DNA of 64,000 nt. It comes from an uncultured Candidatus Poseidoniales archaeon (GTDB lineage Archaea; Thermoplasmatota; Poseidoniia; Poseidoniales; Poseidoniaceae). This document shows positions 1-64,000 of this stretch, piece by piece. Below the pieces are notes generated by a model. It saw only the letters and a list, made by a program, of their open reading frames with translations, made no database searches and was not told the DNA's origin. Both the position numbers and the translations under genes were made by a program. Within the stretch, counting starts at the first letter, position 1, and each line of letters opens with the position of its first letter. The DNA is taken from the NCBI GenBank assembly GCA_902520595.1, contig CABYOM010000001.1, forward strand, positions 528 through 64,527, read 5' to 3'.

Positions 1-65
1 TATTGATTCATATTCTGTTCATTCCAATTCGTGGTTGTGTACGAATGCGGTTCACTGCGAACCCT

Positions 66-1214
66 TCAGGTGCGTTCTTTGTTCACGAAGGCCGCCATGC
101 GACGGTATGTTGCGCATCTCCACAGGTATTCCAACGGTCCAAATCGGTACCGCTTGAGCCACTTTTCAGCGAGGTACAACTGTGCCCACCAAATGACGAT
201 GATGAGCAAAAACACCGTGGTGCGACTCAACCATTCCCCAGGAAGCAGTGAAGCGAGCGTCACGCACACAACGGTTTGACCAATGTAATTTGTCAGCGCC
301 GTCTTCCCAAGGGCTCGAATCCGATTGATGAGCACCCCGCTTGTCTTTTCATTCCACCACATCAACAAGCCAAGGTAGCCCAAAGCCATGGGGACCGTGC
401 CCACTGTGTTGGCAAAGTTCCCTTGAACGATGGCTATGGGTGAGAAGTTTTGCGTGGCGGTCCATGCCAATCCAACGCCTGAAAGAAGGGCGCCAAGAGC
501 GACAAGACACAGGCTGCGCTTGAAAAACGCGTCGCTTGCATTGACGTGAATTAACATCCCGTTGGCATACAAGCCCATGCCGATGAACATCATGCCCATA
601 GCCCGAGCAAACACATCGTACATCAACCCAAGAAACACCAAATCAACATCGGATGATGGGTTCTTGATGGAAAAACCCCCCCAGACTTTGAGGAAAGCGG
701 CAGGGTCAACGAAGGAGACAGTCAATCCACTGACGATGATCGGTGAGAGGTATAACAGGGTGCCAACCGAAATGAGCAGGTTTGGTGGGAGTTTTCTGCA
801 GAGCAACAACACAGGTGCACAACAGGCGTAGACAAAGAGAATGTCGCCCACCCATATCGATGCATGGAACGACCCCATGAGGAGAAGAAGGAAATTTCGC
901 CACAAGCTGAGCCTTACAGGCGAATGGCCCTTGGCTGCAGCACGTTCACAGAAGAGAAGCACGCTTGCGCCGAAAAGAATTGAAAAAAGAGCCATGAACT
1001 TCTGGTCAGCAAATACTTCGCCAAACCCACCAACCAACCAATCCAGTATCGTTTTGTTTTCCGGGCTGGAGATGTCAAAGTAAGCCGCACCTACGAAAAA
1101 GAAGGAGACAGCGTTCATGATGAGAATGCCCATAACGGCCACGCCACGAACCGTATCGAGGTGGGTGATACGTTGGAAAGAGGGCCGGACCTCCCCTGTC
1201 GCTTGTTGCTCCAT
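66..1214 (-). CDS. Polytopic membrane protein, YeiB/DUF418-like
   Basis: 382-aa ORF with many hydrophobic segments. N-terminal 'HLDTVRGVAVMGILIMN' and C-terminal 'RFGPLEYLWRCATY' resemble the YeiB/DUF418 family as I remember it. Confidence 0.55.
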   Translation of the reverse strand: MEQQATGEVRPSFQRITHLDTVRGVAVMGILIMNAVSFFFVGAAYFDISSPENKTILDWLVGGFGEVFADQKFMALFSILFGASVLLFCERAAAKGHSPVRLSLWRNFLLLLMGSFHASIWVGDILFVYACCAPVLLLCRKLPPNLLISVGTLLYLSPIIVSGLTVSFVDPAAFLKVWGGFSIKNPSSDVDLVFLGLMYDVFARAMGMMFIGMGLYANGMLIHVNASDAFFKRSLCLVALGALLSGVGLAWTATQNFSPIAIVQGNFANTVGTVPMALGYLGLLMWWNEKTSGVLINRIRALGKTALTNYIGQTVVCVTLASLLPGEWLSRTTVFLLIIVIWWAQLYLAEKWLKRYRFGPLEYLWRCATYRRMAAFVNKERT

Positions 1215-1493
1215 GATTTGGCCCCAGGCACACGGGGCTTAATGGAAACCCTTGTACATCACGTGAATAACGGATTTTGTTGGAATGTCAAGGGCCATGG
1301 TTTGGAGATGACTTGTAAGCCAAGTGAATACCTCGCGAATAACAATCACAAGGGTTTCTCAATAATACCGTTGTGAACATTGCAAACGAATGCATTGGCT
1401 TTCAGTCCGTCCTATCCAACCCAAGGCACTGACAAGACCAATTGCAAGCCTTTTGATTTACATATATCCAAGCAAAGGTTATTCCGATAGGCC

Positions 1494-2261
1494 CTATCTA
1501 TTTGCCCATCCTACTGTTGCAAAGATAATCAACGCGATTCCTACAACCAGCAAAGCGGGCCAACCAAAAGAGATTATAGCAATTAATGAAATTCCTGCTA
1601 CAATACCAACCCTTACTTTCACAACAGGATCACGAATATCTTCGGTAGAACTGAACCATGACCAGGGCCTCGCCAAAGCAATCACGCCACATGGGAAAAG
1701 TAAGAGTGAAGCCCACATGCTGAATTTAGCAATAGAGCCCAAAGATTCACAAGTTTCGTCACAAGTCCCAATTGAGCCCCCCAAACCGGAACCCATTCCG
1801 GAAAGAATCCAGAAAAATCCCACGATGATCATGAGTACGAACATCACAACACTACCAGCAATAATGAGGAAACCAACCATTTGCGCTTTATCACCTTCAG
1901 ATTTTGCGACGATGATTTTCTCTCGTACGTATGACACAGGATCGCCACCAACCGTAGAGGGCACGACCGTACTCTGTGAATCACTTGCAAGAGGAACTGA
2001 GGTATGTTGGAAATTACGAGGGTCTTCCGCTAAGAAAACCGTCTTTTGCGTCTTCGTTCCCAATGCAAATGCAAACCAAACGATCGAACTCAAACACATC
2101 AAACTCGAGATTAATCCCATGCATAAAAAAGTCTGACCGACACCAGGATCAAGCGTATCTCCTTCGTCATACATCAAACTGCCAAGAACATTTACTGCCT
2201 GTAAAATGAGAATGGCGATGCCAGCGAGAATTGCGGGTCCAGAGAACTTTTTCCAGTTCAT
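1494..2261 (-). CDS. Hypothetical integral membrane protein
   Basis: 255-aa ORF with at least 6 clear hydrophobic helices. Preferred over the overlapping + strand ORF 1390..2136, which is low-complexity. Confidence 0.4.
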   Translation of the reverse strand: MNWKKFSGPAILAGIAILILQAVNVLGSLMYDEGDTLDPGVGQTFLCMGLISSLMCLSSIVWFAFALGTKTQKTVFLAEDPRNFQHTSVPLASDSQSTVVPSTVGGDPVSYVREKIIVAKSEGDKAQMVGFLIIAGSVVMFVLMIIVGFFWILSGMGSGLGGSIGTCDETCESLGSIAKFSMWASLLLFPCGVIALARPWSWFSSTEDIRDPVVKVRVGIVAGISLIAIISFGWPALLVVGIALIIFATVGWANR

Positions 2262-2376
2262 TCACTTTATGCACCACTGCATCAGTATTCAATGATGCGC
2301 CGGTTCAAATGGGAGTCCATGCGAACACCATCGTTTCAAAGGGTATCCTTGAAAGGGTCAAGCCAGTGGCAAATGC

Positions 2377-3792
2377 ATGGACGAATGGCCTGTTGAGTGT
2401 TTCAAAGCCTACGACATTCGCGGTCTTGCTTACGGTGATGGAACCGGTGAGTTGACTCCTGACTTCGCCTATCGACTTGGCCGGGCTATGGCGACATACC
2501 TTGAATGCGATACATTTGCAGTCGGTCGTGATATTCGTCATTCCTCTCCCGCGTTAGCCAATGAACTGATGCGAGGGTTAGTTGATGGAGGCGTCACGGT
2601 TTCTGATTTAGGAATTGTATCAACCGGATGTGTCTATCATGCATGTTGGACTTTACCTGTTGATGGAGGCGTTATGGTGACTGCAAGTCACTTAGCCATG
2701 CCAACCTACAATGGATTCAAGATGTGTAGAGGAACTCTGCCGCTTGCTGGTGAAGAAATTCAAGAATTGAAAGACGTCTTTTTGCAAGGAAACTTCAGAG
2801 AAGGAACCGGACAAATTGTCGATACACCGCACTTGGAAACCTACCTTGATGCCATCATCGAATCAACGGGGCCAATCACTCGATCCGTCAAGGTCGCAGT
2901 TGATTGTGGAAACGCTGTTCCTGGTCCTGCCATGACTGCTCTTCTTGACCGAATGGGTTGTGAGCATGTTGATTTGTATTGCGACTGGGATGCTGACGAG
3001 CCAAACCATGGAGCAGACCCGACACGCCCAAAAAATATGGTTGACTTAGGAAAAGCTGTTGCCGAAAACGGCTGTGAATTTGGTCTTGGTGCTGATGGTG
3101 ATGGAGATCGAATTGGCGCTGTAGATGAGGCTGGTCGATTCATCTATCCAGACCGCTTGATTGCGTTGCTTGCCGACGATGTTGTTGGCACTGAGGAAGG
3201 AAAAGACCTGCTGATTTACGATGTCAAGTGCTCGATGAACGTCGAGAAGGCAATTGTTGCTGCTGGTGGCCGACCGATGATGGCCAAGACAGGGCATTCG
3301 TTCATGAAACGGGTTTTAGCAGCCCATCCAGATGCGTTGATGGCTGCAGAAATGAGCGGCCACATCTTCATGGCTGACCGTGGATGGTACGGTTTTGATT
3401 GTTCATTGTACAACGCTGCTCGACTGATTGAGTTGTGGTCGCGCACCAATGGGCTGAAGTTCAGTGAAGAGTTGAATCGTTTGGCACCAAACCTGCCGAC
3501 TACGGGGGAGGTCAAGGTGCCTTGTCCTGAAGAGAAGAAACTCGAAACTGTGGCTGCCATTCAGGGAGCCTTTAACGACTATGAATCCTCAACCATTGAC
3601 GGTATTCGAGTTCGCTTCAACAACGACAGCACGGGTGAACAGATTGGATGGTACTTGGCTCGTAAGTCAAACACAGAACCAATCCTTGTGATGCGCGTCG
3701 AGGCAGTGGATGAAGTGGTCTTGAAAGCCCTGATGATGATGATTCAAGAGCGAGTTTCACCAATCATCAACATCGACAAATTGCTTGGATAA
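2377..3792 (+). CDS. Phosphoglucomutase/phosphomannomutase family protein
   Basis: Motifs 'FKAYDIRG', the phosphoserine loop 'VTASHLAMPTYNGFK', the metal loop 'GADGDGDRIG' and 'EMSGH' are typical of alpha-D-phosphohexomutases. Confidence 0.85.
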   Translation: MDEWPVECFKAYDIRGLAYGDGTGELTPDFAYRLGRAMATYLECDTFAVGRDIRHSSPALANELMRGLVDGGVTVSDLGIVSTGCVYHACWTLPVDGGVMVTASHLAMPTYNGFKMCRGTLPLAGEEIQELKDVFLQGNFREGTGQIVDTPHLETYLDAIIESTGPITRSVKVAVDCGNAVPGPAMTALLDRMGCEHVDLYCDWDADEPNHGADPTRPKNMVDLGKAVAENGCEFGLGADGDGDRIGAVDEAGRFIYPDRLIALLADDVVGTEEGKDLLIYDVKCSMNVEKAIVAAGGRPMMAKTGHSFMKRVLAAHPDALMAAEMSGHIFMADRGWYGFDCSLYNAARLIELWSRTNGLKFSEELNRLAPNLPTTGEVKVPCPEEKKLETVAAIQGAFNDYESSTIDGIRVRFNNDSTGEQIGWYLARKSNTEPILVMRVEAVDEVVLKALMMMIQERVSPIINIDKLLG

Positions 3793-6700
3793 TCATTCAA
3801 CTGAATCCCAGAAATTGGTATTTGCTTCACTGCCCGACTCTTTGAACGCTTGCTCATCGTGCCTGACAGTTGGTGCCGGATGTTTGCCACCTGGAGCGCC
3901 CGGATGTTTCCATGACTCGACATGTTCCCACACGCCTTCACGCGGTGGAACTCCAATCTTTCCACCGGTATGCGCAGCATAGAGAATCCCAATTTTTGAG
4001 AAAATCATCCACTTGTTCCACTCCGGACGTTGATGGTTTGTTCCGCAGTCTTGGAAGGCGATGAAAATCTCAGGGTTCTGAGTATGTTGGTAATGGCCAG
4101 CGATAGTGCCCCAGTGTCTATTCTGATGTCTGCCTGGCTTGAATACGTAGGTGCCATTCACTTCTGAACTTCCGGCTCCTGAAACGGTTACACTCGGGGG
4201 CATGGATTTGGCTGGTATCCTTTTCACTGCCGGCTCTTTGAATACTGACTGTATTTTTTTGGCAGAATCTGAAGATTTACGATCAACAATGTCAAAATCT
4301 AATCGCCCAATCTGGTTATAGCCACCATCTGAAAAGACTCTAATGCTCCACCTGCCTGCTGATTTGGCTGGAAGTGAGAGTTCATTTCGGCCTACATCTC
4401 GGAAATACATCCAGTTTTGGTGTTGTTCTCCATGCTCGTGGTCCGTCGCTTTTTCAGGATACAAACCAAACCAAGCTTCGTTACCACTTGGCCGGTTGTT
4501 CACATTGAAGCGAATTGGTTTACCAGCCCTCGCTTCTAAGATTTTGATTTCACAGGTGCGACCCTTATTCAAGCTTCCTGAACTGCCCAGAGATGAAACA
4601 ACCTCGAAGACGACGTGTGTAAGCTCTCGACCATTGTGGTCCGTATCATGAAGCCTTAGAGTCCAGGTTCCCAATCCAGGGTTGGGCAGGGTGATGTCCC
4701 CCTTGGTCCTGCCTCCAAGATACTCATAACTGGTATCGTGTCTATCGTTAACTGCTTCATCGCCATGAGGTATCGCTACGGGAACGATTCCTATCCAAGC
4801 GTCATCGGGTAGTTTAGGTGCGGTGAAAGAGAAATCAATGCCTTCGTCAATCGTGTATGTGGATTTCGAGGTTGTGATTGTTGCCTTTCCTTCGACTAAA
4901 CTTTCGGATGAGGTAGTCGTGGAGCGTTGTTGCGGACTACTGTGAATATCGAAATCCAAGCGATGCTTGAGATTGTATCCACCATCTTTGAAAACGCGGA
5001 TGCTCCACTTGCCTGCGGGTTGTCCCGGTAATGTGGCATTGTTCACATCAATATCCCTCAACCAGCTCCATCGACCACCGTGGTCTTGATCACCAGCGTT
5101 TACAGGATAGATACCTACCCATGCCTCTCTTCCCCAACGTGTTCTATTGATTCTGAAGTGTACCGGCTGATTTGGCGCTGCGCGCCCAATAATCTCAATT
5201 GGCTCCTTCTCCTCTTCAAGACCCTTTCTCGCTGCTTCTTTCAATTTCAAAATTATTACTAAAACCCCGATAAGCATCAATGTGCCAAAGCCTGCAAGAA
5301 TCCCACCAAAAATTGTCATGACTGTAGATTCGACAAGTGTCTCACCGTCTTGAATCCACATTAGAGCGGGAGGATTTATCCCTTCGCTGGATACGTATTC
5401 GGCTGTGATTGTAGTGTTTCCTGCCATACACCCATAGCAGGCACGTCCAATTTTCACCAATTGGGTATCATTCTTCCATTTTTCCTTCGGCCAGTGTTGT
5501 GCATCGCAGCCACTACCCTCATGAGAAATTTCAACTTCGAATACTTCCCTTGTTTCATCCGCTGCACTCGGTGTTGATTCAGCATTCCATGGACTGCTCA
5601 TCCAATCTCCAGAATGTGTAGCATTCACAATGATATTTTCACAATAATCATGGATGCCATTGCCATTGTAGTCACCCGGTGTACCTTTGACGTAAATGAT
5701 GAAACCCTGGTCGCCGAACATATCAATATCCTCGATTTCTAAAGTTGCAGATGAAACACCATAGTGTTCAAAATTTTCAGCTGCTATTCCACCCAAGATA
5801 AGAAGCACTACACCGGGAATCAAGAGGAGTATGGCAAACACGGGTGCAATTTTCGTCCACCAAGGGGCGGGCTTACCGGTTTCGGCATACGATATGGCCC
5901 ACGAAGAGATGAGGATTAACGAAGCGACCACTGCCATGAATCCGCCAACACCAAACGCTATTGCGCCCGGAATGAGCATTCCGAGATTCTCCTGTCCACT
6001 TCCAATAAAAAGTGGTAAACCGATGATGAACAAGAATATGCCAATCACAAGTGCGATAACCGCTGGACGCTTGTTTGGCACTGCATCCGCCTCCTCGACA
6101 CTTCTCTCGCGATGAGCAGTAAATGTATCAGTGGTTTCTGATGATGTTGTGCTGGATTCTTCTTCTTCACCCTCGGCTTCGCTCTCTGATTCAGCACTTT
6201 TCTGATTATACGCGTATTCTGGAGAGAAGACCATTTTTACAAATTTTCGGAACACAAGCAACAGAGGTAAACCTCCCCACCAAATTAAACCGAACCCATA
6301 GGGGAATATTTTCCACCAATTCGTTGCCCAGTCACCCCAAGGCAATAATGTCCATGCGACTGGAAGACAAACGAGCCAAAGTAATGCCCAAATGGCCGTA
6401 AAGGGTAAACCGAAAAGGAGCAATCCATTTGTCGTATCCTGCCATTCTTGAGTTACGCTTTTGGTGCGATATGTGATCTTTAATGCCATGGCTGCAAGTG
6501 GAGCAATACCGATTGAAGCGAGGAAGGTTCCAAGCAGCAACCACCAAACTCCACCGCCACCCACGGAGTACATGCAGCTCTCTTCAGTGCCACCTGCGCT
6601 GACGCAAACTGGGTCGACTTGCATTCCAACGGTTTGAAGCGCGTGAATGCCTTCTTCAAGGAACCATTGAACTTGAAGAACTTCAAACATCAGGACTGCC

Positions 6701-6831
6701 CATGAACTTCCAAGTACAAACAATCTGATGATTGAGAGATTACGTGAATTGAGTTCTTCTAAAGAACAGTCATGCTGGCCGTAATTCATCTTAGAATGAA
6801 TCTGCTCAGCCATAAAAGTCCTAGAAGGCAC
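3793..6831 (-). CDS. Large multi-pass membrane protein with three internal ~110-aa repeats
   Basis: 1012-aa ORF. The N-terminal third is hydrophobic. Three repeats share 'EAW(V/F)G(I/L)YP...GRWS(I)RVF(K/S)DGGYN...RLDFDI'. No family recognised; the start codon is uncertain. Confidence 0.55.
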   Translation of the reverse strand: MPSRTFMAEQIHSKMNYGQHDCSLEELNSRNLSIIRLFVLGSSWAVLMFEVLQVQWFLEEGIHALQTVGMQVDPVCVSAGGTEESCMYSVGGGGVWWLLLGTFLASIGIAPLAAMALKITYRTKSVTQEWQDTTNGLLLFGLPFTAIWALLWLVCLPVAWTLLPWGDWATNWWKIFPYGFGLIWWGGLPLLLVFRKFVKMVFSPEYAYNQKSAESESEAEGEEEESSTTSSETTDTFTAHRERSVEEADAVPNKRPAVIALVIGIFLFIIGLPLFIGSGQENLGMLIPGAIAFGVGGFMAVVASLILISSWAISYAETGKPAPWWTKIAPVFAILLLIPGVVLLILGGIAAENFEHYGVSSATLEIEDIDMFGDQGFIIYVKGTPGDYNGNGIHDYCENIIVNATHSGDWMSSPWNAESTPSAADETREVFEVEISHEGSGCDAQHWPKEKWKNDTQLVKIGRACYGCMAGNTTITAEYVSSEGINPPALMWIQDGETLVESTVMTIFGGILAGFGTLMLIGVLVIILKLKEAARKGLEEEKEPIEIIGRAAPNQPVHFRINRTRWGREAWVGIYPVNAGDQDHGGRWSWLRDIDVNNATLPGQPAGKWSIRVFKDGGYNLKHRLDFDIHSSPQQRSTTTSSESLVEGKATITTSKSTYTIDEGIDFSFTAPKLPDDAWIGIVPVAIPHGDEAVNDRHDTSYEYLGGRTKGDITLPNPGLGTWTLRLHDTDHNGRELTHVVFEVVSSLGSSGSLNKGRTCEIKILEARAGKPIRFNVNNRPSGNEAWFGLYPEKATDHEHGEQHQNWMYFRDVGRNELSLPAKSAGRWSIRVFSDGGYNQIGRLDFDIVDRKSSDSAKKIQSVFKEPAVKRIPAKSMPPSVTVSGAGSSEVNGTYVFKPGRHQNRHWGTIAGHYQHTQNPEIFIAFQDCGTNHQRPEWNKWMIFSKIGILYAAHTGGKIGVPPREGVWEHVESWKHPGAPGGKHPAPTVRHDEQAFKESGSEANTNFWDSVE

Positions 6832-6853
6832 TGATTCTTATTCTTTCACTCGA

Positions 6854-7630
6854 TTAGAGTTCGCTTTCATCGAAGGCAGGGGCAATCGTGTAATCGAAGA
6901 TGATGAGTTCGACAGAGTAGGTGACTTCTTCACCATTATCGCTTCTCTGACAAGCGGGTCCCGGGGCGTTACCTGCTTCAGCATCAACACTAATCTCTGC
7001 AGAATACGAGCCTAAACCAGCACCCATTGAATCGATTTGAGAAACAATTTCCGACTCTGAAAGGCCGGAAACAGTAGCGCCAACCATAGAGGAATTGAAC
7101 CACTCAACAGTGACATCATGGCCGCCGTTTTGGCCACCATTTTGCCCATCAGCAGTACCATTGAATCCCGCATGCATGGCAGTTCCAGTGATTGTGTCCC
7201 CGGCATTTTGACCGCCGAGTGGTCCTACACAGGAAGGCCCTTGCGCCTCTTCATCTTCGCCATATGACATCATGACTCGAACACCAACGATGTTCATGTC
7301 TTCAGCATCGTCAACTGCGTCGGTGTGAAGGTCGTCGATCATCAATGTCTCGCCATCTGCAATGTATTCTATTCCATCAGCGATTTGAACATAAGTCAGT
7401 TCTCCATTAACATTGTAATCAGCGACGCCGCCCATTGCTCCACTTCCAGAAGTGTCTCCACCCATAATTGCAAAGTAACTCGGGAAAGCGACAACGAAAA
7501 ACACAATGCATACTAATGCAATTTGTGTATCTTGGTTCGATTTCAAATCGTCTAACGTGCCCATTAGCGTCGCCCTCAAACAAACCGAGGAAGACCCAAC
7601 CTCTATCACTTTCGGTCGATTGTTGAGCAA
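6854..7630 (-). CDS. Hypothetical acidic protein with one N-terminal TM/signal anchor
   Basis: 258-aa ORF with TM 'IALVCIVFFVVAFPSYFAIMG' followed by a D/E/G-rich domain. The true start may be an internal Met. Confidence 0.45.
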   Translation of the reverse strand: MLNNRPKVIEVGSSSVCLRATLMGTLDDLKSNQDTQIALVCIVFFVVAFPSYFAIMGGDTSGSGAMGGVADYNVNGELTYVQIADGIEYIADGETLMIDDLHTDAVDDAEDMNIVGVRVMMSYGEDEEAQGPSCVGPLGGQNAGDTITGTAMHAGFNGTADGQNGGQNGGHDVTVEWFNSSMVGATVSGLSESEIVSQIDSMGAGLGSYSAEISVDAEAGNAPGPACQRSDNGEEVTYSVELIIFDYTIAPAFDESEL

Positions 7631-7657
7631 ATATTCAGAAGATTAAGAGAAAATATT

Positions 7658-8248
7658 TCACTCTGATTCCCAATCAATCCACGATTGTTGAGGGGTGTTT
7701 GGCCAATCGTTCTTGCCGACAGAAAAACCGAGTTTCGCGAACTTTTTCCTCGACTTTTTCCAAACAGGGAGAAAAAAACCAATTTTTGAACGCTCACCGA
7801 AACTCCAACGCCAAGGGCATCGTGGTAATCGCGAAACCCAATGTTGCAGTAAAGATTGAGTCAATGGATGTTCAAGACCGCCTGGTAAAACCCAAGAAAT
7901 CATGTTGATCGCTCCTGATGAGCCGCGCGTTTCTGCCCAACTTGTTACTTCCAGACCACGAAGCGGTCCATCGAGGATACGCAGACCAAGCGTCCGAGTC
8001 GTTTGCGTCATTGGCATGATGATGGCAAATCGATCAACCATTCTCGAGCCTTCATGTCGTTCCATTGCCCATCCCGCTTCTTCAGCAAGAATACGAAATG
8101 CTTTGATGGATTGAACTGGCGATACACAGACTTCGAAATCTTGCGTAGCGCGTCGCACCATGATGTGGCCAAACGTTGGGTCGGCATCAACACTCCGATG
8201 AAGGAGTTTGAATTTGAACAGCCTAACGGCTGTATAGATTGTTTTCAA
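7658..8248 (-). CDS. Hypothetical protein
   Basis: 196-aa ORF on the same strand as its neighbours. No recognisable motif. Confidence 0.35.
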   Translation of the reverse strand: MKTIYTAVRLFKFKLLHRSVDADPTFGHIMVRRATQDFEVCVSPVQSIKAFRILAEEAGWAMERHEGSRMVDRFAIIMPMTQTTRTLGLRILDGPLRGLEVTSWAETRGSSGAINMISWVLPGGLEHPLTQSLLQHWVSRLPRCPWRWSFGERSKIGFFLPVWKKSRKKFAKLGFSVGKNDWPNTPQQSWIDWESE

Positions 8249-8407
8249 TCAAACCTGATGTTTGATTCGCTTGTATGCACGGTGTTCCCACAGTCCCACC
8301 CTTTCAGGTGAGGTTTTCCGTAGGGAGGACCGAGTATGACTACCGTGCTTCACTTGACGCGAGCATGTCGCGTTCGAAAGTGCGCTCGGCGGCGCTCGAT
8401 ACCTGTT

Positions 8408-8710
8408 TCAACCGAAAAGGGAACCAAGACCGTCGAAACCGCCTGCTTCTTCTTCTTCCTCTTCCTCTTCAACAGGGGCAGGGGCGTCTGAAGAACCACC
8501 ACCAGCAGCTGCGGGAGCAGCGGCAGCAGGAGCGGCAACAGCCTGGGTCATTGCATCAGCGATGTCAACACCGTCAAGTGAAGCAACCAGTGCTTTCACT
8601 CGAGCGTCGTCAGCTTTCACGCCAGCAGCCTTTAGAATGGCGCTCACGGTTTTTTCGTCAATGTCTTTTTCAGCAGCGTGCAGTAGCATAGCAGCGTATA
8701 CGTATTCCAT
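8408..8710 (-). CDS. rpl12: Ribosomal stalk protein P1 (L12)
   Basis: 'MEYVYAAMLLHAAEK...' followed by an Ala/Pro hinge, a poly-Glu run and the C-terminal 'GFDGLGSLFG' typical of archaeal P1. Confidence 0.92.
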   Translation of the reverse strand: MEYVYAAMLLHAAEKDIDEKTVSAILKAAGVKADDARVKALVASLDGVDIADAMTQAVAAPAAAAPAAAGGGSSDAPAPVEEEEEEEEAGGFDGLGSLFG

Positions 8711-8733
8711 ATTTTTTCACCTCATTATTTAGT

Positions 8734-9750
8734 TCAACCGAATAGATCTCCAAGTCCGCCGAAGCTTTCCTCTTCTTCCTCTTCTTCCTCTTCGTCGGCT
8801 TCAGTTGGTGCCTCAGAAGTGCTTTCAGGAGAACTTGCAGCGGTTGCGGCAGCGGATGCTGCTGCGCCCAACATGTTGGCAAGTTCTTCATCGAGTGCGT
8901 CGCTGTCAAGCTGTCCAGCAACGGCCATAGCGCCGTTGTGTGCTCGTCCAACGAGATGTGGCATGGTGTCTGCAGTTGCGATTGCAGCCTCCAGTGCAAC
9001 GGCCATTGCCTCTCGGCTGGCCTTTGCAAGAATTGTTGGCATTGTTTGGTTGGTATACCAAGTAATGTTGCAAGCGAGATTGAATGCACCAGCAGCATAG
9101 CTGATGAGGTCAGTCTCGAATTGCTCGTAGTCAATATCAAGTGTGCTTGGAGAGAAGACTGTGCCGTCTTCAAGAGTACCGCACAAACGTAGACCAGTGA
9201 CAATTGGGTTAATTCCAATCTTTGAGAGCATCATACCCATGTCACCTTCAAACACATCACCTTCTTCAAGAACAACGGTTCGCTTTTGGATTTGGACGGA
9301 GCCACCCATAATCTTTGCAGGAATTCCAACGGAGTTCAATTCACCAACTATCGGTCCTGGTGGCATGCCAGTGTCCATCTTTTCAACAACAATCTGATGG
9401 GGTGCAACGTCGCCTTCTTTAGCAGCACGTCCAGCCTCAGTCTTCTTGAGTTCGTCGAACATCTTGAAAGAGTTCAAACTTGAAGAGGAAACCAAAGCGG
9501 GTTGGACCGCACCTTGAAACAACTCATTGAGATTCTCATCTTTGAGTCCACAACGTTCCCACGCAATAGACATCAGACGCTTCTTTGCAACTTGGATTTT
9601 CATATCGCCACGAAGGGTAGCACGCATTCCGAGCATTGCTCCGGCAGGAACACCGTGAATATCGATAACTGCAAGGGTATCTCCGCTCTTGATGAGATCG
9701 GTGAGATCTTGAACAGTGTCTTTCTTCCAAGACATAACCTTAGGAATCAA
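8734..9750 (-). CDS. rpl10: Ribosomal stalk protein P0 (L10)
   Basis: 338 aa with a C-terminal 'EEEEEEEEESFGGLGDLFG' stalk tail. Sits between L1 and P1. The 4-nt overlap with the L1 gene involves the P0 start (9750) and the L1 stop (9747). Confidence 0.9.
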   Translation of the reverse strand: MIPKVMSWKKDTVQDLTDLIKSGDTLAVIDIHGVPAGAMLGMRATLRGDMKIQVAKKRLMSIAWERCGLKDENLNELFQGAVQPALVSSSSLNSFKMFDELKKTEAGRAAKEGDVAPHQIVVEKMDTGMPPGPIVGELNSVGIPAKIMGGSVQIQKRTVVLEEGDVFEGDMGMMLSKIGINPIVTGLRLCGTLEDGTVFSPSTLDIDYEQFETDLISYAAGAFNLACNITWYTNQTMPTILAKASREAMAVALEAAIATADTMPHLVGRAHNGAMAVAGQLDSDALDEELANMLGAAASAAATAASSPESTSEAPTEADEEEEEEEEESFGGLGDLFG

Positions 9751-10391
9751 TTAATCACCTCGACTGCACATGATGGCCCCATAGTTGTCTTGATGTAGAG
9801 TGAGCGAATGTTTCCAACACCACGCTCGAGTCTGGAAATAACACGGTTGTATACTTCCATTGCATTTGCATAGAGTTCATCTTCTGATTGAGCGACTGTT
9901 CCAAAAGAGATTTGGAAAGTCATCTTATCACCGGACTTGACAACGACAGTTGATTGAAGACCAGTTGCGATGATTGCAGGATCAAGAGTTGGAGGAACTG
10001 GACGAGGCATTTTTCCTCGTGGACCAAGAACAACACCGAGATATCGTCCAATCAGTCCCATGTGAGGGACTTCAGAAAGGAAGAAATCGTATGCGTTTGC
10101 GATTTTCTTTGCTTTGCCTTTATTTCCGCCAAGGTCTTCAATTTCTTGAGGAGTAATGACGTGGATACCAGCAGCTTTTGCTTTCGTTGCTGCTTCTCCA
10201 GCAGCGAACATTGCGATTTTAAGTGCTCGGCCACGTCCTGAAGGTAGACGAATTTCTTCCTTGATACGGTTGTTAGGATTCTTCAAATCCACATCTCGAA
10301 TAGTAAATGCAATGTCAACTGACTCGACAAATTTTCTCTTAGGTGCACCTTCAAGTGCGTCCTTGATTGCTTGATTAATTTTGTTTTCCAT
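9747..10391 (-). CDS. rpl1: Ribosomal protein L1
   Basis: 214 aa with 'FVESVDIAF...LKNPNNRI...LPSGRG' and 'GPRGKMP', in the conserved L11-L1-P0-P1 order. Confidence 0.9.
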   Translation of the reverse strand: MENKINQAIKDALEGAPKRKFVESVDIAFTIRDVDLKNPNNRIKEEIRLPSGRGRALKIAMFAAGEAATKAKAAGIHVITPQEIEDLGGNKGKAKKIANAYDFFLSEVPHMGLIGRYLGVVLGPRGKMPRPVPPTLDPAIIATGLQSTVVVKSGDKMTFQISFGTVAQSEDELYANAMEVYNRVISRLERGVGNIRSLYIKTTMGPSCAVEVIN

Positions 10392-10452
10392 TTTCGTTCA
10401 CCTCAGTGGTCAGCGAGACGCTCAAAGACGCCTCTACCACGGTTCGTGATTT

Positions 10453-10734
10453 TCAATTAAACCGCTCGTCCCATTCTCCTTTGTTAATGATTGCGAGGGC
10501 ATCATTGGCCCAGTGTCCGTCGATCTTGACACGCATTGAAACGCACGTTCCAATGACTTCTTTGGTTTGCGCCTTCAAGTCAGCGCCAGTCAGGTGACCG
10601 AGGCCGTGCTTCTCTTGAGCAACTTCCATTGCTTTCTCGAGGGGCAAATCTTCGACTGCAGCGTCAACACTACCATTGCACTTCTTTACACCAAGAGCTT
10701 TGATGATAAGTTTGGATGTCCAAGGTTTCGGCAT
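10453..10734 (-). CDS. rpl11: Ribosomal protein L11, C-terminal (rRNA-binding) domain only
   Basis: From Met 'MPKPWTSKLIIKALGVKKCNG...VIGTCVSMRVKIDG' the sequence matches the L11 linker plus C-terminal domain. The longer ORF (to 10872) overlaps spt5 and has no L11 N-domain signature (no PPxGPxLG). Confidence 0.65.
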   Translation of the reverse strand: MPKPWTSKLIIKALGVKKCNGSVDAAVEDLPLEKAMEVAQEKHGLGHLTGADLKAQTKEVIGTCVSMRVKIDGHWANDALAIINKGEWDERFN

Positions 10735-10834
10735 TGTTTCAACTCCATTGCTCACTATGTGGGCATTCAGCCGACAAAACACCCCTATATAATCGCGCTG
10801 TGCGATGGGAGTTGAGTGACTGAGCCCGATAAAA

Positions 10835-11764
10835 TCACTCGACACGCTCCACGACACGAACGTGGTCGCCACGCATGTTGAGGGTCATTGGAATTGGTTG
10901 TTCATACAATTCCATACTGACTTCTTCTTTGGATTCTGCTACACTGAGGACACGAGCCTTTTCGCCCTTGAATGCCCCAGTAACGATTTCGACGATGCAT
11001 CCCACTTCGATTCCAGAGGTTACAGCCTTTGGCTCGAGGTAAGGAAGAATATCTCCGAGAGGAGCCTCGCCAGGAAGAACGGTCTTAGCGTTCTTGAGAG
11101 GTGTTTGGTTCAGTCCTCGACGGGCTGCTGGATCTCGGCCACCGGAACGTCCAATCAATTTCTCAACATGGTGAAGAGCGCTTGATTCGATAAAGAGATA
11201 GCCTCGCATTCCGGTAGGGTGAAGAATCGACATGATGTCTGGAAGAAGTGCTGTGAGAGAACCACTTCCGTGAAGACGGTTATACATTTCATCAGCAACA
11301 CGTTGTTCAGAGCCAATTGCTGTCTTCACGATGTAAAGGAAAGAACCGACTGAGCCATACATTTCGCGGAACAATTTGTCATTGTTCTCCATATCGAGGT
11401 TGGAAAAGATACAGTTGTAGTTTTGAAGAGTTCCCGGGTCAATCCATTCAGATTCAACATAACGGCCTGTAGGCGCGACTTCTTGGGTGCTTGAAACAAC
11501 CAAAATTGGTACGACATCAACAAGTGAACGCCCCATGTCAACGCCTCGCTCAGGGCCTGAGCCTTGATAGTGGAGTGATTCGACAGGGATTCCTGTCGAT
11601 TCTGAAACTCGAGCGAGAACTTCTTCAGGTGTGTCGCCAATACCCCAAACGCCATCCCACAATGCGGGGAAGTCGCCATCGGATTTACTGCGGCGCAGCA
11701 AAAGGAGTTTCTCTTCAAATCGAACGTATGCTACAAATGCTTCACTCATTTCATTCATCTCCAA
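10835..11764 (-). CDS. spt5: Transcription elongation factor Spt5 (NusG) with a ~145-aa Nudix-like N-terminal extension
   Basis: The C-terminal half has NGN ('FLYIVKTAIGSEQRVADEM...GYLFIES') and KOW ('GCIVEIVTGAFKGEKARVLSV') domains. The N-terminal half carries a degenerate Nudix box 'GIGDTPEEVLARVSESTGI'. Confidence 0.85.
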   Translation of the reverse strand: MEMNEMSEAFVAYVRFEEKLLLLRRSKSDGDFPALWDGVWGIGDTPEEVLARVSESTGIPVESLHYQGSGPERGVDMGRSLVDVVPILVVSSTQEVAPTGRYVESEWIDPGTLQNYNCIFSNLDMENNDKLFREMYGSVGSFLYIVKTAIGSEQRVADEMYNRLHGSGSLTALLPDIMSILHPTGMRGYLFIESSALHHVEKLIGRSGGRDPAARRGLNQTPLKNAKTVLPGEAPLGDILPYLEPKAVTSGIEVGCIVEIVTGAFKGEKARVLSVAESKEEVSMELYEQPIPMTLNMRGDHVRVVERVE

Positions 11765-11771
11765 TATGTAT

Positions 11772-12041
11772 TCAGTTTCCGATGTTCAATACATCGAAAA
11801 GCCAAGGCAGGAAGTTGTCCATCAAGACCAGCATGGCGAAACCAATTGCACCAAGAACAAACAAACCGATACCACAGATAATGGAGGTTTGCTTAAATTC
11901 TTGAGCGGACGGCTTACGAGCCATTCGGATAATACGTGCCCAAGAACCCCGAGAGATTCGGCGGAATTGGGATTCAATCCAGTCTTGACGGTCCTGAACT
12001 TTATCTTCGAATGAGCGTTTTTCTGCAGTTTCACCAGACAT
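11772..12041 (-). CDS. secE: Preprotein translocase subunit SecE/Sec61-gamma
   Basis: Small protein with a single C-terminal TM ('IICGIGLFVLGAIGFAMLVLM') directly upstream of spt5. ATG at 12041 is preceded by GAGG; the ORF track extends to a GTG at 12068. Confidence 0.8.
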   Translation of the reverse strand: MSGETAEKRSFEDKVQDRQDWIESQFRRISRGSWARIIRMARKPSAQEFKQTSIICGIGLFVLGAIGFAMLVLMDNFLPWLFDVLNIGN

Positions 12042-12178
12042 GGTACAACCTCGGGCCTTCAACGCCACCTACCCTCCCAATATAACCACTCCGTCGCGGG
12101 ATGTGAGATAATCTCTGCTCAAATTTCAAGATTTTGCGTTGCGAGGGTTGATGTGGGAGTGACGGAGAAGAGCGTCCA

Positions 12179-13075
12179 ATGGCGCAGCAAGACCCCTATT
12201 CAGTTTTGGGCGTTGGCCGTAATTCAAGCGATGTTGAAATCAAGCGGGCGTTTCGCAAAAAAGCACGCCAATACCATCCGGACCGGAATCCGGACGATGC
12301 GTCTGCTGAAGCGAAATTCAAAGAAGTTCAAGCCGCGTATGAATCAATAGCAACTGCAAAAGATCGAAATGAATTCGAACAACAACAACGCATGTCTTCT
12401 ATGTTCGGCGGAGGGGGAGGTGCCTCCTTTGGCGGAGGGGGAATGGAAGATATCCTCGGCCAGATGTTTGGCGGAGGGGGACGGCCACGTGGAGGAAATC
12501 CATTCGGTGGCATGGGCCAACAACCTCGACAAAGGCAGAGACGCCCCAAAGGCTCAGACATTGGGGTTAGCCTTGATTTAACAACTGAAGAAGCAGAAAA
12601 GGGCGGCGTTTTTTCGTTCTCATTTAAGCGGCTCAAACAAAACCAGCTTGGTAAGATGGAAGCGACATCAACAACGTTGCGTACTTCGGTAAAGGCTGGC
12701 ATTAAACATGGTACAACGACCCGAATGAAAGGGCAAGGTCACGACCACCCAGAAGGCGATGCTGGGGACGTCATGTTAACGATTCGAATTCAATTTGGCG
12801 AAGGGCGCTTTTGGGATGGGGAAGTTCTGGTCCAAGAAGTACCTACTCCTTTCAGCACTCTCATGCTAGGTGGAAAGGTCAAAGTGACGCTTCCTTCAAA
12901 CAAGAAAATTATGCTGAGTGTTGCTCCCGAAACATTGGTCGGAGATCGCCAGCGAATTGCAGGCGCAGGTTACGATGGTGGAGACTTAGAACTTGAGTTC
13001 GTATTACCGGATTATGATGAATTGACTCCCCAACAAAAACAAGCTCTTGAGACACTTAAAGACGCTGGATTGTAG
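12179..13075 (+). CDS. J-domain co-chaperone (DnaJ/CbpA-like, no Zn-finger domain)
   Basis: J-domain 'DPYSVLGV...YHPDRNP', a G/F-rich linker and a DnaJ C-terminal beta domain. No CxxCxGxG repeats. Confidence 0.85.
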   Translation: MAQQDPYSVLGVGRNSSDVEIKRAFRKKARQYHPDRNPDDASAEAKFKEVQAAYESIATAKDRNEFEQQQRMSSMFGGGGGASFGGGGMEDILGQMFGGGGRPRGGNPFGGMGQQPRQRQRRPKGSDIGVSLDLTTEEAEKGGVFSFSFKRLKQNQLGKMEATSTTLRTSVKAGIKHGTTTRMKGQGHDHPEGDAGDVMLTIRIQFGEGRFWDGEVLVQEVPTPFSTLMLGGKVKVTLPSNKKIMLSVAPETLVGDRQRIAGAGYDGGDLELEFVLPDYDELTPQQKQALETLKDAGL

Positions 13076-13083
13076 GTGTGTGT

Positions 13084-15456
13084 ATGGGTCGTCGAGGCAA
13101 ACACAATAATCGTGGCTCAAAAAACCACACCAAAGGCCCACAACTTTCAGACAGTGAACGTCTTTGGAAACGCCTTGCAAGCCACTTTTCTCATGAACAG
13201 GAAAACTGGAGTGCTGAATGGAGTGGAGATTCGATTGCAGACTACCTTATTCAACGGGAAAAGCTCGACATCGAATTTGCTAAAGACCAACGCTCAGAAC
13301 GGGCCTTTCGCAGTAGTATCGGCGAAATTATAGCCCATGCTCGTTCTAAAAATGAACATTTTGTCGAAGTAGAAAACAAGTGTGTGCGAATACGAACTCC
13401 AAACGAGACGGAACAAATCAAATCTTCGACTTTAGATTGGAAGGCCTTTGTAGCGACTCATGCCTCCAAAGGGAAGACTGGTCTGCATGGACGCCCTGCA
13501 ATCATCCAAGAAAATGCCCATCTCATTCCGTCGATGAACCAGGAAGATATTGAGCGGTACGCATTATTGGAAGAGGTTTGGATGGCTCATTTGAGCGGAA
13601 ATGATTACCCCGATTCCTTTTCTCTTCTCAAAGATGAAGTTGTTCGTTCATGGGGCAAATTTGATCTGGTTCGTGAAGCGAGATTCATCGCAAATCGGCG
13701 CTCAGGTTTGCGGTTCCGAGATGCCGAGCCGAGTATGGCACTGCTCCTCATTCAGTCCGGCCGCATCAATGCTCGAAGTCTGCTCGATTTACGGCTTGAG
13801 AACAAACGAAAAGGAGGATGGAATCCCTTTCCAAGAACCTATGATGAAGCACTGGTAGAGGCTGCAAACCGCTTACCTGAGTTGGATGGTGATAGCGAAA
13901 TTTCTGAGCATAGGAGAGATTTACGCCACCTTCCATTTGTCACCATTGACCCGCACGATGCAAAAGATTTCGATGATGCTGTCTGCCTTGTGGAGGATGG
14001 CGGCGCCCGAACATTGTGGGTCGCCATTGCTGATGTTGCGCATTATGTTCGACCAGATTCACGATTGGATGGGGCTGCCCGGGCACGTGCAACTTCGGTC
14101 TATTTACCGCATGCAGTATTACCAATGTTGCCGCCTCGACTGGCAGATGATTTGTGTTCACTTCGCGCAGGTGTTGATCGGCTTGCAATGGTGGTTGCGA
14201 TGGAAATTGATACCCATGACGTCATCGTAAAATGCACTGCATATGAAGCAGTCATCAGTGTTGCTGAAAACTTAGCCTATGAAGATGCACTCGACAATCC
14301 ACGATTTGCCGGAATGTTCTCATTGGCAAAATCCTGGCAAGCCAAAGAAGTTCGACTGAACATACAAAACGCCGAATTACGTCCAAGATTGCACGGTGAT
14401 GAAAGCATTCGAGTCGATGTGAAATGGCCGAATGCAGCGACACAAATGATCGAGTCGTTCATGGTTGCAACCAACGCATCAGTCGGACATCTGCTCGGCA
14501 AGGAGGGCGCACCTCTCCCATGGCGATGTCACACTCCGCCAGACGCCCTTGAAGTCGAAGAACTCAATGCAAAATTGGATGCTCTTGGTGTCGATATTGA
14601 ATTGCCTATGCCGAGTATACGAACGCATGGCCAATCAGAAGAAAGCGAACTCACTGACCTGCTCGCAGGCTGGGCTGGCGGTTCAATCGATACATCAGGT
14701 ATGCAACCTACCGAGAGAGAAACACCCGATAACGTCCCGGAATATCTCTCCAGTGTCCTTGATTCTAAAGCACGTCAAGATATTCTTGATGCACTTGAAC
14801 GCGCTCAAAGACAAGCATCAGAACTGAAAGGGCCAATTCGTCGAGTTGTGGACCAGGGCCTTTTCCATCTCATGCAAAGAGCGACCTACAGCGAAGAAAA
14901 CCTTGGACATTTTGGACTCAACCTCGATGCCTATGTTCACTTTACCAGTCCAATTCGTCGATATCCTGATTTGATGGCTCACCGTCAATTGAAAGCATAT
15001 CTACGCAATGAGGCGTGGGTTCATTCGCTTGAGGAAACTGCCAAAATTTCCAAACATTGCAGCGAGCAAGGACATACTGCAAAGCGTATGGAATGGGAAC
15101 TTGTCGCCAATGCGTATCACCTTCATTTATTGAGAGGAGGGAAGATCGGTGGCGAAAGTTCAGCTGAATCAACGCCCCTGGAACACACGTCATGGAATGC
15201 TCGAATTACCGGTTTACGCACGCCATGGGTCTTCTTGGATTTGGCAGACGATGGTGCAATTCACGGTCGCATGCACCTGCGGCAAATTGGTGGCAAAACA
15301 CAGATGAGTGTTGATGAATACGGGCTTGCAGTCATTCCTGCAGAACCTGACCAACGCGGTGAGCAACATCCCGTTGTTCAACTTGGCCAAATATTCCCGT
15401 GCCGTTTACGCGGCCTTGATGTATGGGCAGGTTCACTGGACTTGGCGCCAAATTAA
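13084..15456 (+). CDS. rnr: RNB-family 3'-5' exoribonuclease (RNase R/II-like)
   Basis: 'LPFVTIDPHDAKDFDDAV', 'HFGL...YVHFTSPIRRYPDLMAHRQL' and a C-terminal S1-like region. ATG at 13084 (GTG at 13078 in the track). Confidence 0.85.
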   Translation: MGRRGKHNNRGSKNHTKGPQLSDSERLWKRLASHFSHEQENWSAEWSGDSIADYLIQREKLDIEFAKDQRSERAFRSSIGEIIAHARSKNEHFVEVENKCVRIRTPNETEQIKSSTLDWKAFVATHASKGKTGLHGRPAIIQENAHLIPSMNQEDIERYALLEEVWMAHLSGNDYPDSFSLLKDEVVRSWGKFDLVREARFIANRRSGLRFRDAEPSMALLLIQSGRINARSLLDLRLENKRKGGWNPFPRTYDEALVEAANRLPELDGDSEISEHRRDLRHLPFVTIDPHDAKDFDDAVCLVEDGGARTLWVAIADVAHYVRPDSRLDGAARARATSVYLPHAVLPMLPPRLADDLCSLRAGVDRLAMVVAMEIDTHDVIVKCTAYEAVISVAENLAYEDALDNPRFAGMFSLAKSWQAKEVRLNIQNAELRPRLHGDESIRVDVKWPNAATQMIESFMVATNASVGHLLGKEGAPLPWRCHTPPDALEVEELNAKLDALGVDIELPMPSIRTHGQSEESELTDLLAGWAGGSIDTSGMQPTERETPDNVPEYLSSVLDSKARQDILDALERAQRQASELKGPIRRVVDQGLFHLMQRATYSEENLGHFGLNLDAYVHFTSPIRRYPDLMAHRQLKAYLRNEAWVHSLEETAKISKHCSEQGHTAKRMEWELVANAYHLHLLRGGKIGGESSAESTPLEHTSWNARITGLRTPWVFLDLADDGAIHGRMHLRQIGGKTQMSVDEYGLAVIPAEPDQRGEQHPVVQLGQIFPCRLRGLDVWAGSLDLAPN

Positions 15457-15555
15457 TTCTGTAGCACGCCTTTACCGTAGTCAAGAGCAAGCGTTTATAT
15501 CGACTATAATAAACGCACAAACGATAAGATTCAACTGTCCATAAGGTGATGAAAA

Positions 15556-17838
15556 ATGACCGGTACGCACACATTTTCCATCGACATCAGCGGGATGTCG
15601 TGCGGTGCATGCGTGGCCTCGGTCGAAAAAGTGACCTCACGAATCGAGGCAGTGGCCGATGTTTCAGTCAATCTTGGGTTGAGTAAAGCACGTGTCGAAC
15701 TGAAGTCTGAAAGTAATGTTTCCAAATCTCAAAAAGAAGTTCTTGCCGCAATTGTACGGGCTGGATACGAGGCGAAAATCGTCAGAAACAAGCCGGTTCT
15801 CATTGACCAAGCCAAACAACAGTTGCGATTTCAGAGAAACAAAGCAGCCTTCGCCCTTTTACTGGCATTACCAACCCTCTACCTGTCTATGTTTGCTGAA
15901 GACATGGGCGAAATTGCAGGTTTAAACACGCGCCTGCTCCTTGCAATGTTCGCGACAACGCCCGTTTATTTTTGGTCGGGCTGGGCGTTCCACTCGAAAG
16001 CTTGGACTTCCTTGCGTAACAGAACGGCAAACATGGACGTTCTCGTGCATTTGGGAACGACTGTCGCTTTTGTGTGGTCTGTTCTGCTTACACTCGCTCC
16101 ATTGATGTCCTTTCTTCCATCGATGTTCTCAACATCAACACACGTCTTCTATGATGGGGTTGTATTCATCATTGGATTCATTTTGTTAGGGAATTGGATG
16201 GAAGCTGCTGCAAAAATCAAAGCAACTGACGCCATTCATTCTCTGATGCAACTTCAACCAAAAGAGGCGCGATACGTTACCGATGAAGAGCATAAGCACA
16301 CAGAAACTCGAGATGTTGACGCAATTGCTGTAGGCTCGTTAATCAAAGTACTTGCCGGAGAAACAATTCCCTTGGACGGGGTATTGTTCCAGTGCAAGGC
16401 CAGTATTGATGAGTCAACCATGACGGGGGAGCCTTACCCCGTACGCAAAACAGACGGCCAAGAAGTCGTTGCTGGAACCATTGTTCTTGATGGCAGCGTC
16501 TTCATTCGAACAACTCGAGTTGCAGATGACACTTTGCTTTCAAACATTGTCGACTTGGTCGAGGAAGCGCAAATGGGTAAAGCTCCAATCCAGCGTTTAG
16601 TTGACAGAATTGCTGCAGTATTTGTGCCAATTGTCGTGCTTCTTGCCGTGCTTGCAGCGTGTTTCTGGCTGCTCTATCCAAATTCGAGTTCTTACAATCC
16701 TATGGAGACAAACGCTGAGTTAGCCATGATGGTTTTGGTTTCAAGTTTAGTTATAGCATGCCCATGTGCACTTGGCCTAGCAACACCTACCGCATTGATC
16801 GTTGGAACTGGCGTAGGTGCACGCTACGGGATTTTAATCAAAGGAATAGAGGCGCTCGAACATGCACATTCGACCGATACTTTGGTTGTGGATAAAACTG
16901 GAACATTGACCTCAGGAAAACCTCGAGTGAGCCATATTGAATTACTTGATTGTGAAGTCAAAGAAATCTTGTCCATTGCTGCGGCACTGGAAGAAGAATC
17001 GAATCACCCTCTTGCATCTGCAATTCGCACTTCATGGTCCAACGTCACCGCAGAGCGGCCGGATGTAAAGGGAATTCAAACCATGCCTGGGCTAGGAATG
17101 ATTGGTGATCTTGACGGCGCAGTTGTAGCAATAGGAAATGCCGAATTGATGGAAGATGTCGGTGTTGAAATTACAGAAGAAGTTCTACAGAAACTTGCTG
17201 CTGCCGCAAAGAAAGGCGTCACCTTGGTGATGGTGAGTATGGGCCTTAGATTGCTCGGATGGATTGAAGCAAAAGACCGGATTCGAGAAACCTCCAAACA
17301 GGCAGTCAAACGAGCAAAACAAATGGGCTACGATATCATAATGCTCACGGGTGACCGAGAAGAGGCTGCACAAACCGTTGCAGAAGAAGTGGGCATTGAA
17401 ACGGTTATTGCCGGAGTTAAACCTGATGAAAAAGCGCACCAAATTGCAGCTTTACAAGCGAAAGGAAAGACGGTCGCAATGGTTGGAGACGGCATTAATG
17501 ATGCTGCTGCTTTATCGATGGCTGATGTTGGACTAGCAATGGGGGCTGGCTCTGACATCGCTTTAGATGCCGCAGACTTTGTATTGCTTCGTAACGACTT
17601 AATCGATGCTGTCGCTTCACTCAACCTTGGCAGAAGTACAATGCGACGTGTGCGCAGTAACCTTGGATGGGCGTTCATTTACAATGCAATCGGTATCCCG
17701 TTGGCAATGGGTGTATTGTTACCGTTCACTGGATTCTTACTTCCACCTGCCTTTGCCGCTGCTGCAATGTCTCTCTCTTCGGTCAGTGTTGTAGGAAACT
17801 CTCTGCTTCTACGTTGGTGGAGGCCAAGTCTCGAATAA
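15556..17838 (+). CDS. copA: Copper-translocating P1B-type ATPase
   Basis: N-terminal HMA 'GMSCGACV', the TM 'CPC' motif ('ACPCALGLATP'), 'DKTGTLT' and 'GDGINDA'. Confidence 0.92.
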   Translation: MTGTHTFSIDISGMSCGACVASVEKVTSRIEAVADVSVNLGLSKARVELKSESNVSKSQKEVLAAIVRAGYEAKIVRNKPVLIDQAKQQLRFQRNKAAFALLLALPTLYLSMFAEDMGEIAGLNTRLLLAMFATTPVYFWSGWAFHSKAWTSLRNRTANMDVLVHLGTTVAFVWSVLLTLAPLMSFLPSMFSTSTHVFYDGVVFIIGFILLGNWMEAAAKIKATDAIHSLMQLQPKEARYVTDEEHKHTETRDVDAIAVGSLIKVLAGETIPLDGVLFQCKASIDESTMTGEPYPVRKTDGQEVVAGTIVLDGSVFIRTTRVADDTLLSNIVDLVEEAQMGKAPIQRLVDRIAAVFVPIVVLLAVLAACFWLLYPNSSSYNPMETNAELAMMVLVSSLVIACPCALGLATPTALIVGTGVGARYGILIKGIEALEHAHSTDTLVVDKTGTLTSGKPRVSHIELLDCEVKEILSIAAALEEESNHPLASAIRTSWSNVTAERPDVKGIQTMPGLGMIGDLDGAVVAIGNAELMEDVGVEITEEVLQKLAAAAKKGVTLVMVSMGLRLLGWIEAKDRIRETSKQAVKRAKQMGYDIIMLTGDREEAAQTVAEEVGIETVIAGVKPDEKAHQIAALQAKGKTVAMVGDGINDAAALSMADVGLAMGAGSDIALDAADFVLLRNDLIDAVASLNLGRSTMRRVRSNLGWAFIYNAIGIPLAMGVLLPFTGFLLPPAFAAAAMSLSSVSVVGNSLLLRWWRPSLE

Positions 17839-17868
17839 GTTCAAGAAGGACCTCTCAATGGTTCAACC

Positions 17869-18081
17869 ATGGACCAAACTGTACATTACCTCTCAATTTC
17901 AGGCATGACCTGCGGTTGCTGCTCTGGACGAGTCACGCGTGCATTAGAGGCAACTCCTGGCGTCCTCAAAGCGCTCATTTCTTTTGAAGACAACAACGGA
18001 AACATCTTGACGAACGCTGATGTCAACAGATCAACACTGGTTGAAGTTGTCAAATCAGTAGGATTCGAAGCATCCGCTTGA
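17869..18081 (+). CDS. copZ: Heavy-metal-associated copper chaperone
   Basis: 70 aa with 'ISGMTCGCCSGRV', an HMA fold motif, directly after copA. Confidence 0.85.
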   Translation: MDQTVHYLSISGMTCGCCSGRVTRALEATPGVLKALISFEDNNGNILTNADVNRSTLVEVVKSVGFEASA

Positions 18082-18122
18082 AGCGTTTGTTTCAAATCCA
18101 AGAGGCGCCGCCATCTGTTTGC

Positions 18123-18206
18123 GCGGGGGTCGCCCAGCTTGGTCAACGGCGGTGGGTTTAGGTCCCATTCCTTATCGGTTCGCAGGTTCGAATCCTGCCT
18201 CCCGCA
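18123..18206 (+). tRNA. tRNA-Leu (anticodon UAG), class II with long variable arm
   Basis: Hand-folded. Acceptor GCGGGGG/CTCCCGC (one G-U), anticodon stem GTGGG/CCCAT with loop TT-TAG-GT, a 13-nt variable arm, T arm GCAGG-TTCGAAT-CCTGC and discriminator A. CCA is not encoded. Confidence 0.85.
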
Positions 18207-18245
18207 CTCTTTCAGTTTTAGAATACAGTCTCATCAGGTATTGAT

Positions 18246-19508
18246 TTACACGGGTGAAACCTTGAGGAATCCAAACTGACTGTTATCCACTGCGACAACA
18301 GCCCCACCATCAATGGTAAGACAGATGTCCTCACCGGCCCAATCTCCATTTTCCGCACCTGCAAATGTTGATTCCCACTCTAATACTCCAGAAGAATTGA
18401 ATTTGATAAGGTAGACTCGCCAACTATCGGAGCAGTCATCCCCATTACACTCAGAGTATGAGGAGTATTCATCTCCAGTTCCGGCAACAATGACAACTCC
18501 ACCATCACCGGTAGCTTTGGCACCCCAAACCTCGTCGTGAATGTACGCAGGATTGAAACCTCTTGGGTTGCCTTTTTTCACTTCCCAAATCAAATCGCCA
18601 TCGTTGCTTATTTTCATGGTATAGGTGTCCCAATTCTCCGTTCCTGACAAGGTGTGTCCAGAGAGAAAGAATGTCCCGTCTGTAGCGATATCAAAAGCAA
18701 AATTGTGATCACTTGAATCGCCACCATATGTTTTCGCCCAGATGATAGTCCCGTCTATTTCCATCTTAATTACTGCATAATCGAGAGCCTCTTCGGTTAG
18801 GCCTGAGATAATTAATTGGTTGTTGAAAAGTCCGATTCGGTATCCCTGAGCAATGTGAGAATTGAGACTTTGAGATGAGGTTTGATTTCCGTTTTCATCC
18901 ATGAAAACCATGTGGCCTCTGCCCTCGGTGAAAAACGTATTTTCCCTATCTTCAGCTTGGATGTATCCCACCGCAGCGAATCCATTCTCAAGTTTAACGA
19001 TGCTTTCGTATGCATCACTTCCACCGTTATTTTCAGACTGTAAAAAAACGGTTGAGCCGTCTTCTTTGTTCAGTTTGATTACCGTGCTGTCCTCATCAAT
19101 TGCTCCAACGATGATGTATCCATCAGCCACTTCAATTGCGCTATTGCCGAGATTATGACCTGCACTTCCAAATTCTTTTTTCCACTCGAGGACCCCGTTT
19201 TGGTCAACCTTAGCAACCAGAACTTTAGCACTGTCCGGAATGAATCCCGTTTCTCCGATTTGTAAGAATCCTCCATCACTGCACGCCATAATGAAGTGTC
19301 CGTGTGACTCTTCTTGCGAACCAGAAACTGTAGATATCCACGCTTGTTGAGGCGCTTGGGCCAACTCTTCGGGTTCCAAAATAGTCATAATGTCTTCAAG
19401 AGGTTCGACGGACTCATCGGAAAATTCATCTTCCTCAGTTCCGTAACAACCAGAAAGAGAACTCACAACAAATAACAGGCACATTGTAACGGCCAAGTGC
19501 TTCTTCAT
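18246..19508 (-). CDS. Secreted lipoprotein with repeated beta-propeller-like units
   Basis: Signal peptide plus lipobox 'MKKHLAVTMCLLFVVSSLSGC'. The repeated 'G..I/V.G.T...D.....K....G...W' pattern suggests a beta-propeller. Confidence 0.6.
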   Translation of the reverse strand: MKKHLAVTMCLLFVVSSLSGCYGTEEDEFSDESVEPLEDIMTILEPEELAQAPQQAWISTVSGSQEESHGHFIMACSDGGFLQIGETGFIPDSAKVLVAKVDQNGVLEWKKEFGSAGHNLGNSAIEVADGYIIVGAIDEDSTVIKLNKEDGSTVFLQSENNGGSDAYESIVKLENGFAAVGYIQAEDRENTFFTEGRGHMVFMDENGNQTSSQSLNSHIAQGYRIGLFNNQLIISGLTEEALDYAVIKMEIDGTIIWAKTYGGDSSDHNFAFDIATDGTFFLSGHTLSGTENWDTYTMKISNDGDLIWEVKKGNPRGFNPAYIHDEVWGAKATGDGGVVIVAGTGDEYSSYSECNGDDCSDSWRVYLIKFNSSGVLEWESTFAGAENGDWAGEDICLTIDGGAVVAVDNSQFGFLKVSPV

Positions 19509-19636
19509 TTTGCAAAGCAAGAGCAGGAGATTTATGATAATTCTATTGCAGAGAAACTCAGGACGAGTGACAAATGGATGAAATCATTTGACATTTCCGG
19601 AGATTTATTTTTATCCTCACCATCAATGTAAATGCA

Positions 19637-20473
19637 ATGAACAAAAACAAAGGGTCTGAGAAAAAGCCTCATCCACCCAAACAAATCTTGCTTGGGGAAT
19701 CAGACCATGAATCGGACACAAAACTCACGCAAAAAAATTCAATTTGGTCGAAGATTCTGACTAAAGAGGCGGGTTTTATCTTTCTTCCCGCACTGATTCT
19801 GATTGCGATTTTTGCGGGGATAGAAGCAGAGGAAGGTGGTGGGATGAAATGTAGCGCTCATGGGAACTGGAGCCAAGCAGAGAATCCGATTGAAATTAAA
19901 GGAAGAGAATATTCAGTTTATTCCGTTGATAAAGACGATTTTAGGATGATTTCCGCAGCATACATTCCTCCAGGGACAGATCGAACGTGTGATGTTTTCA
20001 CTGATTGGAATCTTAAAAATAACGATGGTTTTCACATCCAAGTCGATGTTGATATTTACGGAGAAATACACGAACATTGTGAAGATGGCGCTCACAGATG
20101 TGAAGTAGCAGTACGTCAAGGTGGGCAGGAATGGATTGAACTCAATCCACGCGATTCAAACCAAGTTGGTGCATATTTTGCATACGATGATAGAGGTTTT
20201 CTAGAGGGGGGACAGATTTCCGTAGCAGTTGATAGTGAAAATAGGTTAGGGGGGATTGAAGTAACCGTCGGTAAAAGTACAGAATTCCTCTTCTGGTTTT
20301 CATTCCTTATCGTACCTGTCGGCGGAACTGTAGGCTTTTTCCTTGCAAAAAGAACTGGATATGACAACTTCAACCAAGGTATTGTATCCTCTATCAAAGT
20401 CCTCCTGAGAATTGGTTTAGTTGGCTTGATAGGATTCGTTGGTCTGTTATTCCTTATTTTGATGACTTGGTAA
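19637..20473 (+). CDS. Hypothetical membrane-anchored protein
   Basis: 278-aa ORF with one N-terminal and 2-3 C-terminal hydrophobic helices. No family recognised. Confidence 0.45.
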   Translation: MNKNKGSEKKPHPPKQILLGESDHESDTKLTQKNSIWSKILTKEAGFIFLPALILIAIFAGIEAEEGGGMKCSAHGNWSQAENPIEIKGREYSVYSVDKDDFRMISAAYIPPGTDRTCDVFTDWNLKNNDGFHIQVDVDIYGEIHEHCEDGAHRCEVAVRQGGQEWIELNPRDSNQVGAYFAYDDRGFLEGGQISVAVDSENRLGGIEVTVGKSTEFLFWFSFLIVPVGGTVGFFLAKRTGYDNFNQGIVSSIKVLLRIGLVGLIGFVGLLFLILMTW

Positions 20474-20484
20474 CAAACGCCACT

Positions 20485-22953
20485 TCAATTCGAGAGGTCC
20501 TTGATTTTCTCAATCAAGTCCATTCGGCGGAGTCGCCAAACTCCGAATGGGGTCATTGCGACTGCAATGAGTATCACACCGCTCATCAGTTGCCAAGCCA
20601 CGCTTGGAACAATGGTGACGGGCACAAAGAACTGCCAGGAAGAGAACGAGGCCGCTAGTCCGACTGCGCCACCGTATGCAAACAAAACGCCGACTATACC
20701 GCCAATAATGCCAATCAGCAGACTCTCAAAGAGAAGCATCAAGCCAAGGCTACGGGTTGATGCGCCCAATACTCGTAAAGTAGCCAATTCAAAGTCACGT
20801 TCTGCTACATTCATGATCATGGTGTTGAACATCACAACAATGGTGAACAGAAGTCCAAGATACATCATGGTCTGAAAAATCTGAGTTTGCTGGTCAAGCA
20901 GGCTGTTGATGCCATCGAGCAAAGTTTGCCGCTGAACAACACCTGTAGAGACTTCACCCAAAGCTGAATCAACTTCGACACCTTCTGGTAATTCCAGATA
21001 AATCGAAGTCGAATTAACGCCAAGAATTTCGCTCAAATCACCGCGAACGAAATACATCGTACGGGCAAGTTCAGCAGCCGCAGTTCCAACGATTTCAACT
21101 TCGTGTGGTGCACCGTTAATGTGTACAGATTGCTGGTCTCCAACATTCCATCCCAGGAATCGCATACTGCCTTCTTCCATCAAGACCTGAGTAACAGCCA
21201 TATTCCCAGAAGGTGCGTTTCCATCCAAAAGAGAGACTGCACGCATGCCACTTTCGAATGAGTCAAGACCTACAAGAGTGAATGTTCGCTCGATATCTTC
21301 AGCATCGGCAACTGAACCAAGAGGCATTTCGATGAGCATTTCATAGTTGACAGAATTATTCTCTGCCCAATCAATAACCGGTTGTTCCCCATCCGGCATA
21401 ATGTAGACTTGTGCATCCCAAAATTGGTCATCTTCAAGACCGCCAACCATTGTCTCTTGCAAGCCTGCAGACATCATTTGAATTGAACCAAACAGCATCA
21501 AAGAAATACCAACGGCAACAAAGGTCATCGTAAGTCGGATTGGTTTTCGAACGCTTGAGCGAATGGACAATCCAAGTGTCGTAGGCATCCATGATGTGAG
21601 GTTACGAAGGAGGTTGGAGCCAACTCGCATTTCATTTTGCCCACTTAACACTTCAAGTGGGTCGAGACGACTTGCTTTCCATGCTGGGAACGCACCAGAA
21701 AGGAACACAACAAACATTGTAGAACCAATGACGGTAAGATAAATTGATGACGGAATTGTACGCACAATGATTGGCATTCCGATAAGATCTTGATAGAAAT
21801 CCAGCATTCCATTCATGCCCCATGGTCCCGCTAAAGCACCCAGTGTACAACCGATGCCGCCAATTGCAATTGGGGCAATGAGATAGCCGGTCATGAGCGA
21901 TGAGCGTTCGACTCCAAGAGTCCTCAAGACCGCTATTTCCTTGGATTGACTTTGCACCAAACGTTGTAAACTCAAAACGATGGTAATGGACGCAATTGAG
22001 GCAATCATCACGGTGAAAGGAACGGTTGTTCGCTTGGTCCCTTCCAAATCTTGTCGCATGACTTCAACCGGCTCATTCTGTCCACGGTCTCGAACGCGTG
22101 CATCCAATTCATTGGCAGAGAGTGAAGTATCGACAATTCCTTTCAACACATCTATTTCTTCACCTTCATACTCTGAAGTGTCTGGTAAATCATAGGATGG
22201 TGTTCCTTCAACATCCAAAACAATCGTGTTACTTGTTCCGACTGCATTACCTGTGAGTCGAGCCATTCCTGTATCAGAAAGGTAGCCGACAACATATTGT
22301 CCAGATTCTGGAGGAAACAACGTTCCTTCAGGCGCCATAATGACATGAAGGGGGTGATAGCCAGTTCCAACGACAGTGAAGGATGCGCTCTCATTTCCAG
22401 CACCGATGTTCACCGTATCTCCAATCTCAATTTCAAGGGCTTCAGTAACGTGAGCATCGATGACAATTTCATCAGCAGTAACCGCAGTTCGACCTGTCGA
22501 ATGCCCTTCAGGCATCCACACACGGTCAGCATTCGCATCTGCCGGAATACCGTGCCAAAAAGAATTGATAATGTGTTCACCGGTATCGTTGGTATGGAAC
22601 ATCGCACCTTGTGTAACAGTGCGCCCTTCACATGATACAAGAGAAAGAGATGCGGCTGAGTCTGAGTCCATTTCTGACATCAAAGAATCGCAGAAAGCAT
22701 TGACTTGTTCAGGGCTCCAAGTTGCACTGCGATTGTCAATCCAAAGATCTGCCAAATTCGAACCGCCGTCTTCATCGGCTTGCATGGTGTCATACATGCC
22801 ACCGAGATTGTGTGCATAACCACCAAAAGTAATACCAGCGAAGACGCCGACAAACACCATCAAAACAACGGCAATAAGCCGAAGTTTTGTACGCCAAAGG
22901 CTTCGTGCCAAGCGCTTATTCAGTAGATTTGACACCCTGAGACCTCCAATCAC
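20485..22953 (-). CDS. ABC transporter permease, FtsX/MacB-type (duplicated)
   Basis: 822 aa with two FtsX-like 4-TM blocks separated by large extracytoplasmic domains. 4-nt overlap with the upstream ATPase gene. Confidence 0.8.
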   Translation of the reverse strand: MIGGLRVSNLLNKRLARSLWRTKLRLIAVVLMVFVGVFAGITFGGYAHNLGGMYDTMQADEDGGSNLADLWIDNRSATWSPEQVNAFCDSLMSEMDSDSAASLSLVSCEGRTVTQGAMFHTNDTGEHIINSFWHGIPADANADRVWMPEGHSTGRTAVTADEIVIDAHVTEALEIEIGDTVNIGAGNESASFTVVGTGYHPLHVIMAPEGTLFPPESGQYVVGYLSDTGMARLTGNAVGTSNTIVLDVEGTPSYDLPDTSEYEGEEIDVLKGIVDTSLSANELDARVRDRGQNEPVEVMRQDLEGTKRTTVPFTVMIASIASITIVLSLQRLVQSQSKEIAVLRTLGVERSSLMTGYLIAPIAIGGIGCTLGALAGPWGMNGMLDFYQDLIGMPIIVRTIPSSIYLTVIGSTMFVVFLSGAFPAWKASRLDPLEVLSGQNEMRVGSNLLRNLTSWMPTTLGLSIRSSVRKPIRLTMTFVAVGISLMLFGSIQMMSAGLQETMVGGLEDDQFWDAQVYIMPDGEQPVIDWAENNSVNYEMLIEMPLGSVADAEDIERTFTLVGLDSFESGMRAVSLLDGNAPSGNMAVTQVLMEEGSMRFLGWNVGDQQSVHINGAPHEVEIVGTAAAELARTMYFVRGDLSEILGVNSTSIYLELPEGVEVDSALGEVSTGVVQRQTLLDGINSLLDQQTQIFQTMMYLGLLFTIVVMFNTMIMNVAERDFELATLRVLGASTRSLGLMLLFESLLIGIIGGIVGVLFAYGGAVGLAASFSSWQFFVPVTIVPSVAWQLMSGVILIAVAMTPFGVWRLRRMDLIEKIKDLSN

Positions 22954-23645
22954 ACTTCTTCATCTGAACTGTCAATCTTTTCATCCGAGATGATTTTACC
23001 ACTGTCGATTCGAATAACTCGGGTTGCATACTTGACTAACCCTTCATCGTGAGTGACAAATACCGCGGTGATGTTCTCTTGCTTGCAAGCGTGAACCAAA
23101 GCCTCCATGACTTTGTTTGAAGTTTCAGTATCAAGATTTCCTGTCAATTCATCCCCAAGAAGAAGGGTTGGGCGCTTCGCTATACTTCGGGCAATCGCTA
23201 CGCGCTGTTGCTGACCGCCACTGATTTCACCAGGGAAACGGTTCACTTCAGCTTCTAATCCTACAAGTTTGAGTAATTCTTTGGCTCGTTCAGCATCTTT
23301 CTTACCAGCCAATTCTTGGATAAGAAGGATGTTTTCAAGAACAGAAAGGTCTTGCAGGAGATTAAAAAATTGGAAGACATATCCGATGTTTTCTCTGCGG
23401 AAAGAGGTCATTTTTTCAGAATGCTTTCGAGGTACTTCTGCGTCTTGGAAGATGTAGTTGCCGTCGGTCGGACTGTCAAGGGCCGACAGACAATTCAGAA
23501 GAGTGGTTTTACCAGAACCTGAAGGTCCCAAAAGTATGACTCGCTCACCTTCATGAATCTCCAAGTCAATTCCATCGAGTGCTTTGACGACTCCTGCTGG
23601 AGTCTCATAGTGGCGTTTTAATCCGGTCATACTGAGCAATGTCAT
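22950..23645 (-). CDS. ABC transporter ATP-binding protein (MacB/LolD type)
   Basis: Walker A 'GPSGSGKTTL', signature 'ISGGQQQRVAIAR' and Walker B 'LLLGDE'. The start is taken at 'MTLLSMTGL' behind a purine-rich RBS; the ORF track extends to 23717. Confidence 0.88.
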   Translation of the reverse strand: MTLLSMTGLKRHYETPAGVVKALDGIDLEIHEGERVILLGPSGSGKTTLLNCLSALDSPTDGNYIFQDAEVPRKHSEKMTSFRRENIGYVFQFFNLLQDLSVLENILLIQELAGKKDAERAKELLKLVGLEAEVNRFPGEISGGQQQRVAIARSIAKRPTLLLGDELTGNLDTETSNKVMEALVHACKQENITAVFVTHDEGLVKYATRVIRIDSGKIISDEKIDSSDEEV

Positions 23646-23788
23646 TTCTTCACCTTCTGAATTTGAGCCAATACGAATGTGCATGTGCATACCAATCGAG
23701 GCTGATGGTATCCGCAATTAGAGGCCCGATATATACTTGACCTCGTTTTGTCTTTTTACCCGAATCTTGAGGGCTCAAGAAGGAGTTT

Positions 23789-24256
23789 TCAAAGTGATGA
23801 TGCAAAGGCTACGACTGCGTCGTAATCTGGCTCAACGCCAGGATTTTCTGCAACCCAGCGATGTTGGACAACACCGTTTGAATCGACAACGATAACCACT
23901 CGGTTCGCACTCATGTAGCCTTCAATACCGCCAAGGCCGACGAATGAAGCGTCGTATGCTTTGACAACATCTCGGTCGATGTCTGAAAGTAATGCAAACT
24001 CAAGGTTGTATTTACGAGCGAACTCAGCGTTGGCCCAAGGTGAGTCTACACTGATACCAAGAACAGTTGCATTGGCGCCGTTCAGCTTGCCAAGATTCTC
24101 TTGGAATGCACACATTTCCTTGTCACAAACGCCGGTAAAAGCGCCTGGATAAAAAGCGAGAATCACGGTTTGGCCGCTGTAGTCAGCAAGGCTAACGTCA
24201 TTCTTCTCTGTGTTCTTTAGGGTAAAGGCTGGGGCAGTGTCTCCAATATTGACCAT
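23789..24256 (-). CDS. Peroxiredoxin (AhpC/TSA, Bcp/AhpE-like)
   Basis: 'AFYPGAFTGVCDKEMC' peroxidatic Cys motif. The start at 'MVNIGDTAPAF' avoids overlap with katG. Confidence 0.8.
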   Translation of the reverse strand: MVNIGDTAPAFTLKNTEKNDVSLADYSGQTVILAFYPGAFTGVCDKEMCAFQENLGKLNGANATVLGISVDSPWANAEFARKYNLEFALLSDIDRDVVKAYDASFVGLGGIEGYMSANRVVIVVDSNGVVQHRWVAENPGVEPDYDAVVAFASSL

Positions 24257-24296
24257 AGTGGTCCCAATCAGCACCGGCGTATATCCGTTTCGCAGT

Positions 24297-26486
<2,190 letters not shown>

Positions 26487-26536
26487 TCAAGGTGAAGGTT
26501 TTCCTCGTTGATTGAATAGTTGGGGAAAACAACGGT

Positions 26537-27055
26537 TTACTTTTTTCGAGTCCAGTCTTTGTGTAAAATATGCGCAGGTATCGGAGGGGCTTCATCTTCA
26601 AGAGACATGACCTGTTCTGCAAGCCATTCCATCCACTCAAAATAACTCTGACGATTGTTCGTATTCCGCCAATCAGTGATGACTCTCTTCGTTTTTAGGA
26701 AGGTTACTACGAGTGCTCCTGCAAAATAATCATACATCAAATCCCAATCTAATTCCTCTCTATAAATCATCGCTCCGATGCTTTCCCATGTAGTCATAAG
26801 CGTGACAATGTCTTTCATATCTTCTCCGTGAAACTTCTCAAATTCTTCAGCCGACATGTTTTCCGGTGAGTTAAACACGACATGCATCCCGTATGCGAAA
26901 GTGGCAGAGTGATAAACTTCCGTTAATTTGAATGCTGCAGCACTTTCCCGGTCTTTACGCAGTTGATCGATTTGATACCAACTGAAAAGAAAAGCCCCTA
27001 GAATGGTAAGGAGACCAAAGACCTCAGCATATTGTGAAGCTGTTTCTAGATTCAT
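26537..27055 (-). CDS. Hypothetical protein with N-terminal TM helix
   Basis: 172-aa ORF with TM 'VFGLLTILGAFLFSWY'. No family recognised. Confidence 0.45.
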   Translation of the reverse strand: MNLETASQYAEVFGLLTILGAFLFSWYQIDQLRKDRESAAAFKLTEVYHSATFAYGMHVVFNSPENMSAEEFEKFHGEDMKDIVTLMTTWESIGAMIYREELDWDLMYDYFAGALVVTFLKTKRVITDWRNTNNRQSYFEWMEWLAEQVMSLEDEAPPIPAHILHKDWTRKK

Positions 27056-27128
27056 AGGGCGACTAATGTAAGAAACAACATAGAGATTGTGTCAGCAGAT
27101 TGAAGAGAACGGGGTTCTTGGGATATTT

Positions 27129-28325
27129 ATGGCCAAGCCGCAGAAGAGTGATTTGGCTCACAATTGGACACTTGATGAATCGTGTGTTTTCCTTAACCAC
27201 GGTTCTTTTGGTGCGTCACCAAAGTTCGTGATGAAAGAACTGCGAAAGTGGCAAGACATTCTTGAAAACGAACCAGTTCGTTTCTATGAAAAAATTGCCC
27301 CGGATGCCATGCTTAATGCGCGTATCTCTCTCGCTAAAATGCTGGTTTGTGACCCAGAGGATTTAGCATTGGTTGAGAATGCAACCTCTGGAGTGAATAC
27401 GATTCTTCGTTCACTTGAATTCTCGGCAGGTGATGAAATTCTCGTACCCGACCATGCCTATCAAGCCTGTCAGAATGCCATTGATTATGTTACAACAAGA
27501 TGGGGCGCAAAAGTGGTCACCTGTCGTATTCCTTTTCCACTTGAACATGCTGATGCCGCCTATGATGCGGTCATGTCTCAAGTGACTGACAAAACAGTAC
27601 TTGCTCTCATCGATACGGTTACCAGCCCGACTGGATTATTGATGCCTTTTGAGAGAATTGTTCACGATTTAGAAGCAAAAGGCGTTCATGTGATGTTGGA
27701 TGCAGCACATGGTGTTGGAATGATTCCTCTTCACCTCGACCAACTCGGTGCTTCGTTTACCACAAGCAATTGTCACAAGTGGTTATGCGCTCCAAAAGGG
27801 ACTGCTTTCTTGCATGTTCGCAAGGACCTTCAAGCCAAAATCCACCCACTTACCATCAGTCATGGAATGACGTTTCCACTTGGAGATACAACTCGATTTA
27901 GACATGAATTTGACTGGACGGGAACGCGTGACTTCTCAGGACATTGCTCAATTCCAGTCGCCATAGAAGGAATGGCAGCAATGGTTGAAGGCGGATGGCC
28001 GGCAATAATGAAGCAAAACCATGACCTTGCTATTCAGGGGAGAAACATTCTGTGTGAACGTCTCGGCATTAGCCAGCCATGCCCTGATGACATGATTACC
28101 TGTATCGCAACCTTGCCACTACCCGGTGATTCAAGCGGAGGAATTCCGTTGCATGATTCAGATCCGCTTCATGAAGTGCTTTTAGAAAAATACGGCATCC
28201 AAATCCCCGTATGGACTTGGGAGTCGCCCAAGGGCCGTTACATTCGAATCTCTGCACAACTCTACAATCACGTCGATGAATACCACTATCTGGCAGATGC
28301 GCTTGCTACCGAGTTAAATCTCTAA
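27129..28325 (+). CDS. Class-V (PLP-dependent) aminotransferase / isopenicillin-N-epimerase-like
   Basis: 'FLNHGSFG', 'DAAHGVG' and the PLP-lysine context 'SNCHKWLCAPKGTAFL'. Confidence 0.75.
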   Translation: MAKPQKSDLAHNWTLDESCVFLNHGSFGASPKFVMKELRKWQDILENEPVRFYEKIAPDAMLNARISLAKMLVCDPEDLALVENATSGVNTILRSLEFSAGDEILVPDHAYQACQNAIDYVTTRWGAKVVTCRIPFPLEHADAAYDAVMSQVTDKTVLALIDTVTSPTGLLMPFERIVHDLEAKGVHVMLDAAHGVGMIPLHLDQLGASFTTSNCHKWLCAPKGTAFLHVRKDLQAKIHPLTISHGMTFPLGDTTRFRHEFDWTGTRDFSGHCSIPVAIEGMAAMVEGGWPAIMKQNHDLAIQGRNILCERLGISQPCPDDMITCIATLPLPGDSSGGIPLHDSDPLHEVLLEKYGIQIPVWTWESPKGRYIRISAQLYNHVDEYHYLADALATELNL

Positions 28326-28356
28326 CAGGAACGGTTATTAGAATCCTGAAAGAGTG

Positions 28357-31062
28357 ATGTTTGTGGTCCGAATCATTCAGCCTGCTGGGAAATCAGGAGC
28401 TCCTCTCGTTCGAATCGGACTTCTGGAAAATGTTGAGGAAGTCATTCTGCTCTGCTCGCCTGAATCGATGAATGATGAAGAGTTCGAGCGTATACAATCG
28501 GTCGCCAAAGAACTTGGGTCGAAAGCCAAATACACTCGCGAAATTATTCCAATCCTCGGAGTTACAGTTCCTGAAATTCTCGACAGATTGACTGAGGTTA
28601 AAGAAAAAATTAATCACGGGAGAATCGATGCAAAAATGCAGCCAACTAATTTCCTAAAAAAAATTATCCACTTAAGAACCAAATTTTTTAACAAAAAAAA
28701 ATCCACTGGAAACAAGACACTTGTTTCGACAAATGGTAGCACCCTCTTATTCGGCAATTGTATTTTATCAGTGTTTTCGGAATGCGAAACACTTACCATG
28801 AATTGGAAAGATTCTACATATTTTTTGTCACGCGGTGTTACAAAAAAAATGCCACCTATGTCTGAGGACTTTGTTTGGAAAATATTTGGTCTTCAACACA
28901 GAATTAAAGAAGGCAAGAGTCAGATTCTATCGGATGGAAGAATCATTGCACAACCATCAAGCGTTTCGCTTCGAGGTGAAAAAATTTATTTCGAATGGGA
29001 TAATGAGCCTTCGGACAATTATGATGCAGCAGAGGGAGCGAAAATAATTGCAAGTGAAATGCGAGCATTGTGTAGAATAAATGCCCCAACAAAATATGAT
29101 TTTGTAGTCAGGGGTTCTACAAAGTTTGATTACTTTGACAGGTATACAATTAACACAAATAAACCAGTTCAACCAAACAGCATGTTCAAACCAGCATCAA
29201 ACGAATTTTTTTCAACTATTCAAATGCCCAAATTTCCGCATGGTAAAGCCGCTTCAAATACATCTTGTCTTCACATTATCGTCAATGAAAGAGACATTAC
29301 TCCAACTGCGTTTTCAATAATGTTACACAAGCCTGACCATGTCGTACTTTGGGTGCTAAATACTGCAATGAATGACCAAAAACGTGCAGAATTTGAAGGA
29401 AAAATAACTGTTTTGGTTCATTACTTGACTGGCGAAATTATTCCTAAACTCAAAGATGCCATCAAACCGGTGGGGAGTGGCAAGGCATCAGAATTTCTCG
29501 AACAAAACCCTCCACCTAAGATGGATATTGAGTTTCACATGGTCAGTCTCCAGGAACTAGGAGATTCACAAGTAATCTTGCCACAAATTCCACCAGTAGA
29601 GAAGATATTGGTGGAATTGAACTCAGGTTTTCTCGGACTTCAAGACCAAATGATGAAAACTTTATCCAATGCAAATACAGACTTTGAACGATGGATTACA
29701 GATTCTAACAAATTTGAAGCAGTCCGGATTTCGGATATTGGTGGGAAAATAAAGGGCGGAAATCACCCTAATTTATCGAGATTATTGTTGCGGAAAAGAA
29801 TACCATTTGGAGGAACTATACTTTCGAATAAAGAAGATTATCTCCGTAAATTAGGGATTGTGCTGCCTATTCTTCTCAAAAATAAGAGGTTCGAAAATGG
29901 CCTTTGGAGGCCAAAAGGTGGATTATTCGTTAATGAAAATGGGAATAATATTGAAGTGAAAGGCAAGAAGTTTCGTCCAAGATCAATAGTAATATCTTCA
30001 AACTCATATTTTGAAGTGAGACTCGACAATGAAGAGTACTTTTTGACCTTCGGAAAGAGTAACCATATGGTTGGAATATGGTTAGAAGAACTCGCTGCTT
30101 ACCTCATTCATTTCTATTGGAAAAGTCATTTTTCAGTGTATGGAATGGAATCCAAACTAATTGCAGGAAATTGGATGCTAGGTACCTCGGATGATGTTGA
30201 CATTTACTGTATTACAGATTTTGGTGAAGTCATTGGCGAGGCAAAGGCCATTTCTAGGCTAGATTCCTCGAGAATTTCACCAATAATTGGCCAACTTTCA
30301 GGTGAAACCTTTGTTGTAGGTACTCGACATGGGCAAATGCCTATGCTAGTTATTGCTACTGATTCGTCTCCATTCGACGAGATAGCTAATCGAGAAGGGG
30401 TCGTCATATGCAGTTGGTGGGAACTTCAGTATCCTGAACGAATCATGCATCGATTCAAAACTGGCAGACGTAGTGAAGAAGAGTTGGCCGAAATAGCGGC
30501 TTTGAATGTGAAAGTTGCTGCTGCTAAAGAAGAGGCTGAAAAGAAAGCAAAAAAAGAAGCTGAAAAGAAAGCAAAAAAAGAAGCTGAAAAGAAATTCAAA
30601 AGGCCTGCTTTCGTTCTCCCTTTGTTTTGGAAACATATGCCTGATCAAGCAAGCTTTTTGGAAAAACCCATCGAAGAACAGAAGAGGCTATCAAATGAAA
30701 ACAAGGAAGAACGCCGCAAAAACAAGGTATATTCGCCGGAAGTTCAACAAAATACTTTGTTTGCTGGAACTGTGAATTATAAACAGTTCAAACTACTCGA
30801 CGATGGCCCTAAAAAAACTATTTCTATTTCTGGAGTTGAAGAACTCAAGGAGGCTGTCATCGCAATCGCAAAACCAAAACATAAAACCCTATTTGGAAAG
30901 ACAGGCGATGCAGTTACAGAACGTGAAGAGGCGAATGGTTACGATATCCGAGTGGTTGATATCTCTCTAAAACCAGAAACTTTGGCTACTGATGAAAACA
31001 TTACAGCATACCTTCTCGACTGCTACCCAATTCTTTCAGAAGATGAAAAAGAAGAATCATGA
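28357..31062 (+). CDS. Two-CARF-like + PD-(D/E)xK nuclease protein (Can1/Can2/Card1-like) with K/E-repeat C-terminal tail
   Basis: Two Rossmann-like units resemble Card1/Can2 CARF domains. The first has 'VVRIIQPAGKSGAPL...VEEVILLCSPES...LVSTNGSTLLFG'; the second has 'CLHIIVNERDITP...DHVVLWVLNT...ILVELNSGFLGLQDQMM'. They are followed by 'GIWLEELAAYLIHFY...GTSDDVDIYCITDFGEVIGEAKA' (D...ExK). Motif-level call only. Confidence 0.5.
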   Translation: MFVVRIIQPAGKSGAPLVRIGLLENVEEVILLCSPESMNDEEFERIQSVAKELGSKAKYTREIIPILGVTVPEILDRLTEVKEKINHGRIDAKMQPTNFLKKIIHLRTKFFNKKKSTGNKTLVSTNGSTLLFGNCILSVFSECETLTMNWKDSTYFLSRGVTKKMPPMSEDFVWKIFGLQHRIKEGKSQILSDGRIIAQPSSVSLRGEKIYFEWDNEPSDNYDAAEGAKIIASEMRALCRINAPTKYDFVVRGSTKFDYFDRYTINTNKPVQPNSMFKPASNEFFSTIQMPKFPHGKAASNTSCLHIIVNERDITPTAFSIMLHKPDHVVLWVLNTAMNDQKRAEFEGKITVLVHYLTGEIIPKLKDAIKPVGSGKASEFLEQNPPPKMDIEFHMVSLQELGDSQVILPQIPPVEKILVELNSGFLGLQDQMMKTLSNANTDFERWITDSNKFEAVRISDIGGKIKGGNHPNLSRLLLRKRIPFGGTILSNKEDYLRKLGIVLPILLKNKRFENGLWRPKGGLFVNENGNNIEVKGKKFRPRSIVISSNSYFEVRLDNEEYFLTFGKSNHMVGIWLEELAAYLIHFYWKSHFSVYGMESKLIAGNWMLGTSDDVDIYCITDFGEVIGEAKAISRLDSSRISPIIGQLSGETFVVGTRHGQMPMLVIATDSSPFDEIANREGVVICSWWELQYPERIMHRFKTGRRSEEELAEIAALNVKVAAAKEEAEKKAKKEAEKKAKKEAEKKFKRPAFVLPLFWKHMPDQASFLEKPIEEQKRLSNENKEERRKNKVYSPEVQQNTLFAGTVNYKQFKLLDDGPKKTISISGVEELKEAVIAIAKPKHKTLFGKTGDAVTEREEANGYDIRVVDISLKPETLATDENITAYLLDCYPILSEDEKEES
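30532..30594 (+). repeat. In-frame 24-bp tandem repeat (about 2.6 copies) encoding (EAEKKAKK)n
   Basis: gaggctgaaaagaaagcaaaaaaa / gaagctgaaaagaaagcaaaaaaa / gaagctgaaaagaaa, read directly from the sequence. Confidence 0.9.
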
Positions 31063-31123
31063 ATTGGATTTATTCTACTCCCGAGTTTTCTTTAATGCAA
31101 ATAGAGGTCACCAATGATGACGT

Positions 31124-33421
31124 TTGAACTCAGCAAAAACCGCATGCTGCTCACTTGAGCACCTTTTTGTAATAGATACCCAAGGACATTGTATGACTGC
31201 TCAGCCAACTGGTTCTCTCGACCCGTGGTGCAAAGATGGCAGCGAATGTAAACCCGAATGGGATGCAGAAAAAATGGGCCATGAACATCCTCTGGAATTT
31301 ATGGCGGAGTTACTGCAACAGTGGCCCACTGGTGCGCCAACTGTTGATTTAGAAGACGAAGAGCGTCACCTACGTTTCATCCAGATTGTAGCTGGTTATC
31401 CTGAAATCGGCAGAGGAATGTATCCTCTAGACTGGCCGACACACCCAATGTCTGTGAAGGCGCTTCAACTCTCATTATTTCTCGATAGTTTGGCTGTTCC
31501 TGAAGAATTAATTCAAAATCCTTCAATTAAAGCACATTCCGTTCGAAGTGCAATATTGGCTTTGGATGCTCGAAAATACGAATATGGAAAAAAAGGGAAA
31601 TTGGATAAAACCCAACTCCAGTTATTACATGGAGAATGTTTAAGTCTGCTTTTCAAAGTAATTCGAGTCTATGTGAATTGGGAATCAAGCATTGATGAAA
31701 ATGGGGATAAATCAGCTTCCCATTATGAACATTTATTTCTAAATAACTTACATTCTAGCCAAAAGAAGCGGCGAGAAGGATGGTGGTTCGATTCCAATTC
31801 GGAAAAGAAATTCAAACTAGATCTGGCCAAATCTGAACAAGTGAACAGAGAGCAACATACTCACCAAATTAAACTCGGTTCTATTCAAAAATGGATTCAA
31901 GAATGGTCAACAGAAAATTCAAAAAATTACCCATATGAAGAAAACACTCGTCACAACTTACTTATTGGCGCATCTGTGATGTTAGAGTGCTTATTCGCCA
32001 AAATCAGGCAACATATAATCACAGAATACCGGCCAGGATGCGTCATAATTGATGGAGGTGGTAGAATTGAATTTCTCACGAAGAACGGTGATGTAGAGAG
32101 CGAGATGAAGAAAGTAATTGAAAACTCATTTCTAATTTCAAAGAACCATCATCACCCGTTTCAAGATATTATTGAACGAACTTTGCGCGAATACGGGGAT
32201 GGAAGAATAAACAAACCTCAGTTTCCTTCAATAGAATGGGACACTGATACCAACCCTCCGAGACCTAAACGGTCTGCTTACGAAAGATTCATCGGAGATA
32301 AAAGAGCTATCGAATTCTTTCCCCCAATAAAGTACAACGGTGAAGATCTCTACGAAGAGACGGAAAAAGATCAATTTGGCTGTTCGTTGTGCTCCAATGA
32401 AGATGGCCCCCTCGAATCAATATCTAAATCTGTAAAAAAGGGTCAATTTAAAATTCAAGATGTTTGTTTTCTACATGCTCTTATGTTTCGAATTGGAGAG
32501 GCGCAGCAAAGGCGCGACTCAAGCATTCGGCGAAAAGGAAAGAGCATTCCAAAATCAGTGGGAATTCATTCATGTACATTTCTAGACCTCAATGCCCTCG
32601 GTTCAATGTTTGGCACTCCAATTTCAAATACTCAAAACATTATGGAAAAAATACTCCACTTTCACCATCAATCAAAGAAAGATGGTGTTTCACAAAAGCA
32701 TTTACTGGTGATAGAACAAAAACGTAAAAACAAAATTGGAATGCAAAACAAGGTTCGCCAAATGTTAGAAAATAACAACGTGATCACTCAATCAATACTT
32801 GATGAAGAAAATGATGAGAATTTCAAATTGTATATACTTGAAACTCAAGAGCAATTAAGTACTTTCAAAGCCCGTAAGTCTTTCAGGTTTAACTCAAAAT
32901 GGTGGAGTTCTATATCTCAAATAGTTGATACGGATTCAAAACATTTTGGTGAAATTGGAGCATGGGTTGCTGCAGGAGACGACCTTCTCCTTGTGCGAAG
33001 GGGAGTCATTGGAGAAGAAGATGAAACACTTCAACAACAACTGAATGAACTTGATAAATTATTGAAACTTGAATTTCCGAATTCAGCCATAAAATTCTCA
33101 TTTTGTGCAGGATTAACTAATAGAAAAAGTTCCAATGTTGAAGGTCAAAAATGGGAAAAGATACCCGATATGATTCAACGAGCAAGAAAGAAAGAAAAAC
33201 AAGCGAAAAATTATTGGAAAACGAGAGCTGATAAAAGCGACCGTGATGATTTAATCTCAGAGTATGACTCAATTAGTGGAAGTATTAAACGTAAAAAAGG
33301 CTGGAAATTGATGAGTGAATGGGTTCCAGAAGACGGGCCTGTTTATTCAATTCCTTCAGTGAGAGAAGGAGTACCAAGAGAAGAAGAAAGTATGATTTAT
33401 CATTCAAGCATCTATGATTGA
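31124..33421 (+). CDS. Cas10-like (mCpol/GGDD-type) palm-domain nucleotide cyclase, orphan
   Basis: The motif order matches Cas10: 'RHNLLIGASVMLECL...GCVIIDGGGRIEFL' (palm 1); 'CSLCSNEDG...VCFLHALMFRIGE' (Zn knuckle); 'CTFLDLNALGSMFG' (DxD/N-LG metal motif, D488 at 32585-32587); 'ARKSFRFNSKWW'; 'GAWVAAGDDLLLV' (GGDD equivalent, 32969-32983); 'FSFCAGLT'. The track start is TTG at 31124; the first ATG is at 31193. Confidence 0.55.
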   Translation: MNSAKTACCSLEHLFVIDTQGHCMTAQPTGSLDPWCKDGSECKPEWDAEKMGHEHPLEFMAELLQQWPTGAPTVDLEDEERHLRFIQIVAGYPEIGRGMYPLDWPTHPMSVKALQLSLFLDSLAVPEELIQNPSIKAHSVRSAILALDARKYEYGKKGKLDKTQLQLLHGECLSLLFKVIRVYVNWESSIDENGDKSASHYEHLFLNNLHSSQKKRREGWWFDSNSEKKFKLDLAKSEQVNREQHTHQIKLGSIQKWIQEWSTENSKNYPYEENTRHNLLIGASVMLECLFAKIRQHIITEYRPGCVIIDGGGRIEFLTKNGDVESEMKKVIENSFLISKNHHHPFQDIIERTLREYGDGRINKPQFPSIEWDTDTNPPRPKRSAYERFIGDKRAIEFFPPIKYNGEDLYEETEKDQFGCSLCSNEDGPLESISKSVKKGQFKIQDVCFLHALMFRIGEAQQRRDSSIRRKGKSIPKSVGIHSCTFLDLNALGSMFGTPISNTQNIMEKILHFHHQSKKDGVSQKHLLVIEQKRKNKIGMQNKVRQMLENNNVITQSILDEENDENFKLYILETQEQLSTFKARKSFRFNSKWWSSISQIVDTDSKHFGEIGAWVAAGDDLLLVRRGVIGEEDETLQQQLNELDKLLKLEFPNSAIKFSFCAGLTNRKSSNVEGQKWEKIPDMIQRARKKEKQAKNYWKTRADKSDRDDLISEYDSISGSIKRKKGWKLMSEWVPEDGPVYSIPSVREGVPREEESMIYHSSIYD

Positions 33422-33466
33422 AACAGAATGAACATTGAGAGGCGTTCAAGAACAATTGTGCTTTAA

Positions 33467-35131
33467 TCACGCATCTGCCATGGCCTTCTCATCAGAAAGA
33501 CCTTTGAGTTCGACTGGATTCAACTCGATGATTGGCTGTGTTTTTGGATGGATTTTCAAGGCGAATTTCACGGGTAATTCTTTTTTCAATCGGATCAATC
33601 GCTTGTTTTCAGCAACGAGCTCTTCATTCACTTTTTGCATGTCTTCAACTTTCTGAATGAGTTCATTGACACGTTGTTCGAGCGCTTCACGTGCCGCAGA
33701 TTCCTTCTTCAGTTCTGATCGAAGCAGACGAGTTGTGTCTTCAATTTTGCCACCCAACTTCATTTGCAATGCTGCTCGAGCAGTGGATTCTTCCTTTACT
33801 TTCGTCGAAACCTGACTGATTTCTCTCTCAAGTTGGTCATGTGCACGAGAGAATTTATCCTTGATCGAATCAAAACTCTTACGGATTTGTGGAACCTTCT
33901 TTGACAACATATCATCAAGCTCACGGCTCAACTTATCGATGGTCTGGAACCGTGCTTCGAGAATATCATCCTCGTCTCCAAGTGCCTTGCGATGACTGTA
34001 AAGCAATCCTGGCATAATAAATGGAATTTCTTCCTTTCCTTTTACATTCTGGAAATAGCGCATTCGTGTCAAGAATTTATTGTACCGTGCTTCAAGGTCT
34101 TCACTGAGTTTTACAACCGCATTTGCAGATTGAGCATCTTCATTTCGTGCGGCTTTTTCCGAGATAAAAACCCCGTGTTCTTTTCGGAGCGGGTCAACAA
34201 CAACAGCGACAAAACGGCCGTCTTGACGGTTTGAGCGAAGATGGCCAAAGGTGTTGATATCAATTCCTGACAAGAAAATACCGATGTCTGGGTGAGTGTG
34301 AATCCATCCGATAATCTGAATGTTTGGAGTATGAGGGCCGCCACATCGACTGTTGGCCATATCACAAGCATCCATTGCCATAGCGAGAGCTCCTCCGTCA
34401 AATTCACAATACCCTGGACTTGCTTCAGTTTGTTTTGGAAAGAAACCACAGGTAACGACATTATTTCCATTATGGTCAATATGTCCAATCAACAAGCCAC
34501 CCATCTCAAGACGGCCGCGTGGCTGAGTGAACACTGTCGTTTGGTCAATAATTTCCTGAGGCACCAATGCTGGGTGGTCTTTCACTCGAGCCGTTCGGCG
34601 GCCTCCACCCGGAATACGTTGTGGAACGACAAAGAACGAACGGCCAATCATATCGTTGGCCATAAGATTGGATACAACTTCTTGGTGGTTATCGCGCACT
34701 TCTAAAGGAGAACCATCGCGAGGTCGCAGACCTGCTCTTTCAACGACCTGCATTACCGTCTCGCCAGGTTGTGGATTGATGTTATGTCGTGAACCATCTT
34801 GCATGATGAGGGTCAAATGTGCTTGTTTATTCGGGATTTCGTCAAGATCGATACCTTCGTCCCAATCGTCATCAAATTCAATTCCAGCCCCACCTGCAAC
34901 TTTCGCAACACCGACGTAAATGGTCGAGTCGCGATGCGCGGCAGCATTGTTATTCGAAATGACTGAACCCATCGCGTCATAAATGTCGAACTGTCCTTTC
35001 GGTGCGAGTTTCATATCCTGAACAGCTTGCTTCAGGGTGGCATTCTGAGGTACTTCGACCCGTTGCTTTTGGGTTTGATCAAGGGTGTTGGCTACAGTCA
35101 GGGGTATCATTTGGTTTTGCATGTTTTTCAT
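33467..35131 (-). CDS. Ubl-Ubl-JAB/MPN(JAMM) metalloprotease with C-terminal coiled coil
   Basis: Two beta-grasp-like units end in 'VAKVAGG' and 'VVPQRIPGGG'. The JAMM motif is complete: 'LEMGGLLIG' ... 'IIGWIHTHPDIGIFLSGID' (E, HxH, S, D). The last ~200 aa are heptad-rich. The likely true start is the second ATG (35122). Confidence 0.8.
   Translation of the reverse strand: MKNMQNQMIPLTVANTLDQTQKQRVEVPQNATLKQAVQDMKLAPKGQFDIYDAMGSVISNNNAAAHRDSTIYVGVAKVAGGAGIEFDDDWDEGIDLDEIPNKQAHLTLIMQDGSRHNINPQPGETVMQVVERAGLRPRDGSPLEVRDNHQEVVSNLMANDMIGRSFFVVPQRIPGGGRRTARVKDHPALVPQEIIDQTTVFTQPRGRLEMGGLLIGHIDHNGNNVVTCGFFPKQTEASPGYCEFDGGALAMAMDACDMANSRCGGPHTPNIQIIGWIHTHPDIGIFLSGIDINTFGHLRSNRQDGRFVAVVVDPLRKEHGVFISEKAARNEDAQSANAVVKLSEDLEARYNKFLTRMRYFQNVKGKEEIPFIMPGLLYSHRKALGDEDDILEARFQTIDKLSRELDDMLSKKVPQIRKSFDSIKDKFSRAHDQLEREISQVSTKVKEESTARAALQMKLGGKIEDTTRLLRSELKKESAAREALEQRVNELIQKVEDMQKVNEELVAENKRLIRLKKELPVKFALKIHPKTQPIIELNPVELKGLSDEKAMADA
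34886..35122 (-). repeat. Copy A of a ~237-bp near-identical duplication (Ubl-coding 5' end)
   Basis: Aligns with 35621..35857 at a constant offset of 735. I see only two mismatches (34889 vs 35624, and the atcctg/atactg change giving D to Y). Confidence 0.9.
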
Positions 35132-35194
35132 CTCCGTTTTGGGTTTTCAATTACTAATTTTGTGAAGTGTTTCTTATTCTGTTAAATTTGACAT
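35132..35194 (-). promoter_or_regulatory. Leader cassette 1: palindromic TATA-like motif (35180-35193) + GGAG RBS
   Basis: Minus strand reads TAG-ATGTCAAATTTAACAGAATAAGAAACACTTCACAAAATTAGTAATTGAAAACCCAAAACGGAGATGAAAAACATG. About 85-90% identical to 36310-36369. Confidence 0.5.
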
Positions 35195-35857
35195 CTAGGC
35201 GTTCAATAGATTTTGAATGTGATTGATGTAAGCACCAATCCGGCGAATAGGGTCGTTTCCAATTTGATTCAGATGTGGTAGAATCTGGCCATGACAAATC
35301 CAATGGCTTGGTTTATTGGTTCCTGGAAGCGTATTGCTTGAGCCTACTCCGTAGGAAACACTTGGCGTATTTCCATTAAAGATGGAGACACTGGGTCGTC
35401 GCGTGATTTGGTCGTGGTTGAGCACATATGCGTGAGGTAAGCCAGATGATGCGTTTGGGCAATGAATGGCAATTTGCCAAAAACCGTTACTGGTTTTTCC
35501 TTTGGATGGAAACTGAAGAGAAATCATAGAGGTATGAGTTGCGTTGGTATGAATTCGAACTGGGCGAAGAGATGGATACTCAACTTTGAGTTCTGCCAAC
35601 CGTTCACGCGGGATGCCTGAAGCTCCACCTGCAACTTTCGCAACACCGACGTAAATGGTCGAGTCGCGATGCGCGGCAGCATTGTTATTCGAAATGACTG
35701 AACCCATCGCGTCATAAATGTCGAACTGTCCTTTCGGTGCGAGTTTCATATACTGAACAGCTTGCTTCAGGGTGGCATTCTGAGGTACTTCGACCCGTTG
35801 CTTTTGGGTTTGATCAAGGGTGTTGGCTACAGTCAGGGGTATCATTTGGTTTTGCAT
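35195..35857 (-). CDS. Ubl-E2 (UBC-like) fusion protein
   Basis: The N-terminal 79 aa are identical, bar one residue, to Ubl1 of the JAB protein and end in 'VAKVAGG'. The remainder follows a UBC pattern: 'RERLAELKVEY', 'FWQIAIHCPNASSGLPHAYVL', 'SHWICHGQIL' (candidate catalytic Cys) and 'IGAYINHIQNLL'. Confidence 0.6.
   Translation of the reverse strand: MQNQMIPLTVANTLDQTQKQRVEVPQNATLKQAVQYMKLAPKGQFDIYDAMGSVISNNNAAAHRDSTIYVGVAKVAGGASGIPRERLAELKVEYPSLRPVRIHTNATHTSMISLQFPSKGKTSNGFWQIAIHCPNASSGLPHAYVLNHDQITRRPSVSIFNGNTPSVSYGVGSSNTLPGTNKPSHWICHGQILPHLNQIGNDPIRRIGAYINHIQNLLNA
35621..35857 (-). repeat. Copy B of the ~237-bp near-identical duplication
   Basis: See copy A (34886..35122). Confidence 0.9.
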
Positions 35858-35877
35858 ATTTCCATCTCCATGGGATT

Positions 35878-35988
35878 TCAGTTGTTGTTTTTTCGCGATT
35901 TATGATATCGGAAATTATTCGGATTCTTTTGATTCGATCGATTATCTCTTCTCTGTTTCTTTGTTTTTGCGTTCGCCATCTTTTTCAT
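35878..35988 (-). CDS. Tiny basic protein (33-36 aa), not in the ORF track
   Basis: Hand-translated as (MKK)MANAKTKKQRRDNRSNQKNPNNFRYHKSRKNNN*. It is preceded by the same GGAGATGAAAAAGATG leader and lies 21 nt after the acidic-protein stop. Confidence 0.4.
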   Translation of the reverse strand: MKKMANAKTKKQRRDNRSNQKNPNNFRYHKSRKNNN

Positions 35989-36009
35989 CTCCATTTTTAC
36001 TTCATATCG

Positions 36010-36309
36010 TCAATAATTGTTATCGTAATACTCTTCACGTTCATCGGGGGTGTCACCAGGCATGTCTGCATACTCAGCAGGTTCTTCTTCTGGATCGTAA
36101 GAGTCTTCATCTTCTTCGATATATTCGTCCCCTTCCTCGTAATCATCCTCGTAATCATCATCGTAATCATCATAGTCGTCATTCATGGTGTTCTGAGAAT
36201 CATCATAATCTTCTTTTGAGTCGTATCCGCGAGACTGATAGTAAGCGTCGTTGTTTGGGTTCATCTGGTTCGAGCGGTTATCATCTGAATGTTTTGACAT
36301 GTTTTTCAT
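36010..36309 (-). CDS. Hyper-acidic D/E/Y-rich small protein
   Basis: 99-aa ORF ('DDYDDYDDDYEDDYEEGDEYIEEDEDSYDPEEEP...') with its own leader cassette. Low complexity but on the correct strand with an RBS. Confidence 0.5.
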   Translation of the reverse strand: MKNMSKHSDDNRSNQMNPNNDAYYQSRGYDSKEDYDDSQNTMNDDYDDYDDDYEDDYEEGDEYIEEDEDSYDPEEEPAEYADMPGDTPDEREEYYDNNY

Positions 36310-36369
36310 CTCCGTTGGTTTTCAATATCTTATTTTGTGAAGTATTTCTAATTCTGTTAAATTTGACGT
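36310..36369 (-). promoter_or_regulatory. Leader cassette 2: motif 36355-36368 + GGAG RBS
   Basis: Minus strand reads TAA-ACGTCAAATTTAACAGAATTAGAAATACTTCACAAAATAAGATATTGAAAACCAACGGAGATGAAAAACATG. Confidence 0.5.
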
Positions 36370-36612
36370 TTAGCCATGACGTGGGCAAGACGAATCATTG
36401 CAACAGGCTCCGCAAGAATCGTTGATACAGTCAGCAGCAGCGAGATTACCGCAATCACATGTATCTGAGCACCCGCAATTGCAATTCTTGGAAGAAGAGC
36501 ATGTAGCCCCACCTGGTCCTTCATGGCATTCTTCATTAGCGGCAATACATGTGTCTCCACATGGTTTTCCGATACAGCATACTGGGTGTCCGTTATTTGG
36601 CATATTTTTCAT
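36370..36612 (-). CDS. Cysteine-rich small protein (20 Cys in 80 aa)
   Basis: 'PVCCIGKPCGDTCIAANEECHEG...NCNCGCSDTCDCG...CGACCNDSSCPRHG'. Has its own leader cassette. Metallothionein- or knottin-like composition; no family recognised. Confidence 0.55.
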   Translation of the reverse strand: MKNMPNNGHPVCCIGKPCGDTCIAANEECHEGPGGATCSSSKNCNCGCSDTCDCGNLAAADCINDSCGACCNDSSCPRHG

Positions 36613-36671
36613 CTCCGTTGGTTTTCATAATCTTGGGTTGTTAAGATTCCAGATAGTTGTTAAATTTGATA
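36613..36671 (-). promoter_or_regulatory. Leader cassette 3: motif 36658-36671 + GGAG RBS
   Basis: Minus strand reads ...TTATCAAATTTAACAACTATCTGGAATCTTAACAACCCAAGATTATGAAAACCAACGGAGATGAAAAATATG. The motif lies inside the 3' end of the upstream ORF. Confidence 0.45.
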
Positions 36672-37096
36672 ATCTCGGATAATGGCCGAGGATCGATACT
36701 TTCTCCTGTTTGTGAATCAAACAGTTTGTATGATGCTGATTTTCTATCTCTGTGCGCGAAAATTAGTCGTCCATGTCGATGCTTACCGTTCGCTTTGACG
36801 TGTTTGCTCCAAGAGATATAGAGTGCCTGAACTAAGATTGTTAATCCTGTAATGTATACGATACAATGAGAAAATAATCCAAATGAATTCAATACTCGAT
36901 CGGTAACTCGAATATGTTCTTCAAGATTCATGACTTCCTCGACCGTATTTGGGAATATGCTCTGACTGACAACTTCTGAAGTTAATTCAGAGATAATCTC
37001 GTGCCTGTTATCGGTCAAACTGAGTTCTACAATGTTTTGATAACCGCCTCCACAAGAAGCAATCACATCACTAATAATAAAAGACAATTTAAGCAC
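36641..37096 (-). CDS. Hypothetical protein with one central TM helix
   Basis: 151-aa ORF with a GTG start that overlaps the preceding small basic ORF by 8 nt. TM 'FSHCIVYITGLTILVQALYISW'. Confidence 0.45.
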   Translation of the reverse strand: MLKLSFIISDVIASCGGGYQNIVELSLTDNRHEIISELTSEVVSQSIFPNTVEEVMNLEEHIRVTDRVLNSFGLFSHCIVYITGLTILVQALYISWSKHVKANGKHRHGRLIFAHRDRKSASYKLFDSQTGESIDPRPLSEIIKFNNYLES

Positions 37097-37253
37097 CCAC
37101 CTTTGCAGTATGTTGTTTTACATCTTTCATGGTCAGGAGGTAGCTTTTCTCTTCTCGGAAGACTTTCCAAGAAGATTTATTTTTCTTGAAACGACGCTGC
37201 GTTTTCGGTTTGTTCATTGTACTCGTTTTTGTTTTTCGGTATGTTCGGGACAT
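37089..37253 (-). CDS. Small basic protein (54 aa)
   Basis: 'MSRTYRKTKTSTMNKPKTQRRFKKNKSSWKVF...'. The ATG at 37253 is preceded by GGAAGTGAACAAATG, the same RBS context as the 221-aa gene. Confidence 0.4.
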   Translation of the reverse strand: MSRTYRKTKTSTMNKPKTQRRFKKNKSSWKVFREEKSYLLTMKDVKQHTAKVGA

Positions 37254-37300
37254 TTGTTCACTTCCTTCATACAATGGCCTCAACCAGAAGATGAGTTTTC

Positions 37301-37314
37301 ATTAAAATTGACAA
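37301..37314 (-). promoter_or_regulatory. Palindromic TATA-like motif copy (TGTCAATTTTAAT on coding strand)
   Basis: Sits 47 nt upstream of the ATG at 37253, immediately after the stop of the 221-aa gene. Confidence 0.4.
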
Positions 37315-37318
37315 AAAG

Positions 37319-37984
37319 CTAGAATATCCAAGCCAATAACTCACCAGCATAGGACAATATACCGACGATGACCCAGACAAGGAGTGCTATAATTGCAATA
37401 AAGAACCAAATTATGAACTCAAGAATTTCGTAGATGAATTCGAATATACTGATAATAAATTCGAATACACTACCTATGAAGTTTGCAACTGCCACTAGAA
37501 AATCAACGAACGATACACCAACTTCCCATAGGAATTCTAAGAATGCCCAAATTTCTTCAAATATCGGCAGAAGGGCGTTGAAAGCAAAGTAAGCACCACC
37601 CAGGATTAAGCCCATTACGGTGACAAAAACGATCGCTTCGAAAATTTCTGGTATTGACGAAAGAATGTTACCAAACAGGGAATTTTTTTCTGCCTGAACA
37701 GGATTTTGAGGCCGTTCAAATCTTTGATTATTTTGACCTAATTCAATTCTCCGATTCTTTTTCCCATGCTTTTTACAATAACGTGAACTGCAACATAATC
37801 TGCATGAATTGGTAATGCAAGTGCGGCTACCGGTGTTCCCACATTTACATCGAGGCTGCGGGTTGGCAACTCTTGGTTTGATCATTTTCGGATTTATATC
37901 CAAGAGAATTTTTGCAGGGAAGGGATTGATTGATCCCGCATCGGGATTTTCAAAAAGGTCTGCAAGGTCAATCCCTTCTTCCAT
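37319..37984 (-). CDS. Cys-rich N-domain + multi-TM membrane protein (candidate effector)
   Basis: N-terminal 'CKCGNTGSRTCITNSCRLCCSSRYCKKH'. The C-terminal ~110 aa are very hydrophobic with reiterated 'FEFI' ('SVFEFIISIFEFIYEILEFIIWFFIAII'). Confidence 0.55.
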   Translation of the reverse strand: MEEGIDLADLFENPDAGSINPFPAKILLDINPKMIKPRVANPQPRCKCGNTGSRTCITNSCRLCCSSRYCKKHGKKNRRIELGQNNQRFERPQNPVQAEKNSLFGNILSSIPEIFEAIVFVTVMGLILGGAYFAFNALLPIFEEIWAFLEFLWEVGVSFVDFLVAVANFIGSVFEFIISIFEFIYEILEFIIWFFIAIIALLVWVIVGILSYAGELLAWIF

Positions 37985-38039
37985 ATGTTCACTTCCAATT
38001 TGTTGTTACTTTCTCATTCGATAACGAAGAGAAAAAGAA

Positions 38040-38052
38040 ATTAAATTTGATA
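38040..38052 (-). promoter_or_regulatory. Palindromic TATA-like motif copy (TATCAAATTTAAT)
   Basis: Sits 55 nt upstream of the ATG at 37984. An RBS-like GGAAGTGAACATATG follows. Confidence 0.4.
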
Positions 38053-38059
38053 ATGAATC

Positions 38060-38248
38060 TCACGCCGAGGAATGAGTGACGGAAAGGAGAACATGTCCAC
38101 ACTCACAACGAGGAAGTTCAATTCCTGTGAACACCATACGTTCTCTGTAAGCGCTGATATCAACGGGAATCTTTTGACCACAACGGCAAACCAGGATAGA
38201 AACCCACTTTCCTTGAGATTCGACTTCATCATCAATCCAAAGTCTCAT
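38060..38248 (-). CDS. Small Zn-ribbon protein (CxC...CxC), translationally coupled to E1-A
   Basis: 'MRLWIDDEVESQGKWVSILVCRCGQKIPV...LPRCECGHVL'. Its ATG (38248-38246) overlaps the E1-A TGA (38247-38245) as ATGA. Confidence 0.55.
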   Translation of the reverse strand: MRLWIDDEVESQGKWVSILVCRCGQKIPVDISAYRERMVFTGIELPRCECGHVLLSVTHSSA

Positions 38249-39801
38249 TCCATCCCCTCCGCCTTTGTGATTGATTGAGGGGGGGCATTCGTGTCTTCTT
38301 GGTCCCAAAGAGCATTTTCAAGTTGTTGAACACCGTCTTTTCGAGATACAATTCCCTGCGAAAGATTGCAATACACTTCATTATAACGCGCATTCCAATT
38401 GACCGAGCCAATACTCGAAATGTTTTGCCCTGTCAGGCGCTGAAGAGCAGAAATAGCTTGTAGAGAGCCTACAAAAGCGTTGGTAATGGCGAGTGAGGAA
38501 AGGGGTACTTCGCCATCTTCTTGACACGAATATACAACCTGGTCATGAGCAACTGAAGGACCATATATTTCGACTAAATTCGTATTTGAAAATTCGGTAT
38601 ATTGTGCAAACAATCCTGTGATTCCTCCGTTTACATACGGTTGATTTTTCCGAGCAGCGATCAAATCAGCAAGAACGCGAGGGCGCATTGCATCAAGACA
38701 GCCAAGAATAGCATCAGTGTGTTCAAGTTGAAGCCGTATTCCATCATCATTCAAAACCTCATAGTGTTGAAGAATGGATTCATCAGTGTCGAAAAGCAAT
38801 TCATCAAGGGCAAATCCTTCTTCTTCATCGGTTTCAACGGTGTTTTGAGGAGATTGAAGGAGGCCATCATGCAGTTCGTAAGCGATTGAAATTTCGGCGT
38901 CGGGAAGGTTGCGATTCAACCAGTCTTTAGCAGCTTCAATTTTTGGCCTTCCAATATCTGCTTCGGAAAAAATAACTTGCCGGTTGAGATTATGACGTTC
39001 AACTTCCATATCTTTATCGAAAACAAGAAGTTGCAGATCACTAAAATTAGAATTTTTTAATCCATTCACGATCGAATGCAGCGCCCACGTACCTAAGCCT
39101 CCTGCCCCAACGATGGTCAAATGACCTGAAGGGTTGGTCTTTGGTTCAGGGAGCGTAAAACGCATGACTGGAAATTTAGGATGAATATTTTCATCCCCAC
39201 CATACACCTGAAGTTTCTTGAGAAGTTCTTGTACCAAGGGAGTATCATCATCTAAACGCATCATTACTCGCTTATGGCCGGTTCCGTCATTTACAGAACG
39301 GATGTTGATGTGAGAATTAATTCCTTCAAGTTGGAAATCGAGATGATTGATACTTCCTTTCATCGAAGGCTCGTTCACCCGAACATTCACTGAAACGGAG
39401 ACTTTTGGCACATCGACTGGAGTGTAGCACTTGGCTCGTCGAAAAATCTCACTCCAAATCAAGCATGCTGAAAGAGTAGCTAGAGAGGGTTCAAAAATCG
39501 GATGAGCGGGTTTTTCGCAAGGTGTGCCGTCGAGAAATACGCCTCCTTGGCCATAGGATACAAGTATCATTGATGGGTCATGTTTCCATTCGAAATCTAT
39601 TGAATCATGAACCCATGAAAGAGTAAATTCCGAGCCTTCAGATTTACTCGGGAAATTCTTTACTCCCAATTGGTCAGCTAATTGCTTCATGGAGTGTTTC
39701 AATGCCTGTGGAATTGATTCCTCATCCACGAAAGTCACGTTTAGTGATTCTACTCTCTCTTGGTGAACCAGACCCCGTTGTCGACTAAAGATATCACTCA
39801 T
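38245..39801 (-). CDS. E1-like (ThiF/MoeB/UBA-family) adenylating enzyme A, two-lobed
   Basis: The C-terminal half has 'LTIVGAGGLGTWAL', 'DKDMEVERHNLNRQ', 'DIGRPKIEAAK', 'CLDAMRPRVL' and 'SCQEDGEVP'. The N-terminal half starts with the ThiF-type 'FSRQRGLV' but lacks GxGxxG. Its ATGA overlap with the Cdc48 stop places the start at 39801. Confidence 0.8.
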   Translation of the reverse strand: MSDIFSRQRGLVHQERVESLNVTFVDEESIPQALKHSMKQLADQLGVKNFPSKSEGSEFTLSWVHDSIDFEWKHDPSMILVSYGQGGVFLDGTPCEKPAHPIFEPSLATLSACLIWSEIFRRAKCYTPVDVPKVSVSVNVRVNEPSMKGSINHLDFQLEGINSHINIRSVNDGTGHKRVMMRLDDDTPLVQELLKKLQVYGGDENIHPKFPVMRFTLPEPKTNPSGHLTIVGAGGLGTWALHSIVNGLKNSNFSDLQLLVFDKDMEVERHNLNRQVIFSEADIGRPKIEAAKDWLNRNLPDAEISIAYELHDGLLQSPQNTVETDEEEGFALDELLFDTDESILQHYEVLNDDGIRLQLEHTDAILGCLDAMRPRVLADLIAARKNQPYVNGGITGLFAQYTEFSNTNLVEIYGPSVAHDQVVYSCQEDGEVPLSSLAITNAFVGSLQAISALQRLTGQNISSIGSVNWNARYNEVYCNLSQGIVSRKDGVQQLENALWDQEDTNAPPQSITKAEGME

Positions 39802-41987
39802 GGTATCACCCACTCGCCTTCATCATCATTATCGTCATCCCAATCGTCATCAAGAATCACATTCTTTTCAACGGAGGCAACGGCTCTCAACAAATGACGT
39901 GAAACGCGAAGACCTTGTTCCAAATCTTCTGTTTTCAGACATACCTCGGTCTTTTCAGCGATGCAGCGACGAGCTGAACAATGCTTGATTTGATCAATGA
40001 ATCCCTTCAATTCTGCACCTGTGGCTTTGTCTCTCAAACGAAGAACTGTGTTCAACCATTCTTGATTGGAAATAGTTGATGGAATATCTTCAATCTGGTA
40101 TTGGAAGAACTCAAAGAAGAGGTCATTGGTGAGTGGCCCAACCTCAATGGATTTACTGAAGCGCCCTGGGCGCAAAAATGCTTCATCGACCAGTTCGATT
40201 TTGTTGGTAGACGCCATAAGATAAATCCCATCTGCAGGCTTCAATCCATCCATCATGGTCAACAATTGAGCCACAACGGAACTCGAATGATGAGCACCTT
40301 CGGAATTATCTCGGTTTCGACCTACTGCGTCGAACTCATCGAAAAACAAGACAACTGGGGCGAGTTCTTCCGCTCGTTGGAACAATTCTCGAACAGCGCG
40401 TTCACTTTCACCAACCCACTTGGACAAGAAATCCGGTCCAGATACGGCCATGAATTGTACGTTTGCCAAACTCGCAGCTGCGCGACCAAGCATGGTTTTA
40501 CCAGTACCGGGCGGTCCGTGAAGCAGGACACCGCCGGAACATGAAAGACCGAGAGATGCATAGATTTCAGGATTGTTAATGGGGTGAACAAGGTGATCGA
40601 TAATCTCGCTTTTAGCACTCGCATGCCCAATCACAGCATCCATTTCAACACGGCCCATTGTTGCCGGACGGCGTTGCTGTGTTGCCCAAGGAGTAAATTT
40701 CTCAAATGCTTGTTCAAAGTCTACAGTCAAGATTTTTAGCCCTTCTAGTTCCCTTTCAGTGAAGTTTTCAGGATTCGTAAGTCTTGGCAGACCGAACTCA
40801 CGATGAAGTCCTTCACCACTCGCATGGCGGCACAAGTTCGCCAGGTCTGCACCGGTGCAGCCTACTGTTTTCATAGCCCAATCGGAAAGGGAAACTCCTT
40901 CCAATGGCATGTTTTTAGAATGTATTTCAAGGATTTTCTCACGGCCATTAACATCAGGATAAGGGACGTGGATTCGGCGGTCAAACCGGCCTGCACGAAG
41001 AAGGGCGGGATCAATTGTTTCGAGAAGATTTGTCGAACCAACGACCAAAACTTGCCCTCGGTCTTCAAACCCATCCAGTTGAATAAGAAGTTCAGTCAAT
41101 ATTCGCTTTTCAAGTTCACCACGACTGTTCTTACGGTCTCCGGCAATAGCATCGATTTCATCGATATAAATGACAGAAGGAGCTTCTCGCTTCGCTTCAG
41201 CAAACTTTTCACGAAGAGCTTGTTCAGAAGCACCGTATACACCACTGATAATTTCAGGGCCACTGATACAGATAAAATTGCATTGAGCCTCTCGGGCTAA
41301 AGCACGTGCAAGGAGCGTTTTTCCTACACCGGGCGGGCCGTAAAGAAGTATTCCTCGCGGAGGTTCCTGTCCCGATTTAACATAAATTTCAGGGTGGATA
41401 AGTGGTACAATTGCAATCTCTTTAATCGCTTCAATGGTTTTGTCAAGTCCACCTATGTCATCAAAAGAAACCGATGGGACATCAATAATTGAACGTCGTG
41501 ACTTTTTACCAATAATTTGGATGTCGATGTCAGGGGTGAGCCAACCATGCTGTGGGCGGCAACGTGTAACTTGAAGTTCGAGTGGCTCTCCATTCAGAGA
41601 AACTGTAAAGTGGTCATCTTTGGAAAGATAAACATCACGAATTGCCGCCTTAACGAGGGGCATTTCGTGGTCTTCGAGGGAACGAGTTGTAGGTTGAATT
41701 CGGACCTTAGCAAATGGGCCTTGAACCTTGAGGTGATCAATCTCAACGGAATCGCCTTCATTGATTTGCGCGTTGATTCGAAGAGTAGGCCCAAGGGCAA
41801 CTGAATCGTAAGGAATGTTCGGGTCGTATCGCAAAACCGCAACCGTGGTTTTTTGGCCTATAATTCGTACAGGGGAACGGCTCGCATAACCGTTGTCTTC
41901 AGCCGCTTGCGTATTCATGTAAACATCGTCTCCAGCTCCGCCATCAATCATTGGTGCAATACAGGTAAATTGGTTCATAATAATCAT
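39798..41987 (-). CDS. Cdc48/p97/VAT-like double-ring AAA+ ATPase
   Basis: N-domain pattern ('VRIIGQKTTVAVL...RINAQINEGDSVEI'). D1 has 'LLYGPPGVGKTLLARA...VIYIDEIDAI'. D2 has 'LLHGPPGTGKTMLGRA...VLFFDEFDAV'. The acidic tail is 'DDDWDDDNDDEGEWVIP'. Confidence 0.88.
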   Translation of the reverse strand: MIIMNQFTCIAPMIDGGAGDDVYMNTQAAEDNGYASRSPVRIIGQKTTVAVLRYDPNIPYDSVALGPTLRINAQINEGDSVEIDHLKVQGPFAKVRIQPTTRSLEDHEMPLVKAAIRDVYLSKDDHFTVSLNGEPLELQVTRCRPQHGWLTPDIDIQIIGKKSRRSIIDVPSVSFDDIGGLDKTIEAIKEIAIVPLIHPEIYVKSGQEPPRGILLYGPPGVGKTLLARALAREAQCNFICISGPEIISGVYGASEQALREKFAEAKREAPSVIYIDEIDAIAGDRKNSRGELEKRILTELLIQLDGFEDRGQVLVVGSTNLLETIDPALLRAGRFDRRIHVPYPDVNGREKILEIHSKNMPLEGVSLSDWAMKTVGCTGADLANLCRHASGEGLHREFGLPRLTNPENFTERELEGLKILTVDFEQAFEKFTPWATQQRRPATMGRVEMDAVIGHASAKSEIIDHLVHPINNPEIYASLGLSCSGGVLLHGPPGTGKTMLGRAAASLANVQFMAVSGPDFLSKWVGESERAVRELFQRAEELAPVVLFFDEFDAVGRNRDNSEGAHHSSSVVAQLLTMMDGLKPADGIYLMASTNKIELVDEAFLRPGRFSKSIEVGPLTNDLFFEFFQYQIEDIPSTISNQEWLNTVLRLRDKATGAELKGFIDQIKHCSARRCIAEKTEVCLKTEDLEQGLRVSRHLLRAVASVEKNVILDDDWDDDNDDEGEWVIP

Positions 41988-42021
41988 TCCATCTTGTTAT
42001 TTCTTTGAGATTCTAGTTTTT

Positions 42022-42035
42022 TGTTAAATATGATA
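42022..42035 (-). promoter_or_regulatory. Palindromic TATA-like motif copy (TATCATATTTAACA)
   Basis: Overlaps the last codons and stop of E1-B, 34-43 nt upstream of the Cdc48 start. Confidence 0.35.
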
Positions 42036-43568
42036 TTTGCAAGGTTCATCAAACCAAGGCGGCTGGGTTGGAGCGAATTGTTCAATCTGTCCTTCGAACC
42101 AGGTGCCTCGGAAATTACGATCTTTGTAATCGGGATTCAAATTCATCATCGTCAGTAAAGCCATCATAGAACCAACCCATGCCGTTGAAGTCACAATTGA
42201 AGCAATTGGTCGAATACCCTCTTCAGTACAAGAGATTACTTCGCTTGAGCGAGCGTTTTCTTTACCATAACGGCAAACCATGCAACCTTTTTGACCGAAG
42301 GTTTCAACGACTCCATGAAGTGCTTCAGTTGCACCATTTATCATGACACGCCCATTGTTAATTGCAGCCTCATTCAGAATTGTTCGAGCGACCATGTTGT
42401 CAAGACAAGCGAGATATATGCTGCTCTTACTTAATGCGTCAAACAACAGTGAAGGTTCAAGCCCGAGGTCATCAAACTCTTCCTCAAAATCGAAATCCTC
42501 TTGCACCAAATGATGTGGAGTGAGATACTCAAAATACGATTCAACATGAATCTTGAGATTCAGTGATTGGAGCTGTTGAGCAGCGGTCAATGCTTTCATT
42601 GAACCAACGTGGGTTTCATTGTAGAGTACTTGGCGATTGAGATTATGAAGTTCTATTTCTGCATCGCCATCGACAACGTGAATCGTTCCTTCTTCCATCT
42701 GCTCAACAAGTAAAGGGGCGCTCCAACTGCCAAGTCCACCTGCTCCCAAGAGGACGATATCATGACCAGAAAGAGACCATGAGGAATCGAATACCTCAAC
42801 AGGTGCATCCCATGGGATCAAACCCAAATCATCTGAAACTGAAAGTTGTTTTTGCGAAGACTGCATCGTTCGAGAAAGGAAATCAAAAGGACTCAAGTTT
42901 GGTTGAGTCGATGGTCGATATCGAGCAAGTGTCGCATGACCATCGCTGGTTAATTGCACGTCAACCAGTGTCCCATCAATTCCCGTGATATGTTTTCTCA
43001 CTTCTTCAAAGTCCGTAGATTCAACGCGGCATGTGACTGTAAACCATGCGTCGCTAATTTTCATGTGGGCCATACAATCAGCATCTCGAAGCATTTGTTG
43101 TAACATTGTTGCAGCTACAGCCACTCGCATCGATGGAGTAAGAACATGCTCTGAATAAATGGGGGATGGCGAAAGAGGTTGACGAGAAATTTTCGCTCGA
43201 ACTCCTTTCGCATAACCATAAAGATCAGCATGTTGAATGGCATGTGACGGATTCAGGCAAAGATGGTAGTCAAATGAAAGAGGTTCAGATTCTTTTAATG
43301 AGGTAAAGGTCTGACGAAACTGAGGACTTTCTTGCTCCCAATCCTCCCATCGCTTCGCGTTTGGAAAAGTAAGTTTCCAAAACACAGAATCCGGCAGAAC
43401 ATTTGGTCGGAGTACTCCGATGAATCCTGACTCTTGCCCTATACCAAACTGCGAGAGGAGAACAAGAAGGTCGCTTACGCCACCAGAGCTTCCAGAAACG
43501 AGTATTTTCAGATTTGAAACTTGTTCTTGGTCAACAAGACCTCGTTGGCGTCGATATTTATCATTCAT
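42024..43568 (-). CDS. E1-like adenylating enzyme B, two-lobed paralog
   Basis: 'YRRQRGLV' then degenerate 'ILVSGSSGGVSDL' in the N-lobe. The C-lobe has 'IVLLGAGGLGSWSA', 'DGDAEIELHNLNRQ', 'CLDNMVARTIL', 'GCMVCRYG' and 'SCTEEGIRP'. The start is taken at 'MNDKYRRQRGLV'. Confidence 0.8.
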   Translation of the reverse strand: MNDKYRRQRGLVDQEQVSNLKILVSGSSGGVSDLLVLLSQFGIGQESGFIGVLRPNVLPDSVFWKLTFPNAKRWEDWEQESPQFRQTFTSLKESEPLSFDYHLCLNPSHAIQHADLYGYAKGVRAKISRQPLSPSPIYSEHVLTPSMRVAVAATMLQQMLRDADCMAHMKISDAWFTVTCRVESTDFEEVRKHITGIDGTLVDVQLTSDGHATLARYRPSTQPNLSPFDFLSRTMQSSQKQLSVSDDLGLIPWDAPVEVFDSSWSLSGHDIVLLGAGGLGSWSAPLLVEQMEEGTIHVVDGDAEIELHNLNRQVLYNETHVGSMKALTAAQQLQSLNLKIHVESYFEYLTPHHLVQEDFDFEEEFDDLGLEPSLLFDALSKSSIYLACLDNMVARTILNEAAINNGRVMINGATEALHGVVETFGQKGCMVCRYGKENARSSEVISCTEEGIRPIASIVTSTAWVGSMMALLTMMNLNPDYKDRNFRGTWFEGQIEQFAPTQPPWFDEPCKYHI

Positions 43569-43572
43569 TTTA

Positions 43573-44127
43573 TCACCGGGTTCGAGCGCGATCATCGGGG
43601 TTTGGATTTTTCAATACATCCTCAATTTGATGCAACAAAAAACCTAATTTTTCCTTCTCTGTTTGATAGGTTGCAAATTGTTCAGAAAACCCTGGGCCCA
43701 TACACACCCCACATATTTCTCTTTGAGGAAGAATGTTGTATCTCCCTTTTTCAAAGATATTCTCGTGTAAAATATTCTCACACTTTGGTGTCAAAATGAA
43801 TACCTGTGGCGCTTCTGAAAAGGAACGTGAATCAATAAGAATTTGATAGTTCATCGCGGTGTAATCTCGGCTTGAGACAACACCCTGAAGATTGACAACA
43901 AAAGCTCCTACTGTGGTTTTTGAACTGTGGTCACGAATTAGATTAAGCGAAGGGTAAGAAGTTAATTTAAAACTATCAAACACTGCTTTCGATAAACTCG
44001 AACCCGAACGAACTCGAAGAGGGACAAGGTACTCATTCCGACTGTTTTCTCGGCTTCGCTCTGCCTCAGATGCTCTACGCAGAAAATCGCCATTGCCATT
44101 AAAAATTCCATATTCTTCATTATCCAT
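43573..44127 (-). CDS. UBC-fold E2-like ubiquitin-conjugating enzyme
   Basis: 'NYQILIDSRSFSEAPQVFILTPKCENILHENIFEKGRYNILPQREICGVCMG...LGFLLHQIEDVLKNPNPDD' follows the E2 core pattern: Y.i.i...P.v.f, H(P)N(I), a catalytic Cys, and ..LL..PNPDD. The track start is a GTG at 44136. Confidence 0.7.
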   Translation of the reverse strand: MDNEEYGIFNGNGDFLRRASEAERSRENSRNEYLVPLRVRSGSSLSKAVFDSFKLTSYPSLNLIRDHSSKTTVGAFVVNLQGVVSSRDYTAMNYQILIDSRSFSEAPQVFILTPKCENILHENIFEKGRYNILPQREICGVCMGPGFSEQFATYQTEKEKLGFLLHQIEDVLKNPNPDDRARTR

Positions 44128-44170
44128 ATTCTTCACTTCACTTTTTTGATTTCTTGAAACCGTTTCATAT

Positions 44171-44184
44171 CATTAAATTTGACA
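44171..44184 (-). promoter_or_regulatory. Palindromic TATA-like motif copy (TGTCAAATTTAATG)
   Basis: Overlaps the stop of the 369-aa gene, 43 nt upstream of the ATG at 44127. Confidence 0.4.
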
Positions 44185-45282
44185 AGAGGGGTGAGTTCTT
44201 GGCACACCTTCAATTATCAACATACGCTTATTCGACGCATTGCGTGATATCCTAGCCACGGCCCATTGCCCCTTGGGATCAACCGAGATTCCAGGTTTCA
44301 AAGCGTAAGACATCTTAAGAGGGGAGTTTGGATGATGAATATTGTACAATTGGATAGGTTCCTCTGACTCAGGAACCTTGACAAAGACATAATGCCCATC
44401 TTGGTAATACGGTCGATTCACTAATGCAGGAGAGTTTTTCCGAGCGAAACGGACGAGGACTCCCTCACAAGATGCCCCTTTTTTCGGAGTGTTTCCTGAG
44501 ATGAGAGCACGTTGCCAACCGCCCGAGGGTTGGAGAACACTGCCTTTGAAGATACTTTGATTCTCTTTCGCTACCGAAGGAATCTTCATTTTACATGGAA
44601 CTGGTTTAATCTTCATTTTGTTGTATTTCTTGCCTATTTTGGGTTGATTGTTGTGCGGTTTGAAGCTAGATGGAACTGGTGTTAGGTCTGGACGGAAGAC
44701 CACGGTTTTACTTGCCTCCGCGTTACGAATTTCGCAGCATCCCCAAAATCCTCGAATACGTTCAATATCGGCGCATTGATAATTCACTTTGATATCTTCT
44801 TGTCCTGTTTGAGGATTGAATAGCGATACTGTATTTCCTTTTCTTGGCGCTTGTGCAAAGACGATGTCTCCGTCTAGATACGGTTCTCCTTCAGTTCGAA
44901 AACGGTACGCATAGGTACCATTTTTTTGATTACGAGGCGTGATGAATACATTGATGTAATCTCCAACCTCAATTCCTGGAATGATAAGTTTGGTTCCATC
45001 CAAGCATTCAGTTCCTGTAAAAGGGCCTTTCAAATTTGTTTCGCCCCAAATTGATTCTACGCGCTTCAACATCCCCAAATGGATCGTAGTCGGTGCTTTT
45101 CCTACGAGTTGATGGTTCAGTGAGTTTCCATGTTTATCCATAGCATACCTCAAACTACCATCTCGAGGTAAAAGGCCAGATTGACTCATTGCCTCATATA
45201 CAGTTGAAGTTTCATCCACGAGAACACGTGTTGAAAGGGTCTCATTTGAATCAAGAATAAACCTCACTTCTCGTAGAGACAT
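44173..45282 (-). CDS. Ubl-domain protein with beta-rich repeat region (possible substrate adaptor)
   Basis: The N-terminal ~75 aa are beta-grasp-like and similar to Ubl2 of the JAB protein ('GLLPRDGSLRYAMDKHGNSL' vs 'GLRPRDGSPLEVRDNHQEVV'), with no terminal GG. The rest is unrecognised. Confidence 0.5.
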   Translation of the reverse strand: MSLREVRFILDSNETLSTRVLVDETSTVYEAMSQSGLLPRDGSLRYAMDKHGNSLNHQLVGKAPTTIHLGMLKRVESIWGETNLKGPFTGTECLDGTKLIIPGIEVGDYINVFITPRNQKNGTYAYRFRTEGEPYLDGDIVFAQAPRKGNTVSLFNPQTGQEDIKVNYQCADIERIRGFWGCCEIRNAEASKTVVFRPDLTPVPSSFKPHNNQPKIGKKYNKMKIKPVPCKMKIPSVAKENQSIFKGSVLQPSGGWQRALISGNTPKKGASCEGVLVRFARKNSPALVNRPYYQDGHYVFVKVPESEEPIQLYNIHHPNSPLKMSYALKPGISVDPKGQWAVARISRNASNKRMLIIEGVPRTHPSCQI

Positions 45283-45375
45283 GCCTTGTTAAGCCAATGA
45301 GAAACTGAAAAACTGTTAAAATTAACAAAGTTTGGCCGTCATAGTAACTAAATAATATAGAAAGGAGGAACACTT
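45283..45375. promoter_or_regulatory. Divergent promoter region with perfect-armed palindrome TGTTAA-AA-TTAACA (45314-45327)
   Basis: Lies between the first minus-strand gene and the CARF-like/wHTH gene. The + side has AAATAATATAG and an AAAGGAGG RBS before the ATG at 45376. Confidence 0.5.
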
Positions 45376-47046
45376 ATGCAATTATGCCTCGTAGAATTTT
45401 CTCGTCCCAACAAAGATTCTGGCGAGTACTTTTCAGTAGATTTTACCGACGCAGTATCCAATCACGAAGTTGATGAAATCATTCTTTTCCAATCGACAGA
45501 CCACGTTTGCAATGAACTTAGAGAGGAGTTGGAAGCGAAATTCCCACAAGCAACCATCCGCCTTGAACAACTTGAACCAATTTCAACTGACATGATCATG
45601 CATGAGATGATGCAGCTGCCATGGAATTTATTGCGACAGATTCTTTCAAAACTTGACGAAAGTCAAGACTCTCTATTTGTTCTCGGTCGTGGCACAAGTC
45701 TGCATCAGCATGTCATGTGGCTAACTGCTGAAATTCGAGGAAGCAAGATTATTTCCATCGATGAGCCGAATGTTGAACTCTTTCATGTTGGCTCTTCAAG
45801 AATAAATACAGAGATCGCTAAAGCAACCCTTGGGGCGTTCGTTCGTCTGCATGTTCAGGAAATCAATGAAAACATTACTGGTAAAAATGGCTGGTTCAGT
45901 GCGAATGATATTTCAAAGTTGCCTGGTGCTGTTGCCTCAGGAATAAACGCAGCAACACAACTGGCCTTGAAAGAAGGGTATTTGCTTAAAGAAGACACAA
46001 CATCCGGTAATACAGTGTACAAATTAACTCCAAAAGGCTGGACTCTGTCCCTAAAAAATTACATTGAATCGAAAGGTGTTGAAGATGAAGGTTTGAAGGA
46101 GATTTTGATTTCTTTCGCCCGACTCCCAAAAATAGCGTCTGCAGTAGGTCACAATGCACGACCACCACTCCTTACCTCGCAAATTTCTGCTGCGGGCATT
46201 CACGATGGTTTACTGGTCGTTCTTCAAAAAATAGATGATTCAATTGAGGGGTCGCACGTAATGACACTGGATGAAGCGTGTGATTTTTTCACAGAGCCAG
46301 AACTTGTTGGGGATCTGAGGGCCGCACAAGAAATACTACGGCAAAGGTGTGTTTACGATTGTGTTGATGTGAAAAATCACTTGGTCGTCATTAATCCCGT
46401 CTATGGAGAAGATTTTCAATTGCTCTTCTCAAAACATCTTCTTGCTGTTCTTGAAGATTTTGAAAAGCAATACGGCCGCCATCACTGGAATTTTGACATT
46501 ACAAGTCCAGTGAATCAGATTAAGCCTGCCGTTTCATCTTTCTCAAACGTTACGAAAGCCTCAACATGCTACATTCTCAAGTCTAAAGGTGAAAAAGGAG
46601 CAGTAATAGAAAAAGTCGAACTCTCTCGACACCCTCGCTATTCCCACAAACTGTCTGTTCCAAACTGGGGAGCCCTTGAGATAATGAATACAAAAATCGC
46701 TTCTGGGTATCGGAATGTTCTAGTTGCACTCATGCTCCTCGAAAATGTAAATTCCAAGAAATCATCAAACAGCCTTCCGTTTGACGATGTGGAAGAAGAA
46801 AATTTTGATGGCGTGGAGTGGTCTGAAATTGTTACTTTTGTTCAAGATTTGAAAAGCCCATATGACCTCAAGAAAGGAATCATCACTGGAAGCTCAACTC
46901 GAATGAAAAAACTCATTCAATCAAAACTTGTTCGTCGTAATGTCGCTGATGAAGGGTCTTCAGTTCACCGCTTTTCACTCACCAATGAAGGCTACCTTGT
47001 AGCAAGTCAACTGTATGGCGACATTAGCCGGGAGGGGATGGCGTGA
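45376..47046 (+). CDS. Tandem CARF-like + winged-helix regulator (Csa3-like architecture, duplicated)
   Basis: The N-terminal Rossmann-like unit has 'VDEIILFQSTD' and 'LFVLGRGTSLHQHVMWLTAEI' (the GGT-type CARF loop). wHTH-like stretches are 'EGYLLKEDTTSGNTVYKLTPKGW' and 'KLVRRNVADEGSSVHRFSLTNEGY'. A second Rossmann-like unit lies between them. Confidence 0.4.
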   Translation: MQLCLVEFSRPNKDSGEYFSVDFTDAVSNHEVDEIILFQSTDHVCNELREELEAKFPQATIRLEQLEPISTDMIMHEMMQLPWNLLRQILSKLDESQDSLFVLGRGTSLHQHVMWLTAEIRGSKIISIDEPNVELFHVGSSRINTEIAKATLGAFVRLHVQEINENITGKNGWFSANDISKLPGAVASGINAATQLALKEGYLLKEDTTSGNTVYKLTPKGWTLSLKNYIESKGVEDEGLKEILISFARLPKIASAVGHNARPPLLTSQISAAGIHDGLLVVLQKIDDSIEGSHVMTLDEACDFFTEPELVGDLRAAQEILRQRCVYDCVDVKNHLVVINPVYGEDFQLLFSKHLLAVLEDFEKQYGRHHWNFDITSPVNQIKPAVSSFSNVTKASTCYILKSKGEKGAVIEKVELSRHPRYSHKLSVPNWGALEIMNTKIASGYRNVLVALMLLENVNSKKSSNSLPFDDVEEENFDGVEWSEIVTFVQDLKSPYDLKKGIITGSSTRMKKLIQSKLVRRNVADEGSSVHRFSLTNEGYLVASQLYGDISREGMA

Positions 47047-48236
47047 CTGAAGAAGGCGAGTTTACTGTTGAAGATTTGCGTAAATTCCACGAACAAGAAG
47101 GTGAAGAGCCAAGTCTTGTCTGCCCCCACTGCGGCCCTATTTTTACATTAATTGATGAAGTTGAAGAGATGCGTCTAAGAGGGTTTGTAAAACACCAAAC
47201 TTCTCAATCAGATGAAGTGTATATTCTCGCTAAATTTGGGATATGTGGCGGAAAACACGACGGCATAGAGAACATTTCGCCCTATGGGGTCCCACTCATA
47301 CGCGAAGACGATTATAATCCAACGATTCCAAGGGCGCAACCCACTCCTGAAGAGCTCGCAGAGTTTGACCAGGAATATGATGCACCAGCGTGGGTACCAC
47401 AACCAAGTAATGAGACAAAGAATCATACCAAAACAAGTGCATCTACCGCGTTAGGCGATTATTTGTATGAATTGGATCCTCCCTACGTTATTGAACAATT
47501 CATTTCGGCTTGGCAAGAAGAAGAACATAACGAAAATCTCGATAAACAGAATGCTGCAAATGAGTGGTTCGATTGTTTATGGCCATTCATTAAAGACACA
47601 TTGGACGTCAAGGAAGGAGCCACGATTAAAGAAAACCTACTTGTCACAGTCTACCTTCATAAAACCGCTGTAATGAGGCATATAGAGCCGCTCTGGATGT
47701 TCTGGAAAAGGTTTGGTATGGGAAAAAGAGCACTCGAAAGGGCGTTGTTATCATTTCCTGCTGATTTACCAAGTCACTTCCAAGACCTTTTCACGATTAT
47801 TGAACGTGATTATGAGCCTGAGCGCTCGACCATCGAATCACTTGTCAACACCCTTGTTCGCAATAAAATATGTCCTGCGATGAGTGGTTCAGAAATGCAA
47901 GCCTTCATCCAAAATGCGACGGATTTCCTTGGAAAAATGAAACAAGCACCCTACGGTAATGTGAGTTGTTATGAATTTTTGACTTTAGAATCTCTTATTG
48001 CAGATTCCATGGCTCTTGGCGGTCAAACGCTGCCCCATGCTGGAATCATTGAACTTGTCTGTGTCTATGCAACCATGAGGCAAAAAAGCAGTTCTGCTGA
48101 TGGGTTCTTGCGGACAGTTTTCCCCAGTGAGGCTGACCCTCTCTGGAAGGCTGTTCTCTCACAACACGGAGCAAAAATCGGAATCGAACGAATGATTAAC
48201 AACTTGATAACTCATATCGAAACACATACACAATAG
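47043..48236 (+). CDS. Hypothetical protein with N-terminal Zn-ribbon-like motif
   Basis: 397 aa. The GTGA overlap with the upstream stop suggests coupling. 'CPHCG...CGGKH', then a helical region. No family recognised. Confidence 0.5.
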   Translation: MTEEGEFTVEDLRKFHEQEGEEPSLVCPHCGPIFTLIDEVEEMRLRGFVKHQTSQSDEVYILAKFGICGGKHDGIENISPYGVPLIREDDYNPTIPRAQPTPEELAEFDQEYDAPAWVPQPSNETKNHTKTSASTALGDYLYELDPPYVIEQFISAWQEEEHNENLDKQNAANEWFDCLWPFIKDTLDVKEGATIKENLLVTVYLHKTAVMRHIEPLWMFWKRFGMGKRALERALLSFPADLPSHFQDLFTIIERDYEPERSTIESLVNTLVRNKICPAMSGSEMQAFIQNATDFLGKMKQAPYGNVSCYEFLTLESLIADSMALGGQTLPHAGIIELVCVYATMRQKSSSADGFLRTVFPSEADPLWKAVLSQHGAKIGIERMINNLITHIETHTQ

Positions 48237-48256
48237 GCAGAAGAGGGGGTGAAGAA

Positions 48257-50038
48257 ATGATCGACCGAAAAAACAAGTCTGACATCGATCGAGCCAGGGA
48301 GGTGATGTTCAACCGAGAGGCCCCTACTTTCACTTGCAATTCTATTCCTGTAGGCAATCAACTTCACATAGTGAACTCTTTCAGTGAAGTTTCTCCATTG
48401 CATACAACAGATGCAAATGAATCACTTCCGGCAGTGAATATTCAGTTTTTGTCAAGCACTAATTCGGTCGAAATGAAAGGAATAATTGACCGTGGGAAAA
48501 AAATCGGCTTTCTTCTAATTTTCATAAACTGGCCAGGGAACGAAGAGAATCTTCAAAACGCATTCAAAGAAATCATCAAACAGAAAGTACCTTTGGGTCA
48601 AAACAATCAAAACCAAAATATTGAAATAAATACGCACTCTATCCGTAAAGGTGATTTCCAAAAGAAAATGTTGATCTTAGATAGTATTACTGAGAGCACA
48701 TCTGGAATATTTATTTTTGATTTTGACACCGGGATAGAAGGTCATTCCAAACGTCTCGAAAAAATCGGAGATTTTGCTTTAGATGTGGATTTTAATATCA
48801 GCGACCTACGTAAAAAAGTTCAGGAAGTCAAAGGAAAAGAAAAAGTAATTCTCGGTCTTTTCTCCAACTTAGTGCAAGCTAAAGTCGTTACAAATGAATT
48901 TCTCCTCAGGAACTTTATTACACTTGACGATAATTGCTTTTCAACACTAATTTTACCTGCTTCATATTTTCCTGGCGAATTTAATATGTATTTTGAACTT
49001 GCAGGAGTCATACAATCGATAATTAATTTTCTTACAACCACCCAAGATTATCGCAAAGGTATTATCGATGCCCAAAATGAAATTTTTCTAAGATGTATTG
49101 AAAATAAATTGCCGCAGAACGAAGCAACAGCAATTGCATGTAGCATCTATTTTGGACTTGAATCTCACAACATTTTGTCCAATAATAAAATTACTGTAAC
49201 TCCAACATCTGAAGACCTTCCATCTACGGGAATACATGATATTGATGGCGCCATTGAGAATGTAGAAAAATTTGCATTTGATGAATGTCAAAAGATAGAA
49301 AAGCAGATTAATCATGCGGTTTACTCATCTCTACGGAGCATAAATATACTATCAAATCAATTAAACGATTACCACAAACTTCTGTTCTCAGTTGTCGTTG
49401 GCGCTCAAAGTTCAATTTGGGAAAACCCTCAAGCGAGAAAGAAACTCAAGAATGAGGACAGAATTAAGGAAATGTGGAAATCTTTTTGTTCAGGAACAGC
49501 CCAATCTCTTATTGGCAAACAGACATACGGTGAAAACACGACTGAGGGGCAGATTCTGTATGCATTCGGTAAAAGCATTAAGCAGATTCAGCAGAATCGT
49601 GGCAAAGGGTCTTCTTTAATTTATCAAATTATTACTGAGGGACAAGACGATGTAGAAGACCCACTTGATACTCTTGAAAGATTAAAACTTAACATGAAAA
49701 GCAGTGAACATAACTTTGGGGCTGCTGTAAAGCCTCAAATACATCCAATTAACCTAATTCTGGACGAACAAATTTTGAAGTATTTGCACGTTCTATATCT
49801 CAAATGTAAGAGTATTACTCATACGCCTGAAATCTTAAAACAAGCCCCTGTTGGTAACGAGTTTGAATTTTTGTTTGTATCTTCGAAAGAAAAAAATCAC
49901 ATTAATAAGAGTGATTTGAAAACTATTCTGACTAACTTAAAAGATGCAGTTCAAGTATACTATCCCGGTGGTCTTTCATATGCGACAAGTACGCCAATGT
50001 TTAGAGAGACATCTTTGCAATGGTGGGTAGGTGATTAA
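48257..50038 (+). CDS. Hypothetical protein
   Basis: 593-aa N/K/I-rich ORF in tight operon spacing. No family recognised. Confidence 0.5.
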   Translation: MIDRKNKSDIDRAREVMFNREAPTFTCNSIPVGNQLHIVNSFSEVSPLHTTDANESLPAVNIQFLSSTNSVEMKGIIDRGKKIGFLLIFINWPGNEENLQNAFKEIIKQKVPLGQNNQNQNIEINTHSIRKGDFQKKMLILDSITESTSGIFIFDFDTGIEGHSKRLEKIGDFALDVDFNISDLRKKVQEVKGKEKVILGLFSNLVQAKVVTNEFLLRNFITLDDNCFSTLILPASYFPGEFNMYFELAGVIQSIINFLTTTQDYRKGIIDAQNEIFLRCIENKLPQNEATAIACSIYFGLESHNILSNNKITVTPTSEDLPSTGIHDIDGAIENVEKFAFDECQKIEKQINHAVYSSLRSINILSNQLNDYHKLLFSVVVGAQSSIWENPQARKKLKNEDRIKEMWKSFCSGTAQSLIGKQTYGENTTEGQILYAFGKSIKQIQQNRGKGSSLIYQIITEGQDDVEDPLDTLERLKLNMKSSEHNFGAAVKPQIHPINLILDEQILKYLHVLYLKCKSITHTPEILKQAPVGNEFEFLFVSSKEKNHINKSDLKTILTNLKDAVQVYYPGGLSYATSTPMFRETSLQWWVGD

Positions 50039-53000
50039 ATTGCAAAACAAATACCAACTTCGGGAACTTGCCCATGAGAACTTAAAACCGTCCAATAAAG
50101 AGTTTGTTCCTCGAAGTGCATTTGATAAACATAAAAGTGGAGAGGTATTTGTAAACCCGTTACTTGCCCATTATGACAAATTCTGGGATGTTGAAGAAAG
50201 ATCTTTTTCCTTTATGCAAACTATGTGCAATGTACTAAAAGGCCCTATAGAATATGAAAAACAAAAAGCAATCGATGCCACACAATATCTGCTACTCGGC
50301 AAACCATCTTCTGGGAAAACCACTGAATTAAGACGAATTTCTCATGAAATACTTGGTCAAATTAATGATGATCAAATCATCCACCTTTGCAGCCTTCAAA
50401 ATACTTCAGCAGTTCAGCGAGAAATCGAATCAAAAGAGGATTTATGGAATTGGATGATGAGAAGCCATGAATCAAAGGTTTGGGCTGAAAAGAGATATTC
50501 TTTGGAACAATTCTCTCAACTACATCTAGAAAATAACTTGAAACCAATACTCTTAGTCGATACCGTCGATCTTCTCATTTACGGAAAAATTGGAACAGAA
50601 AGCAGCATGAAAATCACCGAGTTTTGGAAAGAACTTGTATCGGATATAGAATTACTTGGTTGGACAGTTCTGTGGAGTTGTAGAACATATGAATGGAATT
50701 TGATGAAAGAACATAATTCTGCAGATAGAATTAATCTCATTGAAGTATCTCTTCCAATCTTGAATGAGAAAGAAATTACTCAAAGGCTTGAAAGTATTCC
50801 TACCGCGGATTATTTGCAAAGGCACATGGTTACACTTTCATGGGCATTTCCAATTGTAATAGGCCACTACATTAATTACAGACAAAAATTTGACTGGGCA
50901 CCAATCATCGAAAATTTTCGTGAATTACATTATGAAATGCGAAGAACGAGTTGCGATGAGGTAATAGTGGCTAACAATGCTGGACCTGTAACTTGGATTG
51001 CTAGAGAATTGAACGAGGAAATAGCTACAGACATATTGTATAAAGGAATCAGAAGCGCAATAATTGATTACATTGTGAAGGTGTACCATTATGGTTTGGA
51101 AAAAGTGGAAAATCGGTGGGAGGAGATTGAAAAGGAATTTTACTCTGCTGCAAGACCAAAATCAAGTGTATCCCGTATACAAATTGATGCTTCTTACTTA
51201 GAAGATTACGATGACAAAACCCTTACTGAGGCCTTGATTAAAAGAGCCGTAGGTTTCGGAATATTAAACAAGAATGGCGAAACCTTAGAGATGACTCACC
51301 AACTATTTGCTGAGTATTGTGTTTGGATACACAAGAGAGAAACAGACCGAGAATTAATGAAAAAATTCCCCTCAACCATATTTAGAAGTGAGTTAAAAGA
51401 CGCTGACCAAGCAGTTTTGAATGAAGGTAGAGATTGGTTCCTCCCCTATATCCTGTTTAACATGGATTTAGCTAAATTCCCAGACCTTCCTTCCTTCGAA
51501 AAATCAACAACACATGCATGGAAACAATTGGCAGACTTTGCTCGACATGAACAAAAATCAGAATTACCAAAAACTAAGGCCAAGCACATCGAGAACCACA
51601 ATGTTCCGTTTAATCATTCACGATTGATAAATAAGGAAAAAGAACAATTGTTAGATAATTTAAACAGTACTTTTCCTCTAATCATTAACGGTCCACCAGG
51701 AGTTGGCAAATCTCACCTTTCGTATATCTGGATAGATAAGATGGCTTTAGGTTTGGACTGGGAGCAACTTTTACCCGATAAAAAGAGGCAGATTTTTGTT
51801 GCAGACATTAATGCTTTACCTACCGCCTATTTTATGACTCAAAGTCAAAGGTTAGCCAGTCAAATCTCTGATAAAATCGATGAATATTATGGGGTAGACA
51901 CACGGCCGGTTAAATTTGAAAATTGGGGCGTGAGTGAATATCTCGCTGATTTAGAAAAGTTACTTGGAATTGAAAGTGAAACTTTTTCGTTCGAAGATTT
52001 TGAAAAAGAATGGAAAGAATATTCAAAAGGAAATAATTCGAGAGGTATAGCCGATCTGAATAAAATGTCCATCCAAGCACTGTGGAATGAGTATTTGCAT
52101 AATGTTATCGATAATCAAGGCGATCGCAAAGATTTTGAAAAATACAGAAAGTCAATAGACCACATTTTCAAGTATTGTAAACACCCTGTTGACGCTAAAC
52201 AAGTGTTTGGGAAATGGGCAATTGAAAGACGTAAACGTAGCCCTAAACTCTCTCTTTCTGAGCAAGCTGGCCAGTGTATCAAGCATGTTCTTCCCATATT
52301 AGCTAACGGAAGTTTAGAACAGCGAGAATTGATACATACCATGCAACCAGATATTCTCGTTCTTGATGAAATACAGGATTTGCCTGCGCCGGTAATCTTG
52401 CTGATGCTCATTATGCACAAAGGTGAGACAAACACTGTAATGATGTGCGGAGATGATGAACAAACTCTCGAGTTAATTCAATTCAACTGGAGCACAGTAT
52501 TTAAACACATATCTGTTGCCATACATGAGCTCTATGAAAGTTATAAAGAAGATTCAGAGAGCATAATTTTTATTGAAAAATGGGTAAATATACAAGATCA
52601 ATCACTCAACAAAATCCAAGAAAAAAACACTAGTTCCCTGAAAATGGTTGAGCGAAGTATTCCTGAAATTGTAGATGTATTAAGTCAATCATGGCGTACA
52701 AGTGTCACCTCTCTTGAAGTGCCAGATGAAATTAAAATTAATCGAAACAAAGGAACTGGTGCCATAATAGCTGGACAGTTCTCCATTGATCGCGAAAATC
52801 GAAACGAAGAGAACGACATCGATCAAGGTGTTGAATATTATGAAGTTAAGAATACAGATTGGTTCGAAAAAGTAGCAACTGAAATCTATGAGCAGGCTTT
52901 AGATGTAGCGATTCTTCTTCCCGATCTGACCCAGTGGGAGAGGTATAAACAACTTCTCGAGGAATGGGATATCAACATTGAAATTTGGACTCCTCGTAAG

Positions 53001-56000
53001 ATTAAAGGACTCGAATATTCTGTTGTTATTGCAGTTAATCCTTGGCATATTGATAAAGAACATTTCACGGATGTGATTGGAAAGAATATCACTTCTTGGA
53101 GTGAGGCAGAACAATACGTAACAGATAATCATGGAACATCTGAACATTCAGAAGCGAAAATCAATGCGATTGCTCTATTAGCTAACCAAAGACGAAGACA
53201 TTCAAATATCATGCTCTCGAGAGGAATGGACCAATTGTTCATCATCTCTGAAAATGAGTCGGGGATGATTGAGACCAAAGATCCAAACTTTAGAGACCAA
53301 CAAAAAACAATACTTGACGATAACGCTGATTTGTTCAGTGAAAAAACCAATAAAAGTAACTATCAAGGTATCAATCGATTGATTAAGCGTCTTAGCATGA
53401 TTATTCTTTCAGTTGAAACTGAAAGTGATAGAAATCAGGTAATGTACAAATCAAAACATATTCTTCAAACTCTAAAGTTAGATGAGAATGTTGAAGATTA
53501 TTTACCCTTTTACCTACTTTCAAAGATTACTTCAGATCATTTTGACGAAGATGAAAAGAACGACCTCCTTGGAGTCGGGCTAAGTAGATTTAGTGAATTG
53601 AGTTCATTAAACCCGCCTCTCGGAGTGAAAAATTCTCATTCAGCTTATGGAAAGTGGAGTGACTTTGACGAATTACAAAGTTTTTGGGAGTATACCGAAA
53701 GTCTTGTGTCCGTATGTAAAGAGGACGAAGGCAGATTGAAAATTCCAATTCTTCTTTTCAACGAATACAATTCTAGGTTAGAAGAGTTCATTTTACGATT
53801 CTCTAGACCAAATGATAGTTGTTTCAAACTAGACGATACCCTCGATCAAAAGGAAAAAGAATCTCAGAAGAATATTATTTCCGACTATATCGTAAATCGA
53901 ATCTTTGGTGGTCAGAAAGAAAGTGAAATCGAAGCGGAACAATGGTGCACTGCTGCGAAAACCATCAATCTAAGTACATTTTCAATTACCTTAGATGTTG
54001 AGAAGAATCCGAGATACAAACTGCTGTTAGATATTTTACAACGACAAGAAATGGACGATTATAGTGATGAAATTTCGAAGAAATCTTCTTCCAAGAGCAA
54101 GGATAAGAACGAATTACTGAAAATCGATACTGATTTTTGGAAAGAGGGGAGTCATCACCTTTCCCGTATTGACCCTTATGATTTATTTGATATTAGCAAA
54201 AGAATTTGCAGCCAATTAACGATATCAAGCAATTCTCTCAGTATCGAAGGTGTGAATTTTCTCAGTAAGCTAATCCCTAGAAGTTTGAAGGAGAGAAGGC
54301 AAGAATTGGAAAATCGATTCAACACCGGGGGTATAACCGATTTATGTAAAATTTGCAATGCTTTAGAAAAACAAGCATCGAACAACAAAATATCTCTACC
54401 TCTAATCTCTTCACAGATTGAAGATTATGTTTCACAAATCATAGCCAACAAGTTATTTGAGAATATAGCAAATCCAAGTGTCCGGAAAGCATTGTTAGGT
54501 AATTCATTCGGATTATACGATCTGTTTAAATCTAAGATCATGAAAACTAAAAACAAAGAGTTCAATTTAGGTAAGGCTATGCAATTAGGCCGTTTGTTAA
54601 TAAATGATCTAAGCCATGGGAATAAAGCCCCAAAACCGAGTGATTGGGAACTTACAATCATAACAGATCTTCAAAACTTTGCCACAACAGAAATTGGCCG
54701 AGATCGTTTTGTCACAACTACCTACATGGAAGACATAAAAATTACAGACGTAGAAGACATTTTTTGGAACGGAAACGACAAGACTGAAATGCTTCCAAAA
54801 CAAATTCAGGGAGAATTCCGAGAGACCCTATTTGCAACTTCATTACGCTATGAACTCGATGATAGAGGACGGAAAAACCTTATCTTTTTCTTAATTAAGA
54901 AGACATACATTGACAATTTTTCAAGATATACTATCCAAAGAAATGAGGAAGTAATGAGAGAAAAGATTGCTGAAAAAATAAACCTACTTCCTCTTAAACA
55001 AAGTGAGGTAGATTCAGAGAAATGGAATATTATTCTCGACGATGAAGAATTCGCCAAAAAATTGGTCTCTATACCCTATGAAGGCGTTTTATCTGATATC
55101 GACCCAGATATATATTTTGGAAGAACAGTGGGCGGCTTTATCAATGCCAAGTCATGGAATAAATCCTTGCAGAAGGAACTGACGAGTTTAAATAAAGGGA
55201 AAAGTATGAAACTTGCCATTGCCGAGATCCAGAAGCGAACTGATTCTGCGTATGATGCAGCAGGCGGCGAAGGAATGGGTTCTACCGAACTTCAATCACT
55301 TAAAATCAGTACACATGAACATTTGAGAAAGAATATATCTCTTCCACATTGGAGAGAGCAAGTGCTAAGAAAAAACAACAAGAATCTTACAAGTAGATGG
55401 GCGAATGATTTTATTCCAAATCTAAGTGCTAAACAATCAATAATTTTGTATTCGGATGTTAACAAAATAAAGAGGAAATTGTACAAATCCTATCTACACC
55501 TCGAAAAGGTGTTCAAAGAGGCGAAGGGAAAACTGAATTCGCGTAATTTACGCGAAACACAGTCTCTGGCGCATAAAGGTTTTACATGGATTAAGAACAA
55601 ATGGGGTGATGCAGAAGTGGAAGTATTTTTCACCGCCATAAAGAAAGAAATTGAATCATTCGATATGAATTCCTTCCTTGAAAAATTTGTCAATTATTTC
55701 CATACGAATATTAAGCTAAAGATGCAATGGAAGTCTCTTAGTAGTTCATTTTTAGAAGTTGAATATCCAAATACATACGAACTATTAGGACAGTTTGGAA
55801 TTAAAGAAATGAGGGATTTACTTGATAGCTTAACTGGGTCATCACGGGGGATTCACGAGTTTTCACTACTCAACATACCTTTAGACAGTCAGAAATTCTT
55901 GATTGACTTCTTACAAAAGTTTGGAAAAGATGAGAAATACATCCCGAGTACAACCCCTATAGATGAAAAACTAGATTCTTCAGAAACAATTGGAAATTAT

Positions 56001-56180
56001 CAAGTATTGAAACCACAATCCAAGCAGTTAAGAGCGACCTATAAGCAAAGAGATTTGCTGATTGTTAAAGCATTGCCGGAATTGGAGAGCGATTCCATCC
56101 GTAATCTACGTCCTTTAACGCGATTTGAAGAGGAAGTGTTACGGTCGATTTCTTCCGCGTTCAACGATGGACAACTCTAG
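50031..56180 (+). CDS. Giant (2049 aa) P-loop NTPase + SF1 (UvrD-like) helicase-core protein with long helical C-terminal region
   Basis: The first P-loop is 'LLGKPSSGKTTEL' with Walker B 'ILLVDTVDLL'. The second is 'IINGPPGVGKSH' with 'ILVLDEIQDL', 'VMMCGDDEQTL', 'QSWRTS', 'KIKGLEYSVVIAV' and 'IMLSRGMDQLFII' (the UvrD-type motif order). The GTG start overlaps the previous gene by 8 nt. Confidence 0.65.
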   Translation: MIKLQNKYQLRELAHENLKPSNKEFVPRSAFDKHKSGEVFVNPLLAHYDKFWDVEERSFSFMQTMCNVLKGPIEYEKQKAIDATQYLLLGKPSSGKTTELRRISHEILGQINDDQIIHLCSLQNTSAVQREIESKEDLWNWMMRSHESKVWAEKRYSLEQFSQLHLENNLKPILLVDTVDLLIYGKIGTESSMKITEFWKELVSDIELLGWTVLWSCRTYEWNLMKEHNSADRINLIEVSLPILNEKEITQRLESIPTADYLQRHMVTLSWAFPIVIGHYINYRQKFDWAPIIENFRELHYEMRRTSCDEVIVANNAGPVTWIARELNEEIATDILYKGIRSAIIDYIVKVYHYGLEKVENRWEEIEKEFYSAARPKSSVSRIQIDASYLEDYDDKTLTEALIKRAVGFGILNKNGETLEMTHQLFAEYCVWIHKRETDRELMKKFPSTIFRSELKDADQAVLNEGRDWFLPYILFNMDLAKFPDLPSFEKSTTHAWKQLADFARHEQKSELPKTKAKHIENHNVPFNHSRLINKEKEQLLDNLNSTFPLIINGPPGVGKSHLSYIWIDKMALGLDWEQLLPDKKRQIFVADINALPTAYFMTQSQRLASQISDKIDEYYGVDTRPVKFENWGVSEYLADLEKLLGIESETFSFEDFEKEWKEYSKGNNSRGIADLNKMSIQALWNEYLHNVIDNQGDRKDFEKYRKSIDHIFKYCKHPVDAKQVFGKWAIERRKRSPKLSLSEQAGQCIKHVLPILANGSLEQRELIHTMQPDILVLDEIQDLPAPVILLMLIMHKGETNTVMMCGDDEQTLELIQFNWSTVFKHISVAIHELYESYKEDSESIIFIEKWVNIQDQSLNKIQEKNTSSLKMVERSIPEIVDVLSQSWRTSVTSLEVPDEIKINRNKGTGAIIAGQFSIDRENRNEENDIDQGVEYYEVKNTDWFEKVATEIYEQALDVAILLPDLTQWERYKQLLEEWDINIEIWTPRKIKGLEYSVVIAVNPWHIDKEHFTDVIGKNITSWSEAEQYVTDNHGTSEHSEAKINAIALLANQRRRHSNIMLSRGMDQLFIISENESGMIETKDPNFRDQQKTILDDNADLFSEKTNKSNYQGINRLIKRLSMIILSVETESDRNQVMYKSKHILQTLKLDENVEDYLPFYLLSKITSDHFDEDEKNDLLGVGLSRFSELSSLNPPLGVKNSHSAYGKWSDFDELQSFWEYTESLVSVCKEDEGRLKIPILLFNEYNSRLEEFILRFSRPNDSCFKLDDTLDQKEKESQKNIISDYIVNRIFGGQKESEIEAEQWCTAAKTINLSTFSITLDVEKNPRYKLLLDILQRQEMDDYSDEISKKSSSKSKDKNELLKIDTDFWKEGSHHLSRIDPYDLFDISKRICSQLTISSNSLSIEGVNFLSKLIPRSLKERRQELENRFNTGGITDLCKICNALEKQASNNKISLPLISSQIEDYVSQIIANKLFENIANPSVRKALLGNSFGLYDLFKSKIMKTKNKEFNLGKAMQLGRLLINDLSHGNKAPKPSDWELTIITDLQNFATTEIGRDRFVTTTYMEDIKITDVEDIFWNGNDKTEMLPKQIQGEFRETLFATSLRYELDDRGRKNLIFFLIKKTYIDNFSRYTIQRNEEVMREKIAEKINLLPLKQSEVDSEKWNIILDDEEFAKKLVSIPYEGVLSDIDPDIYFGRTVGGFINAKSWNKSLQKELTSLNKGKSMKLAIAEIQKRTDSAYDAAGGEGMGSTELQSLKISTHEHLRKNISLPHWREQVLRKNNKNLTSRWANDFIPNLSAKQSIILYSDVNKIKRKLYKSYLHLEKVFKEAKGKLNSRNLRETQSLAHKGFTWIKNKWGDAEVEVFFTAIKKEIESFDMNSFLEKFVNYFHTNIKLKMQWKSLSSSFLEVEYPNTYELLGQFGIKEMRDLLDSLTGSSRGIHEFSLLNIPLDSQKFLIDFLQKFGKDEKYIPSTTPIDEKLDSSETIGNYQVLKPQSKQLRATYKQRDLLIVKALPELESDSIRNLRPLTRFEEEVLRSISSAFNDGQL

Positions 56181-56530
56181 AAGGTGAGTACTTTTTCACT
56201 GCTTTGAACCCAAGCTGAACATTCAGCCATGGTTGAGAATTGTGCTCCTTCGTAGTATGGTTGGCCCTTCAACACACCACAACGGTTCTGACAGGTTCCG
56301 CAGACTTTGACTGGAACGCCGTTGGCAATCAGTTCCTTGGTCATCGCCACCATGTCTTCACTGCCTTCAGGTGGTTGGATTCCATCACGTGCGAGGTCCA
56401 CACTGTCGTTCATCAAGAACAATCGAACCTCGGCTCCATCGTTGTTGAGTTGACGAGCCAAGCGAAGTGCGTTCCAAGTGACGTCGGTTCCGTCGTACGG
56501 TTGATGATTCAAGATGATGAGTATAGCCAT
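56177..56530 (-). CDS. DsrE/DsrF-like (YchN-fold) sulfur-relay family protein
   Basis: 'MAILIILNHQPYDGTDVTWNALRLA...VRLFLMNDSV...VKVCGTC'. Its stop overlaps the stop of the 2049-aa gene (CTAG). Confidence 0.65.
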   Translation of the reverse strand: MAILIILNHQPYDGTDVTWNALRLARQLNNDGAEVRLFLMNDSVDLARDGIQPPEGSEDMVAMTKELIANGVPVKVCGTCQNRCGVLKGQPYYEGAQFSTMAECSAWVQSSEKVLTF

Positions 56531-56626
56531 ACCCGTTCCAAAACGAGACGGTGTTTGAAAGCAACGATGCTGAGTTGCTGGGGATTGAAAACATCAATTC
56601 AAAAGGAGAACTGATGACCATTGTCT

Positions 56627-59600
56627 ATGAGTGGTTCATTTGCCAGGTTTGCCAAATGGCTCATCCCTCATCGAAAAAGAGTTCACGTCTCGGTATTCTT
56701 ACTTAGTATTCTCATGATTCCTGGAGTCTTGACTGCTCTGCAACCGATTGACATGGAATCCTATGAAATGGATTCTCCAGAACTTGAAGCCCAAGCGATT
56801 ATTGATGACGAATTTTCAAACTCTGAAATCATTCTCGGATTTTTGGTTTCTGCACGAGATCCAAATTATGTTCCTGCAATAGAAGACTGGTCTCCCGTAG
56901 CCCGAATGAGTGACGGAGCACCGGATTATTCTTCGCTTCCCAGTGTCACTGAAATGCTTGATGCTGGCGAACCTTGGGGCGGGATTAACGCACCAACGGC
57001 CGGCATCATGAACCTGACCTTGCTTCAAGAAATTGATCACAAAGTGGACCTCGTCCAGGAACATCCGTTGAGTAAAGCCATGAAACCACTGGTCAATGAC
57101 GTCACTGGAAATCAAGCACCTGGAGCAATCTCACTCTCTGACCATTTCCGTGGTTTCATGAACGGCTCCTCAATTCTCACTCAACCCGGATTAACAACGC
57201 TTGGAATCGTTACAGACCCGCCTACAAACTGGACAGATTGCGGCGTCTTGGAATGCCTTGAATTTGATGATGAGAATGTCACTCAGCAGCACATCGACAT
57301 GGCTGCGGCCCGAATGGCTGAAGCATCGGACAACAATTTCCTGAGATGGTTATCACTTGACAGAGGATTTGTTGCGGATATGAATGCGTTGCAAACTGGA
57401 CCCGTTGGTGGCTCACTCAACAGTAACGGGACATGGCAAGACGCATTTGTTGCAAACGGTCGATGGTCTGCATCCTCAACTTGGCTCTTAGTCCAGCTTG
57501 ACCGAGGTACCCTTGAAGAAATGGGTTGGGAAGTCATTTGGAAGGACGCTCTACAAGAAAAGAGCCTTGATTTCTCTGAAGACGGTGTTAAAATTGGGGG
57601 TTATCGTGTTGCCGATGGAACGCTCGTCCTCCACCCTCCACAATATACAGAGGAATATTGTATAGAACTCATGGAAGAGGAAGGGACCGGTTGTTCCACT
57701 GAATGGTCGTACATGGATTTGGAAGGCCACTTGCGCTCTAACGACCGGACGACCATTACACTGCTTCTGGGACAAGGCGTGAATGTAGAGGTAAATCGTG
57801 AATTGCAAGCAAGCGCAGGACTTGTCATTCTGATGGGTTTGGCAATTGTTGGATTGTTGTATGTCAGTCTACGCAGGGTGTCTGATGTTGTCATCGTCAT
57901 GTTTGCTTTGGGGACTGCTCTTGTCTGGATGCAAGGAATGATTGGACACTTCTCGACCATCACCTCATGGTTCGGAATTTCCATCATTGCTCGGTCTCAA
58001 TTCTCAAATTTGTTACCGATTTTGGTTCTTGCACTCGGAATTGACGATTCATTACACGCGCTGCATCGCTACAAAGAGGAACGATTGAAAGGAAAAACCT
58101 CACATGTTTCTGCAGAGATTACGCTGCAACGGGTTGGAAGAGCAATTTGCCTTACTTCAGTGACGACGATGGCTGCTTTTGCTGCGAACCTGTTCAGCGA
58201 TATTGCAGTGCTTCGCTCGTTTGGAATCGAAGCTGCGCTCGGCATATTTTCTGCATTCCTGCTCACCGGTTTATGGGTTCCAATGATCCGACTCTCTGTC
58301 GATGAATGGCTGGTCAAACGCGGCAAGAGTATCGAAGAGAAATCGGGTGTGACCCACTTGGTCCCCGAAGAATGGCTTCAAAGTATTGCATTAAATTCTG
58401 GAACTTTCCGTAAATCTGCACTCATTGCTACCATCGCGTTCCTACTTACCGTACCTGCTGCATGGGGCATGGCTCAACTCGAAGGGGATTTCGCTGTCGA
58501 AGATTTCTTGGATGAGCGCTCCGATTTTGCGATTGGAGTCTATGAAATATCAGAGAGATTTGCCGATGAAGGCGAACCCGCAAATTTACTTATTGAAGGC
58601 GATGTACTCGACCCGGAAGTATTTGCAGCCATCGATGTATTCCGACAAAACATGGATGTGCTTCCCGAAGGAGTACCTGATAAAATCACTCGCCAACCTG
58701 ATGGGACCATCGACATCTTAGCACTCGATGAAATGGTGATCGCTGCCCAAGGTTCACTGGTCTTGGATCCAACACCGTTTGAAGCAGCTGGATGGCAAGT
58801 TAACGAAACCGGACACGGCATGAATTGCTCAACTGCTGGAAGCGGCCCTCTGATGGATTTGACCGACAGAGAATGTCTCGCTTTCTTCTACGGTTTCCTT
58901 TCTCTTAACGGCGTTCCCGGTATCGGGCCAATACCAGACATCCCACCGAGCATTGTCGCCCTCTACATTGCCCCTGCTGTCGAATTGGACCCTACCCAGC
59001 CGTGGCTTGACGTCAACGGCGATGCGGCTGCATACGAACGAATGTTAATCCGCTTTGGAATGACTGCCCCTGAAGATTTCCCTGGCATGGCAGGCGGTAT
59101 GGAAGAAGTCTGGAGAGACCTCTCTCCATTCACCAATCTTTCCACTGGAGACCAACTTGAAGCCGGTGAAGTCAGCGAAGATGAGCCACTCACATGGGTC
59201 ATGCCTACCGGCCGTCCTGTTACTCGCTTTGTTGCTTCAACAACGATGCAAAGTGAGATGCAATCTTCTCTCGGACTCGGCTCACTGTTCGTATTCATCA
59301 CACTCTCTATCGGCTTCCGTTCGTTTAAACAAGCCACAGTTACCTTGGTACCTATTCTCTTGGTTGTGGTCTGGCTGTATGGACTCATGTATATGGCAGG
59401 CTCATCATTGAACATCGTGACGGTCACTATTGCTACGATTTCGTTGGGCGTCGGTATAGATTACTGTATTCACGTCACAGAGAGGTATAGGGAAGGCCGG
59501 GAATCCGGCGAAAGCCATGATGAAGCATTGATTGGAATTGGAGGTGCCTGTGGTCTCGCTCTCATCGGAAGTGCTGCCTCAGACATCGCTGGATTCAGTG

Positions 59601-59746
59601 TCATAGCACTTTCACCAATGGGACTATTCACAAACTTTGGAATCTTTTCCGCTGCGATGATTGCATTCTCTTTAGTTGCAAGTCTGGTCTTAACCACTGC
59701 CGCACTGGGATTGGTTGCCCGTAAACCTTCAGCGGAGGCATCGTGA
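56627..59746 (+). CDS. RND-superfamily (MMPL/SSD-type) exporter
   Basis: Two 5-6-TM bundles, each with 'G(I/V)(G)IDD/Y..H...RY(K/R)EE' ('LGIDDSLHALHRYKEE' and 'VGIDYCIHVTERYREG'), separated by large soluble loops. Confidence 0.7.
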   Translation: MSGSFARFAKWLIPHRKRVHVSVFLLSILMIPGVLTALQPIDMESYEMDSPELEAQAIIDDEFSNSEIILGFLVSARDPNYVPAIEDWSPVARMSDGAPDYSSLPSVTEMLDAGEPWGGINAPTAGIMNLTLLQEIDHKVDLVQEHPLSKAMKPLVNDVTGNQAPGAISLSDHFRGFMNGSSILTQPGLTTLGIVTDPPTNWTDCGVLECLEFDDENVTQQHIDMAAARMAEASDNNFLRWLSLDRGFVADMNALQTGPVGGSLNSNGTWQDAFVANGRWSASSTWLLVQLDRGTLEEMGWEVIWKDALQEKSLDFSEDGVKIGGYRVADGTLVLHPPQYTEEYCIELMEEEGTGCSTEWSYMDLEGHLRSNDRTTITLLLGQGVNVEVNRELQASAGLVILMGLAIVGLLYVSLRRVSDVVIVMFALGTALVWMQGMIGHFSTITSWFGISIIARSQFSNLLPILVLALGIDDSLHALHRYKEERLKGKTSHVSAEITLQRVGRAICLTSVTTMAAFAANLFSDIAVLRSFGIEAALGIFSAFLLTGLWVPMIRLSVDEWLVKRGKSIEEKSGVTHLVPEEWLQSIALNSGTFRKSALIATIAFLLTVPAAWGMAQLEGDFAVEDFLDERSDFAIGVYEISERFADEGEPANLLIEGDVLDPEVFAAIDVFRQNMDVLPEGVPDKITRQPDGTIDILALDEMVIAAQGSLVLDPTPFEAAGWQVNETGHGMNCSTAGSGPLMDLTDRECLAFFYGFLSLNGVPGIGPIPDIPPSIVALYIAPAVELDPTQPWLDVNGDAAAYERMLIRFGMTAPEDFPGMAGGMEEVWRDLSPFTNLSTGDQLEAGEVSEDEPLTWVMPTGRPVTRFVASTTMQSEMQSSLGLGSLFVFITLSIGFRSFKQATVTLVPILLVVVWLYGLMYMAGSSLNIVTVTIATISLGVGIDYCIHVTERYREGRESGESHDEALIGIGGACGLALIGSAASDIAGFSVIALSPMGLFTNFGIFSAAMIAFSLVASLVLTTAALGLVARKPSAEAS

Positions 59747-60225
59747 TGCAATGTCGACAGCTTACCACTGAAGATGTGGTTGCTGCATGGGAGATTAACG
59801 AACAAGGCCTACCTGGAACCGGACGCGTTTCGCATGAAGAAATGGCAGACTTGTTTACACTTTCAGAACTTGCAATCGGGGTTTTTGAAGAAAGCACATT
59901 GCGAGGATATGTGCTCTGCCTCCTTCCTAAAACCCGATATGGAAGTCTCAATTATGCATGGTTTAACCAACGCTATGACTCATTTCTTTACGTTGACAGA
60001 ATTGCTGTTGACCAAAAACACAGAAACCGTGGAATCGGCTCTCTGCTGTATCAACGTGTCATTGAGCATGCTGCCAAACAATCCTCTCCGGTGACTGCCG
60101 AAGTGAGTCTCAGACCGCCAAACCCTGGTTCGATTCGTTTCCATCTGCGACACGGTTTTATTGAAATTGGAACCTTTGAACATGGCCAAAAAGCAGTGAC
60201 AATGATGCTGCGTTCAGTTAACTGA
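59743..60225 (+). CDS. GNAT-family N-acetyltransferase
   Basis: Acetyl-CoA loop 'VDQKHRNRGIGSLLYQRVIEHA'. ATGA overlap with the exporter gene. Confidence 0.8.
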   Translation: MMQCRQLTTEDVVAAWEINEQGLPGTGRVSHEEMADLFTLSELAIGVFEESTLRGYVLCLLPKTRYGSLNYAWFNQRYDSFLYVDRIAVDQKHRNRGIGSLLYQRVIEHAAKQSSPVTAEVSLRPPNPGSIRFHLRHGFIEIGTFEHGQKAVTMMLRSVN

Positions 60226-60257
60226 GTCCGAGATTACAAACGGGGTCTTATTTAAGT
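60195..60257 (+). repeat. Direct repeat copy 1 (63 nt; GNAT 3' end + downstream promoter-like TTTAAG)
   Basis: Matches 60599..60661 with 6 mismatches by eye. Confidence 0.85.
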
Positions 60258-60280
60258 ATCAATAAGATCTCAACTATCTA

Positions 60281-60544
60281 ATGGAAAAAACGGAAGACAA
60301 GGATACGTTTTTACCGAAACCTGAATCGATAGTCATTAACATTTCAACTCCTGTTAAGAAAGAGAAAGAAGGGAATGAATATCCCAAAGGAAAAGAAGTT
60401 CTAACACCTCTCTTCATTTTTACCGGAATCCTTCTTTTTTTGGTTCAAATTTTGAGTGACAATTTTCTCACAGTATGCTGGAGTGAATATTGCTTTTTCG
60501 CTGGAATTTATTTCCTTTCGCTTTGGGAAAATAAACGAAAATAA
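60281..60544 (+). CDS. Small membrane protein (2 TM)
   Basis: 87 aa. Its N-terminus, 'MEKTEDKDTFLPKPESIVINIST', parallels the N-terminus of the 153-aa neighbour. Confidence 0.45.
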   Translation: MEKTEDKDTFLPKPESIVINISTPVKKEKEGNEYPKGKEVLTPLFIFTGILLFLVQILSDNFLTVCWSEYCFFAGIYFLSLWENKRK

Positions 60545-60551
60545 AACAAAA

Positions 60552-60629
60552 ATGGGGACCCGAATTTTAAATGGAATATTTGATTATGGTAGGAAAGAAG
60601 TGACAATGATGATGCGTTCAGTTGATTGA
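60552..60629 (+). pseudogene. Relic of a second GNAT C-terminus (25 codons)
   Basis: Translates to 'MGTRILNGIFDYGRKEVTMMMRSVD*'. Compare the intact GNAT end, 'HGFIEIGTFEHGQKAVTMMLRSVN*'. Confidence 0.35.
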
Positions 60630-60661
60630 GTCCGAGACAACAAACGGGGTCTTGTTTAAGT
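60599..60661 (+). repeat. Direct repeat copy 2
   Basis: See copy 1. Confidence 0.85.
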
Positions 60662-60683
60662 CGGAAGGAAATAAACACCTTTC

Positions 60684-61145
60684 ATGGATGAGGAAGTAGA
60701 TACTGAGAAAACGCGTCCTCCAAAGACGATTCTAATTCAGTCAACAAATCTTGAAGACTGGAACAGTGGGAAGAAATTCATGAATTTTCCCGGTTCTCAA
60801 GAACACTATGGTGCTGATCAAGTTGTCATCCCAGTAGACGGAAAACCCTCAATTCAGATTACTATGATTGCATTAATCGTGATTTTAATGTCAACGGGCT
60901 TGTTTTTGTTTTCAATCGATTCAGCACTCAGCATCGATGATGATTTTCTCTGCTGCCTTTTGTGCAATGGTAACGCTATGGGCATGATTCTACTCGGTAT
61001 TTCGAGTTCTCAATATGGTAAGTGGAAAAGTGATATGGGTGCAAAAATTACCTCCGGCACCTCCTATTTTGCCTCTGCATTATTTTTTATTCTCGCAATA
61101 ATATTCGTGGTATTGTGGGCAATCTACTACACATCTCGATTTTAA
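60684..61145 (+). CDS. Small membrane protein (3-4 TM), paralog-like to 60281..60544
   Basis: 153 aa. Shares the acidic N-terminus pattern and the upstream repeat. Confidence 0.5.
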   Translation: MDEEVDTEKTRPPKTILIQSTNLEDWNSGKKFMNFPGSQEHYGADQVVIPVDGKPSIQITMIALIVILMSTGLFLFSIDSALSIDDDFLCCLLCNGNAMGMILLGISSSQYGKWKSDMGAKITSGTSYFASALFFILAIIFVVLWAIYYTSRF

Positions 61146-61236
61146 CGGACTTAACAAGACCGGTGTATTCATCAATGAGCGAAGAACCGGACGGTTTGCA
61201 GTCTTAGGGGTTGGCCCCGAGAAAGTGGTGATTTTT

Positions 61237-62988
61237 ATGTCGAAAGAAGAACATGACGACAATGAAGATGAAGATGATTGGATGAAATACGCCAATGCCG
61301 GATTTGGGCAAACCGATTATTCATTATGGGATGACAGTGATGCCACTGAGCAATCTCTTCCAGAGGACGAAGAGGATTCCTCCATGGAACAACCCCAGCA
61401 ACTTGGCACCCACATGGAAGAGATTCCTAGAGCGCCGTCTCCTGCAGGTCACAAGCATTTGGTTCGCATCGGAACATGTGACCACTGCCTTGGTCGATTA
61501 GGTGGAAAGAAAACATTCAACCAAAGCATTGAACAATCAGGAATTGAAATTCGAGCAACTGTACTTGAGAGAGATTCCCATTTGAGCAATGTCCGAGAAG
61601 AGGAACCCTTGTGTCCGTTTTGTGAAAACCTCTACGAAGAAGCGGAATTACTTTCCGACATCATTTTTGATGCACTTGAACCCTATGAACTCTCCCGTCT
61701 TCAACTCGGTGCTCGAATTCCTAAGGATCAAATGGAAGAAGAGGAAGAGATGAGGAAACGTTTCGGAGCAGGCGGTTCTGACGCTCTGAAAAGTGGCCTT
61801 GTTAACGCCATTGCTCAGCACCTCAACACGCGCTTAGAAGGGGTCAAAATCGTCAATGACAAACCACAAATCCTCGCACTCATTGATGTCTTAACTTTGA
61901 CAGTAGAACTCGATATTCGCGCTCATTACCTCTACGGAAGATATCTCAAATTGGAGCGTGGAATCCCACAAACTCGATGGCCGTGCCGTGCTTGTAAAGG
62001 ACGAGGTTGTGAACGCTGCGACCAAACTGGACTTCAATACAAGAAAAGTGTTCAGGACCTCATTGGCAATCCTTTGCTTGAACTCTTTGACTCCAAAGAA
62101 CATGCTTTCCACGGCATGGGGCGTGAAGATATTGATGTGCGATGTATGGGTCGAGGACGGCCATTTGTCATCGAAATGAAAGAACCTAAAATTCGCTCAA
62201 TCGATGTAAGTGAAGCTATGAAGACAATCAATTCAGCCGCAGATGGAACTATCGAAATCACTGGCCTAAGGGATTCCACTCGAAGTGAAGTGGTACGAGT
62301 AAAGGACACTCCTGCTGAAAAATCCTATACCATCCGATTCCGCCTCCAACCCCTAAGCGAAGCAGAATTGACAGTACTGACCGCTCCTGTTGATTTGACG
62401 CATATCGATGTTCAAGAACGCGGTGGAAAGGGCAAGAAGCAATCCTCGAAAAGAAAGCGAAGGGGTGACAGGAAAAACGACCACGTCAAACCACTGCCTA
62501 CCGTCATAGACGTTCCGGAAGGGCCGGACGAAGCCACCTTGAAGGCGATGAAGAAGGCAGAACTGGTTGCGTTAGCTGAAGAAATGAAACTTGACACAAC
62601 CGGTACAAAGCCGGTACTTATCGAACGAATTCAGGCTGCTGGACCTCCCACTCCCGTCTACATTGACCTGCCGGATGATGAAGTTATTCTGAACACCATC
62701 GCTAAACTCTCTGGAGTGAAATTAGCTCAACGAACTCCGGAAAGAGTCGCTCACCGTCGTGCAGATCTAATCCGTCGTCGAACGGTATTTGAGACTTCTA
62801 ATCCAAGTATAGAGACGATGGAAGACGGAATGCGAGAAGTTGAATTTACGCTCCGATGTGAATCTGGGACCTATGTCAAAGAAACCGTGCACGGTGATGG
62901 GGGGCGAACGCAACCGAGTTTGTCATCACTCATCAAAGCAAAATGTGAAGTTTTGTGGCTAGATGTCGGTGACATTCATGCAGATTGA
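61237..62988 (+). CDS. pus10: tRNA pseudouridine synthase Pus10 with acidic N-extension and SAP-like insertion
   Basis: Zn motifs 'CDHCLGRLGG', 'CPFCEN' and 'CRACKGRGCERC'. Catalytic-domain strings 'GREDIDVRCMGRGRPFVIE', 'RVAHRRADLIRRR' and 'YVKETVHGDGGRTQPS'. The insertion contains 'KKAELVALAEEMKLDTTGTKPVLIERIQ'. Confidence 0.8.
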   Translation: MSKEEHDDNEDEDDWMKYANAGFGQTDYSLWDDSDATEQSLPEDEEDSSMEQPQQLGTHMEEIPRAPSPAGHKHLVRIGTCDHCLGRLGGKKTFNQSIEQSGIEIRATVLERDSHLSNVREEEPLCPFCENLYEEAELLSDIIFDALEPYELSRLQLGARIPKDQMEEEEEMRKRFGAGGSDALKSGLVNAIAQHLNTRLEGVKIVNDKPQILALIDVLTLTVELDIRAHYLYGRYLKLERGIPQTRWPCRACKGRGCERCDQTGLQYKKSVQDLIGNPLLELFDSKEHAFHGMGREDIDVRCMGRGRPFVIEMKEPKIRSIDVSEAMKTINSAADGTIEITGLRDSTRSEVVRVKDTPAEKSYTIRFRLQPLSEAELTVLTAPVDLTHIDVQERGGKGKKQSSKRKRRGDRKNDHVKPLPTVIDVPEGPDEATLKAMKKAELVALAEEMKLDTTGTKPVLIERIQAAGPPTPVYIDLPDDEVILNTIAKLSGVKLAQRTPERVAHRRADLIRRRTVFETSNPSIETMEDGMREVEFTLRCESGTYVKETVHGDGGRTQPSLSSLIKAKCEVLWLDVGDIHAD

Positions 62989-63129
62989 AGAAAAAATGGC
63001 TCTTGAAACTCCTTTTTTAGCAATTTTTCGGCTCCTGTATCCGTCGCGGTGCTTATATGGAGAGGGCAGGTCGCCAAACTGCTCGGAAGATGTATATCTG
63101 CACCGTCCGGCAAAAAGGAGTCGACCAAC

Positions 63130-63420
63130 ATGAAACGATCCAAGGGACTGCGAGTTCGCACACGAAGCATTCTACGTCGCCGAAAGTCTGAGCGTAGCCG
63201 CATCAATATCAGTCGCGTTATGCATGACTATCAAGAAGGCGACAGAGTTGCTATTGTACTCGATGGTGGGCAACAAATGGGTATGCCTCACCGCCGTTTC
63301 CACGGCCGAACTGGATTCATCGAAAAGCGACAAGGCGTGGCTTGGGTTGTTGCTGTTAAGGACGGCAACATGGCAAAAACGGTCATTGCTCGACCAGAGC
63401 ACCTTCGACCACTTGAATGA
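63130..63420 (+). CDS. rpl21e: Ribosomal protein L21e
   Basis: 'MKRSKGLRVRTRS...YQEGDRVAIVLDG...MPHRRFHGRTG'. AAAGGAG RBS upstream. Confidence 0.88.
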   Translation: MKRSKGLRVRTRSILRRRKSERSRINISRVMHDYQEGDRVAIVLDGGQQMGMPHRRFHGRTGFIEKRQGVAWVVAVKDGNMAKTVIARPEHLRPLE

Positions 63421-63429
63421 GGAATTACT

Positions 63430-63795
63430 ATGACTGAAGAAGAGCGTTTCGTAGACTTTGCTACTGTTCGAACATTATTGTTGGATGCTGAAAAGCGACG
63501 TAAGAATCTCACCTATGAACAAAAAGCTGCACTTCAACATGCCGAATGGGCTGCAAGTGATGCTCGTAACGGTTACAAAACCGACCCCGAAGTATTCCAA
63601 TCTTTGAAAGACGCTCTTTGCGAAGTTGAAACACTTTCAACTGCCCCTCACTTGGCTGCAAAGTTGGCAGAGTTAATGCCAATGTACCCAAACGATGTGA
63701 AGGCTGTGCTTGCTTCAAGCCGGGGAATGACCATCAGTGATGATGAAATCAATACCGTCTTGGAACTCGTTCGACAACATGTTGGCTTTGAATAA
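63430..63795 (+). CDS. rpoF: RNA polymerase subunit Rpo4/RpoF
   Basis: 121 aa in the conserved L21e-RpoF-DUF655 order, with the HRDC-like helical pattern 'LTYEQKAALQHA...AAKLAELMP...DVKAVL'. Confidence 0.7.
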   Translation: MTEEERFVDFATVRTLLLDAEKRRKNLTYEQKAALQHAEWAASDARNGYKTDPEVFQSLKDALCEVETLSTAPHLAAKLAELMPMYPNDVKAVLASSRGMTISDDEINTVLELVRQHVGFE

Positions 63796-63824
63796 TACAG
63801 CCACCCCCTTTGAGGTGATTTGAC

Positions 63825-64000
63825 ATGACTGGCGCTCGACGTGACCGTAATATCAAGATTGGTTCTGCTAAGAAAAAGAATACCTCCACCGCATCTACCG
63901 GTTGGTCAAGACCTGCTGAAGGTCGACGGGATATTACCCCGGCGAAGAAAACGCCAGCGCCACAGAGTCAAACGCCGCGTCGCTCTGAGAACCGTCGCAG
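63825..64000 (+). CDS. 5' part of a basic protein, probably the DUF655-type gene that follows rpoF in archaea (runs off the window)
   Basis: From the ATG at 63825 the frame stays open to the window end: 'MTGARRDRNIKIGSAKKKNTSTAS...'. Assigned by gene order only. Confidence 0.4.
   Translation, partial: MTGARRDRNIKIGSAKKKNTSTASTGWSRPAEGRRDITPAKKTPAPQSQTPRRSENRR

What the first reader, a model, noticed from the sequence alone, without database searches (positions are those of the whole stretch)
28354..56180. ~28-kb A+T-rich island joining a CRISPR-less Cas10-like/CARF module, a full ubiquitin-like conjugation + Cdc48 cluster, and a giant NTPase/helicase operon
Housekeeping genes flank the island on both sides: a class-V aminotransferase ends at 28325 and a DsrE-like gene ends at 56177. 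Everything between them is non-housekeeping and visibly richer in A+T (N/K/I-rich proteins, long A/T runs). The island has three modules. (1) On the + strand, a two-CARF/PD-(D/E)xK protein and a Cas10-like cyclase. (2) On the - strand, Ubl fusions, a JAMM protease, two E2-like domains, two E1s, Cdc48, a Zn-ribbon, and tiny acidic, basic, Cys-rich or membrane proteins. (3) On the + strand, a CARF-like/wHTH regulator, two unknowns and a 2049-aa P-loop/SF1-helicase protein. Type II CBASS is known to pair a nucleotide cyclase (CD-NTase) with an E1/E2 (Cap2) and a JAB (Cap3). Bil/Bub operons are known to pair Ubl, E1, E2 and a DUB for antiviral defence. I know of no system that pairs a Cas10-type cyclase and CARF effectors with a multi-component Ubl cascade plus a Cdc48 unfoldase, and none in an archaeon. 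My working model is that a cyclic-oligonucleotide signal and Ubl conjugation/unfolding regulate each other within one conflict system.
Basis: partly seen in the sequence, partly recalled or inferred. Interest (0 to 1): 0.92.

Follow-up and report, generated by a model that had tools for sequence, protein, structure and literature searches.

The report
CRISPR-less Cas10-like signalling plus ubiquitin-like/Cdc48 locus
In marine group II archaea (Poseidoniales), a Cas10-like enzyme with no CRISPR partners, a CARF-type signal receptor, a giant ATPase/helicase, and a full ubiquitin-like tagging system with its own Cdc48 unfoldase recur together, which looks like an undescribed antiviral or conflict system.

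Summary
Window 28354-56180 lies between a class-V aminotransferase and DsrE. Its GC is 0.404 against 0.473 in the flanks, though the deficit is uneven.

- **Cas10-like protein (765 aa):** it has no sequence-profile match. A confident AF2 model finds only Cas10/Csm1/Cmr2 as its top 15 PDB matches. The motifs D465, AGDD and a Zn finger are invariant.
- **CARF regulator (556 aa):** structure supports CARF + wHTH.
- **902-aa protein:** only the PD-(D/E)xK nuclease is supported. Its two CARFs were not shown.
- **Ubl module:** JAB, two E1s and Cdc48 are confirmed by profiles. The Ubls and two E2s rest on motifs and context.

The family is confined to Poseidoniales (205 clusters among 1.84 billion). 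The Cas10-like gene abuts the JAB gene in seven non-redundant loci. The CARF-wHTH/397-aa pair diverges from the Ubl operon in four more. A palindromic motif links the modules.

In Ubl-less loci, the Cas10-like, CARF-wHTH, 397-aa and 2049-aa homologues recur with a canonical CARF and a viperin-kinase pair. So modules 1 and 3 form a backbone, and the Ubl/Cdc48 block looks like a swappable arm.

The locus is syntenic across lineages, so it is not a recent insertion. Function and mechanism are inferred.

The parts
28354..31062 (+). 902-aa accessory protein. It has an unassigned N-terminal ~560 aa, a PD-(D/E)xK nuclease core (D616...E629-x-K631), and a Lys/Glu-rich repeat with a C-terminal tail.
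   Evidence: PADLOC CARF_PDDEXK 7.9e-6, matching only the nuclease part of the profile at residues 561-721. One homologue hits NERD at 3.2e-5. D616, K631, G646 and Q647 are invariant in A4. CARF was not detected. A homologue is present in L001 at 45% identity and absent in L003.
31124..33421 (+). Cas10-like two-Palm-domain protein. The annotated start is probably 31193 (742 aa). Domain order: N-terminal helical domain, Palm1 (IDGGGR hairpin), CxxC...CxxH Zn finger, Palm2 (DGNSLG ... AGDD), C-terminal helical domain.
   Evidence: AF2 pLDDT 81.8, pTM 0.88. Foldseek PDB top 15 are all Cas10/Csm1/Cmr2, E 1.4e-4 to 2.7e-3, ~800 aligned columns, TM 0.24-0.28. Invariant residues in 49 sequences: D465, N467, G470, A594-G595-D596-D597, C397, H428. 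No Pfam, NCBIfam, PADLOC or PDB sequence match.
33467..35131 (-). Ubl1(...VAGG) - acidic linker - Ubl2(...PGGG) - JAMM/JAB metalloprotease - coiled coil.
   Evidence: Pfam JAB 6.5e-7. Intact EMGG and HTHPx7Sx2D motifs. Ubl alignment A8 has an invariant C-terminal GG; the only PDB hits are sub-threshold beta-grasp proteins. The gene lies convergent with and adjacent to the Cas10-like gene in the window and six other non-redundant loci, L001, L003, L006, L007, L009 and L010.
35195..35857 (-). Ubl1 fused to E2-like domain A (candidate catalytic Cys in HW[IV]CHG).
   Evidence: The N-terminal 79 aa are 96-97% identical to Ubl1 of the JAB protein. A 241-nt DNA repeat is 99% identical between 34886-35126 and 35621-35861. 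It aligns with E2 family B around one invariant Cys. Homologues occur in L001, L003 and L006.
36010..36309 (-). 99-aa highly acidic small ORF; lineage-specific.
   Evidence: Sequence. It is preceded by the conserved promoter/5' cassette and palindrome-like motif at 36355-36368. BLAST found no homologue in any fetched locus, L001 included.
36370..36612 (-). 80-aa Cys-rich small ORF. Its Cys pattern is shared with the N-terminal part of the 221-aa membrane protein.
   Evidence: BLAST links it to the L001 homologue of the 221-aa protein, 39% over 28 aa. The same 5' cassette and motif lie at 36658-36671.
36641..37096 (-). 151-aa conserved protein of unknown function.
   Evidence: Homologues in L001 (93%), L003 (50%) and L012 (35%). 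No family match.
37089..37283 (-). 64-aa basic small ORF.
   Evidence: 91% identical homologue in L001.
37319..37984 (-). 221-aa protein with an acidic N-terminal motif (EGIDLADL), a Cys-rich segment and a multi-pass hydrophobic C-terminal half. It is a candidate membrane effector or anchor.
   Evidence: Sequence. Homologues in L001 (84%), L014 (two copies, 27%) and L007 (33%). The TCAAATTTAA motif lies at 38041-38050 upstream.
38060..38308 (-). Small Zn-ribbon protein (CxCG...CxCG). The conserved part starts at MRLWIDD, so it is probably ~60 aa. It overlaps the E1a gene.
   Evidence: Conserved in L001, L003, L011, L012 and L014, always next to E1a.
38245..39813 (-). E1-like adenylating enzyme a (ThiF fold with an N-terminal extension).
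   Evidence: Pfam ThiF 6.1e-23. PADLOC E1-E2/BilD weak hits on the E1 part. GAGGLG and RHNLNRQ motifs. 96% identical in L001 and 44-78% in other loci.
39798..41987 (-). Dedicated Cdc48-type double-ring AAA+ ATPase (N-D1-D2) with an acidic Trp-containing tail and no HbYX motif.
   Evidence: Pfam AAA 3.6e-82, two stretches. TIGR01243 CDC48 scores 496 bits, below the 802-bit cut-off. CDC48_N is recorded for the homologues in L006 and L012. It always lies between the two E1 genes (L006, L007, L011, L012, L014), and its stop overlaps the E1a start.
42024..43595 (-). E1-like adenylating enzyme b.
   Evidence: Pfam ThiF 5.4e-35. 18 PADLOC E1-E2 models match the E1 part. Only 29% identical to E1a over the ThiF core. 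Conserved in L006, L007, L011, L012 and L014.
43573..44136 (-). E2-like protein B (HENI ... EICGVC ... NPNPDD). In L006 and L007 the orthologue carries Ubl1 at its N-terminus.
   Evidence: Alignment A5. Sub-threshold PDB hits to UBE2N and another E2, E 0.45-2, over the Cys-to-PNPDD segment. Homologues listed.
44173..45282 (-). 369-aa first gene of the Ubl operon. It has an N-terminal Ubl2-like domain without GG, then beta-rich domains with an invariant RGFWGCCE. Function unknown; it could be a substrate adaptor or E3-like.
   Evidence: Alignment A7. No PDB or family match. Conserved in L011, L012 and L014. Its last codons, TGTCAAATTTAA, contain the promoter motif of the next gene.
45314..45327 (.). 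Perfect palindrome TGTTAAAATTAACA in the divergent 369-aa/556-aa intergenic region; a candidate operator. Related sites lie at 35180-35193, 36355-36368 and 36658-36671. TCAAATTTAA cores lie at 35182, 36357, 36660, 38041 and 44173.
   Evidence: TGTYAAWWTTRACA with <=1 mismatch: 4 hits against 0.36 expected. TCAAATTTAA: 6 hits against 0.55 expected, and 5 of them lie 55-65 nt upstream of minus-strand genes in the Ubl module. The motif is conserved in L001, L003, L011, L012 and L014.
45376..47046 (+). 556-aa protein with the order CARF - wHTH - alpha/beta domain - wHTH. It is the predicted signal receptor and transcription regulator, or alternatively a ring nuclease.
   Evidence: AF2 pLDDT 73.7. 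Foldseek top hits are Cad1 CARF (1.8e-5), Sis0811 ring nuclease, SSO1393, Cami1, Cam1, Csm6 and Can2, plus the AspA wHTH. Weak MarR/AspA HMM hits. G104-R105-G106 is invariant after beta4. Homologues occur in L011-L015 (39-60%) and L002, L016, L017 (27%).
47043..48236 (+). 397-aa partner of the CARF-wHTH protein: an N-terminal CxxC Zn-ribbon-like segment and a helical C-terminal domain (YLHK...EPxW). Function unknown.
   Evidence: It always follows the 556-aa gene, overlapping it by 4 nt here: L011, L012, L014 (31-50%) and L002, L016, L017 (21-23%). Alignment A6 has no meaningful PDB hit.
48257..50038 (+). 593-aa unknown protein; a variable partner of the giant NTPase.
   Evidence: 26% homologue in L011. 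The protein at the same position in L016/L017 shows no detectable similarity. No family match.
50031..56180 (+). 2049-aa protein: an N-terminal P-loop NTPase (GKPSSGKT), an SF1-type helicase core (GPPGVGKS, DEIQ, GDDEQ) and ~1000 aa of unassigned C-terminus.
   Evidence: Weak Pfam hits AAA_19 4.6e-5, nSTAND3 1.8e-4 and Viral_helicase1 5.4e-4. PADLOC mad8 1.5e-7. Homologues in L011 (33% over 1840 aa) and in Ubl-less L016 (23% over 1016 aa, E 4e-29) and L017, where the gene lies in an operon directly after the Cas10-like gene.

Best explanation
This is a Poseidoniales-specific, multi-gene conflict (probably antiviral) locus built on a CRISPR-independent signalling backbone.

**Shown**
- The backbone has four parts: a full-length Cas10-like two-Palm enzyme with an invariant D...GDD metal triad; a CARF-wHTH protein with an obligate 397-aa partner; and a giant P-loop/SF1-helicase protein.
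- These recur together in two locus types.
- In this window's type, a complete Ubl apparatus sits between them. It comprises two Ubl species encoded only as N-terminal fusions ending in GG, a JAMM protease, two E1s, two E2-like proteins, a Zn-ribbon protein, a 369-aa Ubl-like protein and a dedicated Cdc48.
- A palindromic cis-motif is shared between the CARF-wHTH promoter region and several Ubl-module promoters.

**Inferred mechanism**
1. The giant NTPase/helicase, and/or the fast-evolving N-terminal domain of the Cas10-like protein, senses an infection cue. This replaces the crRNA complex of type III CRISPR.
2. The Cas10-like Palm2 site makes a (cyclic) oligonucleotide.
3. The CARF-wHTH protein binds it and switches transcription at the TGTTAA-N2-TTAACA-type sites.
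4. JAB releases Ubl1 and Ubl2 from their fusion precursors.
5. The two E1/E2 pairs conjugate the Ubls to viral or host targets.
6. Cdc48 extracts or unfolds the conjugates.
7. The 902-aa nuclease and the small membrane and Cys-rich proteins are lineage-variable accessory effectors.
For: **Fold and motifs**
- Cas10-like fold and motifs.
- CARF + wHTH fold.
- JAB, E1, E1 and Cdc48 profile matches and intact catalytic motifs.

**Gene neighbourhoods**
- The Cas10-like gene is adjacent to the JAB gene in the window and in L001, L003, L006, L007, L009 and L010, at 26-60% identity.
- The 556-aa/397-aa pair is divergent from the 369-aa/E2/E1b/Cdc48/E1a operon in L011, L012, L014 and their near-copies.
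- L003 and L011 share identical Zn-ribbon proteins. Together they rebuild the island from the aminotransferase flank across all module-1 to module-3 genes; a ~1050-aa gene follows, placed like the window's RND gene (not compared).
- Ubl-less loci L002, L016 and L017 keep the Cas10-like, 556-aa, 397-aa and 2049-aa homologues. They add a sequence-detectable CARF protein (2e-11, 2e-9) and pVip (2e-74) with a kinase. L002 continues into DISARM, DpdF-like and GmrSD genes, which is a defence island.

**Signs of an arms race and sensing**
- Against L001, the Cas10-like protein is 60% identical and the 902-aa protein 45%, while neighbours are 93-99%.
- One family member carries an N-terminal TPR-S sensor domain.

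**Shared regulation and Ubl processing**
- Shared cis-motif.
- The Ubl1 copies are 99% identical at the DNA level, as expected if one free Ubl is released.
Against: - No biochemical or expression data exist for any of this.
- The Cas10-like assignment rests on a predicted structure with low global TM-scores (0.24-0.30). There is no sequence-profile link to Cas10.
- The second Asp of the usual DxD-type motif is an invariant Asn (DGNSLG).
- No HD dyad was found.
- The CARF of the 556-aa protein is undetectable by sequence.
- Its closest CARF+wHTH structural analogue is a ring nuclease, so it may degrade the signal rather than transduce it.
- The Ubl and E2 assignments are sub-threshold.
- The core Ubl/Cdc48 genes are highly conserved, near native GC and at a fixed chromosomal site next to katG/ahpC. 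That would also fit a cellular stress pathway.
- The 902- and 593-aa proteins, and in some lineages the 2049-aa protein, are dispensable.
Confidence: 0.55

Rival explanations
1. The locus is a defence or variable-gene hotspot. Two or three independent systems (a Cas10-like/CARF signalling system, a Bil-like Ubl system, a helicase system) merely sit side by side, with no functional cross-talk.
For: - The Cas10-like/CARF-wHTH/397/2049 set exists without any Ubl genes.
- In L002 the neighbours are unrelated defence systems: DISARM, GmrSD and a GajA-like ATPase.
- Composition differs sharply between modules.
- The 902-, 593- and 2049-aa genes come and go.
Against: - The Ubl block is inserted exactly between the Cas10-like gene and the CARF-wHTH gene. 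It keeps both junctions across lineages in which the Cas10-like protein has diverged to 26-38% identity.
- The palindromic motif of the CARF-wHTH divergent promoter recurs at Ubl-module promoters.
- A dTMP-kinase-like gene is shared between Ubl-type loci (L003, L011) and viperin-type loci (28% identity).
- No Ubl/E1/Cdc48 cluster of this type was seen without a flanking backbone gene in any locus long enough to tell.
Confidence: 0.15
2. The locus is a lineage-specific cellular proteostasis or stress pathway: a SAMP/ubiquitin-like tagging system with a Cdc48 segregase, regulated by a second messenger. It serves oxidative-stress or protein-quality control rather than virus defence.
For: - It occupies a fixed chromosomal position next to katG and ahpC in three lineages.
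- E1a, Cdc48 and the 151-aa protein are 93-99% identical to L001, with GC near native.
- There are no integrase, transposase or flanking repeats.
- From my own knowledge: archaeal Ubl systems (SAMPs) act in stress responses.
Against: - The Cas10-like family is tiny and restricted, at 205 clusters.
- Its members and the 902-, 593- and 2049-aa proteins evolve far faster than their neighbours.
- Homologues lie in a bona fide defence island with viperin, DISARM and GmrSD.
- One member carries a TPR-S sensor fusion.
- L007, L009 and L010 carry the cluster in a different chromosomal neighbourhood.
Confidence: 0.2
3. The 765-aa protein has a Cas10-like fold but is not a signal-producing cyclase. It could be a template-independent polymerase, a nucleotide-binding scaffold or sensor, or a target or regulator of Ubl conjugation. 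The CARF-wHTH protein would then respond to some other ligand.
For: - DGNSLG replaces the usual acidic pair.
- There is no sequence similarity to any Cas10 or GGDEF profile.
- Foldseek also gives weaker Pol I palm hits.
- Global TM-scores are low.
Against: - D465 and AGDD (D596, D597) are invariant in 49 sequences that otherwise share ~25-30% identity. From my own knowledge, one Asp from beta1 plus the two of GGDD form the metal site in Cas10 and GGDEF enzymes.
- CARF proteins, one of them detectable by sequence, are the constant companions of this family. That is the hallmark of Cas10-type cOA signalling.
Confidence: 0.2

Closest known systems
Type III CRISPR-Cas cOA signalling (Cas10 + CARF effectors, ring nucleases, Csa3-type CARF-wHTH regulators)
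   Same: - A full-length Cas10-like architecture: helical N-domain, Palm1, Zn finger, Palm2 with a GGDD-type hairpin, and a helical C-domain.
- CARF proteins encoded alongside it, including a CARF+wHTH protein structurally like Sis0811/SSO1393.
- A canonical CARF protein in sister loci.
   Different: - No CRISPR array, no Cas7/Cas5/Cas11 and no Cas6.
- No sequence-profile membership in Cas10.
- No HD dyad.
- AGDD and DGN motif variants.
- Its partners are a giant NTPase/helicase plus either a Ubl/Cdc48 or a viperin module.
Panoptes / mCpol systems (minimal CRISPR polymerase with no CRISPR; PMC12657230, PMC12657218)
   Same: A Cas10-family Palm enzyme works outside CRISPR in a nucleotide-signalling defence system.
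   Different: By the titles and abstracts of those papers, mCpol is a miniature single-Palm enzyme whose decoy or inhibitory signal controls its effector. Here the protein is a ~740-aa full-length Cas10-like enzyme with CARF-wHTH, helicase and Ubl partners. No homology to mCpol was tested.
Type II CBASS (CD-NTase + Cap2 E1/E2 + Cap3 JAB)
   Same: A nucleotide-signal synthase is encoded with E1, E2 and JAB activities. PADLOC E1-E2 (Cap2) models weakly match the E1 domains.
   Different: - The synthase is a Palm-domain Cas10-like enzyme, not a Pol-beta-fold CD-NTase.
- E1 and E2 are separate proteins and both are duplicated.
- Genuine Ubl domains with GG ends exist.
- The cyclase C-terminus is unconserved and lacks a Gly end, so Cap2-style conjugation of the cyclase is unlikely.
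- A Cdc48 is present.
Bil / Bub bacterial ubiquitination-like defence operons (Ubl, E1, E2, JAB DUB; PMC10557695)
   Same: - The same component set: Ubl + E1 + E2 + JAB.
- The JAB presumably pre-processes the Ubl to expose its C-terminus, as shown for BilC/BilA in that paper.
- A weak BilD match to E1a (0.0028).
   Different: - It is archaeal.
- It has two E1s, two E2-like proteins and two Ubl species.
- The Ubls are encoded only as fusions to the JAB and E2 proteins, and their copies evolve in concert.
- A Cdc48 is embedded between the E1 genes.
- The cluster is flanked by Cas10-like and CARF genes.
- That paper mentions no AAA+, CARF or Cas10.
FtsH ternary conflict systems with a complete Ubl-conjugation set (Kaur et al. 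2020, PMC7159879, section 21)
   Same: A predicted conflict system combines JAB, E1, a Ubl-E2 fusion protein and an AAA+ unfoldase-type ATPase.
   Different: - Those systems are bacterial, centred on vWA-MoxR, and use an FtsH-type AAA+, a RING E3, EAD1 adaptor domains and caspase-like effectors.
- None of vWA, MoxR, RING or EAD1 was found here.
- That paper does not mention Cas10, and mentions CARF only in its reference list.
Archaeal Ubl systems (haloarchaeal SAMP/UbaA/JAMM with Cdc48 and proteasome, PMC4895103; Caldiarchaeum Ub/E1/E2/RING/Rpn11 operon, PMC5654768)
   Same: Archaeal Ubl with a GG end, a ThiF-type E1 and a JAMM protease. Cdc48 is functionally linked to Ubl-tagged substrates in Haloferax.
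   Different: - SAMP systems lack E2s.
- The Caldiarchaeum operon has a RING E3, and no Cdc48 or Cas10/CARF is among the components its abstract lists.
- Here Cdc48 is inside the operon and lacks a C-terminal HbYX-type motif (it ends ...EWVIP).

Membership tests
Cas10 (type III CRISPR large subunit) | Two Palm (cyclase/polymerase) domains with a Zn finger and a GGDD-type hairpin | tested here: met
   The AF2 model matches Cas10 chains over ~800 columns, and the top 15 Foldseek hits are all Cas10. AGDD, D465 and CxxC...CxxH are invariant. Global TM is only 0.24-0.30.
Cas10 (type III CRISPR large subunit) | Match to Cas10 sequence profiles (Pfam, NCBIfam, PADLOC, or PDB Cas10 sequences) | tested here: not met
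   No hit. An exhaustive profile search finds only 205 clusters; none of those inspected shows any link to canonical Cas10: no Pfam domain on record for the 81 closest homologues, none beyond SAP and TPR-S in ten further members scanned.
Cas10 (type III CRISPR large subunit) | Encoded with Cas7/Cas5/Cas11 subunits and a CRISPR array | tested here: not met
   No repeat array in the window. No Cas profile hits in the island. None appear in the gene lists of 17 related loci.
Cas10 (type III CRISPR large subunit) | N-terminal HD nuclease domain with an HD dyad | tested here: inconclusive
   The N-terminal 220 aa are helical with conserved H59, D80, D98, D125 and H187, but no HD dyad. No profile match.
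Cas10 (type III CRISPR large subunit) | Synthesis of cyclic oligoadenylate | not testable with these tools
   Needs enzyme assays.
CARF domain superfamily (556-aa protein) | CARF Rossmann-like fold | tested here: met
   Foldseek hits: Cad1 CARF 1.8e-5; isolated Cad1-CARF TMt 0.45-0.47; Cam1 CARF TMt 0.57; also Sis0811, SSO1393, Csm6 and Can2.
CARF domain superfamily (556-aa protein) | Match to CARF sequence profiles | tested here: not met
   No Pfam, PADLOC, NCBIfam or PDB sequence match. hhalign against the canonical CARF of L002 was negative.
CARF domain superfamily (902-aa protein) | CARF fold or profile match in the N-terminal 560 aa | tested here: inconclusive
   Sequence tests were all negative. 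Only loose motif resemblance remains (STNGST, NSGF after predicted strands).
Type II CBASS | CD-NTase cyclase plus a fused E1-E2 (Cap2) and a JAB (Cap3) | tested here: not met
   No CD-NTase hit. E1 and E2 are separate proteins. PADLOC E1-E2 models match only the E1 segment.
Bil-type Ubl defence operon | Ubl, E2, JAB and E1 in one operon | tested here: inconclusive
   JAB and E1 are confirmed. The BilD match is weak at 0.0028. The E2 and Ubl are supported only by motifs and sub-threshold hits. The extra components (second E1 and E2, Cdc48) go beyond Bil.
CDC48/VAT AAA+ subfamily | N-domain plus two AAA modules, scoring above the TIGR01243 cut-off | tested here: inconclusive
   Two AAA modules with intact Walker A and B motifs. 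CDC48_N is recorded for homologues. TIGR01243 scores 496 bits, below the 802-bit cut-off, so this is a divergent paralogue.
FtsH/vWA-MoxR ternary conflict system | vWA, MoxR and FtsH-type AAA+ components | tested here: not met
   No vWA or MoxR hits. The AAA+ is Cdc48-type.

The most novel reading that the evidence does not exclude
A previously unrecognised archaeal immune architecture in which a CRISPR-independent, full-length Cas10-family enzyme works with a giant NTPase/helicase sensor. Through a CARF-wHTH receptor, it drives interchangeable effector arms. One arm is a eukaryote-like, two-branch ubiquitin-type conjugation cascade (2 Ubl, 2 E1, 2 E2, a JAMM DUB) coupled to a dedicated Cdc48 segregase. 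The other is a viperin-kinase arm. This would be the first link between Cas10-type nucleotide signalling and Ubl/Cdc48-mediated protein tagging and extraction. It would also be a defence system specific to the ocean's dominant planktonic archaea.
Probability: 0.35. Interest if true: 0.92.

Novelty: new variant of a known kind. Interest (0 to 1): 0.8.

Why it matters
- **Ecology:** Poseidoniales (marine group II) are among the most abundant archaea in the surface ocean. They are uncultured, and almost nothing is known about how they resist their viruses.
- **Cas10 outside CRISPR:** the locus would show a full-length Cas10-type enzyme operating without CRISPR. It would extend CARF-based signalling to transcriptional control of whole effector modules.
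- **A ubiquitin-type cascade in defence:** it would give the first example in which nucleotide second-messenger immunity is wired to a complete ubiquitin-like cascade with a Cdc48 unfoldase. That protein triad (Ubl conjugation, DUB, Cdc48/p97) is central to eukaryotic proteostasis and immunity.
- **Eukaryote-like gene organisation:** the Ubl is encoded only as fusion precursors whose copies evolve in concert. This parallels how eukaryotic ubiquitin genes are organised.
- **New protein families:** the locus supplies several families with no detectable relatives (369-, 397-, 593- and 2049-aa proteins) for structural and biochemical study.

Tried and rejected
1. **Sequence-profile routes to Cas10 or CARF.** Pfam, NCBIfam, PADLOC, and phmmer/hmmsearch against PDB gave nothing for the 765-, 556- or 902-aa proteins. 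Only predicted structures resolved the first two.
2. **CARF in the 902-aa protein.** I ran hhalign of its profile, and of N-terminal sub-domains, against the 556-aa CARF and against a canonical CARF from L002, and tested for an internal duplication. All were negative.
3. **Integrated mobile element.** Rejected. There is no integrase or transposase, no flanking direct repeats, and the tRNA-Leu is 10 kb away. The locus is syntenic in diverged relatives.
4. **CRISPR array or other RNA genes.** None were found.
5. **Viral origin.** There are no Cas10-like relatives in IMG/VR contigs.
6. **CBASS-style conjugation of the cyclase C-terminus.** Unlikely, because the C-terminus is unconserved with no Gly end.
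7. **Direct docking of this Cdc48 on the 20S proteasome through an HbYX tail.** The tail ends EWVIP with no penultimate Tyr, so this is not supported.
8. **Homology between the 593-aa protein and the protein at the same position in L016/L017.** Not detected.
9. **PDB profile searches for the 369- and 397-aa proteins.** No meaningful hits.
10. **Empty aminotransferase/DsrE junction in a relative.** I did not search for one systematically, and none appeared among the loci fetched.
11. **Exact-sequence contig look-ups.** Two look-ups of the window's own proteins found no record.

Full report
**Source and setting.** The window encodes an archaeal Pus10. Every relative of the island's proteins that carries an organism name comes from Poseidoniales, the marine group II archaea: Poseidoniaceae, Poseidonia and Ca. 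Thalassoarchaea. The 765-aa protein is 100% identical to a protein on an NCBI contig of 67,523 bp. The left flank encodes an ABC permease, KatG, an AhpC-family peroxiredoxin and a class-V aminotransferase. The right flank encodes DsrE, an RND-type transporter and Pus10.

**The observation.**
- Island GC is 0.404 against 0.473 for the flanks (profile).
- The deficit is concentrated in four genes: 902-aa (0.389), 765-aa (0.386), 593-aa (0.360) and 2049-aa (0.365), at z -2.7 to -3.7 against 25 flank genes.
- The JAB, Ubl-E2 and Cdc48 genes are at background (0.458-0.466).
- No CRISPR array, tandem array or RNA family lies in the island.

**Module 1: the Cas10-like protein.** The 765-aa protein (probably 742 aa, starting at 31193) has no Pfam, NCBIfam, PADLOC or PDB sequence match, even as a 49-sequence profile.
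- An AlphaFold2 model built on that alignment is confident (pLDDT 81.8, pTM 0.88).
- Its top 15 Foldseek matches in the PDB are all Cas10/Csm1/Cmr2 chains, aligned over ~800 columns (E 1.4e-4 to 2.7e-3). DNA polymerase I palm domains follow at weaker scores.
- Global TM-scores are low (0.24-0.30), as expected for a four- to five-domain protein, so this is a fold-level call only.
- The invariant residues map where a Cas10 would have them: a beta-hairpin IDGGGR (Palm1), a CxxC...CxxH Zn site, DGNSLG at the end of the first Palm2 strand, and AGDD at the Palm2 hairpin.
- From my own knowledge, the D465/D596/D597 triad matches the metal site of Cas10 and GGDEF enzymes. The Asn in DGN and the absent HD dyad are departures.
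- An exhaustive profile search of 1.84 billion representatives finds only 205 clusters. It is a small family that sequence does not connect to canonical Cas10.
- One member carries an N-terminal TPR-S sensor domain.

**Module 1: the 902-aa protein.** It has a PD-(D/E)xK core (PADLOC CARF_PDDEXK 7.9e-6, nuclease part only; NERD in one homologue; D616, E629-x-K631 and Q647 conserved).

**Module 2: enzymes confirmed by profiles.**
- JAB (Pfam 6.5e-7, intact JAMM motifs).
- Two ThiF-type E1s (6e-23 and 5e-35), both with GxGxxG and RxNLNRQ motifs.
- A double-ring AAA+ of the Cdc48 type. TIGR01243 gives 1.6e-148 but scores below its cut-off, so this is a divergent paralogue. CDC48_N is recorded for homologues.

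**Module 2: Ubls and E2s.**
- The JAB protein begins with two ~75-aa domains that end in VAGG and PGGG.
- Ubl1 recurs at 96-97% protein identity and 99% DNA identity over 241 nt at the N-terminus of the 220-aa protein.
- In L006 and L007, Ubl1 also heads the orthologue of the 187-aa protein.
- The C-terminal parts of the 220- and 187-aa proteins align around a single invariant Cys. The 187-aa family has HENI and NPNPDD motifs spaced as in UBC enzymes. PDB profile hits to UBE2N are only sub-threshold.
- The Ubl profile gives only sub-threshold beta-grasp hits.
- So the Ubl and E2 calls are probable, not proven.
- Two Ubl types, two E1s and two E2s suggest two parallel cascades or a heteromeric E1.

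**Module 2: other genes.** A Zn-ribbon protein, a 151-aa protein, a Cys-rich/multi-pass membrane protein and the 369-aa Ubl2-like protein are conserved in relatives. BLAST found no homologue of the acidic 99-aa ORF in any fetched locus, and none of the Cys-rich 80-aa ORF apart from a short match of its Cys motif to the membrane protein's L001 homologue.

**Module 3.**
- The AF2 model of the 556-aa protein (pLDDT 73.7) matches CARF proteins first: Cad1 at 1.8e-5, the CARF+wHTH ring nuclease Sis0811, SSO1393, Cami1, Cam1, Csm6 and Can2. It also matches an AspA wHTH.
- Weak MarR and AspA HMM hits mark two wHTH domains. An invariant GRG follows strand 4.
- The 397- and 593-aa proteins have no detectable relatives of known function.
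- The 2049-aa protein has two P-loops and SF1-helicase motifs with weak profile support.

**Comparative genomics is the decisive evidence.**
- The Cas10-like gene lies tail-to-tail with the JAB gene in the window and in L001, L003, L006, L007, L009 and L010, at 60-26% identity.
- The 556/397 pair is transcribed divergently from the 369-E2-E1b-Cdc48-E1a operon in L011, L012 and L014. L011 also has the 593- and 2049-aa homologues, followed by a ~1050-aa gene at the position of the window's RND transporter gene (homology not tested).
- L003 and L011 share identical Zn-ribbon proteins. Together they reconstruct the island from the aminotransferase flank through all three modules, without the 902-aa gene; the right-hand flank match (a ~1050-aa gene) is positional only.
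- The locus is therefore an old resident in this clade. L007, L009 and L010 carry it in a different neighbourhood.
- Against L001, KatG is 95% identical, E1a 96% and Cdc48 99%. The Cas10-like protein is 60% and the 902-aa protein 45%. That contrast is typical of arms-race genes.

**A second architecture sharpens the picture.** In L002, L016 and L017 there is no Ubl gene within 10 kb on either side of the Cas10-like gene, or to the contig end.
- The Cas10-like homologue (27%) sits in an operon behind a prokaryotic viperin (PADLOC 2e-74), a dTMP-kinase-like protein and a 124-130-aa protein.
- In L016 and L017 it is followed by an unknown ~525-aa protein and a 2049-aa homologue (23% over 1016 aa, E 4e-29).
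- A few kb upstream lie a sequence-detectable CARF protein (2e-11, 2e-9) and homologues of the 556- and 397-aa proteins.
- In L002, DISARM (DrmAB, DrmC), a DpdF-like helicase and GmrSD follow.
- So modules 1 and 3 form a backbone that exists with or without Ubl/Cdc48. The company it keeps is antiviral.
- A related dTMP-kinase-like gene also occurs inside the Ubl module of L003 and L011.

**Cis-elements.**
- TCAAATTTAA occurs six times in the window against 0.55 expected. Five of the sites lie 55-65 nt upstream of minus-strand genes of the Ubl module.
- It extends to a palindrome-like TGTYAAWWTTRACA, with 4 hits against 0.36 expected. One hit is a perfect palindrome in the 369/556 divergent intergenic region.
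- The motif is conserved in related loci.
- This is the only direct sequence link between modules 2 and 3. It is what a dimeric wHTH regulator would be expected to bind.

**Interpretation.** I consider a single conflict system the best reading (0.55). In it, the Cas10-like enzyme signals through the CARF-wHTH protein, and the Ubl/Cdc48 block is an inducible effector arm. Every step after gene content and linkage is inference. The rivals are:
- independent neighbours in a hotspot (0.15);
- a cellular stress or proteostasis pathway (0.2);
- a non-cyclase role for the Cas10-like protein (0.2, not exclusive of the others).

**Literature.** Full-text searches found no paper combining Cas10 with Ubl, JAB or Cdc48, and no paper that by its title or abstract describes a ubiquitin-like system in Poseidoniales. 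The closest precedents are:
- type II CBASS;
- Bil/Bub operons;
- Panoptes/mCpol;
- the FtsH ternary systems, which pair a Ubl-conjugation set with an AAA+.

Noticed in passing
window 35182-35191, 36357-36366, 36660-36669, 38041-38050, 44173-44182 (minus strand); 45314-45327: A conserved promoter/operator-like motif, TCAAATTTAA, extends to the palindrome TGTYAAWWTTRACA. It lies upstream of five Ubl-module genes and in the divergent 369/556 intergenic region. It is far above chance (6 vs 0.55 expected; 4 vs 0.36 expected) and conserved in related loci.
   Followed up: partly
window 44173-44184: The conserved C-terminal 'CQI*' of the 369-aa protein family is encoded by TGTCAAATTTAA, which is the promoter motif of the downstream E2 gene. 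A cis-element, rather than protein function, probably constrains those codons.
   Followed up: partly
window 34886-35126 and 35621-35861: A 241-nt direct repeat at 99% identity encodes the Ubl1 domain at the start of both the JAB protein and the Ubl-E2 protein. Within each genome the Ubl1 copies stay near-identical (concerted evolution), as with eukaryotic ubiquitin fusion genes.
   Followed up: partly
window 35118-35198, 36293-36373, 36596-36645, 35972-36021: An ~80-nt 5' cassette (promoter, GGAG, ATGAAAAACATG) is repeated before several genes. The shared 'MKNM' N-termini are probably an artefact, and the true start is likely the second ATG, 9 nt after GGAG.
   Followed up: partly
window 34842-34875 and 39820-39853; 37960-37984: An acidic Trp motif (DDDWD) is shared by the JAB protein's inter-Ubl linker and the Cdc48 C-terminal tail. 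EGIDL[AD][DE][LI] is shared by that linker and the N-terminus of the 221-aa membrane protein. These may be short docking motifs for a common partner.
   Followed up: no
L002 8070-12022; L016 8093-11983; L017 8003-11980: In Ubl-less loci, a prokaryotic viperin (PADLOC 2e-74), a dTMP-kinase-like protein and a 124-130-aa protein form an overlapping operon that ends in the Cas10-like gene. I know of no described viperin/Cas10-like association.
   Followed up: partly
L002 12097-17478: A single 1793-aa protein matches both DrmA (1e-164) and DrmB (1.7e-63). This DrmA-DrmB fusion in an archaeal DISARM-like cluster is followed by a short DrmC (PLD) gene.
   Followed up: no
L001 14945-16640 and 12202-14985: In the 60%-identity relative, the JAB gene is split over several frames (frameshifts or assembly errors). 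The Ubl-E2 protein carries both Ubl1 and Ubl2. An extra 927-aa gene with no family match follows the Cas10-like gene.
   Followed up: no
window 30526-30594: A 24-nt tandem repeat (2.9 copies, 95% match) encodes (AEKKAKKE)n in the tail of the 902-aa protein.
   Followed up: no
protein P0192 (Cas10-like family member; no locus available): An 1156-aa family member has an N-terminal TPR-S ('sensor') domain (Pfam 1.2e-18) fused to the Cas10-like region. Another member, P0136, has a SAP domain.
   Followed up: no
L003 15415-16364; L011 18-967: Some Ubl-type loci carry a dTMP-kinase-like gene and a TFIIS-type Zn-ribbon gene inside the variable stretch between the Ubl-E2 and E1a genes. That stretch carries different small genes in each lineage.
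   Followed up: partly
window 51910-51919 (minus strand): A sixth exact copy of TCAAATTTAA lies antisense inside the 2049-aa gene, near short antisense ORFs (51887-52080). This may be chance or an internal antisense promoter.
   Followed up: no
window 13078-15456: An RNase R / RNase II-family exoribonuclease (TIGR02063 1.8e-92, below cut-off) is encoded in this archaeal genome, upstream of a CopA-type ATPase and a tRNA-Leu (18123-18207).
   Followed up: no

Follow-up and report, generated by a model that had tools for sequence, protein, structure and literature searches.

A Cas10-like protein encoded beside a CARF nuclease and a ubiquitin-like operon in Candidatus Poseidoniales suggests a new kind of antiviral alarm

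Results

Genes at the locus

We analyzed a 64-kb stretch of DNA, here called the window, from an uncultured Candidatus Poseidoniales archaeon. It contains a Cas10-like gene that is preceded on the same strand by a gene for a CARF nuclease and faced on the opposite strand by an operon encoding JAB, E1-like and CDC48-type proteins. The features are as follows.

28354..31062, plus strand: CARF and PD-(D/E)xK nuclease, 902 aa (PADLOC, AF2, Foldseek)
31193..33421, plus strand: Cas10-like gene, 742 aa from ATG; the frame is open upstream to TTG 31124
31193..31852, plus strand: N-terminal all-helical domain, aa 1-220 (DSSP of the model; conservation)
31853..32227, plus strand: palm 1, aa about 221-345, with a beta-hairpin carrying DGGGR at nt 32051-32065
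32381..32476, plus strand: zinc knuckle CxxC...CxxH, C397, C400, C425 and H428 (alignment; weak Csm1_B)
32555..33157, plus strand: palm 2, aa about 455-655 (model, alignment, hhalign)
33158..33421, plus strand: C-terminal helix (E668..AK..W675-K676) and short beta-rich tail with conserved S733 (model, alignment)
33467..35131, minus strand: JAB/MPN+ isopeptidase protein, 554 aa (Pfam JAB 6.5e-7)
35195..35857, minus strand: 220-aa protein, putative Ubl fusion (N-terminal similarity to the JAB protein)
38245-39813, minus strand: E1-like ThiF protein (NCBIfam ThiF/MoeB/UbaA)
39798-41987, minus strand: CDC48-type double AAA+ ATPase (NCBIfam CDC48 1.6e-148)
42024-43595, minus strand: second E1-like ThiF protein (NCBIfam ThiF/MoeB/UbaA)
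43573..45282, minus strand: 187-aa and 369-aa proteins (close minus-strand operon)
45376..48236, plus strand: 556-aa and 397-aa proteins (homologues near Cas10-like genes)
48257..56180, plus strand: 593-aa protein and 2049-aa STAND/AAA and helicase protein (low-GC DNA, 0.35-0.37)

The first-pass annotation had described a Cas10-like protein of 765 aa. A frame of 765 codons counted from a TTG does exist (31124-33421, plus strand), but the likelier start is the ATG at 31193. The resulting 742-aa protein agrees with the database copy (P0001) and with the N-termini of homologues. Residues are numbered here on the 742-aa form, in which D465 and D596/D597 correspond to D488 and D619/D620 of the longer one. 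All motif strings listed earlier were found in the translation, namely LLIGASVMLECL, IIDGGGRIEFL and CSLCSNEDG...VCFLH, and in palm 2 FLDLNALGSMFG, ARKSFRFNSKWW, GAWVAAGDDLLLV and FCAGLT.

Domain layout and conservation of the Cas10-like protein

The AF2 model of the Cas10-like protein (pLDDT 82, pTM 0.88) predicts two palm domains behind a helical N-terminal domain. These first 220 residues are the best conserved region of the family (WP, RHLR, AGYPE, PLDWP, LD, SLRS and LHS). Many Cas10 proteins, though not all, carry an HD nuclease domain at the N-terminus. As the annotation had stated, no convincing HD domain is present here: there is no conserved HD dyad in aa 1-220, and none of 58 family members has an HD Pfam match. 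The DGGGR hairpin of palm 1 corresponds to the GAGGKF hairpin in palm 1 of Thermus Csm1, and the zinc knuckle lies at the position equivalent to a CxxC...CxxC in that protein. Palm 2 contains strand 1 with D465-x-N467-x-x-G470-x-x-F473 (nt 32585-32611), a helical insertion of ~100 aa and the AGDD hairpin (nt 32972-32983), after which comes an SFxAG strand. In Cas10 the C-terminal helical domain D4 contacts the small subunits. A long helical D4-like domain is not predicted after palm 2, where the model has one helix and short strands.

We aligned 58 sequences of the family, which reached a mean column identity of 22% and had only 32 invariant columns. Invariant residues include G288-G290, C397, H428, D465, N467, G470 and F473, and further R561, F566, N567, W570, W571, A594, G595, D596 and D597. 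In addition, D287, R291, C400 and C425 are kept in at least 90% of the sequences. Since the motif residues are among so few invariant columns at such a low mean identity, we conclude from the alignment that the Cas10-like motifs are not a product of chance. The replacement of the first Gly of GGDD by Ala, already seen in the first reading, is common to the whole alignment, with AGDD invariant.

Relationship to Cas10

Foldseek comparison of the model with the PDB returned Cas10 chains (Cas10/Csm1/Cmr2) at all of the best 27 ranks, with E-values from 8e-5 to 2e-2, a probability of about 1.0 and full-length alignments, at low global TM-scores of 0.25-0.34. The order of motifs is colinear with Thermus Csm1, the spacing of D-x-(D/N)-x-x-G-x-x-F is identical, and D465 matches D550. 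Profile-profile comparison with a 38-sequence Csm1 alignment by hhalign placed AGDD on the Csm1 GGDD with a probability of 78% (E 1.9e-5) over a span of only 64 columns, outside of which lie the N-terminal 220 aa. Against single sequences the hhalign probability was about 1%, though the correct motif was aligned.

Among the 58 members, weak Pfam matches to Cas10-Cmr2_palm2 (14 members) and Csm1_B (13 members) were all below the gathering score. A weak mCpol match occurred in one member only, and no unrelated family recurred in more than three. Queried directly, the Cas10-like protein gave nothing above threshold in Pfam, PADLOC, NCBIfam or phmmer against the PDB. The family profile found no match in Thermus Csm1 or Cmr2 by hmmsearch, and its sole match among PDB sequences was discarded as a chance zinc-knuckle similarity. 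A search of 1.84 billion representatives yielded no bridge from the family to canonical Cas10. Fold, weak profile and profile-profile evidence are concordant with the stand-alone two-palm Cas10-type identity proposed in the annotation. Judged from model and alignments, the gene product belongs to the Cas10 structural family as a full-length but diverged member.

CRISPR components

The annotation had also reported that the 64 kb lack a repeat array and RAMP genes, and this held. TRF, a direct-repeat search and Rfam found no CRISPR array in the window, and the 45 window ORFs scanned (nearly all ORFs of at least 150 aa) had no Pfam or NCBIfam match to Cas or RAMP families. Likewise, 83 related loci, covered by up to 10 kb per flank, contained neither a CRISPR array, with the positive control detected, nor a detectable RAMP gene. 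A RAMP or Cas identity was considered for the recurrent neighbours (the 927-aa, 312-aa, 550/397-aa and 531-aa proteins) and dropped, as no matches were obtained.

A CARF nuclease is encoded directly upstream

The annotation had called the Cas10-like gene an orphan. CRISPR parts are indeed absent, but the CARF nuclease gene directly upstream (28354-31062) had been overlooked. The 902-aa product matches CARF_PDDEXK in PADLOC (7.9e-6) and was modeled by AF2 with a pLDDT of 74 as an internal pseudo-dimer, with CARF in the N-terminal half and CARF plus nuclease in the C-terminal half. Its best Foldseek match is Can2 (8bao, E 2.7e-11), and the others include VC1899, Can2 7bdv, Cdn1 and Card1 6xl1. 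Across 8bao, 7bdv, 6xl1, 1xmx and 9u49 the E-values range from 2.7e-11 to 1e-6, with a TMt of 0.5-0.6. The nuclease motif D616...E-x-K631 is conserved. Several of the closest structural matches are described in their entries as activated or ligand-bound forms, such as 'cA4-activated Card1'.

The CARF and PD-(D/E)xK domains are common to Can1, Can2, Card1 and Cdn1, and the tandem layout recalls the monomeric Can1. The 902-aa protein differs from these enzymes by a long Lys/Glu-rich helix, an extra C-terminal domain and its position outside any CRISPR locus. Its two halves are homologous to separate genes elsewhere (~330 aa and 470-670 aa), and in many other loci such separate CARF-half and nuclease genes lie directly 3' of the Cas10-like gene. 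Can2, Card1 and Cdn1 nucleases are switched on by cA4, and CARF nucleases of the Can2/Card1 type are the usual receivers of cyclic oligoadenylate signals. The 902-aa nuclease, being a Can2/Card1-like CARF nuclease, is therefore the presumed receiver of a nucleotide signal, and the orphan label is misleading for this reason.

The convergent ubiquitin-like operon

On the other side, the JAB gene converges on the Cas10-like gene with a gap of 45 bp. The 554-aa JAB protein begins with two putative Ubl segments, both with a terminal GG, and continues with the JAB domain and a coiled-coil tail; its sequence matches in the PDB are Rpn11, CSN5 and AMSH (down to 4.8e-8). The first ~80 aa of the 220-aa protein are almost identical to the JAB protein N-terminus (putative Ubl ending in VAGGA), and its C-terminal domain is related to the 187-aa protein (43573-44136). 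An E2 identity of the 187-aa and 220-aa proteins had been a guess by eye and found no support in Pfam, PADLOC or PDB searches. The two E1 paralogues share 24% identity. The order E1, CDC48, E1 also follows Cas10-like genes in six other loci (L003, L007, L011, L027, L044 and L079).

Family spread and gene neighbourhoods

The family is small, with about 200 representatives, and all four of its genome matches are Ca. Poseidoniales archaea. For neighbourhood counts we used the 17 dereplicated loci that extend 2 kb or more beyond the Cas10-like gene in both directions. JAB/E1 genes occur in 14 of these, CARF/nuclease genes in 11 and both in 10; a JAB homologue no more than 10 kb from the Cas10-like gene was present in 14 of the 17. 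In most loci the JAB operon is opposite in strand to the Cas10-like gene, and in L003, L039 and L040 the convergent 3' ends overlap by 16 bp. A diverged branch of the family has same-strand operons of E1, putative Ubl, JAB, Cas10-like, CARF and nuclease genes. In L066 all of these lie on one strand (E1, putative Ubl gene, JAB, Cas10-like, CARF half, nuclease) with gaps of 3-108 bp, and in L068 the JAB and Cas10-like genes overlap by 4 bp. A Ubl domain was suspected in the 70-90 aa C-terminal extension of the same-strand-operon members, to which hhalign found no relation. JAB adjacency is kept down to about 25% identity, while the other flank of the Cas10-like gene varies between lineages. A 927-aa gene is inserted between the Cas10-like and JAB genes in 16 loci, and the CARF fusion is variably present.

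For some members of the family, neither a CARF nor a JAB gene lies within 10 kb. Such members are found in islands with radical SAM, kinase, Smr and giant helicase genes, or beside a STAND-helicase pair, and a CARF receiver is consequently not universal. Of the other genes in the window, homologues of the 556-aa protein, each with a ~400-aa protein after it, immediately precede Cas10-like genes in L057, L061 and L063, and homologues of the 556-aa and 397-aa proteins are located about 4 kb upstream in L002. The 2049-aa protein has homologues 3' of short-form Cas10-like genes (L049, L050 and L074). The 593-aa protein showed no similarity to the 514-532 aa product of the gene that follows short Cas10-like genes, and it is uncertain whether the 593-aa and 2049-aa proteins are members of the system.

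Discussion

Taken as a whole, the locus points to a CRISPR-independent antiviral signaling system in which a Cas10-family cyclase would act through a CARF nuclease, with the ubiquitin-like operon probably taking part and probably tuning the activity. We give this reading a probability of roughly 0.6. The Cas10-like enzyme would act without a crRNA complex and would most likely use the pocket between its palms to convert ATP to cyclic oligoadenylate. The product would bind the Can1/Can2/Card1-like CARF nuclease, which would then degrade nucleic acid and halt viral infection. The putative Ubl-JAB protein, the putative Ubl fusion, the two E1s and CDC48 would probably set or reset the activity of the cyclase or its partners, comparable to Cap2 and Cap3 in type II CBASS. 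The operon probably belongs with the Cas10-like gene to one archaeal defence system; what supports this putative link to ubiquitin-like machinery is the conserved gene neighbourhood. In the literature, our searches found nothing relevant that connects Cas10 with Ubl, JAB, CDC48 or Poseidoniales.

The Cas10-like protein and the CARF nuclease might form a self-contained two-gene signaling system to which the ubiquitin-like/CDC48 operon is an unrelated defence-island neighbour, a view we regard as possible, if rather doubtful. The convergent orientation in most loci fits such a neighbour, as do the variable insertions on both sides, the members without JAB within 10 kb and a fall in GC content at 28-34 kb of the window. 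Part of the JAB adjacency could even be inherited synteny at a defence-island site, because the operon is mostly on the opposite strand and the loci may share one archaeal order. The tight same-strand operons of the diverged branch speak against an unrelated neighbour, and so do the 16-bp overlaps and the persistence of JAB at low identity when the opposite flank changes. A different logic is found in Panoptes, whose mCpol is a constitutive cyclase producing an inhibitory signal, including a version with a CARF effector (PMC12657230, PMC12657218, PMC13577387). Such a guard would hold the CARF nuclease off by a constitutive nucleotide, until a viral sponge or ring nuclease removed the signal and freed the nuclease. 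The only characterized CRISPR-free relatives of Cas10 work in this way, and no obvious sensor partner for the cyclase was identified. We nevertheless consider a guard unlikely here, as the closest matches Can2, Card1 and Cdn1 include activated forms and such nucleases are turned on by cA4, and as the protein has two palms like Cas10, in contrast to one in mCpol, with the weak mCpol match confined to a single member. Activation of the nuclease by the cyclase product is what we would predict.

It is also conceivable, though improbable in our judgement, that the palms perform a different chemistry (another nucleotide conjugate or template-independent polymerization) or are structural only, and the CARF neighbour would then answer to something else. 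The Ala in every member and the radical SAM and helicase contexts that lack a nearby CARF gene would be compatible with this. However, for an active Cas10-type pocket palm 1 must contribute its GG(K/R) hairpin and palm 2 the two-Asp hairpin and the strand-1 Asp; here both Asp elements are invariant, the palm 1 hairpin is present, and a CARF nuclease is the recurrent partner. Least credible of all is that the protein belongs, as large subunit, to a degenerate or split type III CRISPR-Cas system with RAMP subunits and array elsewhere in the genome. The Cas10 architecture is kept including the zinc knuckle, and our view of the genome comprises 64 kb, but 84 loci (up to 10 kb per flank) show no array or detectable RAMP gene, the D4-like helical domain is not predicted, and the family is small and showed no connection to canonical Cas10 among 1.84 billion representatives searched.

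For the cyclase-nuclease reading that we favor, three known systems offer a comparison. With Cas10 (Csm1/Cmr2), its best structural match, the protein shares the domain order of a GG(K/R) palm 1, a CxxC knuckle and a palm 2 with D-x-(D/N)-x-x-G-x-x-F and xGDD, and the adjoining CARF nuclease resembles many type III loci. In contrast to Cas10, the locus has JAB, E1 and CDC48 as partners in place of crRNA complex genes and array; the protein has neither an HD motif nor a predicted D4-like domain, carries AGDD for GGDD and the palm 2 insertion, and its sequence similarity stays under every curated threshold (Pfam, NCBIfam). Panoptes type I and II are likewise defence loci that pair a CRISPR-independent Cas10-family cyclase with an effector that binds nucleotides. 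Their effector is 2TM-beta or CARF-TM, whereas a Can2-like nuclease and ubiquitin-like machinery are found here, and mCpol is a small single-palm homodimer compared to the two-palm pseudo-dimer of 742 aa with zinc knuckle and extra N-terminal domain. In type II CBASS, too, the cyclase and its nuclease effector share a locus with a JAB isopeptidase and an E1-type adenylating enzyme, and by analogy CBASS may be the closest model for the control of the system. Its cyclase is a CD-NTase with a Pol-beta fold, unrelated to the Cas10 palm fold. The archaeal locus further differs from CBASS (CD-NTase, Cap2 E1-E2, Cap3 JAB) by separate putative Ubl domains, two E1 paralogues and CDC48, and PADLOC, Pfam and PDB searches support no E2 in it, compared to the E1-E2 protein Cap2.

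To our knowledge, the cyclase activity of Cas10 has so far been explained only by the binding of target RNA in the crRNA complex, which licenses it, and the CRISPR-free relatives of Cas10 known to us so far are one-palm mCpol enzymes. A guide-free two-palm homologue that retains the catalytic residues and is paired with a Can2-like nuclease would, if true, mean that cyclic-oligoadenylate immunity can use another trigger, and the E1, JAB, putative Ubl and CDC48 genes that recur in its neighbourhood make a concrete and testable candidate for this trigger. More tentatively, the protein may be a complete guide-free Cas10-type cyclase that is switched by the attachment and removal of Ubl (two E1s, JAB, CDC48), with the CARF nuclease as the recipient of its signal; this would make the pathway a Cas10-based counterpart of type II CBASS.

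In Marine Group II archaea, a group whose antiviral defences are poorly known, the system would bring together type III CRISPR signaling, CBASS-style Ubl priming and a eukaryote-like ubiquitin/CDC48 machinery. The finding also bears on the origin of type III effectors, which have been proposed to descend from a guide-independent Cas10-CARF signaling pair. The system described here could be a surviving relative of that ancestral module.

The Cas10-like gene and its conserved residues

The first-pass annotation had described an open reading frame at 31124-33421, and the frame is indeed open on the plus strand. All homologues have N-termini that correspond to the ATG at 31193, which is also where the 742-aa database entry P0001 starts, and the gene therefore probably spans 31193-33421. 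All motifs quoted earlier were found, with coordinates checked by translation. We aligned 58 family members, which have a mean column identity of 22% and just 32 invariant columns. In palm 1, G288-G290 are invariant and D287 and R291 are kept in at least 90% of the sequences; in the zinc knuckle this holds for C397 and H428 (invariant) and for C400 and C425 (at least 90%). D465, N467, G470 and F473 are likewise invariant, as are R561, F566, N567, W570 and W571, and the AGDD residues A594, G595, D596 and D597. With motif residues among so few invariant columns at this low identity, the quoted motifs are under purifying selection and do not reflect chance resemblance.

AlphaFold, run on the family alignment, gave a confident model (pLDDT 82, pTM 0.88). 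Residues 1-220, the best conserved part of the family, are all-helical in the model and contain no HD dyad; the earlier reading had likewise seen no convincing HD domain. Palm 2 is followed in the model by a single helix and a short tail rich in beta structure, with no helical D4 domain predicted. In the branch with same-strand operons (related loci L052, L054, L056, L061, L063, L064, L066, L068, L069 and L010) the Cas10-like proteins are extended at the C-terminus by a further domain of 70-125 aa, in which an LRRHY motif is conserved and whose end is of the VVLPPKK type. By hhalign this domain showed no relation to the putative ubiquitin-like (Ubl) segment.

Relation to Cas10

Neither the protein nor the family profile gave a meaningful match in Pfam, PADLOC, NCBIfam or the PDB sequences. 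Searching 1.84 billion representative proteins with the profile recovered only 209 relatives and did not reach canonical Cas10. Structure prediction supported the proposed Cas10-type palm assignment: Cas10 chains made up all of the 27 best Foldseek matches in the PDB, namely Csm1 of several type III-A complexes, Cmr2 and a III-D Cas10 (E 8e-5 to 2e-2, near full-length alignments). Global TM-scores of only 0.25-0.34 are no surprise for a flexible multi-domain protein. Scanning the 58 members singly, we observed Pfam Cas10-Cmr2_palm2 in 14 (best 4.5e-4) and Csm1_B in 13 (best 2.3e-4), all sub-threshold, and no unrelated family recurred in more than three. Compared by hhalign with an alignment of 38 Csm1 sequences, for which Thermus thermophilus Csm1 was the seed, the family scored 78% probability (E 1.9e-5), pairing VAAGDDLLLV with YSGGDDLFLL, SFxAG with TLSGG and the E..AK helix with AEKRAK. 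Structure, weak member matches and profile-profile comparison are three sensitive lines that agree on Cas10 likeness. The remaining motifs are colinear when Thermus Csm1 is read beside the protein.

Motifs of Thermus Csm1 and the Cas10-like protein
Palm 1 hairpin: GAGGKF in Csm1; DGGGRIEF in the Cas10-like protein
Zinc knuckle: CxxC...CxxC in Csm1; CxxC...CxxH in the Cas10-like protein
D-x-(D/N)-x-x-G-x-x-F segment: LMLDADRMGEAF in Csm1; TFLDLNALGSMF in the Cas10-like protein

The spacing of this last segment is identical in both proteins, and its positions are invariant in the family and Csm1 alignments. The Cas10-like protein has the fold and catalytic motifs of Cas10 and probably acts in a similar way. 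On the other hand, it lacks several features of Cas10 membership, namely an HD domain, RAMP genes, an array and a curated-threshold score, and its D4 is uncertain. We class the protein as a Cas10-like family and not as Cas10 proper.

The absence of a repeat array and of RAMP partners, noted from the sequence, held up: tandem-repeat, direct-repeat and Rfam searches of the window revealed no array, and Pfam or NCBIfam scans no Cas or RAMP family in 45 of its ORFs. A k-mer array detector picked up the arrays of its positive control, Thermus plasmid pTT27, and reported none in 83 related loci. Pfam or NCBIfam scans of recurrent neighbours in these loci likewise found no Cas or RAMP family.

A CARF nuclease upstream and a putative Ubl-type operon downstream

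28354-31062: CARF nuclease (902 aa), directly upstream of the Cas10-like gene; weak PADLOC CARF_PDDEXK match
33467-35131, minus: JAB protein (554 aa)
35195-35857, minus: 220-aa protein, putative Ubl fusion
36010-37984: three small odd proteins (99, 80 and 221 aa)
38245-43595: E1-like, CDC48 and E1-like proteins
43573-44136, minus: 187-aa protein

The model of the 902-aa protein (pLDDT 74) matches Can2, VC1899, Cdn1 and Card1 (E 2.7e-11 to ~1e-6, target TM-scores 0.5-0.6), followed by the CARF-only matches Csm6, Cam1 and ring nucleases. Together with the PADLOC match, this predicted structure places the protein in the CARF plus PD-(D/E)xK nuclease class. Such nucleases are receivers of cyclic oligoadenylate signals in type III systems. 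In iterative searches its N- and C-terminal halves were homologous to separate genes of ~330 aa and 470-670 aa, which other loci carry just after their Cas10-like genes. The window protein is a fusion of this pair, a build that recalls monomeric Can1. The label "orphan" had overlooked this upstream neighbour; since the CARF nuclease or its split homologues adjoin the Cas10-like gene here and in other loci, the gene is not functionally orphan. A 24-nt tandem repeat within the nuclease gene (30526-30594, 2.9 copies, 95% matches) encodes a repeated AEKKAKKE stretch in a long predicted helix.

The JAB domain belongs with those of Rpn11, CSN5 and AMSH. The two E1-like, ThiF-type paralogues are 24% identical, both with N-terminal extensions of ~230 aa, and flank a CDC48-family ATPase; this layout is reminiscent of eukaryotic heterodimeric E1s and of the pairing of ubiquitin with CDC48. 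The two copies of a 241-nt direct repeat (99% identity; 34886-35126 and 35621-35861) form the 5' ends of the adjacent genes for the JAB and 220-aa proteins, which hence share their first ~80 aa. These GG-terminated segments are putative Ubls, and the repeat looks like a recent gene conversion or duplication of a putative Ubl cassette. A reading of the 187-aa and 220-aa proteins as E2 enzymes gained no support from Pfam, PADLOC or PDB searches. A leader cassette of ~50-80 nt recurs before minus-strand genes (35118-35198, 35972-36021, 36293-36373, 36596-36645) and at the gene start at 44136. The products behind it (JAB protein, 99 aa, 80 aa and 187 aa) begin with MKNM, and the leader may serve these genes as a common unit for promoter and translation start. 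Of the three small proteins encoded within the operon, that of 99 aa is very acidic, that of 80 aa has many Cys, and that of 221 aa is rich in Cys at its N-terminus and hydrophobic in its C-terminal half; all three had zero family matches.

Neighbourhoods of related loci

We annotated the 83 related loci with profiles built from the window genes. Dereplication at 90% identity left 64 clusters, 17 with at least 2 kb on both sides. Tabulating homologue neighbourhoods, as the first-pass annotation had proposed, revealed four recurrent contexts among the 83 loci.

Context 1, window type, the majority: Cas10-like gene converging on JAB, then putative Ubl fusion, E1, CDC48, second E1 and small proteins
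Context 2: one-strand operons, e.g. L066 and L068; in L066, E1 554-2209, putative Ubl gene 2255-3178, JAB 3188-4324, Cas10-like 4433-6961, CARF half 6977-7969, nuclease 7973-9479
Context 3: short-form Cas10-like gene (~650 aa) after a small Smr-domain protein, with a helicase island (L002, L060, also L051, L058)
Context 4: short-form Cas10-like gene, then a ~520-aa gene and a STAND/helicase protein of ~2000 aa

Optional parts of context 1 are the fused CARF nuclease upstream and a 927-aa gene before JAB. The ~927-aa protein, encoded between the Cas10-like and JAB genes in 16 loci (e.g. L001, 12202-14985) and absent from the window, has thrombospondin-type-3-like repeats (NCBIfam MtsC, 5e-14). 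The convergent 3' ends overlap by 16 bp in L003, L039 and L040 and lie 45 bp apart in the window (33422-33466), leaving little space for separate terminators. In L068 the JAB and Cas10-like genes overlap by 4 bp. The context 3 island encodes a radical SAM enzyme, a thymidylate-kinase-like protein, an 1800-aa MZB helicase, a PLD nuclease, a DEAD helicase and GmrSD; the first two form a viperin-like pair. CARF and JAB genes are absent within 10 kb of these short-form genes. The context 4 STAND/helicase has a homologue in the window, at 50031-56180.

Within 10 kb of the Cas10-like gene, JAB was present in 14 of the 17 clusters and CARF/nuclease in 11, both in 10 and neither in two. JAB remains adjacent across lineages, whereas the opposite flank varies.

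Among GTDB species-representative genomes there were four matches, all from Candidatus Poseidoniales (Marine Group II archaea), and the window's own genes for Spt5, ribosomal protein L10 and Pus10 are of archaeal type. At 45376-56180, in low-GC DNA (down to 0.35), four genes on the plus strand encode proteins of 556, 397, 593 and 2049 aa; in other loci, homologues of the 556/397-aa pair and of the 2049-aa STAND/helicase are direct neighbours of Cas10-like genes. Taken as a whole, the 28-56 kb stretch has the look of a single composite defence island.

A proposed guide-independent signalling system

The reading with most support is that of a guide-independent Cas10-family cyclase signalling to a Can2-like nuclease. 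Fold, conserved residues, lack of CRISPR components and neighbourhood counts are results of the analysis, whereas the enzymatic activity, its product, the sign of its effect on the nuclease and the Ubl link are inferred. The Cas10-like protein would make cyclic oligoadenylate without a guide, and the nuclease would sense this product and degrade nucleic acid during viral infection. E1, JAB, the putative Ubl and CDC48 may control the system by protein conjugation and deconjugation. We propose such control because of their recurrent linkage, same-strand operons included, which by analogy with Cap2/Cap3 in type II CBASS points to a Ubl-type mechanism.

Against such control stands one of the main rivals, in which the Ubl operon is merely co-located at a defence-island site. 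The signal might also be Panoptes-like, hence constitutive and inhibitory. Another rival, a split type III system, would have its partners elsewhere in the genome; the array and RAMP searches covered the window and the related loci. Chemistry other than that of a cyclase is kept open by the contexts without a CARF gene.

mCpol (PMC12657230, PMC12657218, PMC13577387) is the only CRISPR-free Cas10 relative known to have been characterised; it differs from the Cas10-like protein, which has two palms, a zinc knuckle and an extra N-terminal domain. Our literature search, of incomplete coverage, found no account that ties a Cas10 homologue to genes for Ubl, JAB or CDC48, and none that places one in Poseidoniales. 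With the Cas10-like locus, guide-independent control of a Cas10 cyclase can be put to a direct test.

Follow-up and report, generated by a model that had tools for sequence, protein, structure and literature searches.

We hold, with moderate confidence, that a minus-strand gene block in the stretch of archaeal DNA analysed here (64,000 nucleotides, referred to as the window) encodes a previously undescribed kind of cysteine-dependent system for Ubl conjugation, deconjugation and unfolding, and that its role is most likely in defence, conflict or stress. The block (Table 1) encodes two E1s of the ThiF type and two E2-like proteins, together with four Ubl domains, a complete JAMM peptidase, a double AAA+ ATPase of the Cdc48/VAT type and a small protein with CxC...CxC, from which we infer a function in the tagging of proteins, in tag removal and, probably, in unfolding. 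An earlier note, made from the DNA alone, had claimed such a multi-component set (conjugation, deconjugation and unfoldase) in an archaeon, and all of the genes that it listed were found where it had placed them, every part on the minus strand, in a window that also holds Pus10. Its count of three Ubl domains was one short, as Ubl1 occurs twice, beside Ubl2 and the N-terminus of a 369-aa protein, and the extent that it gave was too narrow, as synteny in related loci carries the system beyond both ends of the block. No published description of the cluster was found in the literature.

Table 1. Features of the Ubl-type cluster and its flanks (positions in the window)
Feature	Coordinates	Strand	Basis
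Ubl-type block	33467-45282	minus	all genes listed by the earlier note present
System extent beyond the block	31124-33421; 45376-48236		synteny in related loci
g765, Cas10-like palm-domain protein, convergent with the JAMM gene	31124-33421	plus	family alignment, Pfam
JAMM protein: Ubl1-GG, acidic linker, Ubl2-GGG, JAMM domain, coiled coil in a single protein	33467-35122	minus	Pfam JAB
241-nt direct repeat, Ubl1-coding	34886-35126; 35621-35861	n/a	copies 99% identical
Repeated promoter/RBS cassette with GGAGATGAAAAACATG	35118-35198; 35972-36021; 36293-36373; 36596-36645	minus	repeat families D2, D5
Ubl1-GG-E2b precursor	35195-35857	minus	AF2 model, Foldseek, hhalign
E2b, WICHG-bearing	C-terminal half of 35195-35857	minus	hhalign to E2a family
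acid99, small, highly acidic	36010-36300	minus	ORF listing
cys80, small Cys-rich protein, ~20 Cys	36370-36603	minus	related loci
g151, conserved protein	36641-37096	minus	orthologues 57-83% identical in L001, L003, L004
TM221	37319-37984	minus	homologues in related loci
Small CxC...CxC protein, zinc-ribbon-like, 62 aa from MRLWIDD	38060-38248	minus	orthologue alignment
E1b, second long E1, E1a paralogue	38245-39813	minus	Pfam ThiF, E = 6.1e-23
Cdc48/VAT-type unfoldase, N, D1, D2	39798-41987	minus	Pfam AAA twice, E = 3.6e-82
E1a, long E1	42024-43595	minus	Pfam ThiF, E = 5.4e-35
E2a, stand-alone UBC-fold E2-like, 184 aa from real ATG	43573-44127	minus	AF2 model, Foldseek
Ubl369, first gene of block	44173-45282	minus	hhalign, BLASTP to Ubl2
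Palindrome TGTTAAAATTAACA	45314-45327	n/a	divergent intergenic region, g556/Ubl369
g556, C-terminal winged helix, divergent from Ubl block	45376-47046	plus	homologue Pfam matches
g397, after g556 each time	47043-48236	plus	syntenic in L001, L003, L004, L007

The two E1s share 29% identity over the ThiF domain as well as an N-terminal RQRGLVxQ motif. In E1a an N-terminal domain of about 265 aa is followed by the adenylation domain, with GAGGLG at 284, HNLNRQ at 317, CLDN at 397, CMVC at 438-441, the crossover-loop cysteine at C456 (SCTEEG) and PCKYH at the C-terminus. E1b has GAGGLG at 236, HNLNRQ at 274, CLDA at 372 and its crossover-loop cysteine at C430 (SCQEDG), and lacks a CxxC zinc motif. 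GxGxxG, NLNRQ and the crossover-loop cysteine had already been claimed for both enzymes; it was found that GAGGLG, HNLNRQ, the aspartate of CLD(N/A) and the crossover-loop cysteine are invariant in 13 orthologues of E1a and 10 of E1b. About 15 full-length relatives of E1a, counted as 50%-identity representatives, were recovered at E<=1e-47. When searched by sequence against solved structures, the E1s matched PaaA, ThiF, MoeB and UBA3 over the nucleotide-binding core only, the best relatives of E1a being PaaA (4e-12) and ThiF (7e-8). Both are of the minimal type, with the cysteine in the crossover loop and with neither an inserted Cys domain nor a C-terminal ubiquitin-fold domain. Molybdopterin or thiamine genes, the co-occurrence of which had been named beforehand as speaking against a conjugation cascade, were absent from the approximately 20 related loci.

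E2a, the residues of which are numbered here on the 187-aa ORF (43573-44136), carries H124-E-N126 and C145 (GVCMG) and has an NPNPDD tail at its end, and the strings H-E-N-I, ICGVCMG and LLHQIEDVLKNPNPDD that had been quoted for it are all present. With the AF2 model of E2a (pLDDT 70), the top Foldseek matches in the PDB were without exception E2, UEV or Atg3 proteins, at probabilities of 0.95-0.98 (E = 0.02, TM 0.4-0.5), and the top annotated matches in BFVD were giant-virus E2s. Only UBC-fold proteins rank top in these two independent structure libraries, which lends consistent support, weaker than that for the Ubl1 fold, to a predicted UBC fold for E2a. The family-wide cysteine is C145, the second of ICGVCMG and the sole cysteine kept in a Thermoprotei homologue and in E2b; C142 and C119 are absent as conserved cysteines from the Thermoprotei relative. 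E2b was matched by hhalign at 96.6% to Ubl-E2a-type domains, an intermediate subfamily, and at 75.5% to E2a directly. It lacks the HxN motif and has its conserved cysteine, C188, in WICHG, invariant in the 32 aligned of 95 family members. Profile homology together with secondary structure suggests that E2b is a divergent UBC-fold E2.

Ubl1-GG stands on the N-terminus of E2b and on that of the Ubl2-JAMM protein, a precursor architecture that was read directly from the sequences. In the E2b precursor (AF2 model, pLDDT 86) the beta-grasp spans residues 1-78 and ends in VAKVAGG, after which the divergent E2 domain begins, and Foldseek assigned Ubl1 to the ubiquitin beta-grasp with a probability of 1.0 to ubiquitin, SUMO, ISG15 and Caldiarchaeum ubiquitin. 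The folds predicted for Ubl1 and E2a are, then, the beta-grasp and UBC folds on which the earlier reading had been made to depend. VAKVAGG and PGG are located exactly at domain junctions and are invariant, and Ubl2 aligns with Ubl1 in hhalign (94.7%). Some genomes have Ubl1-Ubl2-E2b variants of about 315 aa, and in sister lineages Ubl1 is additionally fused to E2a. The Ubl1 copies are near-identical within a genome (99-100% to each other in L001) whereas identity between genomes falls to about 60-70%, a pattern indicative of concerted evolution. Ubl369, which had no Pfam match, begins with a Ubl-like domain that lacks a C-terminal GG and continues with about 285 aa of beta-rich sequence; its N-terminal 85 aa align with Ubl2 (hhalign 94.0%, E = 1.4e-7; BLASTP E = 0.001), and its gene lies upstream of the E2/E1 genes in L001, L004, L007, L009, L013 and L021. 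The assignment of Ubl2 and of the Ubl369 N-terminus as putative Ubl domains rests on these hhalign values of about 94%, and Ubl369 may be an adaptor or substrate receptor.

The JAMM gene had first been called as 33467-35131, and its real start gives the coordinates in Table 1. Its peptidase domain matches Pfam JAB (E = 6.5e-7), and the site that had been described as complete (E, HxH, S, D) is indeed so, E209 and H278-T-H280-x7-S288-x2-D291 being invariant, as are both GG sites. Among solved structures it is related to Rpn11 (4.8e-8), CSN5 (1.3e-7), AMSH-LP and an Rpn11-like protein of Caldiarchaeum (7e-6); no prokaryotic JAMM or Cap3 structure was matched. Pfam and PADLOC matches to the C-terminal residues 390-515 were limited to coiled-coil-type models. 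The protein would be a processing and deconjugating peptidase. The ATPase, whose CDC48_N match is weak (5e-4), has as its best solved relatives Thermoplasma VAT (3.7e-140) and Cdc48/p97 (about 1e-125), and possesses two Walker A motifs; both D1 (GVYGASE) and D2 (KWVGESE) have an aromatic pore loop. Its acidic C-terminal tail is conserved, with the terminal letters ...DDDWDDDNDDEGEWVIP, and, as this C-terminus (..EWVIP) is no HbYX motif, coupling to a 20S proteasome is not indicated.

It is proposed that the JAMM domain, which is Rpn11/CSN5-like, cleaves behind the GG sites, so that Ubl1 and probably also Ubl2 would be set free with exposed glycines at the C-terminus, and that the same domain would later strip the Ubls from their targets. 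E1a and E1b, each having a full set of ATP-binding and Mg-binding residues along with C456 and C430 respectively, would activate the Ubl C-termini by adenylation and take them up as thioesters, and the Ubl would be handed to a cysteine of E2a (C145) or of E2b (C188) and then to target lysines. The N-D1-D2 ATPase, with aromatic pore loops in both rings, would engage tagged proteins and then unfold or extract them, with Ubl369 possibly serving as a UBX-like adaptor and TM221 as receptor, target or effector. Ubls, E1s and E2s each come in twos, which suggests two parallel arms.

The zinc-ribbon-like protein, to which no Pfam model matched, keeps its four cysteines in six orthologues and its gene always follows E1b; the earlier note had recognised the gene and overstated its product at 82 aa (it was also called as 62 aa in L001). 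TM221 carries an N-terminal MEEGIDLADL motif and a Cys-rich insert (CxCGNx6Cx4Cx2CCx4Cx2H), and its C-terminal half is hydrophobic; it is probably a membrane protein, possibly acting as effector, receptor or target. Its homologues, 26-31% identical, were found in L004 (two copies), L007, L011 and L012, often immediately after Ubl-E2b. Neither TM221 nor g151 had a Pfam match. The CxCGN...CC...CxxH motif of TM221 recurs in cys80, whose identity reaches 78-81% in two loci (L009 and L019) that have E1s only about 40% identical. A DNRSNQxNPNN motif is common to acid99, a homologue of which is present in L006, and a 38-aa ORF at 35878-35994.

Certain N-termini reading MKNM were rejected as ORF-calling artefacts, resulting from in-frame ATG/GTG codons upstream of the real starts. 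In four small genes these spurious starts fall within the repeated ribosome-binding cassette, whose 16-mer occurs 4 times against 0.22 expected and which stands upstream of cys80 and of acid99. A second copy of the palindrome, with one mismatch, stands ahead of the JAMM gene at 35180-35193, which makes 2 matches where 0.21 would be expected. In L001/L002 and L004/L005 the palindrome recurs at these intergenic positions; it is a candidate operator or promoter element. Homologues of g556 (28-76% identity) are in the same position in L001, L003, L004, L007, L009, L013 and L021. The one in L007 matched Pfam HVO_A0261_N (2.2e-6) and HTH_45, and g556 of the window gave a weak EarA-like match. It is a candidate regulator; g397 had no significant Pfam match. 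The shared cassette and the palindrome, both of which keep their positions, and the divergent winged-helix g556 together point to co-regulation of the module.

The gene set was found to recur in 15 genome assemblies, all of them Poseidoniales or consistent with Poseidoniales, at protein identities of 40-60% and with rearrangements (for example in L007; 41-57% identity for the set as kept there and in the other assemblies), and the claimed duplication of E1 and E2 around an embedded Cdc48 is an arrangement kept across divergent loci. Every genome match was to a Poseidoniales or Thermoplasmatota MAG. The full set was found only in Poseidoniales, with simpler relatives in other archaea. Simpler and more distant sets are those of a Thermoprotei MAG, with an E1, an E2, two JABs and a Ubl, and of a Tara contig, with an E1b-like gene, a Ubl, a JAB and a Cas10-like gene. 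In the window the system is part of a low-GC island (about 28-56 kb) flanked by core genes. The g765 homologue adjoins the JAMM gene in every locus having downstream sequence (L001, L016, L026 and L027), and is also present in L029, whose arrangement differs. In a 41-sequence alignment of its family the motifs DxNxxG..F and AGDD do not vary, and SFGAG is a consensus motif; 12 of the 41 matched Csm1_B (best 2.3e-4) and 11 matched Cas10-Cmr2_palm2 (best 4.5e-4). These matches follow the correct order, and all fall under Pfam thresholds. Other neighbours on the island are a protein matching the nuclease part of PADLOC CARF_PDDEXK (7.9e-6; PD-(D/E)xK nuclease-like) and a giant ATPase of 2049 aa matching PADLOC mad8. 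No component matched any PADLOC model along the full length, neither a CRISPR array nor a CARF domain was detected, and the cluster was not on viral contigs. Some copies elsewhere are pseudogenised; fragmented ones are those of L003 and L016. Because of this accessory island and the consistent Cas10-like palm-domain partner, an accessory defence (antiviral) or other conflict or stress module is the most likely role, rather than constitutive proteostasis.

It was also suggested that the cluster follows a logic close to that of eukaryotes. This is only partly supported, and the cluster resembles a defence or stress module more than a housekeeping precursor of the ubiquitin system of eukaryotes. 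The JAMM domain with its matches to Rpn11, CSN5 and AMSH, the HxN motif, cysteine and PNPxD motif of E2a, and the GG-ended Ubl precursors under concerted evolution all agree with it. However, sequence similarity of the Ubl profiles to ubiquitin and of the E2 profiles to UQ_con was not detectable, the E1s are minimal, no RING E3 was found, and the setting is that of an accessory island with Cas10-like, nuclease-like and giant ATPase genes and pseudogenised copies elsewhere. Bacteria moreover offer a precedent for JAB-processed Ubl-E2 fusions: in Type I Bub the JAB domain was experimentally shown to cut the Ubl-E2 fusion after Gly (PMC11601596). The characterised prokaryotic E1-E2-JAB-Ubl operons are all antiphage systems (PMC11601596). 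The cluster belongs neither to Bil, Bub or CBASS nor to the ubiquitin operon of the Caldiarchaeum type. It is probably a variant, of a sort not seen before, of the prokaryotic Ubl conjugation systems, likely serving in conflict or stress.

Positions 33467-45282 of the window carry 12 or 13 genes on the minus strand, all in the same orientation in the ORF listing, and from their parts and conservation they very probably make up a ubiquitin-like (Ubl) system, in which Ubl proteins are predicted to be processed by a JAMM peptidase, activated by E1 enzymes and passed on through E2 cysteines. Four of the cluster genes are named outright by Pfam, namely the ThiF-type activating enzymes E1a and E1b, a Cdc48-like ATPase and the JAMM protein (see table). 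The two E1s, the JAMM peptidase and the Cdc48 listed in an earlier note on this DNA were thereby confirmed, by two ThiF, one JAB and two AAA matches, and its count of three Ubl domains was raised to four, as Ubl1 occurs twice and is joined by Ubl2 and by the N terminus of Ubl369, a 369-aa protein. The other cluster genes gave no family match in Pfam or PADLOC.

Coordinates of the features discussed in the text (window positions unless a locus is named)
Feature	Position	Strand	Match or remark
E1a	42024-43595	-	Pfam ThiF, 5.4e-35
E1b	38245-39813	-	Pfam ThiF, 6.1e-23
Cdc48-like ATPase	39798-41987	-	Pfam AAA, two stretches, 3.6e-82
JAMM protein	33467-35131	-	Pfam JAB, 6.5e-7
g765	31124-33421	+	
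g765 family, other loci	L026 2165-4162; L027 1571-3733; L029 7719-9725		
g902, 902 aa	28354-31062	+	residues 561-721 match the PD-(D/E)xK nuclease part of PADLOC CARF_PDDEXK, 7.9e-6
Tandem repeat within g902	30526-30594		24-nt repeat
g593, 593-aa orphan	48257-50038	+	same low-GC island
2049-aa protein	50031-56180	+	several P-loop, helicase and STAND-like segments; PADLOC mad8, 1.5e-7
Promoter/RBS cassette copies	35118-35198; 35972-36021; 36293-36373; 36596-36645	-	ahead of the JAMM gene and three small ORFs
Palindrome TGTTAAAATTAACA, TGTTAA-NN-TT(A/G)ACA	45314-45327		divergent g556/Ubl369 intergenic region
Palindrome copy, one mismatch	35180-35193		upstream of the JAMM gene
Palindrome in related loci	L001 8809-8822, 18402-18415; L004 4671-4684		
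Acidic motif sites	39798-39870; 34830-34890; 37950-37984		Cdc48 C-terminal tail; Ubl1-Ubl2 linker; TM221 N terminus
cys80	36370-36612	-	
TM221	37319-37984	-	
Basic 38-aa ORF	35878-35994	-	
Very acidic 99-aa ORF	36010-36309	-	
Tandem E2a genes	L004/L005 5922-7075; L003 9283-10520		
tRNA-Leu	18123-18207	+	

By their sequence motifs, E1a and E1b can be placed in the ThiF/E1 adenylation superfamily. The GAGGLG and HNLNRQ motifs, the Asp of CLD(N/A) and the crossover-loop cysteine were invariant in 13 orthologues of E1a and 10 of E1b. This cysteine is C456 in E1a (SCTEEG) and C430 in E1b (SCQEDG), and the HMMER pairing of E1b with MoeB puts the Cys of SCQEDG opposite the Cys of MoeB T-C-VEAG. Both enzymes thus carry the cysteine expected of a canonical Ubl-activating E1, with thioester formation being putative. 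E1a and E1b are paralogues, 29% identical across the ThiF domain, and only E1a has an invariant CMVC and a C-terminal PCxxH, both absent from E1b. Each E1 carries an N-terminal domain of about 225-265 aa; Pfam returned nothing for eight of these domains, and a shared RQRGLVxQ helix is the sole N-terminal link between the two enzymes (95%). The idea that the N-terminal domains are inactive adenylation domains, in the style of BilD or Uba1, was rejected when hhalign gave less than 1% between N- and C-terminal domains. Cap2 and BilD were likewise dropped as the nearest relatives of E1a outside its own family, the PADLOC matches being weak and confined to the core. The long-E1 family extends further, to proteins of 500-620 aa that can be aligned with the whole of E1a (24-26% identity).

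Like the E1s, the E2-like proteins come as a pair, the stand-alone E2a and E2b, which forms the C-terminal part of a 220-aa Ubl1-GG-E2b precursor. Neither gave a Pfam match (UQ_con and Prok-E2 included) at E <= 0.1, and sequence searches of the PDB with E2 or Ubl profiles gave no link to any solved structure, E2s included. The E2a family comprises 28 relatives, every one at least 52% identical. When the AF2 model of E2a (pLDDT 70) was compared with the PDB by Foldseek, the top 30 matches were all E2, UEV, Atg3, UFC1 or Cap2 proteins (best E 0.02, probability 0.95-0.98, TM 0.4-0.5), with Cdc34, UBE2L6, UFC1, Atg3, TSG101-UEV and Cap2 among those named, and in BFVD giant-virus E2s were the best annotated matches. 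The model suggests, with moderate confidence, that E2a has a UBC fold. The earlier note had named the lack of any UBC or beta-grasp fold as evidence that would speak against its reading; the predicted folds of E2a (UBC) and Ubl1 (beta-grasp) argue the other way. E2b is probably tied to E2a, its assignment resting on profile homology and AF2 secondary structure: the two match directly at 75.5% by hhalign, and Ubl-E2 fusions known from sister genomes form a subfamily with values of 100% against E2a and 96.6% against E2b. In the AF2 model the E2b part runs from a helix through four or five strands to further helices; in Foldseek searches with the full model it is the Ubl domain that draws most of the matches. 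In the alignment one Cys column is kept in E2a (C145), the Ubl-E2a fusions, E2b (C188) and a 146-aa Thermoprotei homologue; an 88-aa Thermoprotei E2-like fragment has Asp at this position. Besides the Cys, E2a has an HxN motif (H124, N126), which is invariant in its family and missing in E2b only, and a PNPxD motif. The spacing from the Asn to the Cys is 19 residues, against 8 in canonical E2s. A reading of the first 45 residues of E2a as a decayed Ubl was abandoned (hhalign 3%), although Ubl-E2a fusions do exist in sister genomes.

The Ubl domains are found largely within precursors. In the AF2 model of the 220-aa protein (pLDDT 86) the N-terminal 78 residues form a ubiquitin beta-grasp (Foldseek probability 1.0), matching ubiquitin, SUMO, ISG15 and NEDD8 at TM 0.5-0.63. 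On this model Ubl1 has the features of a beta-grasp modifier with a C-terminal di-glycine, the exposure of which by cleavage is putative. Ubl1 ends in an invariant VAKVAGG, exactly where E2b follows or, in the JAMM protein, where the chain continues through a linker into Ubl2, the JAMM domain and a coiled coil. Ubl2 (residues 98-178 of the JAMM protein) is Ubl-like by hhalign (94.7%) and ends in a conserved PGG just ahead of the JAMM domain, and the N terminus of Ubl369 is Ubl-like at 94.0%. In some genomes both Ubls precede E2b in one protein of about 315 aa (Ubl1-Ubl2-E2b). The two Ubl1-coding segments of the window form a 241-nt direct repeat of 99% identity; the copies in locus L001 are equally identical to each other, while Ubl1 diverges between genomes. 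Since the copies are near-identical within a genome and divergent between genomes, the sequences indicate a single mature Ubl1 modifier under concerted evolution. For Type I Bub, experiments showed that a Ubl-E2 fusion is cut by a JAB domain behind a conserved Gly (PMC11601596), and from this precedent we infer, as the obvious reading, that the JAMM protein would process the Ubl precursors here.

The JAMM domain itself scored 29.6 bits with Pfam JAB, above the gathering score of 22.5 bits, and its site, E209 with H278xH280x7S288xxD291 (H-T-H-P-D-I-G-I-F-L-S-G-I-D), was invariant in seven orthologues, so that in sequence terms the protein has the zinc site of JAMM/MPN+ peptidases. Its solved relatives were Rpn11, CSN5, AMSH-LP and the Caldiarchaeum Rpn11-like protein (7e-6), with no prokaryotic JAMM and no Cap3 among them. 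The Cdc48-like ATPase is a true member of the Cdc48/VAT/p97 family (VAT 3.7e-140, the best stretch covering query residues 111-435, from the end of the N domain into D1) and has two Walker A motifs and aromatic pore loops in both D1 and D2. In the window protein the N domain was seen below threshold (CDC48_N 5e-4, CDC48_2 0.037), and CDC48_N was recorded for the homologue in locus L030. An HbYX motif is absent from the C terminus, which is a conserved acidic tail ending in (D/E)WV(I/V)P with a penultimate residue other than Tyr; one orthologue ends in Q. Because of strict synteny and overlapping reading frames, we infer that this unfoldase is probably coupled to the Ubl system. We know of no Cdc48-type unfoldase dedicated to a prokaryotic E1-E2-JAB-Ubl operon, and none was found in the literature.

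Pus10 is encoded in the window, pointing to an archaeal host, and 22 related loci were found among species-representative genomes. These represent 15 assemblies, whose titles give Poseidoniales, Poseidoniaceae or Poseidonia, or more broadly Thermoplasmatota, Methanobacteriota or euryarchaeote, and the database names agree. Gene order was taken from an ORF-by-ORF comparison of 27 loci. It starts with g397 and the divergent winged-helix gene g556, both in the opposite direction, followed by Ubl369, E2a (with or without a fused Ubl), E1a, Cdc48, E1b and a zinc-ribbon protein, and continues with variable small genes (TM221, g151, cys80, acid99), Ubl-E2b and Ubl-Ubl-JAMM, after which comes the convergent g765. 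Since these flanking genes, including g765 behind the JAMM gene, are syntenic across loci, the functional unit exceeds the 12 kb given in the earlier note. The gene set was kept down to 41-57% identity and despite rearrangement in L007. Some lineages have two tandem E2a genes, and in L003 and L016 several system genes are split, which reflects either pseudogenisation or assembly errors. A Thermoprotei MAG locus (L028, 12.6 kb) has genes for a long E1, two JABs, Ubl-like proteins and two E2-like proteins, of which one resembles E2a (98% by hhalign) and the other is a truncated paralogue lacking the Cys. A Ser/Thr protein kinase of 768 aa is also encoded; no Cdc48 was found in these 12.6 kb, and the locus is a simpler relative of the Poseidoniales system. 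A second architecture is seen on a Tara contig, where locus L029 carries, all on one strand, genes for an E1b-like protein, a Ubl (95%), a JAB of 41% identity and a g765-like protein. The proposal that other L029 genes correspond to g556 or g397 was discarded (hhalign <1%), as was a viral or proviral origin, no relatives of the system being found on IMG/VR contigs. A full-text literature search found no published description of this cluster; from an MGII single-cell genome only RING and UCH genes were reported (Grau-Bove et al., PMC4327156). New here are the embedded Cdc48, the duplicated E1 and E2, a Ubl fused to both E2 and JAMM protein, and a constant Cas10-like partner.

How the duplicated enzymes are arranged can be seen in two ways. 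E1a and E1b could be the subunits of one heterodimeric E1, in the style of SAE1/SAE2 or APPBP1/UBA3, which activates one Ubl, with E2a and E2b differing in target specificity. The two genes are always found together, with only Cdc48 between them and with overlapping reading frames, the paralogous products have the same two-domain layout, and across genomes fusions to both E2 types were seen for Ubl1 alone, with E2b in the window and with E2a in sister genomes. However, in the known heterodimeric E1s one subunit has lost the nucleotide-binding motifs, the Mg-binding Asp and the catalytic Cys, whereas both E1s retain all of these here, the Cys being that of the crossover loop. There are also two GG-ended Ubl types, Ubl1 and Ubl2, and both L028 and L029 work with one E1 each. 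A heterodimer, which departs from our best explanation only in having one arm, is therefore a real contender but the less probable one; two parallel arms are favoured, as neither E1 has lost a catalytic residue and GG-ended Ubls come in two types.

The system lies inside a low-GC stretch, at about 28-56 kb of the window, between core genes, with KatG and a class-V aminotransferase on one side and an RND transporter and Pus10 on the other. A tRNA-Leu, the only RNA gene detected in the window, is not beside this island. A constant neighbour of the cluster is g765. It belongs to a family of 81 members with invariant DxNxxG..F and AGDD motifs and a consensus SFGAG, and of 41 members 12 match the Pfam model Csm1_B and 11 match Cas10-Cmr2_palm2, in the right order and all below gathering scores; no solved relative was found in the PDB with either a single sequence or a profile. 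These motifs argue, with moderate strength, for a Cas10-like protein. A g765 homologue stands next to the JAMM gene in every locus with sequence there (L001, L016, L026, L027). Near the genes of this family no other cas genes or CRISPR array were seen, and a nearby array or type III effector complex was dropped from consideration as no arrays were found. The g765-type protein may act alone as a cyclase of the Cas10 type, in connection with Ubl conjugation. Further along the island, g902 contains a lysine- and glutamate-rich tandem repeat, and no homologue of it was seen in other loci, while the 2049-aa ATPase and the 593-aa orphan g593 are found in synteny with the Ubl block in L001, and in a looser form in L003. 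The product of g556 has a C-terminal winged helix. Its N terminus, g902 and g593 were tried as CARF proteins and rejected, since Pfam and PADLOC gave no CARF match and g902 matches the nuclease part only.

It is the island setting, the Cas10-like and nuclease-like neighbours, the fragmented copies and the precedents of Bil, Bub and CBASS that make us lean, by a little, towards a role in defence or conflict. A bolder and rather doubtful proposal is that the Ubl/E1/E2/JAMM/Cdc48 module and the Cas10-like enzyme work together as a single pathway of archaeal immunity or stress response, integrated in a way that would define a new class. In such a pathway nucleotide signalling or a Cas10-like sensor would lead to ubiquitin-like tagging and then to ATP-driven unfolding or extraction of whatever carries the tag, perhaps proteins of viruses or a membrane effector, for which TM221 is an example.

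Several signals may be related to the regulation of the cluster. A cassette of 50-80 nt with GGAGATGAAAAACATG precedes four genes (4 matches against 0.22 expected), and an in-frame ATG within its Shine-Dalgarno region produces false 'MKNM' N termini, which accounted for three spurious starts. The palindrome of the g556/Ubl369 intergenic region recurs at the same positions in L001/L002 and L004/L005, and is a candidate operator for the winged-helix g556 or a candidate promoter element. Bacterial promoter and terminator scans gave no usable information, the models being bacterial and the host archaeal. Some small genes of the cluster also have features in common. cys80 and TM221 both contain the Cys-rich motif CxCGNx6Cx4Cx2CCx4Cx2H, which does not fit RING spacing in either protein and which we take to resemble the plant SHI/STY zinc finger, a likeness with no supporting Pfam match; cys80 is 78-81% identical where the enzymes are only about 40% identical. 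The basic 38-aa and the very acidic 99-aa ORF have an N-terminal DNRSNQxNPNN and the upstream cassette in common, and their products could be targets, regulators or a toxin/antidote-like pair. Acidic short motifs occur in three proteins (DDDWDDD..EWVIP, DDDWDEGIDLDEI and MEEGIDLADL), were partly seen as DNA repeat family D3, and may be docking sites for a common partner.

A housekeeping role was also considered, that is, a eukaryote-like proteostasis or ERAD-like pathway in which the Ubl marks misfolded or membrane proteins for extraction by Cdc48 and proteasomal degradation, the cluster being an evolutionary relative of the eukaryotic ubiquitin-Cdc48 axis. Thermoplasmatota are known to use VAT/Cdc48 with the 20S proteasome, and the JAMM domain is closest to Rpn11, CSN5 and AMSH, the ATPase is of the Cdc48/VAT family with aromatic pore loops in both rings, E2a has HxN, Cys and PNPxD, the GG-ended Ubl precursors show concerted evolution, and TM221, a membrane protein with a Cys-rich cytosolic domain, belongs to the set. 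Nonetheless, the genes belong to an accessory island of low GC, where Cas10-like, nuclease-like and giant-ATPase genes are among their neighbours, and they are fragmented in some MAGs. No sequence similarity to ubiquitin or UQ_con could be detected for the Ubl and E2 proteins, Cdc48 lacks an HbYX tail, no RING E3 was found, and the E1s have neither the eukaryotic Cys domain nor the ubiquitin-fold domain. We regard this role as unlikely. The earlier note's description of the cluster as closer to eukaryotic logic stood in part: the JAMM peptidase, the Cdc48/VAT family and the HxN motif fit it, and no RING E3 or sequence likeness to ubiquitin was detected. Cofactor sulfur transfer, or RiPP-like modification of small peptides in the manner of MccB and PaaA with the small leader-motif ORFs as substrates, is very improbable: E1a has PaaA (4e-12), then ThiF, Uba4 and MoeB, as best solved matches and a MoeB/ThiF-like CxxC, small ORFs (38, 77 and 96 aa) have a common promoter cassette and DNRSNQxNPNN, and a class-V aminotransferase gene lies at the island border, but that gene is outside the low-GC part, the solved structures matching the E1s (PaaA, ThiF, MoeB, UBA3, UBA5) do so weakly and in the nucleotide-binding core only, two E2-like Cys proteins, JAMM, GG-ended beta-grasp Ubls and Cdc48 are kept together, and the molybdopterin or thiamine genes whose co-occurrence the earlier note had considered damaging (MoaD, ThiS, MoaE, ThiG), like rhodanese genes, were not found in the window or the related loci.

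Bil, Bub and type II CBASS were recently shown to be antiviral and are discussed as antecedents of eukaryotic ubiquitination. To these the cluster adds an archaeal counterpart that is Cys-based and in which both E1 and E2 are duplicated. Its Ubl precursors are joined to the enzymes by which they are used, its peptidase is of the Rpn11/CSN5 type, and it has a Cdc48-type unfoldase of its own and a constant Cas10-like partner. If functional, it would bear on whether a "tag, then unfold or extract" logic existed outside eukaryotes, how labour splits between two E1/E2 arms and whether Cas10-type signalling can be wired to Ubl conjugation, and it would be among the first candidate defence systems for Marine Group II, which are among the most abundant planktonic archaea and are uncultured. 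Should the integrated Cas10-like/Ubl pathway be true, it would be the first case among prokaryotes in which Ubl conjugation has its own Cdc48 segregase, and an independent, or even ancestral, instance of the eukaryotic 'tag then extract'.

Among known systems, Type I Bub (formerly '6E.1'/DUF6527; BubAB, BubCD, BubE; Ye et al., PMC11601596) has a Ubl fused N-terminally to E2 and released by JAB/JAMM after a conserved Gly, the same layout as found here, where cleavage is predicted. As in our cluster, its Ubl proteins can have one to three beta-grasp domains, its E2 is a diverged UBC fold without C-terminal helices, there is no E3 and the genomic setting is defence-linked (PMC11601596). However, Type I Bub E1 and E2 lack the catalytic Cys and form Ser/Tyr oxyesters, whereas the Cys is conserved here in both E1s and both E2s; its JAB is fused to E1, and not to Ubls and a coiled coil; and it is bacterial, with one E1, one E2 and no Cdc48, while the present system is archaeal, duplicated and equipped with Cdc48 (PMC11601596). 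No Pfam match to the DUF6527/BubE protease was found in the cluster. Bil (BilABCD) resembles it in the set of Ubl, E2, JAB and E1, in Cys chemistry, in the lack of an E3 and in a Ubl that may have tandem beta-grasp domains. BilD is an IAD-AAD protein with an inserted mobile Cys domain, whereas our E1s have the Cys in the crossover loop and an N-terminal domain with no detectable similarity to adenylation domains, and Bil has neither Cdc48 nor duplicated enzymes, both of which are present here. The PADLOC BilD model matched only E1b (E 0.0028, residues 231-301, about 70 residues), and the Bil-named PADLOC 2.0 models BilA, BilB and BilC did not match the Ubl-bearing, E2 or JAB proteins.

Type II CBASS is similar in that E1/E2/JAB chemistry is genomically coupled to a nucleotide-cyclase-type enzyme. 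The PADLOC 'E1-E2' model of this system was the best defence-library match of E1a (1.7e-9), but over about 85 residues of the ThiF core, and PADLOC JAB models matched the cluster at 3.6e-5 or weaker. Cap2 is an E2-E1 fusion and Cap3 a JAB, while E2 and E1 are separate genes here; the CBASS partner is a cGAS-like CD-NTase, which was not found in our cluster, where the partner is Cas10-like; and CBASS conjugates the C terminus of the CD-NTase, whereas true Ubls and Cdc48 are encoded here.

The operons of Caldiarchaeum subterraneum and the Asgard archaea (Ub, E1, E2, small RING E3, Rpn11-like; PMC3082918, PMC5654768) are likewise archaeal, with Ubl, E1, E2 and Rpn11-like JAMM genes clustered, and the Caldiarchaeum Rpn11-like protein was among the JAMM sequence matches (7e-6), as Caldiarchaeum ubiquitin was among the fold matches of Ubl1. 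In those operons ubiquitin and UQ_con are recognisable by sequence and a RING E3 is present, while none of the three was found here by Pfam, nor the first two by profile search; they also have one E1, one E2, no Cdc48 and no Ubl-enzyme fusions (PMC3082918, PMC5654768). Haloferax sampylation (SAMP/UbaA/JAMM; PMC4895103, PMC4443979) shares the archaeal host, a ThiF-type E1 with a crossover-loop Cys, a JAMM deconjugase and a functional link to Cdc48-type unfoldases, but has no E2, its SAMPs are of the MoaD/ThiS type in common with sulfur transfer, and its genes are dispersed. The likeness to eukaryotic ubiquitin and Cdc48/p97 lies at the fold and family level, in GG precursor processing followed by E1, E2 and an unfoldase of the same family, the ATPase having a conserved acidic C-terminal tail, while the E1 architecture is different and there are no E3s here. 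By analogy with eukaryotic UBX/UBL adaptors, a non-conjugatable Ubl369 could, purely speculatively, be a UBX-like adaptor. The cluster thus fails the defining features of Bil, Bub, type II CBASS and the Caldiarchaeum-type operon, while it has the Ubl-E2 precursor in common with Type I Bub and the Rpn11-like peptidase in common with Caldiarchaeum.
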